DNA of 64,000 nt from Blastocladiella emersonii ATCC 22665 (taxonomy: Eukaryota; Fungi; Blastocladiomycota). Where the stretch lies: contig JANHCV010000004.1 in assembly GCA_025594325.1 (NCBI GenBank), positions 186,001 to 250,000 of the forward strand. The letters are read 5' to 3'. The notes beneath the pieces are model-generated. The model made no database searches, was not told the origin of the DNA, and worked only from the letters and a program-made list of their open reading frames with translations. The stretch's first letter is position 1; every line of letters starts with the position of its first letter. Below are positions 1-64,000 of this stretch, piece by piece. Both the position numbers and the translations under genes were made by a program.

Positions 1-1055
1 CGATCGGAGCACGCGCCACGCGACACGCGACTTTCTCCGATGCGGCACGCGCAACGTGACTCTTGACGCGTCGCTATCACGGCGCACCGCGTCGCCGTGC
101 GAGACACCCGCGAGACACGCCTGGCCTGCCCTCCCGGTTCCCGCCGACCGACCCCTCTGGCCTGTTCAGAGCTGCGCCACCATGCTGCTTCTGGAGCGCG
201 CAAGCCTGTGGGCGCCGCCGCGCTGCAATTCTTCCGGCTGACTCAACGCAGTTATCCGGAAGAATACGTACATTCGGGGCCGCCGCTGCACACGCACGCG
301 CCGCGTCCGTTGTTGATGGTCGCCGCGCGGATGACGCACTGCGTGGCGCGATCTTGGACGGTCTGGTGCTGACCCTTGGGCGCTGGCCGCCGTCTACAAA
401 AGGCGAGCGCTGCCCCGCCCTGGTCGTTGCCCACGTCCGACGCCCTGCCACCCACCCCTCATCGCTCATCTCTCCACTCGTGCTCAAGCGCTGGCGTACA
501 TGTGCGTCCATCATCGTGGTCTCCCCCGCCGTCGCCCCCTTCCGTCCGCCCCGAAGCCGCGGAACCGATTGCCGGCCCTTGCACCGTGTCGCACGGAGTG
601 CGGCCCGCGGAAAAATGCGTGCGGCCCTCGATCCAGGGTTCCGAGCACGCCGCCGATGGCCGATCCCGAGGACTCGCTGACGCGACGCCCGGGATGCGCC
701 GCACGGCAAGCAAGCGTCTCCCGCGCCGTGACAAAGCCTTCAGAGGGCTTCTCGATCGCCGCCGCGGACACACGCTCCGACGCGTCGCGCCTGCCGCCCT
801 GCCCGCCGCCTGCCCGCCGCCCCCGGAAACCCTCTTCTCCTCCCTCGTCCGCCGCCACTACACCCCCCTCGCTTGCACATGCACTTGCACACTTGCCGCC
901 GCCGAACCCTCGCGTGCTGACACCACCCCCCGACCGCCCCCGCGACCGCAGATTTTCATCGCCGCCCCGATTGCGCCACAGCCCGACCGCAAGCACCGCT
1001 GCCCACCCACCCGTCCCTGTCCTTATAACCCGGAGCCCCCGCCGTCGCCTCCGCC

Positions 1056-4000
1056 ATGGCCAGCGACCATCCTCCCTCCACCGGCCCTCCGCGCGCCTCC
1101 GATCCGCTCCTCGGCCCCGCTGCCGCTCCCGCCGCTGCGACGACCTCTGACGTCGGCGCCCTCCTCCCCGGCAGTACCCAGCAGTACTCGCCCGTCTCTA
1201 CCCGCGATCCCGACGTGGTCCCCGTCCCCGCGAACCCGTCGCCGCCCTCGTCCCTCCCCAACCACACCTCCACCGCCAACACGGCCGCTGCCCAACCCGC
1301 TGATACCAAGAACGACGTCCCGCTCGAGCCCATCATGGCCGCTGCTGACGACACGACCAAGGTCGACTCCGCCGCCAAGGACGCACCCGCTGCCGCGCCG
1401 CCCGCCAACGTGCTTCCGTTCGGCCAGCTGTTCAAGTACGCCGACGGGACTGACAAGCTGCTGATGCTTGTCGGCCTCATTGGCGCCGCGGGCTACGGCG
1501 TGCTGACCCCGATTCTGTCCGTGATCCTCGGCGACATTGTGCAGCCGTTCCTCGTGTACGAGGGCGTGCGCGCGACGCCCGGCCTGCCGCCCGCCGTCGT
1601 GGCCGCGGCGCTCGACACGCTGCGCAAGCGCGTCATCGACCAGGTCATCTTCTTTGTCGCCGTCGGCCTCGGCACCATGGTCGCCGCCTACCTGATGCAG
1701 GCCATGTGGATGTGGGCCGGCGAGCGCCAGGCCCGCCGCGTCCGCACAAAGTTCATCAACGCCGTCATGGCCCAGGACCTCGCCTGGTTCGACTCCCACA
1801 AGGCCGGCGACCTCACCACCCAGCTCACCTCCGACACGCTCATGTACCAGGAGGGCATCTCCGAGAAGGCCTCGCAGGCGTTTGCCTACACGATCCAGTT
1901 CATCTCGGGCTTCGCCATCGCCTTCACCCAGTCGTGGCGCCTCACCCTCGTCCTGATCGCGACGCTGCCCGCCTTCGGCATCTCGGGCATCGTCGTCGGC
2001 AAGGCCTTTGCCGCGGGCGCCAGCCGCTCGCAGGAGGCCTACGCCGCCGCGGGCGCCGTTGCCCAGGAGGCCCTCGCCAACATCCGCACCGTCGCCGCGT
2101 TCGGCGGCCAGGACCGCGCCTTCCGCAAGTACTCGAAGCTGCTCGCCGGCACCGTCAAGGAGGGCGAGAAGAAGGCGTGGATCTCGGGCGCCGGGTTCGG
2201 CGTCTTTTTCGGCCTGCTGTACCTGCTGTTCGGCATCGGTTTCTGGTACGGCTCGACCCTCGCCGTGAGCGGCGAGGTTGGCGGCGGCGACGTTCTGGTA
2301 CTTGCCCTCTCTCACTCGCATCACCTATCGGACTGCAACTGACGCGCGCACCCCTCTCGATTCCGCTCCCGCACCACGTAGAAATGCCTGTTCGCCATCA
2401 CCACGGGCGCCTTCTCGATCATCAACCTGTCGCCGTCGTTCCAGGCCATGTCCAAGGCGCGCGGCGCCGGGTACCGCCTGTTCGAGGTCGCCGAGAGCAA
2501 GCCGACCATTGTCGACGGCGCCGTGACCCCGGCCAAGCTCGACGGCAGCGTCGAGTTCCGCGACGTGCGCTTCGCGTACCCGTCGCGCCCCGACGTCGAG
2601 GTGCTCAAGGGCATCAGTTTCACGGCCCAGGCCGGCACCACGGTCGCGCTGGTCGGTGCCTCGGGCTCGGCCAAGTCGACCTGCATCCAGCTCATGGAGC
2701 GGTACTACGAGGCGCTCTCGGGCACCATCTTCATCGACTCGACCCCGATCAACGACCTGCCGCTCAAGTGGCTGCGGCAGAACGTCGGTCTGGTCAGCCA
2801 GGAGCCCATTCTGGTACGCTTGTCTCGACTTGGACTTGGCGATGCTTTCGTGAAGCGGATACTGACCGACGCTCGTCGTACCACATGTAGTTTGACACGA
2901 CCATTGCCGAGAACATTGCGTACGGTGCGCCCGACGGGCTCGTGGTGACGCAGGAGCTGCTCGAGCAGGTGTGCCGCGACGCCAACGCGCACGACTTCAT
3001 CTCCAAGCTGCCCAACGGGTACCAGACCATGGTCGGCGAGCGCGGCAGCCTGCTGTCGGGCGGCCAGAAGCAGCGCATCGCGATCGGTACGCTCTCTCGA
3101 CCGTGTCCGCGTCTGACTGGTCCGACCACCAGCGCGACTCACCCCCGCGACCCCCGCGACCCCCGCGACCGCGTAGCCCGCGCCCTGATCGGTGCACCCC
3201 GTATATTACTGCTGGACGAGGCGACTTCGGCGCTCGACTCGGCGTCCGAGGGTATTGTCCAGGCCGCGCTCGATAAGGCGTCGCAGGGCCGCACGACCAT
3301 CGTGATTGCGCACCGGTACGTTTCCCGGCGCGTTTTTGGGCCGCCGCGACCCGACTAACCACGTCTTCTCCCTGCCCGCGCGTAGCCTCTCGACCATTCG
3401 CGACGCCGACGTCATCCTCGTGTTCGAAAAGGGCCAGATCATCGAGCGCGGCAACCACAACTCGCTGCTCCAGCGCGGCGGCGTGTACGCCGGCCTCGTC
3501 AAGGCGCAGGAGCTCAAGACCCGCAAGACGGCGTCCACGGCCGATATCACCACGGCCGCCGATGCCGAGTCCGAGTCGGACGATTCGGACGACGACGGTG
3601 CCGAGGAGGAGGAGGAGCAGCAGGCCGCCATCACCGCCGCCGCCGCCTCCGAGTCCAAGAAGGCCACGTCCAAGGACGCCCTCGCCTCCACCACCACCAC
3701 CACCAAGCCCGCCCTCGACGAGTTCGAAAAGGCCGAGCGCGAAAAGGCCGAGCTCAAGAAGCTGCTCAAGGAGCGGTCCGTGTCGCTGTGGCGCGTCGTC
3801 AAGCTGCAGGGCGAGGAGTGGCCGTTCCTGGCCGTCGGCGTGCTCATGGGCTCGGTCGCCGGCGCCTTCCTCCCCGCGTTCGGCATCATCCTCGCCGAGG
3901 TGCTGTCGGTCTTCGCGATCCAGGACAAGGACGAGCTCACGCGCAAGGCGCTCGTGTGGACGTGGGTGTTCATTGGGCTCACGGTCGGCAACTTCTTCAT

Positions 4001-5755
4001 CTCGCTGTTCCAGTTTGGGTGCTTTGGGATCGCCGGCGAGCGGCTCACGCGCCGCATCCGCGAGACGGCGTTCCGCGCCATGCTGCGCCAGGAGACGGGC
4101 TGGTTCGACGACGAGAAGCACGGCACGGGCACCCTCACAGCGCAGCTGTCCGAGCAGGCCGACCGGATCCAGAACCTCACGGGCCCGAACGCCGCCAACC
4201 TGATCCAGCTCGTCGTGTCCATGGGCTGCGGCGTCGCGCTCGCCTTCTACTACTCGTGGCAGATGACGCTGACCGTCCTCGCCGCCGTGCCGTTCCTCGC
4301 CCTCGGGTCGTACCTCGAGGCCGCCGTGACGACGGGCGCCGTTGGCAAGAGCCGGCTCGCGTACGGGGCGGCCGCGCAGCGCGCGTGCGACGCGATCCAG
4401 AACATTGCGACGGTCAAGTCGCTGGCGCGCGAGCGCGACTTTGCCGACGGGTACCTCGAGAACATCAAGGCGCCGTACCGCATCGGCGTCCGCAAGGCGC
4501 TCATCGGGTCGTGGGGGTTCGGGTACTCGCAGGCCGTGCAGTTCCTGCTGTACGCCGTGTGCTTCGGCGTCGGGTACCTGTTCGTCCGCGACGGCGTCAT
4601 CACCTCGGCCGACCTGTTCCGCGTCATCTTCGTGCTGCTGTTCGCGTCCATCTCGTTTGCGCAGGCGGCGACCTTCACGGGCAACGCGCAGAAGGCCAAG
4701 GCCGCGGCCATTGCGTACTTTGACCTCGTCGACCGCGTGCCGCCGATCGACATCGACAGCACCGAGGGCGCGCGGCTCGTCGACGTGGCGGGCGCCGTCG
4801 AGGTCGCGGGTGCCGAGTTTGCGTACCCGACGCGCCCCGACGCGCCGATCCTCCGCGGCATCGACTTTTCGCAGCTCGCCGGCAAATCACTTGCCCTGTG
4901 TGGCCCCTCGGGTTCGGGGAAGAGCTCCGTGCTCGCGCTGCTGCAGCGGCTCTACGACGTGTCGGCGGGCAACGTCAAGCTCGACGGGACCGACGTGCGG
5001 CAGTGGCACCTGCAGTCGATGCGCGAGCACCTGGCCGTGGTGTCGCAGGAGCCGTCGCTGTTCATTGGCACGCTGCGCGAGGCCATCGAGTACGGCGTGC
5101 CCGACGGCAAGCCCGTGACCATGGACATGGTCGTCGCCGCGGCCAAGGCGGCCAACATCCACGACTTTATCGAGGGCCTCCCCGAAAAGTACGAGACGCT
5201 CGTCACCTCGTCGCAGCTGTCGGGCGGGCAGAAGCAGCGCGTGGCCATTGCGCGCGCCCTGATCCGGCCGAACCGTACGTTTTCTTGTCGCGCGTCACGG
5301 CTGACCGACCGACCGACCGACCCTCCCGACTCACTCGCGTGCCCCCTCCCCCTCCCTCTCCCTCTCCCTCTCCCCCTTGCACCCGCTCGCACCCGCTTGC
5401 ACCCAGTTGCCTGTCTACTGCTGGACGAGGCGACTTCGGCGCTCGACTCGGCGTCTGAAGTTATCGTCCAGGACACGCTCGACAAGGCGTCGCAGGGCCG
5501 CACGACCATCACGATCGCGCACCGGTACGTTCCTTTTCCTTGGTTGCGCGAACGAGAACACCACCAACTCCTGACCTGACCGACCGACTCTCGCGCCGAC
5601 CTGTATGTAGTCTGTCGACGATCCAGCGCGTCGACCTCATCCTGGTCGTCAAGGACGGCCGCGTGGTCGAGCAGGGCACGCACTTTGAGCTGCTCGACAA
5701 GAAGGGTCTCTACGCCAAGCTGGTCAAGCGCCAGAATCTCGGCAAGACGGTGTGA
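1056..5755 (+). CDS. ABCB1: Full-length ABCB (MDR/P-glycoprotein-like) transporter, TMD-NBD-TMD-NBD, 7 exons, about 1386 aa
   Basis: ccgccATG at 1056. Exons 1056-2297, 2382-2813, 2891-3086, 3177-3315, 3386-5274, 5407-5524 and 5611-5755 are joined by GT-AG introns and sum to 4161 nt in one frame. Motifs: [14 protein letters not shown]-terminus, two LSGGQKQR signatures, two [11 protein letters not shown] Walker B/D-loops, Walker A GASGSAKS (NBD1) and GPSGSGKS (NBD2). Confidence 0.95.
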
Positions 5756-6081
5756 TCCGGATCCTTGGGATTTCACCGCCAAATTTACTAGCCTCGTATA
5801 CAAAACTCGTGTTTCCTCCTCGTTCTCCCTTGTCCGAGTTGGCAGATGAGCCGAAATTCAGCTCCTTTGCCGCGTTCGCTTGCCTGAACTAACTGAACTA
5901 ACCGATGGCACGAGCCCGTTCATCGCACGAAATCATTCCAGTAACTGACGATATGAACGTGTTGATCGGTCCCATCATCACCATATCCTCGCCGGCGTGC
6001 CTCACGATGGCCTCTTCATCGCTTGCTTTGCAATCGCTGCCAGCCCCGTCTTTTGCGGTGTGCTGACCCTACTAGTCATGA

Positions 6082-6329
6082 GCATCACCAAGCCGCGCCG
6101 GACCCGCCAAGTCGATCCAGAGTCGATCGACTTGTTCTCGTTCGAGATGGCCGAGAAAATCGATCCACGCGTCGAATGAGTATTGATCAGCGTGAGCTCA
6201 AGTCATTCGACCTGTTGGTCGACTTGCTTGTCATTCGACCTACGGACATGATTGATCGATCAAGTTAAAAGCTCGAACGACTCATCGAACGAGTGTGGAT
6301 CGAGATATGCCCCGCGCCGATTGATAAAA
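6082..6329 (+). repeat. Left copy of an older, diverged ~250-bp inverted repeat (partner 9194-9416; mirror copies 30405-30652 and 27318-27540)
   Basis: Collinear inverted anchors: 6082-6099 vs 9399-9416 (17/18), 6272-6293 vs 9218-9238 (CTCGAACGACTCATCGAACGAG vs CTCGAACAACT-ATCGAACGAG) and 6317-6329 vs 9194-9206 (13/13). Both segments are TCGA/GATC-rich. Confidence 0.75.
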
Positions 6330-6465
6330 TGCCGATCTGTCCCAGCAGAATGTCAGACAAGTGGTCGAGCGGCGCGAGACGTGCCTCAAAGGACGTCTCC
6401 ACTCGCGCCGATTGAGTTCCAGCTAATTTGCAGCTCCGAATCCACTGATGAGAATGAGCTATCCG

Positions 6466-6952
6466 TTAAGTAGCGCATCGACTTTGCACTGTATCGCCAT
6501 GCTCAGGCTCGTGCGCTTCCAGCGCGTTGCCAATCGTCGGGTTCGCGCCTTCGGGATCGCGGCGGTCCATTGAGTCAAGAAAGTTGGAGATCTGCGGCAT
6601 CGTGAGCAGCGTGAGGCTCGCGTCGTCGTCGTACACGGCGATGAGGTACTCGGTGTACCCGCCCTAGTGCGCCAACGAGGGGCGGTTCCCGTTCGGCGCG
6701 ACAGGAAGGAAGGCCGAGATGGCCAACGGCGGCACAATGTGGATGGAACTCACACGTGGCGGGCTGCGTGGGACGGAGAGGAAACGTCTGCACGACGTAG
6801 AGGCCCGGCGGAACGACGTGCGGCACCGACTGGTACAGGTGGAAATGCTCAACGACCGTGCTTTCGAGCTGCATGCCGTCCAACTCCAGGTTGACGAGCC
6901 AGGTGCGCGTTTCCGCTCGACCAAGCGCGACGGAGGGCAACAACGCGAGCAA
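6466..6952 (-). pseudogene. Small spliced hypothetical gene or pseudogene (mirror copy 29782-30268 +)
   Basis: Coding-like blocks TWLVNLELDGMQLESTVVEHFHLY and GGYTEYLIAVYDDDASLTLLTMPQ are separated by a GTGAGT...TAG intron (6753-6664), but the splice phase does not join the two best frames. Confidence 0.35.
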
Positions 6953-7782
6953 AACACCTTACTTGCGACTCATAAAGCTTCAAGATGTGAGAGCCCTCAC
7001 GACCGCCGTGACGACCTTCTCCACGCGAGAGGAGCGCCGCGGCGCGGCTTGCTTGCCAGCAGGTCTGTATCGACCAAATTCCAGAGCTCACGGCGCAGCC
7101 ACATGCTTGCAGGAAGTAATTCATGGATCAGTCATAGGTGCGACGCCGCGGTGCTGCCGCCGGGAGGAGGGAGCGCCGCTGCTGCGAAGGGAGGAGCGAA
7201 ACGCGTCGAAGCAAACGTCACGGGAGCGCGTCGATCGTTTCGGGACTTTGCTCGCGGCGGCTCGCGCTCCCTCGCCCCATCACCACCAACCATGCCATCG
7301 ACCCGCTCGATACCCGCGACCTCGTGCAACCGCCTGCACCACCACCCCTCGACCTCCATGTAACTCATGTCGACGCGCATCCGCCCGACGCCGCCACGGG
7401 CCCGCGCCGCTTGGTGACTTCCACAGTATGCGTCTCTTGCCTTCTCCTCCCCCGCGACGTGTATCTGCAGTCATGCCTCGAGTCCGCCGACACGCCCTGC
7501 ACGCGTCGACGGGACTCGCGCCCGCTGCGCTCAATGTCCACGCCGCGTTCCCACGCCTTTCGCGCCGGCTGTCCGTTCGCTCACTGACGCACTCACCTTA
7601 CGACCGCTTTGCCCTGTTTCTTAGCCTTCGACGAGCACCTCGAGCACCTCAAGCTGCAACGGCTCTCGTGAGGTCCGCGGAGACGCGTCGGCGTTGATCC
7701 TGAACAAGGTCGCGACAAGGTACGTGGTGTGCAACTCGGTCTACCTCTCCTGTGGACCGAGACTAACACGTTCGCGGCCGCC

Positions 7783-9160
7783 ATGAGTAGGGCACCTAGT
7801 ACGCCAAGCAGCGGCAAGTGGGCTGACCCTCACCTGCGGCGTCAACTCGCGCACAACGCGCCCAAGCCCGCGAGGTACGGTCCTTCTCCTTCGCGCTCTC
7901 GGCGCGATTCGCGCTGCGTGCGGGCACCGCCGAGCTTCGAGTTCTCGAGCGGTCTCGCTCGTGTTGTCCGTCGGTGCAGGTCTTGGCGACGTGGCTCGCG
8001 TGCTCGCGTCGATTGGACTCTTCGCCTGACTTTTTGCTCGCTTGTCTCCGCCACGTCGCCCATAGCCTCGGTCAACGACAACAAAACTCAACTACGATCA
8101 AGAACACGCTGCGAGGTCTCGCTGCTCGGGTCGTCGCTGGCCTCAAGCACGCGCTCGGCTGCGCGTGCGAGTTCCAGTTCGAGGCATGCGACTCGGTCGG
8201 CGTCCTCGCGGACCAACACTGACACGGCCGGCTCGAGTAGGTCATCAAGTACACCACGCTGCAGCGGCAAGGTCCGCCTCGTCGTCCGCCCTTGCGGCAC
8301 GCCCGAGGTCATGCGGTACGGGCTCCATCCCTCTTGTACTCGTCGTGATTAATCGCCTGGCACATCGGCGCTGTCCGGTTCTTCCGCACGCGAGCTAGCT
8401 GGTGCGCTCGGGTTCTGTCTGACCTGGTGCCTGCTGACACGACCCGCTCGCCCAACACCTTCTTGATCATCGCTCACTCGTCGCCGCCACGTCACCCATA
8501 GGCTCGATCTACCACGGCAAGCTGCTGCGGCGCTCGCCCACCGACCGGTCGGCGCTGCCCTCAAGCCCGCACTCGGCCGCGTACTCGTTCATGGTCAAGG
8601 TCTGCAACCCGGTCCGACCTTCCCGTATCCCGACTCCTGGTTGACCGTTACGCATTCGCAGTAGCTGAACAAGCCAGGCTCCTGCTGCACTCGCTGTCGA
8701 GTCGGGTTGCGTTCACGGCCGGGTCGAGAACTCGGACTCACGCTGATGTACGAGATCAACTCGGTCCCCGCGCGTCCCCACCACCTGCTGCTCGAGTACC
8801 TCCTCAAGTCAACCAGCTGCACCGCGCGCCGCTGCCCTCGCCGACCGCCTTCAAGGTCCACCTGCTCGAGTCGGCCGTCGAGCAGCTCAAGTCCATCAAC
8901 AACGCGAGCAGTCAAGAAGCAGGACTGACGGCGACCGCGGCCAAGGCGACGGGGCTCGCGGCGTGTGTCACGGACAACCGCCTGCGCGCCGACGCGTCGC
9001 TCGTCGCACGGGCGGGTCGCCGACCACGCTGCGGCCCGCTTCGTCGGCTCTTCCTGTCCTTCCCACCCATCCAGCATGTGCTACTGCGCATATATATACC
9101 AAATGGCATCTCATTCGGTGCGTCACTCAAGGTCCAGACCGAGTCTTTCGAGTAATCGTT
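7783..9160 (+). pseudogene. Degenerate multi-intron gene remnant, product unknown (mirror copy in the right arm)
   Basis: gccgccATG at 7783, several GTACGG/GTCTGC...AG introns (e.g. 7875-7979), and coding-biased blocks interrupted by in-frame stops and frame changes. Confidence 0.4.
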
Positions 9161-9193
9161 TGACGCTTGCAGCGGACCCGATCAACATGTTAC

Positions 9194-9416
9194 TTTTATC
9201 AATCGGGCGGGAAAGATCTCGTTCGATAGTTGTTCGAGTGGTCACACGACGCGTCGTTCAAGTGCACGTGCAAACTGGATCGACGCATCAGGCCAGATCA
9301 ATCGGAAACGTAACATATCGGGTCGACGTCGATCGACTTGCACTGGGTCCGACCCATTCAAAGGGTGGATCGATGGTCGATCGATTTTGTTTGACTGGGG
9401 CGCGGTTTGGTGATGC
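9194..9416 (-). repeat. Right copy of the older diverged inverted repeat (partner 6082-6329)
   Basis: See the anchors listed for 6082-6329. Confidence 0.75.
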
Positions 9417-9892
9417 GATCAAGTCAGCGATCACGCCAAGGATGCTGTCCAACGAGTCCGATTCCGTGTATGAGAAGCTTATATGATTTGAGCGACAGCA
9501 ACAACGAGTGTCCTTTCGCGCAAGATAAGGCGAGTGTGATTTGGAGCCGCTCGATTGTTACGACGCGCATGTAGCCGCGAAAGTTTGCGCTGCTCGTTCA
9601 TGAGCTTACCAGCGGGCGGGTGCGGCGCGGGTGCAGAGAAAGCAACGCTCGTGCTCATAACCAGTTCAAGTACACGTGACCGCGTTGCGCCACAGTCACC
9701 GGACGCGTGCGACCCCGCCTGCGTCACGCGTGTCACGCGCACTGCGCCGATCTCCTTTGTCATCGCCGCGGACCGCCTCACCTCACCGAGCGACGCGTCG
9801 GCCCGCTCACATCGGGCGACGCGCCCCCGCATCCCCTCTCTCTCTTGTTTCTTTGACCAGTTGCTAGTATTAGCCACCATACAGCCTGTTGT

Positions 9893-9967
9893 CCTCTCGT
9901 GAACCTCCTCACCGTCTCCTCTCGTGAACATCTTCACCGTCTCCGCTTGTGAACCTCTTCACCACCT
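9893..9967. repeat. 25-bp tandem repeat, 3 degenerate copies (mirror 26767-26841)
   Basis: cctctcgtgaacctcctcaccgtct / cctctcgtgaacatcttcaccgtct / ccgcttgtgaacctcttcaccacct. Confidence 0.9.
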
Positions 9968-10158
9968 CGATCTTCATCTCCGCCAAGATCGCACGTCCAT
10001 CGTGCCAAGCTTCCTCCCAGTCGAGTACGCTTCAACTTAACCTCATATCGTCGTGTCAAGCACGAGTTTTTTGACGGAATTCGGCGGATGAAATACCGTC
10101 ACGCAAAGACAGGGTTACCCTGAATGAAACTTGTCGTGGCCATCGTCATTCGTGTATA

Positions 10159-10690
10159 TTGGAGCAAGGATACGTTTTCGAGGCCATGGTCATTGTGGTC
10201 GAGGCCGCCATTGGCTGGAACATGTACGTCCAAGCCGACGACGCAGTGCTTCACGTACCCGCGTGGCCGCCGCAAATTTCGCTGGCGGAGAACCTCGCGC
10301 GCCTCAAGGACTCCATTGGGAAATGGGGGGTCACCACGCAGCGGTGGGTCACGATGATCTTACTAGATCACTGTGATCTACGAGCATCTTAGCCCTGTGG
10401 ATATCTAGCCCCACTCAACCTGTCTGGAGTGAACATGCTAGCGACGATTGGCTGCCAACCTGCCGCTCCAGAACCTTGAGCAGGTGACTGACATGCGCCG
10501 TATCGCGATGCTCGCGTGCCGTCACGGCGTTGTCAGGGTTCCTAAGGCGACCATGGCCACCAAGTTCCTCAAGCTCCTCAAGTATCTGAAGCGCATGTCC
10601 GCGCCAAATCCTCTCCCTGTTCCCGACATTGTTGATTTACCTCGTTCCCCAGTTCGGCCGCCGCGACGACCAAGCATCCCGTCCAAATAG
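10159..10690 (+). CDS. Short two-exon hypothetical protein or remnant (mirror 26044-26575 -)
   Basis: Coding-biased blocks EQGYVFEAMVIVVEAAIGW...KWGVTTQR and NLEQVTDMRRIAML...IPSK* flank a GTGGGT...CAG intron-like segment. No start or family was recognised. Confidence 0.3.
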
Positions 10691-11771
10691 AATGACGACG
10701 CTCTGCCCGTCGGGAGAATAGCTCCAAACGGCGGCACGCGCACTCGTCCTCTGCCGGACCGCGCGACCCTGCTCGCCCACTGAAATCATCGTCTACACTG
10801 CACAGTCAGCAATACGTGCAAGTGTTCGGTTGACCGAGGCATGATGTCCGTGTTCTCGCTTGCAAACTTCCACAATTCTGGCACTTGCCCCAAGTGCTTC
10901 AAAATATTGACGTGTCGAGGAGGCAATGATATCACGCGCCAGCATCATCGCCTACGACTTCCAATTCGGGCGCAGCAGCGATAAGCGCACGCACCAGTAC
11001 TTCGTAGAATCGAAGCGCAACAAGGTGCGACGGGTGGAAAGCTGACGACGGCCTGGCGCGGGGCTCCACAGCAACGAGTCGTCGCCCGCTCAACTCAGCT
11101 CGACCCGCGCTGGCTGCACTAGAGTCCGTGCGGGACAAGAGCGGCACTCACTGTTCGCATGGCCTGAACGAGATAAATGCAATGCATGTAGTTGCATGGG
11201 GGCGTTTTCCATGATTCACCGTGCTACCTAGGGTGGAGTTTTGGTCAAGTCGCGCGCGCGAGCTGAGCTGGGCGGCGCCGCCGCCACTCGCTCGCTCGCT
11301 TCTCACATCAACGTGACGTCCCTGCCACTCCAATCGCGACGCGTCGAGACGCGTGCGGTGCGTCTCGGCCTCGCCAGTCGCGCTCGAAAAGAAAGTACAG
11401 GTGATCGTTCCCACTCGAGTTCAATTCAAAAATAAAAGCAAACAAAAAGCAGCAACAATTCTGGCGGGGGCGAAAACGTGTTGGCAGGACCGAAAAAAAG
11501 GAGCACAGCGAGGGAAAAAGGAGAACCGGCACCACCGCTGCGGTCAGGGCTGTCGGGGCGAGCCTACCAGATTCGAACTTTGCGCCAGCAGGACTCAACA
11601 CTCCCCGACCAGATTCACGCATTAAACGGCAGTTTGGGACCTCCTTGACGACCTCACTCCGTCGCCACGTTGTGACTGCACTTGACCTCGGCCAAATCAA
11701 CGACTCCCAAACTAGACTGGGCATCGTACATCGCCGAAACGGCTCCCAGCCATTGGTCCTTTGCACATCGG

Positions 11772-11962
11772 TTGGCGCAAACCCTTGCGCGAACCCCCCT
11801 TGCGCGATCCGTTGCGCGAACCCCCCTTGCGCGATCCGTTGCGCGAACCCCCCTTGCGCGACCCGTTGCGCGAGGGTTTGCGCAAAGGGGCCAATGTTGG
11901 GCACCATCGAGACCCCATGTATGCGCAAACCAGGGCCTCGGTTCGCGCAAACGTTGGCGCAA
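11772..11962. repeat. TTGCGCGA motif array: 27-bp unit x ~3.3 plus inverted and palindromic copies
   Basis: TTGCGCGA at 11785, 11800, 11812, 11827, 11839, 11854 and 11866 (alternating 15/12 spacing), palindrome TTTGCGCAAA at 11877, inverted TTCGCGCAA at 11942, GTTGGCGCAA at 11771 and 11953. Confidence 0.95.
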
Positions 11963-12068
11963 GAGGTCGCGCCTGGTTCGCGCCGCCGGACGCGCTGCGC
12001 CTCAATATAGAATCACGTGCTCACCCTGAGAGGCATTCCGATAGACCGATTCGAATAATAGCTCTGTA

Positions 12069-12967
12069 TTATTCATGATACGCCGCTGCTCGCGGCCGCC
12101 ACCGCGCCCATCCAGCCCTCGCGGCCACAGCTCGCCCGTGGCCACCACCGCTGCCGCCACTCCTTGAACTTGATGCACGAGAACCGGCTCTTGAGCTTGG
12201 TCTTGATGCCGCCGACGCGTGGCCGGCTGTGTCGTTGTAATCGACCTTGATCGGGTCGAGCGCGCGCGCTTGATGGCCGCGCGGTGGCTGGCGCCCTTGA
12301 TCACCTTGAGCGACTTGATCTCGAACACGGCGTTGGCGATGACCACAGTCGCGGGCCGTCGCAGCGAGCCGAGCTCGGACTTGTGCGCCGCTGACTGTCG
12401 TTGCCCTGGTGCGGAGGGGCATGGGGTTAGCGAGGCGGTGCGAAGCGGTAGTTGTGCGCAAGAGACGCACCGAGTGGTCATGATGGCCGCGGGCGACTTA
12501 TCCGTGCACGACAGCGAGTCAAGGAACTTGGACTTGTCGATCGCGATGCCAGCGACCTTCAGCTTGATCTATAGCGGGGTAGATGCGAGCGTGTCAGAGA
12601 GGGTCTCGTGGCGCGCGTCTAAGGCCGCGTACCAGATCGAGAACGCACCGCGACCAAGCTTGCACTGGATCTTGCCGTACTCGACCTCGAATGCCTTGGC
12701 GGGTGCGAGGAAGTCGATGGCCATGGTCGGGGCCGTGGTTGACGTTGCTCGAAAGCTTGACGGCCGTCGCGGACGCGTCCTTGGTGACCATGGCGGTGCA
12801 GTTGGTGATTGAGTCGATCTCGGCCTTGAAGACACCATGGGCACGCGGGCGACGGCGGCCACAATGTCCGGGCGGCGCAGACGCCCACAGCGAGTGAGAA
12901 AGCGTACCGCATCGCGGAGCAGCTTGGCGGCCAGGCCAACAAGCCCAAGCACGTCATGGTCCTTCAC
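12069..12967 (-). pseudogene. Frameshifted spliced gene remnant, product unknown
   Basis: Canonical introns (e.g. GTGCGT...GCTAAC...CAG at 12470-12406) and coding-biased segments (VVIANAVFEIKSLKVIK; AIDFLAPAKAFEVEYGKIQ) lie in incompatible frames. Confidence 0.45.
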
Positions 12968-13160
12968 AATGAAGTTGTGTCACGCGCGCGTTTGGCACGT
13001 GCGCTGTGACGTCTTGGATTGTTGAGCCGCCGCTCGCTCGCACTCTGTTCCCGCTCCCTGCTGTTTAACCACATACATCCTTGTTCGCTAGTCATTGTGT
13101 ATTCGGCCCTCCCTGGGCGCTCTGTTACACTTCGAACAGCCTACCCGGTTGGCTCTCACC

Positions 13161-13502
13161 ATGAGCTACTTGAACAAGGCCGCTCAACAGATCGTTGGCG
13201 ACTGCCCCGTGCTTGCAGACCTCACGCCCGCGCACGTCGAGTTCATGCAGCAGTCGCTCGTGCAGAAGAACCTCAACCCCGTCCAGGCCGTGTGCATCCT
13301 GGCGATGCAGGTTGGCAACCTCAAGTCAGAGCTGCAGCAGCAGCAGGCGACTGTCGTTGAGACGGCGGCGCAGTACAATCAGATCCAGCAACAACTCGCG
13401 GTGACGCAGCAGCAGGCGCAGGCGGCTGAGAAGGCTTGCACCAAGGCGGTGCCTGGGCGCTCTGTTACAATTTGCCTTGTCTGTCAACACCAACGACCTT
13501 GA
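13161..13502 (+). CDS. Coiled-coil hypothetical protein (ORF-A), probably 3'-truncated; paralogue of ORF-B at 13863
   Basis: ctcaccATG at 13161. Q-rich heptads; the segment NLNPVQAVCILAMQVGNLKSELQQQQATVV aligns with NMNPMERLAALDNYCVQLKGALDHQQGELV of ORF-B. Confidence 0.55.
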   Translation: MSYLNKAAQQIVGDCPVLADLTPAHVEFMQQSLVQKNLNPVQAVCILAMQVGNLKSELQQQQATVVETAAQYNQIQQQLAVTQQQAQAAEKACTKAVPGRSVTICLVCQHQRP

Positions 13503-13862
13503 GACTGCACGGCGGGAAACGCAAAAGACGGTCAAAGACGGGAGGCCGGCGGGCTTGCCCCTCCCATATTGCGAGGGGTGCCTAGCTCGTGGAAGGTCCG
13601 TGGAAGCCGCCTTGGTGGCTGGAATCGGCTCGCGGACGCCACCATTCATGAGCAATGCCTCGTTCCGACGGCGGATTTCGTCACCGCGGCACCAGTTCAT
13701 GAGCTCGTTGCTAATTTTGCTGGCCGGGGTAGCCCGACCGCTGACCCAGAAGCTCGGCTTGGGGACTTGGGCGCCGCCGCGCCGTCTCCCCTTCGTCCCT
13801 TGCCCTGGTTGCGCACTCTTCCCCACATTCAACCCTCCTGTACAGCCCACGACTTAATCACC

Positions 13863-14470
13863 ATGTCGAACAACAACATGAACCCGATGGAGCGCCTTGC
13901 AGCCTTGGACAATTACTGCGTGCAGCTTAAGGGAGCGTTGGACCATCAGCAGGGCGAACTCGTCCAGCTGCGCAAGTATCTCGCACCTATCGCTGAACTG
14001 GACCCCAACGGCGACATCTTGCGTCAGCTTGTGTTCGATGCGCAGGAGAACCCGCTATGGGACGGGCTCAAAACCGCTCAGGCGGCGGCTGTCACGGCTC
14101 AGCGCAAGGTGCGCTCTGAGGCCCAAAAGAAGAAGGAGACGGACCCTGGCCGTGCAGTACGTGAGGCTCAACAGCAGGTACTCCATAGGAAGCAAGCTAA
14201 TCATGACCGTGTAGGCGTACGTTCGCGCCATGACCAACACCTGGGTCGTCGTAGTCAACACTACGCGAAAAGGACAAACTGCTCACGCAGGTTAAGAAAC
14301 GGCACTCGGACCGCGCGGTCAAGTGCGCTACCTGGGTGTTCAACATGTGCGCCATGCATCACAACTACACGATCGGCAATCAAGTGTACGACGACCACAG
14401 CAAGCTCCTTGCAAGCATCCGCAAGCAAGTTGTGGACTCGATTTTCGCCGCCCCGCGCAACGCGTCATGA
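13863..14470 (+). CDS. Transposon-associated hypothetical coiled-coil protein (ORF-B), spliced
   Basis: atcaccATG at 13863. Intron 14157-14290 (or two introns around a 2-nt microexon at 14215-14216) joins MSNNNMNPMERL...GRA to VKKRHSDRAVKCATW...RNAS* in frame. Convergent with the transposase. Confidence 0.6.
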
Positions 14471-14709
14471 GCCCAGCGCCGTCGAAAGTTGATCGATAAT
14501 TATATATTGTTTGATTTCCGCAAAGCATTCAGCTCTTTCGTAAGGTGAGACAACTTTGAGCTCAGTCGCGCCAACGCGTCAAGGGCGCAGATCAGGCGTC
14601 ACGTGATATCAAAACGCGTCTCACGCGTGAGACATCGGAGAACCGCGGTCCCTCCGCTCTCGCCAGGAAACCGATGGATTGGCGAGGGTCAAAACTGGAT
14701 GAGATACAT

Positions 14710-17700
14710 TTACTTCCACATGTAGAACTCGTAGTGAAGTTTGGGAAGGGGAATGGTGGAAAGACAAACAACGTGGCCCTGCGCACGCTCCTCGCGGACA
14801 ACGGCGCGGGCCTCGATGGTGTACATGGGCAAGACGTGTAACACGGGGTCTTTCCTGATCGTCGCGTGGAAGCCCGCCCGCAGCCCGCACGAGTTGGCGT
14901 AGGTCGGGTGGTACTGGTCGGGATCTTGCGGCGAGTAGAGCTCCACAAGCGCAAGATAGTGGTCGCGGCCAAGCAGCCTACGAGGAGCGTGAGGTCAATC
15001 GGTGGGCGGAAATCTTTTGGCGCTTCGGCGCGAGGTTGAGCGTACGTGCGGATGAAAAAGTAGTGAACACGCGCGAGCGATATGCTCATTTCGTTGTTGC
15101 CGGGAAAGCGGACGTAAACCCAGCTGTTGCGGGCTGTGCGAGTATCGCACGCCGACAGGGTCACGCCTCGAAATTTCGCCAGGCGGAACCAGCGCGCAGT
15201 CGCAGTTTCGAGAATCGGGTCGTCGACCTCGTTGGCGTACAAGTCCGAGTAATGGTAGCGGATCAGGGCGTCCAGATCGCGTGTCGCGGACGGGTGCGGC
15301 GACGAGTACGGGCACTCCCTCGAGAGGATGATCGAGTCCATGCACGCACCCGAGTACGGCGAGACCGTGTCACGTCCCGTTGAACCGCTCGTACGCGAAG
15401 CACCACGTCTGCTGCGGCGGGCCGTAGTTGCGGATGTCGTCGAAGATGTGCGTCGCGTTGTGCGCGTTGATGGTGAAGAGCTTGGGTATGTTCTTATCCA
15501 GAAACGCGTAGTCGAGGAACGCAAAGTACTCGCGCTTGTCGTAGTCGAGCTTGGCGTCCGTGATCATGGGCTGCGTGATGGTGCGCGCGAACTCGACGAA
15601 ATGTGCCCAGCCGCGGCGGTGCACCTCGGGCATGGCGACCTTGGCGAACAGGTGGTTGCTGAGGTGCGTTATAAAGTTGCGCAGCTCGTACGCCTTGAAG
15701 GTTGAGAAGCCCAACTTGAAGCCCGCTGGAAGCCGCCCAATCTCGGCCGGGATCGTAATCTTCTTCATCTCCTTCTCCATCTGCTCGAGCATGTTGGGCT
15801 GGAGAATGATGTCCTTCTTCTTGACTGCGGCACGCGACGCCTTGTCAGTCAGACAGGTGCCGTTGGTGTAGAACGTGAGCGCGCGCCGCCCGATTCCTAG
15901 ACGCGTTGCGTGAGAACGTTATTAGTGAGGTGAGCGAGCAAATGCCCACAGCGCAGCCCCGTACCCAGATACACGCAGTGCATCACGTCCGTGACGGCGT
16001 GTTTTCCGACCTTGAGGTACGGCAGACGCAGGAGCGACGAGTAGCGAACGCCGTGCGTCTTGGTGATGTTGTTGCGCTCCGTGATCGTCTTGGCGTTGAG
16101 CCACTCCTCGGCGTAGTGTCGATGTTCTGCGTCGGTGCGAGGCTCGCACGCCTCGTCGTGGCGGCCCGTGTACCCATGCTCCATGTTGCGCTTGCACCGA
16201 GTGCACGCGGCATGGCCCTCGTGCCCAATGAAGCCACACAGCTTGCGCATCGCGGGCTGGTCGGCCGAGATGAGGATGAGCGCGACGCGCAGGCGGTACA
16301 TGCGCTTCACGCCGTTGTGGGTAAGCTCAACGAGGTGGCCGTTGTAGTACAGGTCGAGGAGCTGACACACAATGATCTCGATGTAATGGTCGAGTTGTTT
16401 GAGCTTCGGTTCGCGTGGACCGGGCAGGAGGGCGAGCAGGATGCGGTACGCGATCTTCTCACGCACGGCGAGCGGCAGGTTGAGGAGCGTGAAGTAGATG
16501 CCGCCGATCGAGTAGTGCTTGTGGATCTCGAACCAGTCGATGTTCGAGCCGAGAGCGACGCGCACCTCGATGGCGTTGTCCGGGTCGCCCGGTTTGGGCT
16601 CCGTAAACGAGCGGAAGAATGGCTGGGTTGGATCGAGGGGGCACCGAATGTCGTTGTTCCACACCGCGCCGTGGTACAGGTGCGAGTGGAAGTCTGGCTC
16701 CTCGCGAAGGTTGCAGTCGTATTCGCAGAACGGGTTGTTGCCGCGCGACTTCTCGCTGAGGTCGGCCGAGTTGTTGGTGTAGTCGAGTACGCCGTCGCGC
16801 GCGTAGAGGTCCCCGAGCACCTGGGCCAAACTGGCGACTGGGTACGGGGCGACTGGTACGCCGTCGGACACGACGAGCTCGCCACACGGCTGCGTCTTGC
16901 GGAACGCCGTGTTCTTGCAGTACAGCGTGTCCTTGGGCCCAAAGTCGTCTGGCGCGAGCACCTCGTGGCACTTTGGACACGCGGCGAAGATGACGGGCTT
17001 GATGTCAAACCCGGTGTTCTCGCTCATCGACTTCCACAACAAGTGCAGCTTGTGGTCGTCAAACTTGTCCGATGGCTTGGGGATCCACTCGGGCTGGCAG
17101 GGAGCCTCGGAAACGATCTCCTGCACGTCTTGTTCAGGCAGCCTGCGGCGCAGCGCGTCGAGGAGGGCGCGCCTGCGTACGAGCCTGTCCCAGTGACGCC
17201 GCAGCGTGCGGTTGTACCCCAAAATGTTGCCCTCGATGGCGGCGCGCGGGAACTTGCGGACGACGGCGTCGACGCAGACCTTGATGGCCTCAGCGCAAGA
17301 AAACGGCTGATACCCGAACAGCTTGTCCACTCGAGCTGCAAGCGACATGTGAGCGACAGCTTCTACACGCGAGAATCGTTGAATCGTGGGCGGTGCATAT
17401 CACGAATAACGCGAACAAGTCGAGACGTACGAGGGCCGGTGAAAATGCCGCGCATCTTCTCGTACAGCGCCAGGAACGCCTCCTCGCGTTCAGCGTGCAG
17501 ATTGTCGGCCTCGAGCTTGAGCTCGGGCTCGCCGCGGTCGCGCGCGTTGTCCGCGTTGCCAACGCGCGTGTCGTCCGCGTCACGGGCGCGCGCGTCGTCC
17601 GCGTCGCGTTCGAGTGGGTCTTCCACGTCGCAGTCGCGTGGATCGTCCACCTCGCGCCTGCCGAGCAGCGTGAACAGCTCGCCGTGGAGCTCGATGTCCT

Positions 17701-18556
17701 CGCGGCGCGACTCGTCACCGTCGTGGTCGTCATTGTGAACCGCCGCAGCAGTCCCACTGCCGCCCTCGAGGTCAGACGATGGCGACGGGGGTCGAGAACC
17801 AGTTGAGTCGCTTGGGCGACGCGCGGCGAGAAGGACCGCGGACCGAGCCGCGACACGGGCGTGGATCCAGCCCATGACGATGGCCTGCGTCGCTTCGAGC
17901 GGTCCCTCATTACCGCACAAGCGATAGGGAAGGCGCGTCTCGCGGACAAGCTGACGAAGCGCGGCAGGAGGAGCCCGACGGGACGTCGGCGGATGGTCGG
18001 GCGCAGACTCGGACGCAGAAACGGGCGCATCGAGTTCTCGTGGGTCGAGCGGGCCACTGTCCTCGAGATTGACGCCCACAGCCGAACCAGGCCCGGAACT
18101 GCCGCCAGTCACGGGCCCAGGTGCCAGCTTCTGCGCATTGGCCAACTTTTTAAGTCTTTGGCGCTCGAGGATGATGGCGCGGATCTCCTCAGCGGTGGGG
18201 AGCGGCTGCCCGAGATGGTCCAGGTTGTTGTAGCGGTTCTGGAAAGTTTGGATGGTTCAAGCCCAAGTGCCGCTGCCCTTCATTCGACGGAATCGTGTCT
18301 CGTCGTAGAGGTAAATGAGCGCCTCGCACGCGCCAGGATGCGTCATGTGGACCGGATCCACGCGGTGCTTCTTGGCGGTCTGCGTAGTGACGACAAGTCC
18401 GCTAGGGCCAGCTTCTGCAACGCAGATCGAGCATGTGCAGGCCTCTTGATCTTCCACAGCTTGCCCGTGCTTGAAGTTTTGACGGAGGCGCTTCGGAGGA
18501 AACGGTTCGTGCCGCGTCGACTGAAGCGTCGCGGATCGGTCGGCGGGCGGGCTCAT
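14710..18556 (-). CDS. CACTA/EnSpm (CMC superfamily, Tnp2/Transposase_21-like) DDE transposase, multi-exon; one junction possibly frameshifted
   Basis: Motifs IDWF, LPGPREPK, ADQPAMRKLCG, CTRC, DVMHCVYLG, EIGRLP, KAYELR, TINAHNATHI and YGPPQQTWCFAYERFNG; N-terminal CTCSIC...KKH. Introns 18361-18239, 17430-17363 and 15964-15897 and one near 15047-14980 restore frame. The junction after ERFNG (15373-15319) is a weak intron or a frameshift. Confidence 0.9.
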
Positions 18557-18839
18557 GGTGAAGGCACGGCGACACGGCGACAAGTTTTCGTTGCGGATAA
18601 CGTCCGAATAGCTTACTTCTTGCTGTATGACGGTGATCACGCATGGTTGCAAGTGGTCGCGCACCCTGGGACTGCGCGACACCCGCGGCGCGTGACGCGT
18701 CAACGCGTCTCGCGGAGCACGTGCCAGGTGCGGGCTGCGCACTGCGGCTTGTTGGAGCCGAGGCACCAGCCCCACCGTCGCCGCCGACTATAAAGTCCGC
18801 CGGCTCCCCGCCTCCCTCCCTCTCTTGTTCACCACTTGC

Positions 18840-19511
18840 TGCAACAAGCGTTTTCCCTCGCCCACCATGTATTGCTGCCGCTCAAATTGAACGCGGACCA
18901 CCTCGGTATCATGCATGTACTTCCCTTGTTGCCTGCGGCCGTACCTTTGTCGATCCTCGACCTGACCCAGGTTTGTCGTCACATACAGCCCCGCTGTGCG
19001 CCGACGGCTCCAGCATGGTCATCTTCCGCCACAAGTACCGTTGAGGCGTCCGCGCAAGGTACGCTGCGCGCACGTTAGGCGACTCGCCGCTCGGCGCTGA
19101 CTCTGCCCCGCGACAGGTTATCTGCAGCTTGCTCAACTCGCGATTTCGTCGCACGAACATGCCAGGTTTGCCAAGCGCTGGTATGGAGTGATGTTCCCGT
19201 GACTAGATACCGTGTCCACGAACTCACGCCGTGCGTCCTGTTGCCCCATGTAGCCCAACTCGCGCCTTGTCAAGGTCCAGCTGATCTCGTATAGGATGGT
19301 ACGTGCATCCCATGCCAGTCCCACCCTCTCCCACTTGACTCCTGTGCTAACCGACTCCCCTTCTCGCCGCTCTGCCCACAGATACCCGCGCGACTTTGTG
19401 CAACTGCACCAAGCTCGTCAAGTTGATGGCGAGGGCGGCTCGCGGCCATGGCGATGGCCACCGTTGCTGGTCAGCCCATGCTTAGGTGCTGGGGGTGGTC
19501 GTGCGTCCTGA
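18840..19511 (+). pseudogene. Spliced gene remnant divergent from the transposase, with in-frame stops
   Basis: Two clear introns (GTACGC...GCTGAC...CAG near 19039-19097; GTACGT...GCTAAC...CAG near 19299-19381) with stop-interrupted exon sequence. TATAAA at about 18789. Confidence 0.4.
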
Positions 19512-19879
19512 TGCAGCAGTTCTGGTCAGGCTCCCTGTCCTGAATGTAATAAACTAGTATTCAATTTATCTGCAGTATTCGCATCAGTGAGAGCATCAGT
19601 GCTGGTATAATTAGTGCCGTGCTGCGTGGCTGCGCGCGGCCCAGACCGCTGAGCTGGTCCAGTTATAATAAATTGTGGCGCGCTAAGCCTTACCGCGGCG
19701 ATCTGATCGAATCAATCCGCAGCCGTTCAAGCCTGCGCCTCACTTCAGATTCACGCCACAACGCCACGTCGCTCAAGCCGCGGAAGCTTCCTTCTCAGCC
19801 CAGCCGCCCAGGGCTCAAGCCCAGGAATAACTGTTTTTGACCGTCTTTTTGCACTGCGCGCCGCTCAAAGACGGCTGTG

Positions 19880-22800
19880 GCTTCCCTCCATGCTGCGCTT
19901 GGTGTGGTTATGCTGTTCCACCCCAGCACTGTCATTGCCTTGCCCCTCACCTACGTCAACCATGGCCTTGTCCACCCAGCCACTGCCAACGTGACCATTA
20001 CCATGGGCGGCGATGGCAAACCCGCCTTCACTGACGCCTAGGTCATCACCATAGCCACAGTCCATGACCTTGGCAAGTCGCTGCGCAACAACAAGCAGAA
20101 GTCGACCGCGACCATTTTGGAGCTCAAGCTGTAGACCAACGATTCCAAGACCATCATCCAGGCCCTCAAGGACCAGATCGCCATGAAGGAGACCGCCCTT
20201 GGCAAGGTGGCCGCAGAGCGCAACACCCACACAGCCAACCTGGCCATTGCCATTGGCAAGAAGGAGAACCTTGACTCCAAGATCCAGTCGCTCCAGACCC
20301 AGCTCGCCGACCAGGAGAGAACTATTGCCCAGAAGAACAAGCTCCTTGTCTTGTACCTCACGGGCCAAAACTTGGGCCAGAACTTGGGCCAGAACACGGA
20401 CCAGGCCCCTAACCAACCATCATTTTCAACTCCACTGGTGTAACTGCCAGCATGAGCCTCCTCCCACAAACCCCGCCAACCATTGACCACAACGTGGACT
20501 TCTGGAACTCAGACTTTGGTTTGAGAACTTCCTGACCAGCAAGCTGCGCAACCAGATTGTTTGCCAGCAGTTTGAGCTGTTCCTTGACAAGACCTGCTCA
20601 AGCTCACTGCGACCTACGGCTTGGAGCGCAAGATGGTGCTGGCCCTCACCCGTTTGTGATCAAGGACGCCCTCTACATCCCCAACCTTGCCTTCCTGCTC
20701 CTTGCGCTGCTCCCGCTGGTGGGCCCAGGTACTGGCATGGGCGTCAAGATGTTTGACAGCAAGGTGCACCTCACCATCCCCAAGTTGGACCTGCACACCA
20801 ACACCATTGAGGAGCACATCATCCTGTTCATGACCAACAAGGGTATCCCAATCCTCAACGCCATGATTGGTTCAACCCCAACCAACGTGTCCGCCCTGTT
20901 CATGACCCACGGCCTGGACCCAGCTGATAGTGACACCATCACATCCCGCTCTTTGACTTGTCCATTGGCGTGTACTTGGGCGGTTTTGCAAGCACCCAAT
21001 CCACACGTTTGATGGCAACCAGCTTGTGCCAACCACCCACAACCCACCTCCTGTTGACCTTGTCACGGCCATGTCTGTTGCTGCAACCACGCTCAACAGG
21101 CTCCACAACAACCAGCCCAACATGGCCAATGCGGCTGGGCTGGCCCTGATGATGTGTGCGGCATCCATTGCCAAGACAACTGCGGCCACCGTCAGGGGAG
21201 CCACCTTGCTGGCCACTGTTGGGGGAGCCCTGCCAACAGAAGTTTTTTTGTTCTTTGGTCCCGCGTGCACTCTTCTTGCTATGGCAGGGGGAGCGCCCTA
21301 ACCAGCAGCTCTGCCACCACCGCCTTCTTCATTGCCCAAGGTATTGACACCATCAACATTGAAACTGGTGGCATCTTTGGCTTTGCCAACGCCACTGCCA
21401 GAACTGCTTGGCTTGAAACTACGCCACCACAAGCTGCCTGCACGCACGCCAAGATTGAGATGGTCATCACCTTGCTTGGCGCTCACTGCCGGCTTGGGCA
21501 CATTGGGCACAAGGCCCTGTCCAAGATCTTTGCGTGCCCCAAGTACAGCCTTGTCAAGGATACAGCCAACCAGCACACGATCCAGGAGTACCTTGACCAC
21601 ATGTGCATTGCCTGCTCATGCTCCAAGGCCAAGTTTGTGACGCGCTTCCCATTGGACTCTGAGTCCACGGAGCCGCTCAAGCTGCTCCAGGCGGACATCA
21701 ATGTGCTCCACTTGGTCCCCAACCTGCACGGGTACAAGTACTACCTTGCAACTTCTCCAAGGGGTTGTGGATTGTCCTGCTCAAGAACCGTGCAGACGCC
21801 GCCACCAAGCTCTGCATCCTCATTGCGCAACTCAAACGCGCGACCAAGCACCAGCTGCGCTGTCTATGTGTTGATGGCAAGGGCGCCTTCACCTCAGCCG
21901 CCTTCATGAAGTATTGCCGCAACGGCGGCATCATGCTCAAGAAGACGGCGCGTGGCAACCACAGCGGCAACGGGTCAGCCAAACGGTTCCTGTGCACCAT
22001 GAACAAGCGCGTCTGTGTCTTCCTCATGCACGTTGACCCGTGCATCCTTGGCTACTCGATTGACTGGGTCAAGCGCCTGTGGTATTACGCAGCGCGTCAC
22101 GCTGCCTACATCTGTTTCTGGATGCCGCGTTGCGATCTCGGCTGGAAGTTGCCATACAAGATCTTCCTTGGCAAGAAGTTGTGCCTTGCCAACATCTGCC
22201 CGTTTGGTGTCACAGCCCTTGTGGCGCTGCGCCACGGCACGCACACCCATAAGCTTGAGCCAGGGTTCCGCCCGCACATCTTCCTCAGCCACTCAGACAA
22301 GGACAGCAACATCCACATCCTGCTCAACGTTGCCACCATGGAGATCATCACATCGCGCAACGCCATCCTTGACGAGGCTGGCCTGCTCCGCCGAGTCACC
22401 TCAAGCCACAAGGACTTTGTGTGCATGATGAAGAACAACAAAACGGAGTTCATGCTCAACGCCGGCGAGCTGAACGATGGTAAGGACGCCAACTACGTGG
22501 AGCCCTTGTCCTCGCGCACTGCTGCAACAACCTCCAGCTCGCCCTTGCCAACCATGACAACCCGCAGTATGGCGCAGGCCGCCGCCAAAAAGGACCGTGC
22601 GGTTGCCCTCGCCTCAATCCTTGGCAAGCCCAAGAACCGCGCCAAGTTGCGCTGCGCGCTGTGGGCCAAGCGGCTGGAGCAACAACATGCTGCTTGCCAA
22701 GTCAAGAAGCTCAACATTGAGATCAAGGCCCACACCATTGCACTTCTCGCCCACTCCGCTGTCCCCCCTGATCCAGCGCCACAAACACCATCACAATGCA

Positions 22801-24830
22801 GGACACGCAGCCAGCGCCACCTCCCGCAATGGCCCCGCAAGATTGACCCAATCATTGCCCTTGCCATGGCCGCCGTCGCCGTGCCCCAAAACTACTGCAA
22901 GTCGCAGCGGTCGGACCTGCGCAATAAGTGATACAAGGCCATGATGAAGGAGATCAAGTCGCTCATCCTCAACAAGACGTGAACTGTGGTCACAAAAGAC
23001 CAGGTCCCTTGCGGCGCTGACATCATTGGGTCGCAATGGATCTTTGCGCACAAAGCTGCCAAGGACATCCACAAGGCGCGCCTTGTCGCGCGAGGAGACC
23101 AACAACGCGTTGGGTTTGGCGTGTTTGAGACGTTTGCGCCAACGGTCACGTACACGTCAATCCACACCTTCTTTGCAGTTGCCGCGTCTTGGCGCTGGGC
23201 GGTACACGCCATGGACGTCTTGCTGGCCTACGTACACGCCAAGCTGCCCGTTCCCATGTACATGCGCCCGCCACCCAGTATTGGTGCCGCCAACAACAAG
23301 ATCTACCGCCTTGACAAGTCGCTGTACGGGCTCAAGAACGCTGGTTGTGAGTGATACCTCCACTTGCGCTGCATCCTTGAGAAGATTGGGTTCCAGGCCA
23401 CCACTGCCAACTTGTGCGTGTTCACGCGCAACATCAATGGCAAGGTCACGTCAATCGCGTGCTACGTTGACAACCTCCTTGTCTGCGGCGACAACCCCAA
23501 GCAGGTCACCAAGGTCAAGGCCGACCTCGCTGCTGTCCTAAACATCAAGGACCTTGGTCTTGCCAACTCGTTCCTCAACCTTGAAGTCGTGCAGGCCAAC
23601 GGGTAGGTACATCTGGATTGGCCAGGCCAGGTACACAAACAACCTCATCAAGCAGTGGGACCTCAGGCCCACGCGGGCTGGCATCCCAATCTCCCAGCTG
23701 CTGTCAATGGGTGTCACGGGTCCCGCAACGTCTCGACCACTGCCAGTTCTTACACATGGCGCCAACCACAATGAACCAACAGTATCATTGTCCGAGTCAA
23801 CCAAGGCCACGGTCAAGCTTGACATCGCGTGTACGCGCAAGTACCAGTCGATCCTTGGCGCGCTGCTGCACCTTGCCACTGTGTTGCGGCCCAATATTGC
23901 GTTCGCAACCAGGATCGCGTCACGCCGTGCATCATGTCCGACCCTTGCCAACTTGAAACTTCTTAACCAGATCTGCCGCTACGTCGCACGCACGCCACAC
24001 CTCAGGCTCAAGTTCAAGAAGGGCTTTGACCTGCAGAACTTGATGGAGAGCTACGTCGATGCCAACTGGGCCGGCGACCAGGTGTCGCGCCACTCAACTA
24101 CGGGCGTTGTCATCTCGCTTGCTGGCGCCGCCATGTCCTGGATGTCCAATCGCTTGGCATGGGTCGCGCTGTCCACAGTTGAGTCAAAACTCAACACAAC
24201 CACCAAGGCAATGTGCGAGGTCATCTGGGGGCGCGAGCTTGTTGAGTCCATCACGTACACCAAGCTTGGCACGCATGTCATCTTCAAGGACAACCAGCCC
24301 CTCACTGTGACCAACAGCGTCGCCGCTCCAATAAGCACATCTCGGTGCGCATGCACTTCCTGCACAAGAAGCGCGAGGCCAAGGAGATCAAGCTCAAGGA
24401 GGTCGAGAGCGAGAAGAACCTTGCCCACTTCTTCACCAAGCCCACTGTTGCCCGTGACAAGTTCAACAAGTCAGTGATGGTGGTACTTGGCCTTGTAAAG
24501 CACCCGCTTGTCAAGACCAAGGCCACCCACGCCTCCCTCCAGCCAAGAGCCAGGGGAGAGTTGGCAAAAAGTCTCCAAGTGGGTGCGAGACATGAGACGC
24601 GTCTTGCATCGCGTCATTCCATCTGATAGTTGTGCCATCACATGGCCCGCCAATTGGGGCTTCCAACCTCCCTCTCGCCGCCCAGTTCCTGCCGCCTCCG
24701 CCGGCATCTTGATTTGGCACCCTCTCCCTCCCCATTGTGTTCTGGATCGATCCTACTACATCAGTTCTTACCTTGTGTGTCACTACTGTCTCCTGGTCGT
24801 TCTGCACATGTAACTAGCGACCTCTGACCA
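19880..24830 (+). mobile_element. Degenerate, 5'-truncated Ty1/copia LTR retrotransposon (gag-like coiled coil, integrase, RT, RNase H, PPT, probable 3' LTR)
   Basis: Copia domain order: KDALYIPNL, HCRLGH...CIAC (integrase Zn finger), integrase core (DGKGAF, GNGSAKR), RT (KARLVARG, LYGLKNAG, YVDN), RNase H (DANWAGD...STTG). PPT AGGGGAGAG at 24552-24560. Many stops and frameshifts; no matching 5' LTR. Confidence 0.92.
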
Positions 24831-25009
24831 ACCTCGTGCGTGAGCGCTACACTTGTGTCAAGTGCGATCGCATCGCAATCCAAACCAGCTTTTGCTCTTC
24901 CATTTGCGTGTGAAAGCGTGATGAAAGCGTCCGTCGCGACGGTCGCGCGCTACGGCGGGAATCCGCGCAACAACAAACACAACCCCATGGCATCGCCTCG
25001 GACGTTAAA

Positions 25010-28000
25010 ATGCCCAGTCTAGTTTGGGAGTCGTTGATTTGGCCGAGGTCAAGTGCAGTCACAACGTGGCGACGGAGTGGGGTCGTCAAGGAGGTCCCAA
25101 ACTGCCGTTTAATGCGTGAATCTGGTCGGGGAGTGTTGAGTCCTGCTGGCGCAAAGTTCGAATCTGGTAGGCTCGCCCCGACAGCCCTGACCGCAGCGGT
25201 GGTGCCGGTTCTCCTTTTTCCCTCGCTGTGCTCCTTTTTTTCGGTCCTGCCAACACGTTTTCGCCCCCGCCAGAATTGTTGCTGCTTTTTGTTTGCTTTT
25301 ATTTTTGAATTGAACTCGAGTGGGAACGATCACCTGTACTTTCTTTTCGAGCGCGACTGGCGAGGCCGAGACGCACCGCACGCGTCTCGACGCGTCGCGA
25401 TTGGAGTGGCAGGGACGTCACGTTGATGTGAGAAGCGAGCGAGCGAGTGGCGGCGGCGCCGCCCAGCTCAGCTCGCGCGCGCGACTTGACCAAAACTCCA
25501 CCCTAGGTAGCACGGTGAATCATGGAAAACGCTCCCATGCAACTACATGCATTGCATTTATCTCGTTCAGGCCATGCGAACAGTGAGTGCCGCTCTTGTC
25601 CCGCACGGACTCTAGTGCAGCCAGCGCGGGTCGAGCTGAGTTGAGCGGGCGACGACTCGTTGCTGTGGAGCCCCGCGCCAGGCCGTCGTCAGCTTTCCAC
25701 CCGTCGCACCTTGTTGCGCTTCGATTCTACGAAGTACTGGTGCGTGCGCTTATCGCTGCTGCGCCCGAATTGGAAGTCGTAGGCGATGATGCTGGCGCGT
25801 GATATCATTGCCTCCTCGACACGTCAATATTTTGAAGCACTTGGGGCAAGTGCCAGAATTGTGGAAGTTTGCAAGCGAGAACACGGACATCATGCCTCGG
25901 TCAACCGAACACTTGCACGTATTGCTGACTGTGCAGTGTAGACGATGATTTCAGTGGGCGAGCAGGGTCGCGCGGTCCGGCAGAGGACGAGTGCGCGTGC
26001 CGCCGTTTGGAGCTATTCTCCCGACGGGCAGAGCGTCGTCATTCTATTTGGACGGGATGCTTGGTCGTCGCGGCGGCCGAACTGGGGAACGAGGTAAATC
26101 AACAATGTCGGGAACAGGGAGAGGATTTGGCGCGGACATGCGCTTCAGATACTTGAGGAGCTTGAGGAACTTGGTGGCCATGGTCGCCTTAGGAACCCTG
26201 ACAACGCCGTGACGGCACGCGAGCATCGCGATACGGCGCATGTCAGTCACCTGCTCAAGGTTCTGGAGCGGCAGGTTGGCAGCCAATCGTCGCTAGCATG
26301 TTCACTCCAGACAGGTTGAGTGGGGCTAGATATCCACAGGGCTAAGATGCTCGTAGATCACAGTGATCTAGTAAGATCATCGTGACCCACCGCTGCGTGG
26401 TGACCCCCCATTTCCCAATGGAGTCCTTGAGGCGCGCGAGGTTCTCCGCCAGCGAAATTTGCGGCGGCCACGCGGGTACGTGAAGCACTGCGTCGTCGGC
26501 TTGGACGTACATGTTCCAGCCAATGGCGGCCTCGACCACAATGACCATGGCCTCGAAAACGTATCCTTGCTCCAATATACACGAATGACGATGGCCACGA
26601 CAAGTTTCATTCAGGGTAACCCTGTCTTTGCGTGACGGTATTTCATCCGCCGAATTCCGTCAAAAAACTCGTGCTTGACACGACGATATGAGGTTAAGTT
26701 GAAGCGTACTCGACTGGGAGGAAGCTTGGCACGATGGACGTGCGATCTTGGCGGAGATGAAGATCGAGGTGGTGAAGAGGTTCACAAGCGGAGACGGTGA
26801 AGATGTTCACGAGAGGAGACGGTGAGGAGGTTCACGAGAGGACAACAGGCTGTATGGTGGCTAATACTAGCAACTGGTCAAAGAAACAAGAGAGAGAGGG
26901 GATGCGGGGGCGCGTCGCCCGATGTGAGCGGGCCGACGCGTCGCTCGGTGAGGTGAGGCGGTCCGCGGCGATGACAAAGGAGATCGGCGCAGTGCGCGTG
27001 ACACGCGTGACGCAGGCGGGGTCGCACGCGTCCGGTGACTGTGGCGCAACGCGGTCACGTGTACTTGAACTGGTTATGAGCACGAGCGTTGCTTTCTCTG
27101 CACCCGCGCCGCACCCGCCCGCTGGTAAGCTCATGAACGAGCAGCGCAAACTTTCGCGGCTACATGCGCGTCGTAACAATCGAGCGGCTCCAAATCACAC
27201 TCGCCTTATCTTGCGCGAAAGGACACTCGTTGTTGCTGTCGCTCAAATCATATAAGCTTCTCATACACGGAATCGGACTCGTTGGACAGCATCCTTGGCG
27301 TGATCGCTGACTTGATCGCATCACCAAACCGCGCCCCAGTCAAACAAAATCGATCGACCATCGATCCACCCTTTGAATGGGTCGGACCCAGTGCAAGTCG
27401 ATCGACGTCGACCCGATATGTTACGTTTCCGATTGATCTGGCCTGATGCGTCGATCCAGTTTGCACGTGCACTTGAACGACGCGTCGTGTGACCACTCGA
27501 ACAACTATCGAACGAGATCTTTCCCGCCCGATTGATAAAAGTAACATGTTGATCGGGTCCGCTGCAAGCGTCAAACGATTACTCGAAAGACTCGGTCTGG
27601 ACCTTGAGTGACGCACCGAATGAGATGCCATTTGGTATATATATGCGCAGTAGCACATGCTGGATGGGTGGGAAGGACAGGAAGAGCCGACGAAGCGGGC
27701 CGCAGCGTGGTCGGCGACCCGCCCGTGCGACGAGCGACGCGTCGGCGCGCAGGCGGTTGTCCGTGACACACGCCGCGAGCCCCGTCGCCTTGGCCGCGGT
27801 CGCCGTCAGTCCTGCTTCTTGACTGCTCGCGTTGTTGATGGACTTGAGCTGCTCGACGGCCGACTCGAGCAGGTGGACCTTGAAGGCGGTCGGCGAGGGC
27901 AGCGGCGCGCGGTGCAGCTGGTTGACTTGAGGAGGTACTCGAGCAGCAGGTGGTGGGGACGCGCGGGGACCGAGTTGATCTCGTACATCAGCGTGAGTCC

Positions 28001-31000
28001 GAGTTCTCGACCCGGCCGTGAACGCAACCCGACTCGACAGCGAGTGCAGCAGGAGCCTGGCTTGTTCAGCTACTGCGAATGCGTAACGGTCAACCAGGAG
28101 TCGGGATACGGGAAGGTCGGACCGGGTTGCAGACCTTGACCATGAACGAGTACGCGGCCGAGTGCGGGCTTGAGGGCAGCGCCGACCGGTCGGTGGGCGA
28201 GCGCCGCAGCAGCTTGCCGTGGTAGATCGAGCCTATGGGTGACGTGGCGGCGACGAGTGAGCGATGATCAAGAAGGTGTTGGGCGAGCGGGTCGTGTCAG
28301 CAGGCACCAGGTCAGACAGAACCCGAGCGCACCAGCTAGCTCGCGTGCGGAAGAACCGGACAGCGCCGATGTGCCAGGCGATTAATCACGACGAGTACAA
28401 GAGGGATGGAGCCCGTACCGCATGACCTCGGGCGTGCCGCAAGGGCGGACGACGAGGCGGACCTTGCCGCTGCAGCGTGGTGTACTTGATGACCTACTCG
28501 AGCCGGCCGTGTCAGTGTTGGTCCGCGAGGACGCCGACCGAGTCGCATGCCTCGAACTGGAACTCGCACGCGCAGCCGAGCGCGTGCTTGAGGCCAGCGA
28601 CGACCCGAGCAGCGAGACCTCGCAGCGTGTTCTTGATCGTAGTTGAGTTTTGTTGTCGTTGACCGAGGCTATGGGCGACGTGGCGGAGACAAGCGAGCAA
28701 AAAGTCAGGCGAAGAGTCCAATCGACGCGAGCACGCGAGCCACGTCGCCAAGACCTGCACCGACGGACAACACGAGCGAGACCGCTCGAGAACTCGAAGC
28801 TCGGCGGTGCCCGCACGCAGCGCGAATCGCGCCGAGAGCGCGAAGGAGAAGGACCGTACCTCGCGGGCTTGGGCGCGTTGTGCGCGAGTTGACGCCGCAG
28901 GTGAGGGTCAGCCCACTTGCCGCTGCTTGGCGTACTAGGTGCCCTACTCATGGCGGCCGCGAACGTGTTAGTCTCGGTCCACAGGAGAGGTAGACCGAGT
29001 TGCACACCACGTACCTTGTCGCGACCTTGTTCAGGATCAACGCCGACGCGTCTCCGCGGACCTCACGAGAGCCGTTGCAGCTTGAGGTGCTCGAGGTGCT
29101 CGTCGAAGGCTAAGAAACAGGGCAAAGCGGTCGTAAGGTGAGTGCGTCAGTGAGCGAACGGACAGCCGGCGCGAAAGGCGTGGGAACGCGGCGTGGACAT
29201 TGAGCGCAGCGGGCGCGAGTCCCGTCGACGCGTGCAGGGCGTGTCGGCGGACTCGAGGCATGACTGCAGATACACGTCGCGGGGGAGGAGAAGGCAAGAG
29301 ACGCATACTGTGGAAGTCACCAAGCGGCGCGGGCCCGTGGCGGCGTCGGGCGGATGCGCGTCGACATGAGTTACATGGAGGTCGAGGGGTGGTGGTGCAG
29401 GCGGTTGCACGAGGTCGCGGGTATCGAGCGGGTCGATGGCATGGTTGGTGGTGATGGGGCGAGGGAGCGCGAGCCGCCGCGAGCAAAGTCCCGAAACGAT
29501 CGACGCGCTCCCGTGACGTTTGCTTCGACGCGTTTCGCTCCTCCCTTCGCAGCAGCGGCGCTCCCTCCTCCCGGCGGCAGCACCGCGGCGTCGCACCTAT
29601 GACTGATCCATGAATTACTTCCTGCAAGCATGTGGCTGCGCCGTGAGCTCTGGAATTTGGTCGATACAGACCTGCTGGCAAGCAAGCCGCGCCGCGGCGC
29701 TCCTCTCGCGTGGAGAAGGTCGTCACGGCGGTCGTGAGGGCTCTCACATCTTGAAGCTTTATGAGTCGCAAGTAAGGTGTTTTGCTCGCGTTGTTGCCCT
29801 CCGTCGCGCTTGGTCGAGCGGAAACGCGCACCTGGCTCGTCAACCTGGAGTTGGACGGCATGCAGCTCGAAAGCACGGTCGTTGAGCATTTCCACCTGTA
29901 CCAGTCGGTGCCGCACGTCGTTCCGCCGGGCCTCTACGTCGTGCAGACGTTTCCTCTCCGTCCCACGCAGCCCGCCACGTGTGAGTTCCATCCACATTGT
30001 GCCGCCGTTGGCCATCTCGGCCTTCCTTCCTGTCGCGCCGAACGGGAACCGCCCCTCGTTGGCGCACTAGGGCGGGTACACCGAGTACCTCATCGCCGTG
30101 TACGACGACGACGCGAGCCTCACGCTGCTCACGATGCCGCAGATCTCCAACTTTCTTGACTCAATGGACCGCCGCGATCCCGAAGGCGCGAACCCGACGA
30201 TTGGCAACGCGCTGGAAGCGCACGAGCCTGAGCATGGCGATACAGTGCAAAGTCGATGCGCTACTTAACGGATAGCTCATTCTCATCAGTGGATTCGGAG
30301 CTGCAAATTAGCTGGAACTCAATCGGCGCGAGTGGAGACGTCCTTTGAGGCACGTCTCGCGCCGCTCGACCACTTGTCTGACATTCTGCTGGGACAGATC
30401 GGCATTTTATCAATCGGCGCGGGGCATATCTCGATCCACACTCGTTCGATGAGTCGTTCGAGCTTTTAACTTGATCGATCAATCATGTCCGTAGGTCGAA
30501 TGACAAGCAAGTCGACCAACAGGTCGAATGACTTGAGCTCACGCTGATCAATACTCATTCGACGCGTGGATCGATTTTCTCGGCCATCTCGAACGAGAAC
30601 AAGTCGATCGACTCTGGATCGACTTGGCGGGTCCGGCGCGGCTTGGTGATGCTCATGACTAGTAGGGTCAGCACACCGCAAAAGACGGGGCTGGCAGCGA
30701 TTGCAAAGCAAGCGATGAAGAGGCCATCGTGAGGCACGCCGGCGAGGATATGGTGATGATGGGACCGATCAACACGTTCATATCGTCAGTTACTGGAATG
30801 ATTTCGTGCGATGAACGGGCTCGTGCCATCGGTTAGTTCAGTTAGTTCAGGCAAGCGAACGCGGCAAAGGAGCTGAATTTCGGCTCATCTGCCAACTCGG
30901 ACAAGGGAGAACGAGGAGGAAACACGAGTTTTGTATACGAGGCTAGTAAATTTGGCGGTGAAATCCCAAGGATCCGGATCACACCGTCTTGCCGAGATTC

Positions 31001-34000
31001 TGGCGCTTGACCAGCTTGGCGTAGAGACCCTTCTTGTCGAGCAGCTCAAAGTGCGTGCCCTGCTCGACCACGCGGCCGTCCTTGACGACCAGGATGAGGT
31101 CGACGCGCTGGATCGTCGACAGACTACATACAGGTCGGCGCGAGAGTCGGTCGGTCAGGTCAGGAGTTGGTGGTGTTCTCGTTCGCGCAACCAAGGAAAA
31201 GGAACGTACCGGTGCGCGATCGTGATGGTCGTGCGGCCCTGCGACGCCTTGTCGAGCGTGTCCTGGACGATAACTTCAGACGCCGAGTCGAGCGCCGAAG
31301 TCGCCTCGTCCAGCAGTAGACAGGCAACTGGGTGCAAGCGGGTGCGAGCGGGTGCAAGGGGGAGAGGGAGAGGGAGAGGGAGGGGGAGGGGGCACGCGAG
31401 TGAGTCGGGAGGGTCGGTCGGTCGGTCGGTCAGCCGTGACGCGCGACAAGAAAACGTACGGTTCGGCCGGATCAGGGCGCGCGCAATGGCCACGCGCTGC
31501 TTCTGCCCGCCCGACAGCTGCGACGAGGTGACGAGCGTCTCGTACTTTTCGGGGAGGCCCTCGATAAAGTCGTGGATGTTGGCCGCCTTGGCCGCGGCGA
31601 CGACCATGTCCATGGTCACGGGCTTGCCGTCGGGCACGCCGTACTCGATGGCCTCGCGCAGCGTGCCAATGAACAGCGACGGCTCCTGCGACACCACGGC
31701 CAGGTGCTCGCGCATCGACTGCAGGTGCCACTGCCGCACGTCGGTCCCGTCGAGCTTGACGTTGCCCGCCGACACGTCGTAGAGCCGCTGCAGCAGCGCG
31801 AGCACGGAGCTCTTCCCCGAACCCGAGGGGCCACACAGGGCAAGTGATTTGCCGGCGAGCTGCGAAAAGTCGATGCCGCGGAGGATCGGCGCGTCGGGGC
31901 GCGTCGGGTACGCAAACTCGGCACCCGCGACCTCGACGGCGCCCGCCACGTCGACGAGCCGCGCGCCCTCGGTGCTGTCGATGTCGATCGGCGGCACGCG
32001 GTCGACGAGGTCAAAGTACGCAATGGCCGCGGCCTTGGCCTTCTGCGCGTTGCCCGTGAAGGTCGCCGCCTGCGCAAACGAGATGGACGCGAACAGCAGC
32101 ACGAAGATGACGCGGAACAGGTCGGCCGAGGTGATGACGCCGTCGCGGACGAACAGGTACCCGACGCCGAAGCACACGGCGTACAGCAGGAACTGCACGG
32201 CCTGCGAGTACCCGAACCCCCACGACCCGATGAGCGCCTTGCGGACGCCGATGCGGTACGGCGCCTTGATGTTCTCGAGGTACCCGTCGGCAAAGTCGCG
32301 CTCGCGCGCCAGCGACTTGACCGTCGCAATGTTCTGGATCGCGTCGCACGCGCGCTGCGCGGCCGCCCCGTACGCGAGCCGGCTCTTGCCAACGGCGCCC
32401 GTCGTCACGGCGGCCTCGAGGTACGACCCGAGGGCGAGGAACGGCACGGCGGCGAGGACGGTCAGCGTCATCTGCCACGAGTAGTAGAAGGCGAGCGCGA
32501 CGCCGCAGCCCATGGACACGACGAGCTGGATCAGGTTGGCGGCGTTCGGGCCCGTGAGGTTCTGGATCCGGTCGGCCTGCTCGGACAGCTGCGCTGTGAG
32601 GGTGCCCGTGCCGTGCTTCTCGTCGTCGAACCAGCCCGTCTCCTGGCGCAGCATGGCGCGGAACGCCGTCTCGCGGATGCGGCGCGTGAGCCGCTCGCCG
32701 GCGATCCCAAAGCACCCAAACTGGAACAGCGAGATGAAGAAGTTGCCGACCGTGAGCCCAATGAACACCCACGTCCACACGAGCGCCTTGCGCGTGAGCT
32801 CGTCCTTGTCCTGGATCGCGAAGACCGACAGCACCTCGGCGAGGATGATGCCGAACGCGGGGAGGAAGGCGCCGGCGACCGAGCCCATGAGCACGCCGAC
32901 GGCCAGGAACGGCCACTCCTCGCCCTGCAGCTTGACGACGCGCCACAGCGACACGGACCGCTCCTTGAGCAGCTTCTTGAGCTCGGCCTTTTCGCGCTCG
33001 GCCTTTTCGAACTCGTCGAGGGCGGGCTTGGTGGTGGTGGTGGTGGAGGCGAGGGCGTCCTTGGACGTGGCCTTCTTGGACTCGGAGGCGGCGGCGGCGG
33101 TGATGGCGGCCTGCTGCTCCTCCTCCTCCTCGGCACCGTCGTCGTCCGAATCGTCCGACTCGGACTCGGCATCGGCGGCCGTGGTGATATCGGCCGTGGA
33201 CGCCGTCTTGCGGGTCTTGAGCTCCTGCGCCTTGACGAGGCCGGCGTACACGCCGCCGCGCTGGAGCAGCGAGTTGTGGTTGCCGCGCTCGATGATCTGG
33301 CCCTTTTCGAACACGAGGATGACGTCGGCGTCGCGAATGGTCGAGAGGCTACGCGCGGGCAGGGAGAAGACGTGGTTAGTCGGGTCGCGGCGGCCCAAAA
33401 ACGCGCCGGGAAACGTACCGGTGCGCAATCACGATGGTCGTGCGGCCCTGCGACGCCTTATCGAGCGCGGCCTGGACAATACCCTCGGACGCCGAGTCGA
33501 GCGCCGAAGTCGCCTCGTCCAGCAGTAATATACGGGGTGCACCGATCAGGGCGCGGGCTACGCGGTCGCGGGGGTCGCGGGGGTCGCGGGGGTGAGTCGC
33601 GCTGGTGGTCGGACCAGTCAGACGCGGACACGGTCGAGAGAGCGTACCGATCGCGATGCGCTGCTTCTGGCCGCCCGACAGCAGGCTGCCGCGCTCGCCG
33701 ACCATGGTCTGGTACCCGTTGGGCAGCTTGGAGATGAAGTCGTGCGCGTTGGCGTCGCGGCACACCTGCTCGAGCAGCTCCTGCGTCACCACGAGCCCGT
33801 CGGGCGCACCGTACGCAATGTTCTCGGCAATGGTCGTGTCAAACTACATGTGGTACGACGAGCGTCGGTCAGTATCCGCTTCACGAAAGCATCGCCAAGT
33901 CCAAGTCGAGACAAGCGTACCAGAATGGGCTCCTGGCTGACCAGACCGACGTTCTGCCGCAGCCACTTGAGCGGCAGGTCGTTGATCGGGGTCGAGTCGA

Positions 34001-35219
34001 TGAAGATGGTGCCCGAGAGCGCCTCGTAGTACCGCTCCATGAGCTGGATGCAGGTCGACTTGGCCGAGCCCGAGGCACCGACCAGCGCGACCGTGGTGCC
34101 GGCCTGGGCCGTGAAACTGATGCCCTTGAGCACCTCGACGTCGGGGCGCGACGGGTACGCGAAGCGCACGTCGCGGAACTCGACGCTGCCGTCGAGCTTG
34201 GCCGGGGTCACGGCGCCGTCGACAATGGTCGGCTTGCTCTCGGCGACCTCGAACAGGCGGTACCCGGCGCCGCGCGCCTTGGACATGGCCTGGAACGACG
34301 GCGACAGGTTGATGATCGAGAAGGCGCCCGTGGTGATGGCGAACAGGCATTTCTACGTGGTGCGGGAGCGGAATCGAGAGGGGTGCGCGCGTCAGTTGCA
34401 GTCCGATAGGTGATGCGAGTGAGAGAGGGCAAGTACCAGAACGTCGCCGCCGCCAACCTCGCCGCTCACGGCGAGGGTCGAGCCGTACCAGAAACCGATG
34501 CCGAACAGCAGGTACAGCAGGCCGAAAAAGACGCCGAACCCGGCGCCCGAGATCCACGCCTTCTTCTCGCCCTCCTTGACGGTGCCGGCGAGCAGCTTCG
34601 AGTACTTGCGGAAGGCGCGGTCCTGGCCGCCGAACGCGGCGACGGTGCGGATGTTGGCGAGGGCCTCCTGGGCAACGGCGCCCGCGGCGGCGTAGGCCTC
34701 CTGCGAGCGGCTGGCGCCCGCGGCAAAGGCCTTGCCGACGACGATGCCCGAGATGCCGAAGGCGGGCAGCGTCGCGATCAGGACGAGGGTGAGGCGCCAC
34801 GACTGGGTGAAGGCGATGGCGAAGCCCGAGATGAACTGGATCGTGTAGGCAAACGCCTGCGAGGCCTTCTCGGAGATGCCCTCCTGGTACATGAGCGTGT
34901 CGGAGGTGAGCTGGGTGGTGAGGTCGCCGGCCTTGTGGGAGTCGAACCAGGCGAGGTCCTGGGCCATGACGGCGTTGATGAACTTTGTGCGGACGCGGCG
35001 GGCCTGGCGCTCGCCGGCCCACATCCACATGGCCTGCATCAGGTAGGCGGCGACCATGGTGCCGAGGCCGACGGCGACAAAGAAGATGACCTGGTCGATG
35101 ACGCGCTTGCGCAGCGTGTCGAGCGCCGCGGCCACGACGGCGGGCGGCAGGCCGGGCGTCGCGCGCACGCCCTCGTACACGAGGAACGGCTGCACAATGT
35201 CGCCGAGGATCACGGACAG
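25010..35219 (-). repeat. Right arm of the 10,210-bp inverted duplication
   Basis: Reverse complement of 1515-11724. Substitutions were seen only at 25533 (vs 11201) and 25080 (vs 11654). Confidence 0.97.
30979..35219 (-). pseudogene. 5'-truncated duplicate of the ABCB gene (lacks codons 1-153); may be rescued as a chimeric gene by splicing from an upstream exon at 35920-35291
   Basis: Mirror of 1515-5755 with the same introns. It begins at codon 154 (LSVILGD), directly preceded on the minus strand by GCTGAC...TTCCCCTTCCCCCAG. Confidence 0.85.
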
Positions 35220-36206
35220 CTGGGGGAAGGGGAATGTCAGCTAGTCAGCTTAGCGTCACTCTAAGGCTAGGTGCGAGACTGAAAGCGCACCAGAGACACA
35301 GCGCGCTCGGCTTCGTCATGGGGGGCGACGTGCAGCCGAGACACAGTCAACGCTCGGGATGAGCGGGGCCCGCGCGCCCGCAGACGATGCAGCAAGTTGC
35401 GCGGAGGTTCATGGGTTGCATGGCGTCGGTGGGTGGGTGCTGCGGGAGAAGCGACGCGACGCGACCGGACTCGTTCGCCACGACGGCCACCGCGTCGACA
35501 TCCGCGGGCAGGGCCCAGGGCAGGGCCCCTGACGTGGCGCTCCGCGTCGCTTTCGCCGAGCACCGTTCCCAAAGAGGTTTGACTTGCGGGCGGCGTGAGC
35601 GTCGGGGCGGGTCCGAGAACGCCCGCGAAGGGTTCTGTTCGGACCCCCAACCCTCTCGGCACGAGGCCGCCGCCGCCGTCCAACGCCCGCTCTCTCTCTC
35701 GAAACGCTACCATGTATCCTGCTCGCCACCGCCCATGACGCGACCAGACGCACCGAGGCGAACCGACCTGCGCCCGTAGCGCGGCCAGCGCGAGGCTCGA
35801 TCGCGCCCGATCGCGGCGCCGCCGCACGCACCCCGGCCGACCCCCTCTCCTCGCTCGCTCGGTCGGCGGTGGCGTGACGGCTGTCTCCCGTCTCCCACTC
35901 GGCAGTCCTCCCACGCTCATGGCGGCGCGGTGACAGGTTGGTGCTGGACGGGCTGGGCGGCCTGCTGGGCGTCCGCGCGCCTGCCCTCGCCGCCGTACAC
36001 GCCGCCCTGCTCGCCCTCGCCCTCCGTCCCCGCCGGCTCGCCGTGTGCCTCTTGGTGGCTACTCCTAGTCCACGCTCTCGCACTCCACCTTGCTTTCCGA
36101 CGCCCTCGGCGCATCGCATCTTGCAGCACAGCCCACCGTACGTCCGCACCCTGGGCTGCCCGGCGCGATCTCGCAACCGAGCGCTCACCCGCCCCGCCGA
36201 ACGTAG

Positions 36207-38621
36207 ATGCTGTCGAGCTCCTCCGGCACGGCGCCGCCGGCGCACGCCGCGTTCGGGGATCCGGCGCACTCGTGGCCGCAAGCGCACCCGTCGTCGGCCC
36301 ACGCGACGCCCGACCACCTCGCGCACCGCCTGCACGCGCTCGCCATCACGGACAACATGGAGGACATGGAGGTCACGCCCGGGGACGCGTCCGCCCAGCA
36401 CGCGTCGCCCGACGAGCTCGCCAACGACATGGGCGGCTTCCAGGTCGGCCACGACCACGGAGCCTCGCCTCAAGAACCCGTACCCGGACCCGCACCCGGC
36501 CATGCCGCTCCGACTGCGCCGTCGCCCGCGGCGGCCGAGATCCCCGTCGGCCTCCCCGCCGAGCCGTCCGGCATGGGTGCCTTCCTCCGCGGCACGCGCA
36601 CAAGCTGCAACAAGTCGCTCGTCGGCGCCAAACTGGCTGCCGAGCACCGGGAAAACGTGAAGCAGACCGCCGCCTGGGTCGGCAACGTGTTCGAGTCGCC
36701 CGAGTTCCTGCACGTCGTCGCCGACGGCGACATGCCCGCCGCCGACGAGGACGCCATGGACGTCGACGGCCGTGCGACTGGCTCCCGCCGCACCAACCTC
36801 ATCATGTTCGGCATCGCGCGCGCGCTCGAGGGGACCCACCAGCAGTACCAGCAGTACCAGCAGTACCAGCACCACCACCCGCACTACATCCAGGCCGCCA
36901 TGGCGCTCACCACGCTGCTGCAGCTGCTCGCCCTGGTCGTGACCGACATGTTCGTGTTCGAGTACTCGTACATGCTGTTGTTCCTGCTCGAAACGGCCAA
37001 CACCGCGACCCCGTGGCTGCTGCGCACCATCGAGCTCCCGCTGTCGATCTGGCTCGACCTGTCTGACCTCGACGACCATCCAGCCGTCGCCGTTTGCCAG
37101 TCGATGATCGCGACGCAGCCGGCGCTCACCATGACCGGTTACGCCTTCCTCAGCCTCCTCGCGCTGCTCGAATTGGACGGCGAAACGTTCTGGCAGCTGC
37201 TGACGTCGCAATTCCCGCACCGCCAACCGCAGCCCGACGCCCTCATGTTCGTCCGCCAGTACCTGTCGCAGTCGGCCATCCTTGAGGGTCTCATCCGTAA
37301 ACTCAACGAGTGTTCCCCGTTGACCCCGAAGCAGGCTGTCTACCGGGGCGGCGCGGAGATTTGCGGCATCGGCATGGCCCTCATGGCGCTCGTCCGCTAC
37401 CAGTGGCAGGACGCCTTCGCCCAGAGCCAGCTCGCGCCGCTCGACGAGGCGCTCGCGGTCCACCTTCCTCTCGCCCGGCACCTGGCGAGCAAGCAGCCGG
37501 TGGCCGCCGTCTACCTGTTCGGGCCCCGTACGTGCCTCAAGCTCGTGCCGACGAGCTTAGCGGTACGCAGCCCCAACACCAAGATGCTGCAGAAGCTGCT
37601 GACGGGGTACATGGACCGGGCCGGGTCGCTGTGGGCGGAAACCTTCGGCGCGGTTACGTCCCTTCGCTTTCTCACTCGTCCACGCCGCGCGCCCTGACGC
37701 TCCGGATATCTTCTAGTGATGTACGGGTGCACGACCTCGAGCAAGATGGCGTCCAAGCTCCTGTTCAAGGTGGTGACCACGATCCGCAAGGCCGTCAAGT
37801 TCGATGAGGACTTCCGGTTCACGCTCGCCCACTGCAACCGCGGCACCTTCCTCAAGCTCACCGACGGCGGCGTTCATCCCGACGAGCCCATGTCGGTCAA
37901 CGAGGACCTCGCGAAACAACTCGAGGAGGCGTCGCTCAGTTCGCCCGACCGGAACAAGATCTCCATGATGCCGTGCGACGTCCTCATGCTCCTGCTCGCG
38001 GTGACGGGGACCGAGCCCAACTTCGCGCCGGTGCTGTACCACGCGGGGTTTGCGCGGCTGGCCGTCGCGGCCGTCGGCGTTCCGTGCGGGCTAGACGGCG
38101 CGGGTACCGCGTACTTCCAGGCGCTGCTCACCGCGCTCGCCACGACCGGTGCGGCCGCCTACTACGTCACGGTCCTGCTCGAGGTCATCTTCGGCGAGGA
38201 CCCCAACGGCTACCTGATCCATTTCATGCACGCGCCGCTCCTCGTGTCCGGGACCACGGCCGGCTGCACGTCCTCGGACGTCGTGACCCGCAACCTGTGC
38301 TGCAGCAACGAGGGCATGCCGTGCTCGCTGTGGGTCCAGCCGGTGTTCGTCGCGGCGCTCGTGCACCTGATGCACGCCGCGGCATCGACTTTTGGAAGCT
38401 ATGCCATGTCGCCGTCGCGCGCATTCGCGCGCTGGCTCGTCCAGAACGTCGACCCGGCGACGCTCGACGAGATCCGGGGCTACCTCAACAAGGCCAAGAC
38501 CCGCCCCGACGTCGCCCGTTGCGCCTGCGGGTGCTACGCGGACCCGGTGCTCGCGGCCGCTGTCGAGATCCTGTCCCAGCACCCCGTCGTCGCCTCGGCG
38601 CTCATGAACACGTACCACTAG
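36207..38621 (+). CDS. Lineage-specific alpha-helical hypothetical protein (at least two coding blocks; may extend to ~38980)
   Basis: Long ORFs 36207-37697 and 37716-38621 with host-like codon bias, a probable 5'UTR intron at 36138-36206, and an intron-like segment near 37653-37716 whose phase I could not resolve. No family recognised. Confidence 0.6.
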
Positions 38622-39188
38622 CGAGTGCTCTCGCCGCGTACCACGCACGACCAGGTCCGCGACCAGCTCATCGACCGCGACGCCAACATGCCCGAGGGCC
38701 TCGGCTTTACACCATTGCTAATACACACAACCCCATTTCTTGCTGACACGAGTCTTCACCGTTGAGTCGCGTGTCGTGCAGTACGAATCCCCGCATTGGC
38801 CGCGGCCACGATCATGTCCGCGGCGGCGACGGGTTTGACGCCGCTCGTAGCGCGCTCTGCGATGGTCTCGAGCAGCTAGGCGGCGTGTCGCCGAGCCGAG
38901 TAGAGGCAACGCTCCGCCGAGTCCTCAGCGAGGTGCACGTCCCGCACCGCGCGCGGCGCGACGTGGCCCGCCGACTCTGAGCGAGGGAGGGGCAGGTAAG
39001 CTAGCGAGTGCGTAAGACAGAAGCGTTGATCCAAATGAGGGGTTCCATTGTAAAGAGAGATATGATATAGGGTTGGTTTTGTTCGTATTTTACTCTTCAA
39101 TCATTCGTTCACACACGGCGGGGACGACGGCGCGCGCACCCCGGAGACGCGGGCGTGCGGCACGGCGACGCGGTCGGTGGTGCCGACC

Positions 39189-40361
39189 TTAGTACCGGTG
39201 GATCTGGTCGGGGGTGAGGCCGCGGAGCGACTCGGGCTCGGTGCCCTTGACGTAGATCTCGGTCCACATCTCCTCGACGGCGGGCTCGGGCGACGCCTTG
39301 GCCTCGTCGACGGCCTTGTCGACATCCTCCTTGGCCTGCTTGTCGATGACCTTGAGGTCGGCCTCGGTGGCGGCCTCGACCTCGAGGATGACGGACTTGA
39401 GGCCCATGATGGGGTCGCGGGTACTGCGCATGTGCTGGATCTCCTCGCGGGTGCGGTAGGTGGTGCCGGGGTCGGACATGGAGTGGCCGCCGTAGCGGTA
39501 CGTGGCAAACTCGAAGACGAGCGGGCCGTTGCCCGAGGTGGCGTACTCCTTGCCCCAGCGGGCGGCCTCGAAGACGGCGAGCACGTCCATGCCGTTGATG
39601 CGGACGCCCGGGACGAAGTCGCCGCGGGTAAAGTAGTCGGTGGAGGCGGCGGCGCGGTTGGCGGCGGTGCCCATGCCGTAGCGGTTGTTCTCGCAGCCGA
39701 AGATGACGGGGAGGTTCCACAGCTTGGCCATGTTGTAGGCCTCGAAGACCTGGCCCTGGTTGGCGGCGCCGTCGCCGTAGAGGGCAAAGGTGATGTTGGG
39801 GTGGCCGAGGTAGTTCTGGGCAAAGGCGACGCCGGCGCCGACGGGGACCTGGGCGCCGACAATGCCGTTGCCGCCGTAGAAGTTGTGGGCGAACATGTGC
39901 ATGGAGCCGCCCTTGCCCTTGGTGATGCCGTCCTTGCGGCCCATGAGCTCGGCGAGGATGGAGGCGACGGAGCCGCCGCGCATCATGGCGAAGCCGTGGC
40001 AGCGGTAGGCGGTGATGATGGCGTCGTCGCGGGTGAGGGCGTGCTCCATGCCGACCGAGACGGCCTCCTGGCCAATGTTGAGGTGGCAGAAGCCGCGGAT
40101 CATCTTCTGCTTGTAGAGGGCGTCGGCGGCCGTCTCCATGCGGCGCATGACGACCATGTCCTTGTACATCTGGACGAGGCGGTCCTGCGAGATGGTCACC
40201 TCGGAGCGCGGGCCGTCGGCCGACTCGATGCGGTGCAGGTCAAACGTCGACTTGAGCGAGATCGTGTACTCCTGGGCGGCGGCGGGCGAGGCGGAGAAGG
40301 CGCGGGCGGCGCCGGCGGTGCGCGCGGCGGCGGCGACGCGGGTGGCGGTGCGGGAGAGCAT
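39189..40361 (-). CDS. PDA1: Pyruvate dehydrogenase E1 alpha subunit, mitochondrial (possible in-frame upstream exon 40703-40506)
   Basis: GFCHL, TPP-binding GDGAANQGQVFEAYNMAKLWNLP...ENN, phosphorylation loop YRYGGHSMSDPGTTYRTREE, and an Arg/Ala-rich presequence MLSRTATRVAAAAR. Confidence 0.97.
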   Translation of the reverse strand: MLSRTATRVAAAARTAGAARAFSASPAAAQEYTISLKSTFDLHRIESADGPRSEVTISQDRLVQMYKDMVVMRRMETAADALYKQKMIRGFCHLNIGQEAVSVGMEHALTRDDAIITAYRCHGFAMMRGGSVASILAELMGRKDGITKGKGGSMHMFAHNFYGGNGIVGAQVPVGAGVAFAQNYLGHPNITFALYGDGAANQGQVFEAYNMAKLWNLPVIFGCENNRYGMGTAANRAAASTDYFTRGDFVPGVRINGMDVLAVFEAARWGKEYATSGNGPLVFEFATYRYGGHSMSDPGTTYRTREEIQHMRSTRDPIMGLKSVILEVEAATEADLKVIDKQAKEDVDKAVDEAKASPEPAVEEMWTEIYVKGTEPESLRGLTPDQIHRY

Positions 40362-41316
40362 GGCGTCGTCGGTCTACCGGGGTTGCGAGAGGGGGGAGGG
40401 AGGTTAGTGCGTGTGGCTCATGGTGGTGGTGGTGGCTCAGCGGAGGGCGGGCGGACGGGCGATCGGAGGGGAGGGGAGGACGACGGGTGCGAGCGCGACA
40501 CTGACCTCGAGAGCAGCGGTCTCGGACGTGACGGCAGGATCAGCAGCGGGCGTGGTCGCAGACGCGGCGGACGCAGCAGCGGAGACGTTCGCAGCCGCAG
40601 CGGACGACGAAGCAGCGGCGGACTCCGCGACGGTCGGAGCCGCGTGCTGGGCGGCCGCCTTGACGGCGTGCGAGGCAAATCGCTCGCGCAGCGCGTTCCA
40701 CATGGCGGGCAGACTGAGGTGCGGCGAGTCCGAGGGGGCAGCGAGGGGAGGGAGGGAGCGTGAGCGACCAGACGGGGCTCGGTGAGGGATCGGGGCAGCA
40801 GCGAGAGGGTGCGGCGGCCCTCGATGGCCGGTCAGCGCTCCACAGGTCGCCGTCGCCACCGCCGCCGCGGCCGGCACGTCGGGGCGGGCGGCGATAAGGC
40901 CGGTCGTAGCTCGGCAGATGCATGCATGGAGAGGTCGGGGGGCCGTACCTCGTGGAGGGTACGGGGGGTTCGCTCGGACGGGCAGAACACGCTCGAGGGT
41001 GGCCGGGCTGGAGAGAGAGGGCGGGAGGGGCGATCGGGGACGGCAGCAGCGTAGCGCGGCGCAGAGCTCGGTGCTCGGCCGATGATAGACTGCGCGTGCG
41101 CGGCGTGTGCGGCGGGCCGCCGGCGGCCATCCATCTCCCCAACACGCTGCTGGTTATCGCGCTGCAGCCGCGCCTGCCACTCCTGTCATGCCGCGGCCCC
41201 CACGTGACGCTTTGCGGCGCGGCGCGTCCTGCGGGTCCTGCGCCGCCCGCACGGCATGCCGTCGCCGCTCCTCTCCTTGCCTCACAAACCTTGCATCACC
41301 CACCACACGCACTGCA

Positions 41317-42266
41317 ATGAACGCTCGCGCAACCGACATGGACTGGACCCGGTTCCTCATCGACACGGCCGCGCCCGTGCTCGGCAACCTCACCGCGAGT
41401 AGCTACGCCTCTCCCCATGAGCCACAGGCGACAGCGGACTGAGCCCGCGCCCCCGCGAGTGTAGTGGCGACGGCGCTGGCGCCGCTGCGGTCGGTGCTCG
41501 CGGTGCGCAAGGCCGGGTCGCTCGGGGAGATGAACCCGTACCGTTCCCGCCGCTTCCCTGCTCGCTCGCTCGCTGAGCAAGCCGCTGACGGCGCGCCCGC
41601 GCCCGAGCTAGGCTCCCGCTGGCCTTCATCTTCCTCAACGCGCTGACGTGGATCCACTACGGGCTGTTTGCGCGCGACGCGGTGCGTACCTACCCCTGGC
41701 GCGACCCTCCATGAGCAGCAGCACCGACTGACTTGCACTCACGGTAGTACATTGTCGGGCCCAACGTGGTCGGGCTGGTCGCGGGCACCTTCTACCTGCG
41801 CGTCGCGTACCTGCCGGCGACGCCCGCGATGCGCCGTGCCATGGACGCGGCCACCTCCGTGTACCCGGCGGTCCTCTTGATCGTCGCCACCTACTTTACC
41901 ACCGCCCACGGCGGGACCGACGACGGCATGTTGCGGGCGCACGGGCTGACGGCGCTCGGGTCGCTGTCGGTGCTCATCCTGGTCGCCATGTACGGCTCGC
42001 CGCTCGCGACGCTCGCGCGCGTGGTGCGCACGCGCAACGCGGCGTCGATCCACGCCGGGTTCGCCGCCACCTCGCTCGTCAACGGCCTGCTGTGGACGGC
42101 GTACGGGCTCGGCGCGCGCAACGACCCGTTCGTGTACGCGCCCAACGCCATCGGCGCCGCCTTTGCCGCCGTCCAGCTCGTGTGCCTCGCCGTCTGGCCC
42201 GCACCGCCGCCCGAGGACGAGGTCGTGGTCACGGTCCATGGCGAGCGCACCCCGCTGCTCATCTGA
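41317..42266 (+). CDS. SWEET (MtN3/saliva) sugar transporter, about 4 exons
   Basis: Two MtN3 repeats: LAPLRSVLAVRKAGSLGEMNP-LPL...TWIHYG...PNVVG and MYGSPLATLARVVRTRNAASI...LWTAYG...PNAIG, separated by short GT-AG introns between 41.4 and 41.75 kb. Confidence 0.9.
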
Positions 42267-42685
42267 GGTCTGTGCTCCCTCACTCTGTATATTTACAAGC
42301 ATGCGTACCACACACGCATGACGCGAGGAGAAAGTGGAGAGAAACCCCGAAACCGCAGAATGAGGTTGCGCGTGGCGGCGGCGTGACCGCGCTTCTCACG
42401 CGTCGCGACGCGTCGCACATTGGGCGCGGCCGGATCGGGCAGGTGGGGGCGCGGCGACGCGATGCTCTTCGCCCCGCGCGGCGATCCGTCCCTGGAACTC
42501 GCGCTCGCACACTCGCACACTCCCACACCCGGACGAATTGCTGCCCGCAACCTGCCACAACGGCGTGCGGCGCACCCACGGCACCGCGTTCCCATGCATC
42601 GCCCCGCCCGCTGCGCGCTTGGCTCTCCTCGTCCCGCCGCCGCCCCTTGACCTCGCCCTCCTCCACCCCACCCGCCCGCGCCATC

Positions 42686-45600
42686 ATGTACTCTTCTTCC
42701 CGCGGCCCACCCTCGGCAGCCGCGCAGCACTCGCAGTATCACCACCAGCAGCAACACGCCGCCTCGCCGCCCGTCCACTCGGCCCGCCTGCCCACCGGCT
42801 ACTACCAGCAGCAACAGCATTCTTCCACCAACGGCGGCATGGCGCGCGCTAGCACACAGCAACTGCAGCCGCAGCCCCAGCAGCAGTACTCGACCGCCTC
42901 GGTCCCTGCCCGCATCGCCGTGCGCGGGTCCATGGACACGGCCAGCGCTGCGGCCGCTGGCTCCATCCACTACCAGCAACATCAGCAGCAGCAGTCGTAC
43001 CACCACCAGAACCTCTCCTCGACCGCCTACACGGCGACCGTCACCAAGTCCTCGTCAGCCCGCATGTCGTCGACCGCGGCGGCGGCAGCCGGTCTCCGCG
43101 GCACCGTGTCGACGACCCGCCTCAAGACCCCACCCAACGCCCTCCTCTCGTACCCGCCGCCGTCCGACGAGGTCGACGACAACGACCCGCTCGCCGCCCG
43201 CAACTACTCTACGGCTCGCCACTCGACGGGCCAGCAGCAGCAGCAGCAGAACCAGTACCAGCAGCATCAGCAGTACTCGTCCACGTCGCGCGACAGCACC
43301 GCGGGCCCCGCCACCGCCTCGCGCGACGTGCACCTGCAGCAGTCGGCCACCATCTCGGGCAACCACCCGTCCGCTGCTGCTGCCGCCGCTGCGGCCGCCT
43401 CGGGCTCGACCGCCGCGCAGTCGCCGACCGTCCTCCCGCCCGTCTTCATCCAGTGCGCTCTGCTCCCGAGCTCCTACGCCCTCGTCCGCGTCGCCGACAA
43501 CCGCTGCGAGTTCCGCGCCGTCGTCCCCGCACCGCCCTCGGCCTCGGCCCGCATGTCCTCAGACCTCAAGCGCTCGCTGCGCATGCACGCCGCCAACGGC
43601 AGCGCTCGCGGCGCCCTTGTCGCCCGCCACGACTCGGGCGCCTCGGTCGCCGGCCGCGACAGCGAGGACGACGACGAGGACGAGCCTGATCGCCACCACA
43701 ACAGCCACGGCCGCCACCACCGGCCGGGGCACGGCACCCTCTCGTCGTCAATCGAGGACGGCGACAGCGAGCGCGACGAGTCGAGCTCCGCCGCCACCAA
43801 CGCCGCCAACCGCGCCGGCCGCGTGCGCCCCAGCCACCAGCCGTGGGGGTCCGAGTTCCTCCTACTCGAGTACCGCCGCGGCGCGAAACCCGTCCCCGTC
43901 ACCCGCGACTCGGTCCGCGAGGGGCTCCCTGTCCTCCTGTGCGTCCGCCACGGCGATGCCGGGCTCGCCCGCGACAAGGAGCTCACCGACGGCGCAGCGG
44001 CTGCCGCCTCGGCGCCCGCCTCGGCGCCCGACCCGTCGAGCGACGCCCTCGCGCCGCAGTTCATCGGGTTCAAGGACTCGGGCGCCCTCTTCTCGATCCA
44101 GTACCCGACGTCCAAGACGCTCTTCACCATGGTGGTGCGTTGCTCTATGCTGTCTGCTAAGTACTCCCGAACCGCGCTGACTCGCGACCCTGTAGTCGGT
44201 CGGCTCCCGCGGCTTTGCCCTGCGCACCGACTCGGGCCAATACCTCACCGTCGCCCACGACCGCTCGCTCGGCACCACCCCACGCTACTCGGCCACCGCA
44301 TGCACCTTCCGCTTTGTCTTTGTCCGCGACCCGCGCGACCCCTTCCGCGAGGCCAATCGCGAGGCCCGCCGTGCCCGCGAGCGCAAGAACGCCGCCAACA
44401 GCGGTCCGCCCGTCCCGCCCAAGGACGCCGCGCCCGGCTCGATGCGCGCCGGCGCCGGGCAGGCCAACACCACCAACTCGGTCAAGTCGATCCAGTTCGC
44501 CGCCGCCAACGGACCCGCCGGTCCGCCCGCGCCGGCGCGGGGCCCGCAGCGCCCGCCGTGGAACTCGGTGACCACGGCGACGAACGCCGAGTCAGCGGCT
44601 GTCACGGCCACCACGACCACGACCACGACAGCGGCGACCAGCGTGCAGCAGCAGCGTGTCACGAGTGGGCCCGCGCAGCAGCAGTCGCTCCGCATGACGC
44701 TCGCGCCCATCCCCGAGGCCGAGCGCAACGCCGCGTCGCCGCGCCCGCAGCACGGGTCGCTTGGTCCAGCGGGTCCTGCTGGCTCCGTCCAGGTCCCCGG
44801 CGGACCGTTCCCCGGCAACGCACGCCCGAACCCGTACATGGCCGCCGCCAACCAGCAGCAGCAGCAGCAGGCTCAGCAACAACAGCAACAACAGCAGCGG
44901 TTCCAGAACGCGCCCCCGCCGCCGCAGCAGCAGCAGATGCACCCCGGCATGCCGCCCAACGTCGGGCCCGGCCCCGCGCCCATGTTCCCCGGATCTTCCT
45001 CCGTCGGGCCGCATCCACACCCGCAGATGATGATGCACCCGCAGCAGCACCAGCAGCATCACGGCGCGGCTCCGCCCAACGGCCCCGCTCCCGCGACGGC
45101 CGCGGCGCTCGCGTCCGGCATGGGCGGGTCGCGGCTGTGCTACCCGGTGGCGATCCAGGACCCCAAGGGCCGCATGCTCGTGTGCGAGTCGAACCGGCCG
45201 TCGCGGCCCGGCGGGCCCGTGCACTCGAGCGGCGCGTCGACGCGGTCCGACTCGTCGTCCATCACCACGGTCGTGGAGCTGCTCAAGCTCGAGACGGTGA
45301 GTCGGGCCAAGTTCGACGACCGTGTTCTGTACTTTGACGTGGCGGTGCTCGGCAGCAGCCCCGGGCTCGAGGACGAGCGCATGGGCACGCTCACGCCCAG
45401 CCCGCTCGAGGACGCGCTGCTCGCCGCGGCGCCGCTCGACCTCCTCAAGGACAGCGGCAAGCGCGTTATGTTCCGCAGCAACCGCGACGGCCGGTACCTC
45501 GCGGTCCGCCTCCCCGCGCCGTCGCGCGCCTCGGACACGTCGCCGTACCTTCCGAACGGTGAGTGGGACGAGACAATTGCCGAGGACGAGGACGATGTCG

Positions 45601-47693
45601 GCACCCTGGTCCTGACGCGCCGCCCGTGCCGCGCCGCCGTCTGGATCTGGCGCGGGCTCCCGCACTCGCCGCTTTCGTTCGCCCTCGAGTCCGCTGCGCT
45701 CCGCTCGTTCCTCTCGGTCCACAACCCGCCCGCCGTCGTCGCCGCCGCAGCCACCGTCGGCCCGCTCTCGCACCGCAACCTGTTCCGCTCAGGCAGCCTC
45801 GCCGCGCGCCGCCTCAGCTCGCACATCACGGGCGGGTCCGGGCACGGGACTATTGGGGGAGGCGGCGGAAGCCCCGTCGTCGCTGCGTCCGGCAAGGTCG
45901 CCGGGTTCCTCAGCGTCGCCACGCTCCGCGCGTCCGCCACCACGGTCGGCGTCCGCGAGTCGCTCACGCTGTCGGTCCCGCCGAGCCTCCAGCAGGCCAT
46001 CGCCATGCAGAGCGTCCGCGGACCGCCCCGGTACACCATGTACCTCACGGCCGCGATTACCGGCGGTACGTTTCGCGCGGGTGTAGGATTACCAGCGCCT
46101 CGACACTGACGCTTCGCCTGCTTTTTGCGTGTAGCTTCTCTCATGGGCGCCACGGCGGGTATCGTCAACATGGTCATCAACGCCAACAAGACCCCGACCA
46201 ACGCGCACGCGTCCTCGTCGCCGCCGAGCAGCAGCTCGAGCACCGCGGCGCCCGGCGACGCCGTCGTCGTCGGCCCGCCGGCCACCACGACCACAACGAC
46301 CGTCGCCAACGGCCCCGTCACCACATCATCGGCCGACTCGGGCGCCGGCGGGATCACCATGACCACGTCGACCGCTGTTTCCGGCGGCCCGCCTGCTGGC
46401 GACACGGCCGCGGGGAGCGGCGCGGGGAACGGGTGGTCCGGAACCACGGCGGATGGAGGTGCCGGCGGGATCGCGGTCACGACGGGCGTGGGGCACTCGG
46501 GCTCGCCCGTGGGCGGCTCGGGATCTGGCGCTGATACGGGCGCCGGCAGCTCGGGCACCGCTGGTGGGTCCACATGGTCCGTCAACGGCGGCAGCGGCTC
46601 GAGTTCGGGCGCTGGACACGGCGCGACCGGTGGCGCTGCAGATGGCGGTAACTCGGGCGCCAACGGGACGTGGTCCAGCGGAAACGGCCACAACGGCGGT
46701 TCCGCAGACAGCGGCTCGTGGTCCGCGACCGGCAGCAGCGGGAACGCGGCCTCGAACGGCAGCAGCGGCCAGAGCCACACGGGTTCGGCCGACGTCGGCA
46801 CGCCCATCGACTTCCCGCCGATCCAGAACACGACCAACGGCGTGATCCCCGTCGACCATGCGGCGGGGACCGCGACCGGCGGTTCCGGCTCGGGTTCCGC
46901 GTGGTCCAATGGCGGTGCAGGGCATGATGCTGGATCCGCGTGGGTCGGCGGAAACGGCGTCGGCGGTCACGACGCTGGTGCAGGGTCGGCGTGGACCGGT
47001 AACGGCGCCGCTGGCCACGATTCTGGTTCCGCGTGGTCTGGCAGCGGGGCTGGCGGGCACGACGCTGGCGCCGCGTCGCCATGGTCGTCGAATGACGGCA
47101 CCGCGGGCGGGCACGAGGTCACGGGCACCTCGTCCTGGTCGAGCAGCGGTGGCGGCGGCGGAGACCACGGCCAGACGCCGTCGACTTCGTGGTCCGGAAA
47201 CGGCGGTGCGCACGACGCGGGCGGCCACGTCGACGTCGGTGGCTCGTCCTCGGTCCACACGACGCCGCCATGGGCCTCGTCCAACAACAGCAGCGGCGGC
47301 GAGCAGTACTACGACGCCGTCGGCACCCACGCGCCCGGGCCCACGTCGTTCCACCACGCTGACGTGAGCTACGGCCCGCCGCCACCCGGCGTCGACGCGG
47401 CGTACAACACGCACCCGTCGACCATGCTCGACGCGTACACGCTCCCGAGCGCGTCGCCGACGCACGCCCCCGCGGCCGAGTTTGTCATGCCCGAGACCGG
47501 GTTCCCCGGTGCGTGGCAGGCGCACATCGACGCGGCGCTGCACGCGCAAAACTACGGCGCGCACGTCGGCGTCGGCGCGGACCTCGGGATCCACCACGCG
47601 TACATGGACGCGAGCGGTGCGGGGGTCGGGTTCGACTGCTCGGGCCACGCGCACGCGCACGTTGATGTCGGGTCGATTCCGTTCCACAGCTAA
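42686..47693 (+). CDS. Large (~1625 aa) low-complexity protein with putative fascin-like beta-trefoil segments, a hydrophobic Gly-rich helix and a Gly/Ser/His/Trp repeat tail
   Basis: Exons 42686-44134, 44196-46065 and 46135-47693 join in frame (4878 nt) via GTGCGT/GTACGT...TAG introns. Motifs ALRTDSGQYLTV, FRSNRDGRYLAV and FALESAALRSFLSV resemble beta-trefoil strands (domain call tentative). Confidence 0.8.
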
Positions 47694-48490
47694 GGCGGCA
47701 CTGGACCGCGCAGTCTCCGGGTTTTGTTCCATTTTGCGACCCTCTTCCGCCTCGTTATTTTTTTCTCCCCTCGCTCTCTCGCTCGGTTGCGAACCAGGCC
47801 AGGTCCAGCGGGACCATGGCGTAGTGTTGACTCTCTCCCTCTCTTTGCTGGCGCGGCTGCCACCCGCCTCACCCGTTTTTTCCTGTACCCTCCGGCAGCC
47901 GCGGCCGACCTCGTGCTGTGCCCCCTATAAATACATTGAAATACCGCGTCGTTCGGGTTCCTCCTTGGTGGCGAGCGAGAGTGCGTGCGAGCGCGCTGAT
48001 CGCCTGTGTGATCCGACCGCCTGACCGAGGCGGCAGCTGAAACGAGACGCGTTGCGCCCGCGTCGCCTTTCCGCTGCTCCCGGACGGATCCTCCTCAGCT
48101 CCACTCTAGCACGTCTCTTGAACACAAGAACGCTGTTGATGTATGAGCACGTCGCCGGACCTTTCGAGGGTGAGGACTCGGGAGCGAACGGCTCGACGAC
48201 CGCCTCGCTGCGTTCCGAGCTACTCACGTTTTTTTCTTCGCTGGTCCAACCAAGCCAGAGCTCGGCCGACATCGCCAAACGATGGTGAACAACGGGTCGT
48301 AAAGCCGGCCATCGACGACCACTTCCTTGGCGAGTCTACTCCACCCTCCACACGGACGAGAACCGGCAGCAACAGCAAGATAGGAGGCAAGTATGACGGC
48401 AAGTATGATGGACAAGACGGTGGACAGGTGTGTTCGAGAGAAACTCGGCATGTATTTTCACGACGCACGGGGCGGCAGGTCAACACACAC

Positions 48491-49320
48491 TTAGTGCTCA
48501 GCGGCGGGGGCCTTCTCAGCGAAGAAGTTCTGCGAGACAGGGACCTCGGGGACCTCGTCGTCGTCCTTGGGGTCGGAGATGATGACGACGTCGGGGAGCG
48601 CCTTCTTGGGGCCCTTCTGGCCGGTGGGGTCGTGGTCGAGCATGATCTTGACCTTGATGCCGAGGACACCCTGGCGGAGCATGACGTGGCGGACGGCCTG
48701 GTCAATGTAGTCCTTGGCGGGCTGGCCCGAGTGGAGCATGAAGCCGTCGGTGAACTTCATCGACTTGGCGCGAGCGGCACGGAGCTTGCCCGAGATGACA
48801 ACCTCGCAACCCTTGGCGCCGTGGGTCATGACCTGGCGCATGACACCGTAGGCGGCGCGGCGGACGGCCAGACCCTCGAGGAGCTTGTACTTGAGCGACT
48901 CGGCCTGGGCAATGGCGCAGAGTCCGCGCTCGTGGACGCGCTCGGCGTAGAGCTCGACGGCGCCGTCAGCGAAGCCGAAACGCTTCTGGACGAGCGAGGT
49001 GAGCTCGTTGATGCGGCGACCGCGCTGGCCGACGATCGACATGGTCGAGGTGGCGCGGATGATGATCTCGGTGCGGGCGGGGGTCACGCGGACCTCGACG
49101 CCGGCGTAGCCGTCCTCGGACAGCTCGCGCTGCAGGAACTCGTTGAGCTCGGCGTAGAACACACCGTCGGCGACGAACTACGGGGGAATCGCGGCGGATG
49201 GGTGCGCGTGGCAAGGGGTGGCGGCGAGTCAGCATTTTCTGCCTCTTTCCTGACGAAATTTCATGGAGATGCATGGGACGGCGGCGTGCTCACCTTGCGC
49301 TTCTTCGAGATGGTGGCCAT
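48491..49320 (-). CDS. RPS3: 40S ribosomal protein S3 (uS3), 2 exons, 237 aa
   Basis: MATISKKRK (49320-49294), intron 49293-49178, then [15 protein letters not shown]...[20 protein letters not shown]...[10 protein letters not shown]. Confidence 0.98.
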
Positions 49321-49666
49321 GTTGATAATCGTCCTTGAAGCCGGAGAGAGTGAGCAGGCCTAGCGCTGTGCGACCGACAAAAGTGCGGTGGGCGGCTGGT
49401 CGGCGTCGGAGTGGCGTAGTGGCCTGCCCAGCGTCACGTGGCGGCTCGACTTTCGATCGCCCTGCCAATTTTTCACTGCGCGTCGAGGACGACGGCGGCG
49501 GCGACGATGACTCGTCCGAGTTGACCAGCGGCCTGCGGACGTGAGCGTGGGACGAGAGCATGGGTGCAGGGGACGGCGACGATGGGATGGACGACGAAGA
49601 CGAGCGGGCGGGGCTGATGCGGTCCTCGCTCTCCACCCACTCCGCGCAACGAAACGAAACAAGACC

Positions 49667-51238
49667 ATGGCAGCATTCTCGGCCGCGCTGCAGCTGACGG
49701 ACCTCGACGACTTTATCGCGCCCGGCGAGACGTGCATCAAGCCGGTGCCGCTGCCCAAGGCGGCAGCGCCCGCGTCGCACCTCGCCGTGGGCGCCGACGA
49801 GACCGTGTACGAGGTGACCAAGGACGGCGACGCGACGGCGGTCACGGAGACGGCGACCATCTCGCTCAACGACTGCCTGGCGTGCAGCGGGTGCGTGACG
49901 TCGGCCGAGTCGGTGCTGGTCGCGCAGCAGAGCCACCAGCAGGTCCTCGACTTCCTCGCCGCGTCGCCCGACGTGCCCGTCGTCGTGACCGTGTCGCCGC
50001 AGACGATCGCGTCGCTCGCCGCCTCGCACGGGATCGCGCCCGCCGCCGTCGCGCGCAAGGTGACTTGGTTCTGCCAGACGTACCTGCGCGCCGCGCGCGT
50101 CCTCGACGCCGCCTTCTTCCGCGACATCTCTCTGGTCGAGGCGGCTAACGAGTTTGTCGAGCGGTACCGCGAGCACACGGCGCGGCACCCGCCCGTGGTC
50201 GAGACCGCGGCGCCGGACGAAGCGTCCGCAGAAGGAGTAGCAGCGGCGGGCCCGGCCCCACGGCGGCGAGTGCGCGGACGGCGTGCCGCCGCAGCCGACG
50301 AGGGCGTCGACTTTTCGCAGCAGCGACTGCCGATGCTCGCGTCGGCGTGTCCCGGGTGGATCTGCTACGCCGAGAAGACGCAGCCGTTCGTGCTGCCACT
50401 GATCAGCAGCGCCAAGTCGCCGCAGCAGGTGGCGGGGGCCGTGGTGCGGCAGGCGGGCGACCTGGCGCGCGCGTACCACGTGGCTGTGATGCCGTGCTAC
50501 GACAAGAAGCTCGAGGCATCGCGCGCCGACTTCTACAACGACGTGCTGCGGGCGCGCGACGTGGACTGCGTGCTGGCGACCAAGGAGCTCGACGCGCTGT
50601 TCGGGCTGCTGGCGCCGCCCGGCACGCGGCTGGCCGATTTCCCCGAGGCGCCGCTCGACGCGTGGTTCCGGCACGACCCGGCGTCGGGCGAGCTCGTGGG
50701 GGTTCCCGGGTCGGCGTCGGGCGGGTACCTCGAGTACCTGCTCGTGTACGGGGCGCAGCACCTGCTCGGGCTCGACGTGACGGACCCGAGCGTGCGCGCG
50801 GCGGCCGTGACGGTGACGCCGGGCCGCAACGCGGACGTGGTCGAGTACACGGTGCGGCACCCGGAGCGCGGCGACCTGCCGCCGCTCAAGCTCGCGGCCG
50901 TGTACGGGTTCACCAACATCCAGAACGCGCTCCGCCGCGTGCGGTCCGGGGCGGCCACGGCGCCCGCGTACCACTACGTCGAGATCATGGCGTGCCCGTC
51001 CGGGTGCATCAACGGCGGCGGCCAGCTCCCGCCGCCCTCGCACGCGACGCTGCGCCGCGAGTGGGTGGCGCACGTCGAGGCGGCGTACCGGCCGGACGGC
51101 GCGCGGCTCGCGTGGCCGCACGAGAACGCCGAGGCGATGCGCGTGCGCGGCCACGTACCGCGGGACGCCCTCCACACGCAGTACCACGCCGTCGCGGCGC
51201 AGCAGGACGCGGGCGGGCAGGTGAGCGTCAAGTGGTAG
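49667..51238 (+). CDS. NAR1: Cytosolic Fe-S cluster assembly factor NAR1/NARFL (Fe-only hydrogenase-like), 523 aa, intronless
   Basis: LTDLDDFIAPGETCIKP, ISLNDCLACSGCVTSAE, SACPGW, VMPCYDKKLEA and EIMACPSGCINGGGQ. Divergent from RPS3 with about 350 bp between the starts. Confidence 0.95.
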   Translation: MAAFSAALQLTDLDDFIAPGETCIKPVPLPKAAAPASHLAVGADETVYEVTKDGDATAVTETATISLNDCLACSGCVTSAESVLVAQQSHQQVLDFLAASPDVPVVVTVSPQTIASLAASHGIAPAAVARKVTWFCQTYLRAARVLDAAFFRDISLVEAANEFVERYREHTARHPPVVETAAPDEASAEGVAAAGPAPRRRVRGRRAAAADEGVDFSQQRLPMLASACPGWICYAEKTQPFVLPLISSAKSPQQVAGAVVRQAGDLARAYHVAVMPCYDKKLEASRADFYNDVLRARDVDCVLATKELDALFGLLAPPGTRLADFPEAPLDAWFRHDPASGELVGVPGSASGGYLEYLLVYGAQHLLGLDVTDPSVRAAAVTVTPGRNADVVEYTVRHPERGDLPPLKLAAVYGFTNIQNALRRVRSGAATAPAYHYVEIMACPSGCINGGGQLPPPSHATLRREWVAHVEAAYRPDGARLAWPHENAEAMRVRGHVPRDALHTQYHAVAAQQDAGGQVSVKW

Positions 51239-51631
51239 GCACGCATGCTCGAGTAATAAAATAGCACTACTATGAGACGACAAGGGTTGGTGAGTGAGTG
51301 AGCGGTGAAGAAGGGTGAGTGAGGGTCGCGGTCGGGCAGCGAAGGGCAGAGCGGTTGCCGAGGCAGGCGGCAGCCACACGCCCCGGCCGGCGCGCGGCGC
51401 GCTCTCTCTCCCCGCCGCGGCCACGGCCCCCTCCACGGCCACCGCCGCCGCCGCCGTCCACCGTGGCCGCCCTCTGTCTCCGCACGGCCACCGGCACCCA
51501 ACGATCGGCAGCACCACCACAACCGCCGCCGCCGCGCCACGCACACACTTCCATGATATCAACTCCCACGCGTCCGTGGTAAAGAATACCCTGCACTCCC
51601 ACTTGCAAACCACGAGAGAGAGAGCACCGCC

Positions 51632-53355
51632 ATGCCACAGACCTCTGCCGCCGCTGCACTGGCCCGAGTCGCCGCCCTGCACAACTCGCCGCCACCGCGC
51701 CGCCTCGACGGCGTGCCCGCGGTGCCGGTCCTGCTCCCGCCACAGCTGCCGAGCTACGGCGGCGACCCGAGCACTAGCGAGGACGGCGACAGCGGCGTCG
51801 CGCTCCTACCACCACGACCGCTCGGGTCGCCCTCGGCCGCCGCTAGTGCCATCGCGCTCGGGCCCGCGTCCAAGGCCCTGGCCTCGGCCTCGTCCAGTTC
51901 CACCACCCTCGCCGACACCATGGCGGTGGCGGTCGACAGGGCCGAGACGGAGAGCGACACGGGCTCCGAGTCGGCGCTCTCGAGCATCGACAGCGACGAC
52001 GAGCGGTTCCTGCCGATCCGCCTGCGTACGGCCCCGCTCGCCCGGCTCCCGCACGCGCGCGCCGCCGTACTCACTCCCATCTCACCCGTAGCGACCCCGC
52101 CGCGCCCCGCGAAACCGCCGCCGGCCGGCCTCGCCACGGGCACCACGCGCCACCGCGCGTCCGCCGTGCCGCGCCGCGTGCTCACGTCCGCGCCCGCGTC
52201 CGTGGCGTCGACCCCGACGACCTCGCGCCCCGCATCGCCCGCGCCGTCCGCCCAGCCCATGCATCCGCCGCTGCGCGTTCGATTGCGCCTTCGCATGTAC
52301 GGGCACGACGTGCTTCGCTCGCGCGCCGCGCGTCGTCCGCGTGGGAGACACGCGTGAGCGCGCGTGCGTGGGGAACTCTGCCTTCTCACCGTCGCTGTTG
52401 CTGTGTAGCCCGCCGCCGGCCGCTGTATCGAGCGTACCGTCGCTCCTATCACCGCTCCTCACTTCGCCCGTGACGGCCGTGGCGTCAGCGCCCGCGCGCT
52501 ACTTTGACCCGCTCATCGGCACCGTGTCCAACGGGACCGACTCGGACTCGCTGTCCGACGCCGCAGACAGCAGCGAGAGTGAGAGCGAGTCTAGCTCCTC
52601 GTCCAGCAGCAGCGAGGACGAGGGCGCGGGCGGTCCGTCGCGCACGAGCTACTCGGGCCAGGTCTCGTCCGTCACCTCGTCGAGCTCCAACTCGGACGAC
52701 GATGATGGCGACGAGTACCAGGACCGCCCCGGGTCCGCCAAACGACCGCGACTCAACCCCGCTGCCGCTTCTGCTACTACGCCCACTTCGGTAGCGCCGG
52801 CTGCTGCTGCGAGGACGAGCTCGGTAGCCACCCGCCGCGGCACACGGGTCGCAGCCACGGCAGCAGCTGCTGCAGTAGCAGCCCGCCGCGGATCCGCATC
52901 GAGCACGTCGGCAAGGACGCCGAGGCGCGACGGGTCGTCCCCGCTCGCCCCACCGCCACGAGCAGCAGCAGCGGCAGCCGCAGCCGGTCTGGCGAGCGGA
53001 ACGGGCTCGACACGGCCACGACGACTCGCCGCCACGGCACCCGCGTCCGCCGGCCGACCCGCCAAGCGCGGCATGGGCGGCCGCCCCAAGTGGCCCGGCG
53101 GCAAGTCGCCTGACGAGATTCTCGAGGACCTGCGATTATCTGATACGTGTTCCTGCGCCCTCTCGCTCGCTCGCTTGAGACTGACGCGACGTCCCGTAGC
53201 TACTCTCCCCCTGGGACCTCGTCGTCGGCCTCGAACCCCGCGACGTGCATGCCGACCTGGTCGCCCTGCGCCCATCTGTCGGCAAGCCCGGCACGGCCAA
53301 CGGCCCAACGACGGGCCGTGGCGCGCGGAATCAGCGAGGAGGAGGAGGGTCATGA
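51632..53355 (+). CDS. Ser/Pro/Ala-rich, probably disordered hypothetical protein; 3' exon structure uncertain
   Basis: ccgccATG at 51632. Intron 52297-52408 joins ORF 51632 to the frame of ORF 52341. A second intron-like segment at about 53147-53199 has unresolved phase. Confidence 0.6.
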
Positions 53356-53435
53356 GGATCGATCGACTTGTACCACGGAGCGAACGAACGAGAACGGAAA
53401 CGGATACATTTGCACTCGAACATCTCGCCCCTCTC

Positions 53436-56400
53436 TCACTTGACCTCGCTCTCGGACGCCATCAATGGCGAAGTGGACGGAAGCGCGAGGCTCATGGACC
53501 CCGACCCGACGAGCGCCGACGACGACCGCGCGTCCGCCGACACTGAGCCCGTCCTTCCTCCCGTCATCGCCACCGCGGTCGGGCTTGGAGCTAGGTTGAC
53601 CGACCCGTACGTCGCGACCATGGACGACGGCGACAGCTCAAAGTTGCTGAGGAACCGCACGTTCTCCATACCCACGGGCCCCGCTGCCGCGTTCTTGCTC
53701 CCGGCCGCATCGCCGCCGCCGCCGAGCTGGCCCGACACCAACGTCCCGGACTCGACGCGCGCGACGGCTGTGATCCACGCCACCCACTGGTCGCGCTCGG
53801 CCGTCGACGGGAACTGGATGAGACACCCGCCGCCGGTGCCCTTGAGCCCGCCCGCGCGGTGCGCGTCGTAGACGCGAAGGCACGCGCCGCTGACCGCCGT
53901 CAGGTCCACTTCGGGCACGTCCGTGGCGACGACCGGCTGCGTCATGGCGATCACGGCCCCGTCGGATGGGCGGACAGGCGCGGCGATCAGGGTGCCCGAC
54001 ACGCCGCACAGCGAGACGCGGTACATGCGCCACGACGCGAAGAGAGCCGTGGCGGAACGCACCGGGTAGCTCGCGGTGATGTGGCGCGGTGGCTACAGTC
54101 AGGACGTCAGCAGCGTGTTGTGAGGTCGGCGGGGAGCGCGAAGGTAGCACGCACCCTTTTGCGGGTCGTGTCAATGTAGCCGAACCTGAGCCCCGTCAGC
54201 GGCGTGGATGCGCCCGGTTCACCTTCGTCAGCCTCGGTCACGGACGCCAGGTCGGCAGCACCCGATCCCTGCGGCACGGGCGGCAGCGGCGGCGTGCGGA
54301 TCCCGCCGCCGCGCCGGAGCGACCGCCACAGCCACGACGAGGTCGCCGGAATCGCGGCCGCCCCTGCAGCGATAGCCGCACGGTGCGCCCGCACCGCGGC
54401 CTCGCGCCTGCGCTGCTTGCGGACCTGGACGACGACGCGGCCAACAAGCGCGTAGAACGTGAACACGATCGCGTACAGGCGCATGCCGAGCTCGACCCAC
54501 GTGGCGTTGAGCGTGGCGGGCCCGAAATCGACGAGCGAGAACGGGACCAGCGTGACGCCGACGAGCGTGACGTTCTGCGCCGCGTAGAAGAGCCACACCG
54601 ACTCGCCGTACGCGTGGCCGACGCGCCGCGTCTTGTACGCGAGGACGAGGACGACCACGAGCAGGACCGCCTCGAGGACTACGAGGCACGCGACCGCCAC
54701 GTAGTGCGCCGTCGCCGTCTTGCCCGCCGACATGCACCGGAACGCGTACGTCGTCGGCGTGGACACGGACTCGGCGCGCAGCGGCGCAGCGATGGACCAC
54801 ACGCCGAGCACCGCGGCCTGCGCAGCGAGCGCCACGCCCAGGCCCTTGAGGAGGTCCAGGTTCGAGATGCGCTTTGCGACACCAACCGCCGCGTTGTCGA
54901 AGATGACCCAGATGCGGTACGCCTTGGCGGCCGAGCTCGCGAGCACGATGTTGGCGCCCGTCACGAACAGGCGCAGCTCGAGCTGGCAGGTCGCGTCGGT
55001 GCGTGGGCCGATGCGCGGGAGGAAGCTGGACACCATGAGTGCGCAGCCGATCGCGATGAGAACGAGGAAGTTGAACGACAGGTTGCGCACGGCGGCGACG
55101 TGGCGGTGCGCAACGAGATCGGCGAGGGCCAGGAACACGATGATCAGGATCACGCAGAGCACGCCGACGAACGCCTGCGTCGACGAGTCGGACCAGTCGG
55201 GGTACAGGCGTGTCGGTACCGGGCGGTCGCGCGGGACGACCGACGTGCCCGAGAAGAAGCGCGGCGGCGATACGGGGTTGAGGGTGAGGTTTGATGACAG
55301 GTGGTAGATCTGGTCAATAGACCCGTTGTAGATGTTGTAAACGGCAAACTCGCTACACGTTTGCACGAGGGTGAGTTCACGATGGCCGCGGTCGGCAAGC
55401 TCGCGTACCCCTTGCGGTTGCCGTTGGCCTCGAACTGCACGCGGCCCGACGCGCCGTCAAAGTCGGAGATGAATGTCGAAAGGTCGAATGAGTAGTTCCT
55501 CGCGATCACGTTGTCGTATCCAACGTTGTTGGCGAGCTACGCAGCGAGCAGTCGTCAGAGCAAGGTCCGTCGTCGTCGCCACGGCCATCGGCTCCGTCCG
55601 TACCTTGACCAGCCCGCGGGCGAGGGCAATCACGCAGTCGTAGTAGAGCATCGAGTACGCGGGCAGCTCCTCGTCCGGATAGATGGCCTGCCACTCGCGA
55701 AACACGCTGGCGCGGAGTGCACCTCCCGGGTCACGCGGGAAGACGAACATGAAGCCCGACGAGGACTCGATGAGCGCGCTCGTCGTCGAATCGCTTCTGC
55801 CGCGCTGGAAGACGTCGCTCCACGCTTCGGGTCCGACCCAGACGTACTCGGGGCTGACGAGACCCGCAGCTCTACACGGACCGCGATAGTGAGTACCTTC
55901 CATGCCGAGGAGTACAGTGAGACGCACTTGGCTGCGATGAGCAGGTCGATGGCCTCGTCGGGCGCGCCGAGCACGACGAAGATCCGGGCGTAGCTCTGGC
56001 GCAAGTCGGCGATGAGTCCGGTGAAATCGACCCCTCGTCGGTCCGTGTCGGGCTCGTACGTGACCTTGGTCACGATGGCAATGTTGTAGTCGGGCGCGTA
56101 GGCCGTAAATGCGCTCGAGACTACACGCTCGCCTCCGTCAGTCCTAGCTCCGCATTGGAGCAGTGCAGAAAACGTACTGCTGCGGCCGTAGCTGTCGAGG
56201 CAGGTAATGGTCGCCACCGTCCGCCATCCCATGGCGTTGATGAAGGCGACCATGGCGCGGCCCTCGAGCGAGTCGTTGGGCACGGTGCGGAAGAAGGTCG
56301 GGAACTCGAGCTTGTCGGCGAGCTCGTCGGACGTTGCTGAGCCGCTGCAAAACCATGTGCCGAAGGTGCGTCCGACCGCGAGCGCCGCGGGGACGGTCGA

Positions 56401-56857
56401 GCGAGACGTCAAGTGGCCGACGATCGCGTTCGCACCAAGGCTGAGCACGGTCTCGGTTGTTGCTCGGACGGAGAGCGACCGGAGAAAGGACGTTGGGCGA
56501 AAGACCATCGAGAACGTGTACTGCGGGTCGATCGAGTCGAGCAACTGGCTCGAGTTGGCCTCGAGGATCCGCATGATCTGCGTCAGCCCGCTAACGAGGT
56601 TGGTCGAATCTAGTAACGTGCATGTGAGTAGGCCGTTCCTCGTCGCGTCGCGCAGGGTACCCACCCTCAAGCGAGCTTGGTAGATTTACGCCTATTCGGA
56701 ACGGCTTCCGCGTCGCCGTGGCCACTGCCGTAGTTTCGGACACGGAAGCAACGAGATCGGCCATGCTCGCCATCGTCAAGCAGACGATGACCACGGGCAA
56801 CGCGGCCACCCATCGTCGCCGTGCACCTCGCATCGATTGCCGGAAGTCTGCGCCCAT
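53436..56857 (-). CDS. Class C (glutamate/GABA-B-type) GPCR: Venus-flytrap ectodomain + 7TM + C-terminal PH-like domain, about 7 exons
   Basis: Hydrophobic N-terminal segment, FRIGVNLP, AIVGHLTS, SGSATSDELADKLEFPTFFRT, MGWRTVA (type-1 periplasmic-binding fold). The 7TM region has CQLELRLFVTGANIVLASSAAKAYRIWVIFDN (class C K-x-[YW]-R-I motif). Intron 54154-54093 links in frame to the last exon. Confidence 0.88.
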
Positions 56858-57051
56858 TTTCGGCGGTTCATGGTTACATGGTTTCATTTGCAGGGAGTTA
56901 GTCAGGGACAAGACATCGCGTTCTTCATCCGAGGTTCGATGGGCACCAGTTGGCGAGAAGCGAGACGCGTCTCGTTTCAGGCGCGTCACTCACTTGGTCG
57001 GGAGACACGCGGACCTTGTTCGCAAAACTTATCCATGTATACCCGCGGCCC

Positions 57052-59696
<2,645 letters not shown>

Positions 59697-59865
59697 GGTA
59701 GTGCGGTTCATGGAGAGAGAAAGGGGAGAGGGGGCAAGAGGGGAAGGAGACGCTCGTGTCTCCACGGCGCCACGTGACCGGCGGATTCGCGCGACGGCCG
59801 ACCCGCGGCCGACTCGATGGCCCTGCCCTCCCCCGCCCTCGGATCCCTCGCCACCCACGCCCGCG

Positions 59866-62800
59866 ATGGAGCACATGCATCCTGCAATGGAACCGGACGA
59901 GCCACAACCCCAGCCCATGGACGTGGACGTGGACGAGCGGCTATCGCCCGAACCGCCGCCCAGTCCAGGCCCCGGCGACGGCGAGGTCGACGACTACGAC
60001 GTGGATGCCGCGGACGGCCCCGAGGCTTTCACGGCTACCGCTGACCCCGTGGCCGAGGTGAGGGAGCGCCTCGGCTTCCAGCTCGACCTCGAGCAGTACC
60101 TGCGCGCCAAGGAGCAGGCGACCATTGAGCGCGAGATCCTGCGCGTCGAGCGGGCCCTGCACATTCTGCGCGATCTCCGCGACCACGGTACGCCCGACCA
60201 CGCTGAGCTGAGAGTACACAAGCTGACGCCCGCTTGGCGCAGACACGTACCAGATCACGCTCCAGTCCTACTCGACCTGGTTCGCTTCCGCCCCCGCCGC
60301 CGCGCCCGACGCTGCCCCGGCCGCGCGGCAGCACGGGTCCAAGCGCTCGCTGACCGGCTCGGCCGCCAACAGCCCGTTCGTGCACCCCTCGGGGACACCG
60401 GCTGGCTCGCCAACTCGCTCGCCGTCGGTCCCGCCCCGCCCTGCCTCGTCGCTCTCGGGCAAGACGAGCGAGCTCGGATGGGCGCCCGCCGGTACCACCT
60501 CGTCGACGCGCCGCAAGATCACCGACACGCTGTACGAGCGCAACGCGACCGGCGACTTTGTCAAGTATGTCGGATCGCATGTTCACCTGCGCCCATTCCC
60601 CTCACTCACGCTTCTACCGAACATAGGATCGTGTGCAGCGACTGCCTTCGCTCGAATTTCCCGTCGCTCGGCGCCTTTGTCGAGCACTGCCGTACCAGCC
60701 ACGGCCTGACCGTGCCCGACCCGGACCGCGACCGAGAACGCGCGCAGATCATCGAGACGTTCGGCCAGGTCGTCGACGACTACGAGGTGCCCGCGTCGCA
60801 CCCGCTGCGCCGCGCACCCACGTCCGTCGAGTCGTCGCCCGTCAGCGCGCCGGCCCCCGCCGCTGCGTTGCGCAAGGCCTTCGACCCGCCCTCACTGCCC
60901 GCCCACCTCTTGGCCGCGGGCACCCGCCGCACCGCGTCGCCCGGCTATGCGTCATCGGCCAACAACTCGCGCCCCGGATCGCCCATCCCGCACCCGTTGT
61001 CGCGCGCGCCCAAGGCGCCGTCGCGCGTCCCCGCCTCGGTGACAGCGGCTCAGGCGTCGACTTCGTCGCGGCCTGCATCGCGCGTCGGGTCCCCGCTGCC
61101 CGATTTCGCGGCCAACTCGACCCCTCGGCTACCTTCTGCTGCCGCTGCCGGATCGTCTCGCGGCGCTGCGGCAGCAGCTGCGTCTTCGGCCTCCGGCTCG
61201 GCAAAACCCAGTCCGCACATCCCACAACGGTCCGCTGCGCCCTCGCCCGCACCAGCGGTCGCCGTGTCCGCAGCAGCATCACCCGCCCTCGGCTCGATTG
61301 CCGCCGCCGCCGGCTCCGAGGACACGTCGCGGTTCCACCTGCGCCGGCGGATCAAGATCGGCAACGTGTCCAAGTCGCTGTCGGCGCGGGAGCGGCGCGA
61401 CGCCAAGCTCGGGCCCGAGACGCACAAGTGGATGGCGTACGTGGACGTGCCGCGGGACCCGACGCTCGACGCCGCGCTGGCCGCGAGCGGTGCCGGCACT
61501 GGCGGCGCCAGCTCGTTCATCACGCGCGTCCGGTTCATCCTCCACGAGACGTTTGCGCCCAACCACATTGTCGAGATCCGCCAGCCGCCGTTCCACCTCA
61601 CGCGATACGGGTACGGCGACTTTGAGATCAACCTCCAGATCTACTTTGTCGACCCTGCCAAGAACCGGACTGAGAACCGCAAGTTTGTCCTCACGGTACG
61701 CATTCGCCTCGCTCGCACTCTCGAGTATTCGCTAACTGCGTCGACATCGCATAGCTCGACAAGAAGTGCACCGGCCAGCAGGTCCGCGGGTTCGAGGACC
61801 AGTTCTTCATCGAGCTGGCCAAGGACACGGACTTTTCGATCCGCGACATGCCGGCCGCCGACGACGAGGACGAGGACGACGAGGACGACTCGGCCAGCCG
61901 CGCCAGCAGCGCCCTCGTCTCGGGCCTCCCGCACATCAATCACAGCAACTACGACTCGGACGCGAGCAGCGCATCACGGTCTCGCTCACGCGCCGCGTCG
62001 CCACCGGCTGCTTCGTCCTCGGGCCTCTCCAACGTGAAGCGCAGCGCAACCACCCGCGCCGGGTCCGGGTCCGGCTTCAGCTCGCGGGCCACCTCGCCCA
62101 CCTCCGCAGGCCCCGACGCGAAACGGCGGCGGCGCGAGGCCCTACGCGCCGCGGATCCCGTCAGCGCGCAGTGGACGATCCACGTGCACGCGGACGTCGA
62201 GAGCATCCTGGACTCGGCGGCCGCGAGCTTCCCGCTGGTCCGCACGTCGCGCGCGTCCGCGGCGGGGCTCGACCTCGAGTACGCGCAGGCCAAGTCGTCG
62301 CGCGAGTTCCTGCGGTGGTCGGCGGTCCGCCGCAAGGCCGTCGAGTGGCTGCGCGCGCGGCACATGGCGCGCATGTGCGCCGAGCTGACGTTCGGGTCCG
62401 ACTCGGCCGCGAAGCGCCTGCGCCGCGCGAACATGACGACCAAGCGGATCGTTGTGTGGTGCCGTGAACGCGGACATACGCCCGGGTACATGGCGCCGCC
62501 GCCGGTGCCATTTGCGCCCTTGGCTACGGCGCCCAACGAGGTCGCGCCGCCCATCTGCTGCTCGCAGTGCGGCGCGGTCGCGGGCCACGGCCGCACCGGC
62601 GCCGAGTGTCCCCACCCGGCCGCGCTGCAGGTCGCCGCCATGCTCCCGCCGTACGCGAGATCAACACCAACGTCTCGACCAAGCGCGGCACCCGGCAGCA
62701 GCAGCAGCAGCAGTACCGACCTTACGGCGGTCCCGTTCGCGCACTACGACCCGCGGCTCGCGCAAACGGTCCAGTCGTGGATCTGGCCGCTCGCGCTACC

Positions 62801-63389
62801 AACGTTCGACGCGGTGCTCAACCCAGAAGTCCTGTCTGCGGCGCGGCGCGGTCCCTCATCGTTTGGGCGGCCCGGCACCAGCCACAGCAGCGGCGGCGCG
62901 AGCTGGGCAACCTCGTCGACGCGCGGCCCGACCTCGTTCGCCGCGTGGGCCGACGCGCAATCGCGGCCCGCGTCGGCGCCGCAAGAGTCCCGCGCAATGG
63001 TCCTGTCCGCAGATCTCGGCCCGCTGCGCTCGTCGTCGTCGCAGCGGCACGGGAGCACGGGGCTCGCGGCGCGGCAGTGGGACGGGACCGTGGACCGGCC
63101 GAGGGAGCGCGTGCTCGGGTTGCTGGGCGCGTGTGTCCGCGCGCTGGTCCAGCGGGTCGTCGACGGCGCGACGCAGGTGGCCGCGGCGCAGAAGGGCGGT
63201 GGTGGCGCAGCGCCGCAGGCTGCGGTAGGAGGGGCGTTCCTCGTCCCGGAACACGTCCTGGCCGCGGTCGCGCGCGACCCGATGCTCAACACCTGGCTCG
63301 CGCCGCTGACGACGGACGTGGTCGAGAAGGCGCGCGCCGAAGAGGAACCCATGGACACTGGCGTCGAGGGGCAGCAGGAGGACGGCTGA
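59866..63389 (+). CDS. YEATS2: YEATS2/Ahc1-like chromatin protein: N-terminal coiled coil, Ahc1-type C2H2 finger, YEATS domain, C-terminal histone-fold-like region; 4 exons
   Basis: Exons about 59866-60187, 60243-60564, 60627-61695 and 61755-63389. Motifs QLDLEQYLRAKE...LR, CSDCLRSNFPSLGAFVEHCRTSH, RIKIGNVSK...THKWMAYV...LHETFAPNH...PPFHLTRYGYGDF...LDKKCTGQQVRG, and LVPEHVLAAV. Confidence 0.8.
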
Positions 63390-63555
63390 GCAAGCGAGTG
63401 ATATATATCCCAACCCGTTGCACTTGCACACTGTTGATCGAGTACGGCGAAGCATGAGGTGATGGTGGCAAGCAGGCAGGCGCGCGAGGGCGGCCGAGAT
63501 GCATGTATTGAGGTCGAGGGAGGGGCAGGACGACAACAACTCACAAGCGAGCAAT

Positions 63556-64000
63556 TTACTTGTTGAGGATGACACCGTCGTACTTCTTCTTGAACCACTC
63601 CATGGTCTCGGACTTGGAGATGCGGTGCTGGCAGCCGACCTTGGCGACGGCGCGCTTGCGGCGGGACACGCGGAAGCCGGCGCGGCCCATGACGCAGTAG
63701 AAGTCCATACCGTAGATACCGATCGACGGGTCGTACTTGATGTCGAGGTCGATGTGCTCGGTGATACCGAAACCGAAGTGGCCGGTCTGCGAGAAGTTGA
63801 CGGCGCGGAGCTCGTACTCTTTGACCTTGAGGCCGCGCTCGAGGATCTCCTCGGCCTTGGCGCCACGGACCGTGACGTGGACGGCGATCTTCTCGTTACG
63901 GCGGATACCGAACGAGCGCACGGTGTACTTGGCCTTGGAGTAGACGGGGGTCTGGCCGGTGAGCTGCTCGAGCACCTTGGCGGCACGGGTGAGCTTATCG
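63556..64000 (-). CDS. RPL11: 60S ribosomal protein L11 (uL5), 5' end beyond the window
   Basis: [44 protein letters not shown]...[19 protein letters not shown]. Confidence 0.98.

Follow-up and report, generated by a model that had tools for sequence, protein, structure and literature searches.

A large palindromic segmental duplication with one complete and one 5′-truncated P-glycoprotein-type gene in Blastocladiella emersonii

A palindrome with arms of 10,210 nt each lies on contig JANHCV010000004.1 of Blastocladiella emersonii ATCC 22665, in the 64-kb stretch that we analyzed (hereafter the window). It is a genuine chromosomal inverted segmental duplication, with the left copy parental, and is probably young and the outcome of a one-off replication or break-repair error. 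On its own it adds another example to the large palindromic segmental duplications. It is neither a switch nor a mobile element nor a demonstrated case of resistance amplification.

The repeat search, base-by-base comparison and self-BLAST agreed on a single inverted repeat in the window, 1515–11724 against 25010–35219. Its arms had been described in the earlier note as pairing at a constant coordinate sum with no net indel and two substitutions, and this was confirmed. The coordinate sum is always 36734 and there are zero indels. In the full arm alignment the register was perfect and exactly two mismatches, both transitions, were found over the 10,210 nt (identity 99.98%). The mismatch at 11201 (G; partner 25533) is 524 nt away from the inner boundary; the one at 11654 (T; partner 25080) is 71 nt away. 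The outer 9.7 kb of the arms has zero differences. Were two mismatches placed at random, both would fall within the inner 524 nt with a chance of ∼0.3%. The description as a very recent inverted duplication also fits, in that the duplication is real and, with near-identical arms, very recent in look. The spacer (13,285 nt) is single-copy, and its two ends are unrelated in local alignment. The features are listed in Table 1.

Table 1. Positions of the palindrome, its genes and neighboring features in the window.
Feature	Position	Strand	Description
Full-length ABCB (P-glycoprotein-type), H9P43_003805	1056..5755	+	1386 aa, 7 exons
Left arm (parental)	1515..11724	+	ABCB codons 154-1386 with 6 introns, plus ∼6 kb of lower-GC DNA
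Arm-to-arm differences	11201..11654	.	Only two; both ≤524 nt from inner edge
Spacer	11725..25009	.	Unidentified DNA, CACTA-type element and CpG-depleted Copia remnant
Structure-prone array of TTGCGCGA units with inverted partner	11775..11966	.	51 nt inside spacer from left inner junction
CACTA/En-Spm-type transposase ORFs	15370..17348	-	Transposase_21, faint DUF4218; host-like GC3
Copia-type pol remnant	21154..23354	+	gag-pre-integrase, integrase SH3, first half of RVT_2; several frames
Right arm (derived)	25010..35219	-	Reverse complement of left arm, 2 transitions
5′-truncated ABCB copy	30979..35219	-	Annotated as H9P43_003810, 1252 aa, extended to 35421
Intron-like string, 71 nt, outside arm	35220..35290	-	GTGCGC ... 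two CTGAC ... C/T tract ... CAG

We compared Logan contigs (31-mer) from three libraries of the same strain (X1, X2 and X3) with positions 32270–38169. Read depth had been named in the earlier note as a check on the arms, and the word depth of the arm was about twice that of the right flank in all three libraries. Over 32270–35219, the only part of the arm that word depth covers (it is silent on how many copies of the innermost 0.5 kb there are), X1 had a depth of 289–299 compared with 132 in the right flank (2.2x), X2 had 44.5–47.3 compared with 25 (1.9x), and X3 had ∼7 compared with 3–3.9 (∼2x). A string that we take to be a 454 adaptor is present in library X3. In X1 the graph splits at 35219 into a 36.3-kb contig of depth 132, which enters the right flank, and a second contig of only 714 nt at depth 141. 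These two branches are about equal and together account for the arm depth of 289. No variant bubbles were present in the Logan contigs over the 2.95 kb of arm examined. From the totals in PMC9730499 we estimated the genome mean at ∼177–190x for the HiFi data and 25–35x in 31-mers for the Illumina data. The arm is deeper than this estimated mean in HiFi and Illumina data alike, which excludes a head-to-head joining of two haplotypes. By depth there are no arm copies beyond these two, and each ABCB protein was found on one contig only.

The roughly twofold depth in three libraries, together with the fork at 35219, makes a foldback or haplotype mis-join very unlikely as the source of the palindrome. 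Both arms are really present in the DNA. For the inner junctions and the inverted orientation, the basis is the published HiFi assembly together with the graph topology. Palindromes in some older assemblies of asexual animals were later doubted, and this precedent favors an assembly or library artefact, as do the facts that every run came from one strain and that X1 is probably the data behind the assembly. However, the three libraries apparently represent different technologies (PMC9730499), the fork branches are balanced, the 2.95 kb of arm examined is free of variant bubbles, and the arm exceeds the estimated mean. A hairpin chimera would also not give a 13.3-kb asymmetric spacer and two fixed differences. 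We therefore regard an artefact as highly improbable.

The arms had been credited with about 89% of the ABCB coding sequence. This is correct, as the outer edge of the palindrome cuts exon 1 between codons 153 and 154 and the arms hold codons 154–1386 of the 1386-codon gene. The left ABCB has ABC_membrane and ABC_tran twice each by Pfam, in the order TMD-NBD-TMD-NBD. Walker A, Walker B and LSGGQ motifs are present in both halves, the Walker A of NBD1 being GASGSAKS. Compared with solved P-gp/ABCB1/ABCB4 chains, the protein gave E = 0. Judged from its sequence, the left gene encodes a true full transporter of the P-gp type, with drug efflux as its predicted function. The names given to the ABCB orthologues of relatives come from automatic annotation.

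The left copy is the parental one because three observations agree. Its reading is unbroken across 1515, its exon aligns residue for residue with the orthologues of Catenaria, Allomyces and Paraphysoderma, and the ECH gene upstream is the orthologue of the ABCB neighbor in Sorochytrium. The right copy begins at codon 154 and has no promoter, no elbow and lacks ∼two thirds of TM1. When the whole window was searched by tblastn with 70 N-terminal residues, no second N-terminal exon was found. The GenBank start of H9P43_003810 was rejected. Its 19 residues are ab initio filler that uses a weak donor, reads the intron-like string as codons and is unlike the orthologues. Annotators should treat H9P43_003810 as a 5′-truncated duplicate whose N-terminus was invented.

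These features do not bear out the proposal that the palindrome raises the dosage of an MDR-type pump, since the second copy misses codons 1–153, most of TM1 and a promoter of its own. With no gene start in that copy, the structure is an ordinary segmental duplication and not a proven drug-pump amplification. Selection of the duplication for higher efflux-pump dosage is improbable in our view. It would be in keeping with a genuine P-gp-type full transporter, and the other full-length ABCB paralogue found in the strain is also an inverted pair, in which both copies are complete. Against it stand the truncation, a predicted start made of filler, and the fact that non-coding DNA makes up more than half of each arm.

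The part of the arm beyond ABCB (5756–11724) gave no Pfam match and no third-position GC periodicity. GenBank places one hypothetical gene in each arm, yet the two models are 225 aa and 146 aa long on identical DNA. Thus, the "several small genes" once assigned to the arms remain unconfirmed. A sensitive blastn within the arms found just weak direct repeats at 7761–8614 and one 20-nt inverted match. In the inner 0.5 kb of the arms there was no Pfam match, no terminal motif and no further copy in the window.

At all four boundaries the identity becomes random at once (22–30% in register). No homology of the flanks past the arms was detected with blastn at word size 11 or with tblastx, and Smith-Waterman alignments were no better than shuffles. 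Microhomology was absent at the four junctions and also at the hypothetical ancestral adjacency 25009|35220. There is no target-site duplication, since the sequence outside 1515 has nothing in common with that outside 35219. None of the four junctions has a transposon terminus, TIR, LTR or shared repeat, and in particular no CACTA or LTR terminus is present at 11724/5, 25009/10 or 35219/20. The right flank shares no synteny with Catenaria, Allomyces, B. britannica or Sorochytrium.

The claim that the spacer holds mobile DNA was borne out by the Transposase_21/CACTA-type ORF and the Copia pieces. Candidate CACTA-like ends are at 13488 and 19879. The CpG observed/expected ratio is 0.4–0.9 over 19800–24600, and this depletion ceases at ∼24900, before the right arm. 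We rejected the possibility that the right arm ends on its inner side in a 3′ LTR of the Copia element, since no 5′ LTR matches and the CpG depletion stops short of the arm. By the boundaries in the earlier note, recognizable elements start 1.76 kb into the spacer on the left and stop ∼180 nt short of its right edge. Folded as single-stranded DNA, 11725–11990 gave -75.6 kcal/mol (z = -4.9), compared with z = +0.5 and +0.4 for control flanks at the other two junctions.

The duplication had been called transposon-seeded, which is not supported: the known elements stay inside the spacer, and the junctions carry no element end or shared repeat. The further idea of a giant composite foldback transposon, a mobile unit whose terminal repeats would be host genes, matches the overall shape only, in that long inverted ends enclose transposon DNA. 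A single conserved ABCB exon spans the left flank and left arm at the syntenic position, there is no target-site duplication, the arms occur just twice by depth, and the outer termini are not transposon-like. Drosophila FB transposons have arms of element-specific tandem subrepeats, exist in many copies and make target-site duplications. They and FB-flanked composites share with the palindrome long inverted termini around other DNA, but the subrepeats, the multicopy state and the target-site duplications are absent here. We give this idea virtually no credence.

With no homology, microhomology, target-site duplication or transposon end at the junctions, the duplication does not appear to be homology- or transposon-mediated. 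In the origin that we propose, a 10.2-kb stretch reaching from inside ABCB exon 1 to 6 kb past its 3′ end would have been copied backwards and joined beyond a neighboring 13-kb patch of old transposon DNA. The event may have been a single replication or break-repair error, such as a template switch, a fold-back or break-induced copying, sealed by junctions of the end-joining type, and would have involved neither transposition nor recombination between pre-existing repeats. The right copy, with neither promoter nor codons 1–153, would then be a by-product. In its present form the palindrome may passively permit conversion between the arms, and passive flipping of the spacer is likewise plausible.

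Given the sharp, un-eroded edges and just two differences over 10,210 nt, the duplication is more likely young than old and preserved by copy-correction. The second inverted ABCB pair is on the same contig, with its copies ∼39 kb apart. It has an identical core and edges eroded to ∼90% identity, a pattern that evidently reflects homogenization by conversion between the inverted copies. Since that pair was homogenized at a distance of ∼39 kb, near-identity cannot date the present palindrome. The clustering of the two mismatches, which tells against our preferred origin, is consistent either with priming by a short inverted repeat that was already there or with an edge effect of conversion.

An old palindrome maintained by conversion is a possible, though less probable, reading. 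It supposes that the breakpoint fell in a first intron then present, that this intron was later lost from the left copy, and that conversion removed every other difference but could not act on the outermost edge. The 71-nt string outside the right arm speaks for it. This string resembles the 3′ end of an intron, matches the introns of the left ABCB itself, and stops exactly at 35220, at the arm boundary. Four relatives have an ABCB intron close upstream of the homologous site, at 17 nt in Paraphysoderma, Catenaria and Allomyces and at 7 nt in B. britannica, which indicates that the intron position slides in this family. Taken with the string, these introns hint that the right copy is older than the intron loss in the left copy. 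Conversion between inverted copies on the same contig, the placement of the sole mismatches at the arm edge and the old, CpG-depleted Copia in the spacer are also in line with great age. On the other side, the putative acceptor is off both orthologous intron positions and phases, no exon-1 remnant exists upstream, and the open frame upstream of the string has no GC3 periodicity. Sorochytrium, which shares the ECH-ABCB synteny, also has no intron near the homologous site, so the loss may be old. No eroded edge whatever was found in the 6 kb of non-coding arm. Each of the building blocks of the string (GCTGAC, CCCC and ATTC) can be found in the left copy, either spanning the boundary or a little upstream of it. 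The string could thus alternatively be filler templated during end joining. A source of 35220–35260 was sought within the window, and the only match was one 13-mer at chance level that did not extend.

Somewhat more doubtful still is a scheme that corresponds to the transposon-seeded origin, in which an inverted repeat of at least 0.5 kb that already flanked the spacer, for example two transposon copies or ends, would have primed a fold-back or template switch. Under this scheme the inner ends of the arms would be the old repeat, and only the rest of the arms would be newly synthesized. Priming of foldbacks at natural inverted repeats is an established path to inverted duplications (PMC10622511). 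The scheme would account for the two differences being only 71 and 524 nt away from the inner boundary, with none in the outer 9.7 kb, and both a strongly folding array 51 nt from the left inner junction and a transposon-rich spacer are at hand. However, two points are a thin basis, and the inner 0.5 kb of the arms bears no Pfam match, terminal motif or further copy in the window. The known elements are also off the junctions, with the Copia remnant ending before the arm, where the CpG content shifts at ∼24900. We prefer the one-off error that copied the parental arm, probably recently.

Primary foldback products generally have short spacers, whereas the spacer here is 13.3 kb. Foldback and inverted-duplication rearrangements follow a double-strand break or fork restart (PMC10622511), and quasi-palindromes are fragile (PMC3855049). 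Both those rearrangements and the present case are inverted duplications whose junctions lack long homology, and one inner junction here has a structure-prone repeat next to it. The primary foldback products in PMC10622511 are hairpin-capped, become dicentric and need secondary rearrangement, whereas the palindrome is an interstitial event whose two flanks are on the same contig. ODIRA yields inverted triplications, in which the middle of three copies is inverted, and secondary products of these, and is thought to be a replication error (PMC10766186). It resembles our case as an inverted copy-number gain, but we found two copies by depth and assembly and recognized no short interrupted inverted repeats at the junctions.

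Sex-chromosome palindromes (P1-P8 of the human and ape Y, and those of the X) are maintained by arm-to-arm gene conversion (Rozen et al. 2003 cited in PMC5490193; PMC6790999). They are similar in that their arms carry genes, are at least ∼10 kb long and >99.9% identical, enclose a unique spacer and could undergo conversion and spacer inversion. In contrast, the present palindrome is on an autosome-like fungal contig, has one truncated gene copy and sharp edges, and conversion is only a candidate process in it. In Candida albicans, long repeats are reported at the breakpoints of larger copy-number changes during drug adaptation (PMC6591007, PMC7371428). That fungal system also has gene-bearing long inverted repeats and ties repeats to the amplification of drug-related genes. 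Here, however, the repeat itself is the duplication and one copy is incomplete.

To our knowledge, B. emersonii has no known sexual cycle. In asexual animals, palindromic collinear blocks have been counted, 11 in Folsomia candida and 17 in Adineta vaga (PMC5490193). Those animals carry many gene-bearing palindromes without known sex, and the arms of the present palindrome are 99.98% identical. The main text of the genome paper (PMC9730499) has no word beginning with "palindrom" or "inverted".

The palindrome is of value as a clean specimen, in which the parental and derived copies can be distinguished and all four junctions are sharp. The other ABCB pair, with its homogenized core and eroded edges, provides a contrast case in the same contig. 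Tentatively, the genome may be unusually rich in large inverted duplications that are copy-corrected like those of sex chromosomes and in which P-gp-type genes are caught repeatedly, and the palindrome may be older than its 0.02% divergence, the truncated copy keeping the end of a lost intron. If true, this would be a dated case of concerted evolution that outlasted an intron loss. The finding raises the question of whether inverted duplications arise or persist unusually often in this fungus, which is early-diverging and apparently asexual, and why.

A repeat search of the window returned one long inverted repeat, and the two arms were compared base by base. The coordinate sum was constant at 36734, with no indels and exactly two mismatches (11201/25533 and 11654/25080), both transitions. 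The coordinates and counts of the earlier note proved exact. Beyond all four boundaries in-register identity fell immediately to 15-30%, and the best local alignments between the flanks were no better than those of shuffled sequence. Self-BLAST found no other long repeat in the 64-kb window.

Positions of the palindrome, its genes and mobile DNA, and the second ABCB inverted pair
Feature	Position	Strand	Details
Left arm	1515-11724		10,210 nt
Spacer	11725-25009		13,285 nt
Right arm	25010-35219		10,210 nt
Left ABCB gene (H9P43_003805)	1056-5755		7 exons; exact exon map of the 1386-aa protein
NBD1 Walker A	2571-2594		codons 506-513 of the left gene; mirror site in right arm
Hypothetical gene, left arm	7103-8664		225 aa
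Hypothetical gene, right arm	27579-28951		146 aa
Gene across left inner junction	11654-12724		111 aa
Diverged direct repeats	7761-8614		68-82% identity; offset about 420-450 nt
Array of 27-nt units	11775-11966
Candidate CACTA-type ends	13488/19879
Transposase_21 (E = 7e-12) and faint DUF4218 ORFs	15370-17348	minus	Pfam
Copia gag-pre-integrase, integrase SH3, first half of RVT_2	21154-23354	plus	several frames
P0010 (second ABCB paralogue), copy 1	record about 1.898-1.902 Mb		L005:2757-6976
P0010, copy 2	record about 1.941-1.945 Mb		L006:2757-6977

The long ORFs of the arm matched ABC_membrane and ABC_tran in Pfam. The top protein-search match was H9P43_003810, to which the cluster look-up added H9P43_003805; both lie on JANHCV010000004.1 of GCA_025594325.1, and the window spans 186001-250000 of that record. 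The six introns of the left gene are 70-135 nt long, with GTAC(G/T) donors, CTGAC or CTAAC branch sites and YAG acceptors. Its product is a full TMD-NBD-TMD-NBD transporter that matched solved P-glycoprotein/ABCB1 and ABCB4 chains at E = 0. The arm begins within exon 1, directly after codon 153, and carries 1233 of the 1386 codons, in agreement with the 89% of the coding sequence first noted.

On the left, the protein sequence runs unbroken over this boundary (...GYGVLTPI|LSVILGD...) and matches the orthologues of Catenaria, Allomyces and Paraphysoderma position by position in the alignment. An ECH_1/ECH_2 gene lies upstream, and its orthologue (about 70% amino acid identity) also adjoins ABCB in Sorochytrium. 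From this conserved sequence and neighbourhood, we take the left copy to be the parental gene in its ancestral place. The ECH-ABCB linkage is common to B. emersonii and Sorochytrium milnesiophthora (compared stretches L002:4581-6380 and L010:7819-9627) and is not shared with Catenaria, Allomyces or B. britannica; in B. emersonii a FAD-oxidase gene lies between the two. For the right copy, no homologue of codons 1-153 was found anywhere in the window. Its N-terminus in GenBank consists of 19 unrelated residues, and it has no elbow helix and only about a third of TM1. The extra copy is thus truncated and its expression putative, and the proposal that the duplication raises the dosage of an MDR-type pump does not hold as stated. 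In NBD1 the Walker A motif reads GASGSAKS, with Ala for the third Gly, a residue that the eight other ABCB1-like orthologues compared, from Blastocladiomycota and chytrids, all retain; the motif of NBD2 is canonical (GPSGSGKS). NBD1 is possibly a degenerate first ATP site.

The published assembly is a La Jolla Assembler build of PacBio HiFi reads averaging 10.5 kb, polished with GAIIx reads (PMC9730499); the main text of that paper has no word beginning "palindrom" or "inverted". Four runs of the same strain contain the stretch, all as Logan 31-mer contigs. We compared word depths over 32270-38169, half arm and half right flank. Depth was 289-299 in the arm and 132 in the right flank in X1 (probably the HiFi run), 44.5-47.3 and 25 in X2, whose flank depth drops locally in the highly GC-rich 35.2-36.4 kb, and about 7 and 3-3.9 in X3. 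The arm was about twice as deep as the right flank in all three runs, the depth that the earlier note had proposed as a check. A head-to-head join of two haplotypes would predict equal depth in arm and flank, and this artefact is excluded because the arm is deeper.

The X1 arm contig ends at 35219, where its last 30 letters are overlapped by two contigs. One, of 36.3 kb, continues into the right flank at depth 132; the other, of 714 nt and depth 141, has the length and orientation expected for the left flank, and together their depths add up to that of the arm. In a 31-mer graph the 30-letter overlap, one short of bridging, means that the junction 31-mer is present in the reads. In X2 a contig begins at 35190 and extends into the right flank. 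From the published totals of 6.37 Gb HiFi and 2.2 Gb Illumina on 34.3 Mb (PMC9730499), mean genome coverage can be estimated at about 177-190x for the HiFi data and, in 31-mers, about 25-35x for the Illumina data. The arm lies well above this estimated mean, and the flank does not exceed it. No variant bubbles were seen in X1 or X2 over the 2.95 kb of arm examined. Only the low-depth contig of X3, apparently a 454 library, differs from the assembly, at full depth, by 33587 +G, 34570 C>T and 34982 A>G; the substitutions would be G370D and F233L in the ABCB frame. Sequencing error, a difference between stocks or a one-arm variant could each account for them. A loose end in X3 is presumably 454 adaptor. 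The X1 contigs total 28.7 Mb against the 34.27-Mb assembly, a shortfall compatible with several Mb of near-identical duplicated sequence and with many other causes.

Beyond ABCB, the arm (5756-11724) has lower GC and is without the strong third-position GC periodicity of ABCB (0.9-0.97). No Pfam match was found in this part. GenBank models one hypothetical gene in each arm, and the two models differ although the arms are identical there. All three annotated genes, including the one across the left inner junction, are ab initio models that neither periodicity nor protein families back up, and the several small genes once read in the arms are unsupported. Weak diverged direct repeats also occur in the non-coding part of the arm; an inverted repeat of roughly 250 bp was sought there and not found.

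The spacer holds mobile DNA, as had been noted from the sequence. The transposase ORFs had Transposase_21 families as their closest Atlas clusters (score 0.97) and resemble host genes in codon usage. The candidate CACTA-type ends share nothing beyond CAC and, about 35 nt in, an inverted GCAAAAGACGGTCAAA motif, and show no 3-bp target duplication. CpG observed/expected was 0.38-0.9 over about 19800-24600 and 1.0-1.6 elsewhere, including the CACTA-type transposase and both arms; the depletion ends near 24900, short of the right arm. This pattern suggests that the Copia remnant underwent element-specific methylation and deamination long ago. No element was recognised in the outermost 1.76 kb of the spacer at its left end or in the last 0.18 kb or so at its right end. 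Most of the spacer is old mobile DNA, and no recognisable element reaches a junction.

No microhomology was found at the outer or inner junction, and no target-site duplication or transposon terminus at the junctions. At 51 nt into the spacer from the left inner junction lies an array of 27-nt units containing TTGCGCGA, with an inverted partner; it accounts for seven of the nine TTGCGCGA copies in the window. The stretch 11725-11990, folded as single-stranded DNA, gave -75.6 kcal/mol (z = -4.9); flank controls of equal length gave z = +0.5 at the right inner and +0.4 at the right outer junction. Such quasi-palindromes are known sites of breaks and fork stalling (PMC3855049). The array is only a lead to such a site for this duplication, since it lies off the centre of symmetry. 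Possible identities for it are the subterminal array of a transposon, a cluster of binding sites and a fragile site.

The second copy is inverted relative to the parental one and lies 13.3 kb from it, and the junctions are without homology. It probably arose by a single replication or repair error, which could be a template switch, fold-back or break-induced copying, with the junctions sealed by end joining; these are established routes to inverted duplications (PMC10622511, PMC10766186). Recombination between long pre-existing repeats is excluded by the lack of flanking homology, and a transposase-mediated rearrangement by the lack of element ends. No evidence was found that the duplication was transposon-seeded, as first proposed. 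ODIRA in its primary form is excluded because there are two copies rather than three. The left gene is continuous and syntenic, which excludes insertion of a mobile unit and with it the idea of a composite foldback element.

The palindrome looks young: its arms differ at just two of 10,210 positions, without an indel, and their edges are not eroded. Arm identity is not a clock in this genome, as the second pair demonstrates. P0010 (H9P43_004455, 1252 aa), the other full-length ABCB of the strain among the best 120 hits of two protein searches, is encoded twice on JANHCV010000004.1, head to head in opposite orientation, about 39 kb apart. Within those hits, both full-length ABCB genes are inverted pairs. 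The P0010 copies share 4.2 kb, and their CDS and three introns are identical save for a single third-position change, which is synonymous. Identity is about 90% over the 250 nt upstream, similarity fades on both sides, and the flanks are otherwise unrelated. The pair bears the mark of conversion in an older inverted duplicate, of which it is the homogenised core. The present palindrome is without such eroded edges and is probably young in origin. Both arm mismatches lie within 524 nt of the inner edge (chance about 0.3% for two random hits); this may reflect an incipient edge effect, or an inverted repeat that was already present and primed the duplication. Of the "very recent inverted duplication" of the earlier note, the duplication stands and its recency is likely.

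The right outer boundary bears on the same question. On the coding strand, the 71 nt just outside it resemble a B. emersonii intron: they open with GTGCGC, contain two CTGAC and a C/T tract, and close with a CAG that directly abuts the region of identity. An intron lies 17 nt upstream of the homologous site in Paraphysoderma, Catenaria and Allomyces and 7 nt upstream in B. britannica; there is none in Sorochytrium, the left copy or the B. emersonii paralogue. If the right copy retained the tail of an ancestral intron later lost from the left copy, the palindrome would be old and homogenised by conversion. We find this rather doubtful: the string's position and phase match neither orthologous intron site, no exon-1 remnant lies upstream of it, and the 200-codon open frame upstream is without coding periodicity. 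The string may instead be filler at an end-joining scar, with a merely coincidental intron look; each of its pieces GCTGAC, CCCC and ATTC can be found in the left copy, either shortly before the boundary or spanning it. Across the orthologues (stretches L003, L004, L007, L009 and L008), the first intron of Catenaria, Allomyces and Paraphysoderma interrupts the final Gly codon of GYG; it lies 10 nt further on in B. britannica and is missing from Sorochytrium and B. emersonii, an example of intron sliding and loss within one gene family.

Identical 10-kb inverted arms 13 kb apart will recombine, so arm conversion and occasional spacer inversion would be expected, and the spacer flipping proposed earlier is plausible. 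B. emersonii is apparently asexual. Comparable palindromes have been observed in Folsomia and Adineta (PMC5490193), and comparable long repeats in Candida (PMC6591007). The palindrome is a further member of an already known kind of large palindrome. What makes it useful is that donor and copy can be told apart, that a pump gene is truncated and that one boundary is oddly intron-like. The more interesting question is a genome-wide one, namely why an apparently asexual fungus holds such structures.

Follow-up and report, generated by a model that had tools for sequence, protein, structure and literature searches.

Palindromes of the human Y chromosome bear genes, and their near-identical arms are kept alike by arm-to-arm gene conversion. 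Drosophila chimeras of the jingwei type are partial duplicates that took a new 5' end from the unique sequence beside them, and partial and chimeric classes of duplicates have reportedly been distinguished in C. elegans by Katju and Lynch. We know of no gene-birth case described in the lineage of Blastocladiella emersonii. The locus presented here lies in a window of 64,000 nt from B. emersonii ATCC 22665 (contig JANHCV010000004.1, positions 186,001 to 250,000) and resembles both kinds of system. Like Y-type palindromes, it has 10.2-kb arms at 99.98% identity that contain genes, a 13.3-kb spacer and doubled read depth; unlike them, its outer boundary cuts a gene, and no diverged homology extends beyond the arm. 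As in jingwei-type and C. elegans chimeric duplicates, the breakpoint falls within a coding region, the copy is left without its own 5' end, and an ATG, an open frame and in-frame splice signals are available in the adjoining unique DNA. In contrast to those duplicates, the case here is known from DNA alone, the recruited "exon" is anti-coding in codon usage, and the truncation removes a structurally essential transmembrane helix. We conclude, with a probability of roughly 0.55, that the locus holds a truncated duplicate of an ABC transporter gene, non-functional or at best weakly transcribed, behind an intron-like flank element, and that the DNA upstream of this element is non-coding.

The left arm (1515..11724, plus strand) contains an intact ABCB gene from codon 154 onward together with downstream genes, and comparison of the arms places its mirror copy, the right arm, at 25010..35219 on the minus strand. 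Each arm is 10,210 nt long, and only two mismatches (left coordinates 11201 and 11654) separate them. Arm identity begins at 35219, the mirror of position 1515, which is the first base of codon 154 in the intact gene (ATG at 1056); the earlier proposal that it starts at a codon boundary is correct. The spacer (11725..25009, 13.3 kb) is transposon-rich, with KDZ/CACTA-type transposase-like ORFs at 15897-17348 and copia integrase/RT-like ORFs at about 21154-24477, both recognized by eye from their translations. Positions 1-1514 and the right flank showed no similarity by blastn (word size 7), with an anchored alignment score of 0, and tblastn did not find the intact N-terminus beyond the right boundary. 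The spacer ends likewise showed no diverged homology continuing past the identical arms; nothing therefore points to a duplication that was once older and wider. A GCTGAC 6-mer common to both flanks near the boundary was judged to be due to chance.

Three DNA runs, all from the assembled strain, were used as unitigs for depth and graph structure. In run X1 the arm unitig has a depth of 289 and terminates exactly at 35219, where the graph divides between a 36.3-kb flank unitig at depth 132 and a 714-nt unitig at depth 141. In run X2 the arm depth is 47, compared with 15-25 in the flanks. An arm at twice the flank depth, together with a graph that forks precisely at 35219, establishes that the duplication is real. 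The duplication and its junction exist in the strain's own reads, whereas absence of the junction from raw reads would have told against the sequence-only reading; near-identical inverted arms at double copy make the structure a palindrome. An assembly artefact, in which the inverted copy or its junction would be absent from the organism, could be suspected because 10-kb arms this alike approach the mean HiFi read length (10.5 kb) and because every read set derives from the assembled strain. Against this stand the equal-depth X1 flanks branching at the arm edge, the matching pattern in X2 and the two fixed differences between the arms, and we regard an artefact as scarcely tenable.

The intact gene, H9P43_003805 (1056..5755, plus strand), encodes a full transporter of the ABCB1/MDR type of 1386 aa in seven exons, as judged from orthologue and PDB alignments. 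Its exon 1 matched human ABCB4 in a PDB search with E = 1.9e-82 (ABCB4 and ABCB1 matches were near 1e-82), and its large exon is 54-59% identical to "multidrug resistance protein 1" of Catenaria and Allomyces. Alignments demonstrated that its N-terminus is colinear with the orthologues and with the ABCB4 and ABCB1 structures. The breakpoint falls inside exon 1, where the intact gene has no intron. The 5'-truncated copy comprises codons 154-1386 (30979..35219, minus strand) and forms part of H9P43_003810. In each of the two annotated products Pfam recognized a single chain with a pair of ABC_membrane (PF00664) and a pair of ABC_tran (PF00005) domains, and both copies share the TMD-NBD-TMD-NBD architecture of the type IV exporters ABCB1 and ABCB4 (P-glycoprotein, MDR).

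Unlike those exporters, the right copy begins after the residue aligned to ABCB4 L73, and so lacks the N-terminal tail along with the conserved LF(K/R)YAD motif and TM1's hydrophobic core. A complete first transmembrane domain of six helices, TM1 included, is present in the left copy and absent from the right. The sequence-only reading, that half of TM1 had been replaced, understates this loss: the missing 19-mer, the most hydrophobic one, is the hydropathy maximum of the TM1 region, that is, the TM1 core. Because the copy starts at codon 154, it has no promoter, start codon or TM1 hydrophobic core of its own. Two chimeric N-termini have been drawn for it, one by that reading and another by GenBank, and in each of them a hydrophobic window of 19 residues is restored (mean Kyte-Doolittle 1.67-1.77), which may provide a substitute TM1.

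On the minus strand the junction reads ...GCTGTGTCTCTG|GTGCGC...GCTGACTAGCTGACATTCCCCTTCCCCCAG|CTGTCCGTGATC, a 71-nt GT-AG element at 35290-35220. The element lies in the unique flank (35220..35290, minus strand). It opens with a GTGCGC donor and closes with a CAG acceptor adjoining the arm, and two CTGAC branch motifs and a pyrimidine tract lie in between; it ends at 35220, and arm identity starts at 35219. EST-verified introns of B. emersonii, tabulated for 105 introns from stress libraries, provide the reference. Among the donors in that table gtacg (50) is followed by gtgcg (18) as the second commonest, ctgac (41) is the commonest branch motif, and ccag occurs seven times. Introns of this species range from 55 to 333 nt, mostly 60-79 nt. 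The grammar applied was a GT[A/G][C/T]G donor, a CT(G/C/A)AC branch and a YAG acceptor, and the element satisfies it with GTGCG, two CTGAC motifs, CAG and 71 nt. About 15 introns were identified in the window, where a strict finder gave a small usable set; a finder that used GC3-rich flanks was far too permissive. The window's intron donors include GTGCGT at 41682 and 12470. Splicing of the element is predicted to give the junction GTGTCTCTG-CTGTCCGTGATC in phase 0 and in frame. The sequence-only reading thus described the site accurately in placing the breakpoint on a splice-acceptor-like signal, in calling the element intron-like and in predicting an in-frame splice, and the flank of the truncated copy is splice-competent-looking.

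The full donor, branch and YAG signal precedes a random strand position with p = 7e-4 under a loose definition, and with p = 1.4e-4 to 3.6e-5 per position when a pyrimidine tract is required; these figures are optimistic, as the motif was defined after it had been seen. The intron-like signal at the breakpoint is more than chance. A real intron would end exactly at a random breakpoint with a probability of about 5e-4 (19,375 introns in 34.27 Mb). That the breakpoint and the intron signal meet to the base is a true coincidence, of the order of 1e-4.

The hypothetical first exon occupies 35291..35920 on the minus strand. As had been pointed out, a stop-free frame of 210 codons runs from a gccgccATG at 35920 to the donor, with a second in-frame ATG at 35713, and the arithmetic of a 1443-aa product, 210 + (1386-153), is correct. 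The frame is Arg-rich and non-coding by codon usage. Its GC1/2/3 values are 0.77/0.69/0.69, whereas GC3 is 0.91-0.98 in real exons of the window, and its codon log-odds are -1.1 bits per codon compared with about +1.0 in real exons; the proposed exon carries neither the codon usage nor the GC3 periodicity of coding sequence. A Pfam search of four flank frames returned no match. Stop-free runs of at least 210 codons hold 31-39% of codon positions across the six frames of the window, which bears out the caveat that long open frames are common, and in the flank every one of the three minus frames contains open stretches of 119-265 codons. The 210-codon open frame is not beyond chance. The claim that these codons form a coding exon fails on GC3, codon score, family matches and the commonness of such frames. 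The DNA upstream of the intron-like element looks like ordinary GC-rich non-coding sequence, in which open frames are uninformative.

GenBank draws another in-frame chimera across this junction, the 1252-aa H9P43_003810, which was predicted ab initio and has its ATG at 35421. The first exon (35386..35421, minus strand) has 12 codons, MQPMNLRATCCI, in a frame that differs from that of the 210-codon exon. Intron 1 (35241..35385, minus strand) is 145 nt long, with donor GTCTGC and acceptor CTGACTAG, and is followed by seven flank codons (35240-35220, LTFPFPQ) read as coding and fused to the arm. In favor of its being the true gene, encoding a 1252-aa pump with a substitute TM1, are its standing in the public annotation, a frame with slightly raised GC3 (0.80-0.88) over 35350-35550 and a junction that gives a hydrophobic 19-mer with a mean KD of 1.67. 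However, the annotation is ab initio and was made without RNA, and the donor type gtctg has zero occurrences in the EST table and is absent from the approximately 15 window introns. The TAG acceptor comes right after a CTGAC, leaving that CTGAC no usable branch-to-AG distance, and the same pipeline gave identical arm DNA different models in the two arms (225 aa and 146 aa). We give the GenBank model very little credence. With its 12-codon exon, its donor type unseen among ESTs and its RNA-free prediction, H9P43_003810 resembles the spurious ab initio first exons placed on 5'-truncated fragments, but differs in that the alternative 71-nt intron is much better, which makes the locus more than an annotation artefact. 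H9P43_003810 is here presented as a duplicate truncated at its 5' end, whose first intron, an ab initio prediction, is implausible, and a better-supported candidate splice model is offered. As two in-frame chimeras can be drawn at this site, in-frame solutions are easy to find and are not evidence by themselves.

The junction flank is the 987-nt upstream region of the divergent neighbor H9P43_003811 (36207..38621, plus strand), which encodes a lineage-specific protein of 741 aa and has one intron. No homologue of this gene was found outside the B. emersonii genome, and neither flank is syntenic with the surroundings of the ABCB orthologues in Catenaria and Allomyces; the search suggested earlier for an unrearranged allele in relatives thus came back empty. 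The orthologues of Catenaria, two Allomyces species and Paraphysoderma have an intron in TM1 that both B. emersonii paralogues lack, which indicates that intron loss has occurred in this gene region. This conserved intron sits in a GYG codon, five codons (about 15 nt) upstream of the breakpoint.

If the sequence-only reading is right, transcription would start in the 286-nt gap beside the H9P43_003811 start, and splicing of the 71-nt intron would yield a protein of about 1443 aa (about 1374 aa from the ATG at 35713) that links a de novo, basic N-terminal exon to an ABCB body lacking TM1, a gene birth by exon capture. Its intron is credible, with the second commonest EST donor (18 against 50 for GTACG), the commonest branch motif and a length in the modal class, and the element lies within a divergent promoter region. 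The junction is in phase 0, the ATG has a gccgcc context, and the hydrophobic 19-mer would follow a positively charged head, as an N-in topology would allow. The proposed exon itself argues the other way: its GC3 of 0.69 does not rise above positions 1 and 2, its codons score as non-coding, frames this long are commonplace in the window, and it has no Pfam match; the LF(K/R)YAD motif and TM1 core are missing, and the ab initio pipeline chose another model. That the palindrome arm edge yielded a translated chimeric gene, in which a new, formerly non-coding 5' exon is spliced in vivo to a TM1-less ABCB body, is improbable, and we find no support for the emergence of a 1443-aa pump whose first 210 aa form an Arg-rich head. 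Splicing of the same element without a functional pump is somewhat less doubtful, though still unlikely. The product would then be non-coding or untranslatable, perhaps with the truncated ABCB body attached to a former 5'UTR or lncRNA exon, and translation would be blocked by upstream ATGs or start only at internal ATGs in TM2. The intron grammar of the element fits this, as does an upstream exon that looks non-coding on all the measures applied, which is what one expects of a UTR or lncRNA exon. An intron beside a start codon has a precedent in the window (acceptor-like site at 40374, before the PDA1 ATG), and in a compact genome it would be normal for a divergent unit to share the 1-kb region with H9P43_003811. 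Such a product nevertheless requires the breakpoint to have hit the last base of an intron exactly, a coincidence of about 5e-4, and the displaced downstream exon was not found at the other arm edge, where 179 nt (24831-25009) look non-coding.

That coincidence would need no chance if the element were the 3' part of a former ABCB intron, inside which the duplication broke and which the intact copy later lost precisely, and the TM1 intron of the four orthologues, lost in both B. emersonii paralogues, is consistent with such a history. The orthologue intron, however, lies about 15 nt from the breakpoint and not at it, there is no similarity past the boundary, and one arm would have had to lose the intron precisely, with identity between the arms still at 99.98%; we consider this origin very improbable. 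The explanation we prefer is that of a partial duplicate at the outer edge of a gene-bearing palindrome. A 10.2-kb segment starting inside ABCB exon 1 exists as a second, inverted copy 13.3 kb away, and the truncated copy was joined to the upstream region of the divergent H9P43_003811. The 71-nt element would most likely be a present or past first intron of a transcription unit there, or else a rare chance motif, and the copy itself is most likely non-functional or at best weakly transcribed. Should the divergent promoter region fire toward the copy, splicing of the element could yield a chimeric transcript, and judging from the splice signals such a transcript across the junction is possible. 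We infer both the copy's non-functionality and the origin of the intron-like element. Against this explanation, the element is better than chance readily gives (4e-5 to 7e-4 per position) and its GTGCG donor fits the EST grammar, and the hydrophobic windows at both chimeric N-termini, as potential substitutes for TM1, also count against it; because a real intron ends at a random breakpoint so rarely, the exact coincidence is left unexplained.

Palindrome edges in the B. emersonii genome can cut genes. If the chimera is expressed, it would be a dated, sequence-resolved case of a partial duplicate gaining a first exon and an intron from non-coding DNA, and, if true, gene birth by exon capture would have been caught in the act in an early-diverging fungus. 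Elsewhere in the window, the acceptor-like site at 40374 precedes the PDA1 ATG by 10 nt; the PDA1 ORF is 390 aa, compared with 460 aa in the GenBank model.

The inverted repeat spans 10,210 nt, pairing positions 1515–11724 with 25010–35219 of the window, with two mismatches (left coordinates 11201 and 11654). Its left arm starts at the first base of codon 154 of the intact ABCB gene H9P43_003805 (1056–5755, plus strand; 1386 aa, seven exons, ATG at 1056), directly after ...GYGVLTPI and inside an unbroken exon 1 (1056–2297), so the right copy is a 5'-truncated gene. We consider this copy most likely (probability roughly 0.55) to be a truncated duplicate that lies on the edge of the palindrome and probably has no function. 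The locus belongs with the already known partial or chimeric duplicates. The sequence-only reading had proposed a chimeric transporter gene born by exon trapping at the junction; its observation is confirmed, and its interpretation is supported in part.

The source sequence is JANHCV010000004.1, roughly 186001–250000, of Blastocladiella emersonii ATCC 22665 (GCA_025594325.1), with a GC content of 58–73% in the window. The GenBank locus sequence matches window 26207–48621 letter for letter, and the product of the divergent gene at 36207 is 100% identical to H9P43_003811. The genome paper describes PacBio HiFi reads (mean 10.5 kb) with Illumina polishing. A search of sequencing runs found this stretch in three DNA runs only, all of the assembled strain and all examined as Logan unitigs. 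The arm unitig of run X1, at depth 289, terminates precisely at 35219, and its last 30 letters are shared by two unitigs: one of 36.3 kb (depth 132), which runs on into the right flank, and one of 714 nt (depth 141), which ends in the shared letters without continuing into the right flank and is presumably the left flank. Run X2 repeats the pattern (depth 47 versus 15–25). An arm at double depth that leads into two flanks of equal depth is expected from a fixed two-copy structure and argues against an assembly artefact as the origin of the inverted copy, which is very improbable; the duplication is real. No homology past the breakpoint was found at the outer arm boundary. Both inter-arm differences, with their right-arm mirrors, fall within the innermost 0.5 kb, beside the spacer. 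This 13.3-kb spacer holds ORFs resembling, by reading of translations only, a KDZ/CACTA-type transposase and copia integrase/RT. Just past the left arm, on its spacer side, 11772–11962 is a tandem array of a 27–28-nt unit (approximately) containing TTGCGCGA(A/T)CC, with no equivalent on the spacer side of the right arm.

At the junction, sequence checks verified a 71-nt intron-like element on the minus strand (35290–35220; GTGCGC...GCTGACTAGCTGACATTCCCCTTCCCCCAG), whose last base adjoins the first base of the arm and whose join to the arm is in phase 0. About 15 introns (58–192 nt) were identified across the window by aligning the annotated products to the genomic sequence and by searching for additional introns flanked by coding sequence, with donors GTACGT/GTACGC (the majority), GTACTT, GTGCGT (two), GTACGA and GTATGA, and acceptors mostly TAG, with CAG in some. 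EST-derived B. emersonii introns (105 from stress and 35 from non-stress libraries) are 55–333 nt long, mostly 60–79, and all carry a CTAAC-like branch site (Georg et al. 2009, PMC2773782). Motif occurrences in the supplementary intron table of that paper are 50 for gtacg, 18 for gtgcg, 8 for gtatg, 3 for gtgag, 2 for gtaag and 0 for gtctg; 41, 33 and 9 for ctgac, ctcac and ctaac; and 49 and 7 for gtag and ccag. Judged by its motifs (G|gtgcg...gctgac...cccag|C), the putative intron is a textbook member of this set.

The upstream frame was also found as described: 210 open codons from gccgccATG at 35920 to 35291, a second in-frame ATG (at 35713), and a predicted spliced product of 1443 aa. As a protein-coding exon it fails to stand out from ordinary non-coding DNA. 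Real exons in the window have GC3 of 0.91–0.98 and GC2 near 0.45, and GC3 is still 0.84 in the intact pump's disordered N-terminal tail; the proposed exon has GC1/2/3 of 0.77/0.69/0.69, with no third-position rise over positions 1 and 2. Its codon log-odds are -1.1 bits/codon versus +1.0 to +1.1 for ABCB exons held out of training. Its translation is Arg-rich (43 R+K versus 15 D+E), and a Pfam search of the flank frames gave no match in any. Across all six frames of the window, 31–39% of codon positions fall in stop-free stretches of 210 codons or more, and the three minus frames of the 1-kb flank contain open runs of 265, 263 and 119 codons. With long open frames common and codon scores anti-coding, the open frame, its ATG and the in-frame join carry little weight. 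A 118-codon open stretch at 35350–35706 (minus strand; first ATG, 35421) has mildly raised GC3 (0.80–0.88), is less Arg-rich than the other flank frames and has no Pfam match; it may be due to chance or may be a decayed exon.

GenBank already has a different in-frame chimera here, H9P43_003810 (1252 aa, 35421–30979). Its first exon (35421–35386) begins MQPMNLRATCCI; its 145-nt intron 1 (35385–35241) has donor GTCTGC, of a type that occurs 0 times in the EST table, and acceptor ...CTGACTAG, after which the pyrimidine tract of the 71-nt element is read as codons LTFPFPQ before the arm is entered. The 71-nt element is clearly the better splice candidate. Two in-frame solutions at one junction indicate that such solutions arise easily. 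The annotation used funannotate with ab initio predictors; neither RNA-seq nor a transcriptome is mentioned in the paper text. Identical arm DNA is modelled as 225 aa at 7103–8664 (plus) versus 146 aa over a shifted range, 27579–28951 (minus); ab initio models are thus unstable in this region. Nearby, 40374 (minus) marks a strong acceptor-like site, with CTAAC, a pyrimidine tract and TAG, 10 nt upstream of the ATG (40361) of PDA1 (pyruvate dehydrogenase E1-alpha). The PDA1 ORF is 390 aa versus 460 aa in the GenBank model, which therefore has an additional exon further upstream; no recorded product matches the 390-aa ORF exactly.

Of the claimed chimeric gene, then, the splice-competent-looking signal and in-frame join stand and the coding first exon does not. 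A translated 1443-aa chimera, which these two features favour, is improbable given the non-coding character of that exon; a spliced yet non-coding chimeric RNA from the junction, the main rival to a non-functional duplicate, is less doubtful, though still unlikely. No gaps interrupt the alignment of the intact N-terminus with Catenaria, Allomyces, Paraphysoderma and Geranomyces orthologues or with human ABCB4 (E = 1.9e-82), and the breakpoint falls directly after the residue aligned to ABCB4 L73. Rather than half of TM1 being replaced, as had been suggested, the TM1 core is gone: the lost 19-mer is the regional hydropathy maximum (mean Kyte-Doolittle 1.93), and the conserved LF(K/R)YAD motif is also absent. 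Both chimeric models regain a 19-residue window (mean 1.67–1.77) that may provide a makeshift TM1.

Abutment of an intron signal on the breakpoint is not readily yielded by chance, even with a motif defined post hoc. In dinucleotide-preserving shuffles, the full signal preceded a random strand position with a probability of 7e-4 with no pyrimidine requirement, 1.4e-4 at ≥60% pyrimidines and 3.6e-5 at ≥70%. The exact coincidence has three candidate explanations, whose priors are about equally small. For a motif arising by chance, the prior is 4e-5 to 7e-4. For a break exactly at the end of a real first intron, belonging to a former divergent neighbour of H9P43_003811, it is about 5.6e-4 (19,375 introns across 34.27 Mb). 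H9P43_003811 has no homologue in other genomes, the neighbours of ABCB orthologues in relatives differ from those here, and no unrearranged allele was found in relatives. The element could also be a relic of an ABCB intron later lost by the intact copy, with a comparably small prior. Orthologues in Catenaria anguillulae, Allomyces macrogynus, A. arbusculus and Paraphysoderma sedebokerense have a TM1 intron, at 10181–10297, 10298–10376, 1301–1371 and 1214–1298 of loci L003, L004, L007 and L006. The first exon is unbroken there in the two paralogues of B. emersonii, H9P43_003805 and H9P43_004455. Against a relic, the orthologue intron lies in the GYG codon (GYG|I/A...), at the same place in all four species and five codons upstream of the break (window equivalent 1497–1499, codon G148 of H9P43_003805). 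It looks as if an old TM1 intron was lost in the B. emersonii lineage five codons from the breakpoint.
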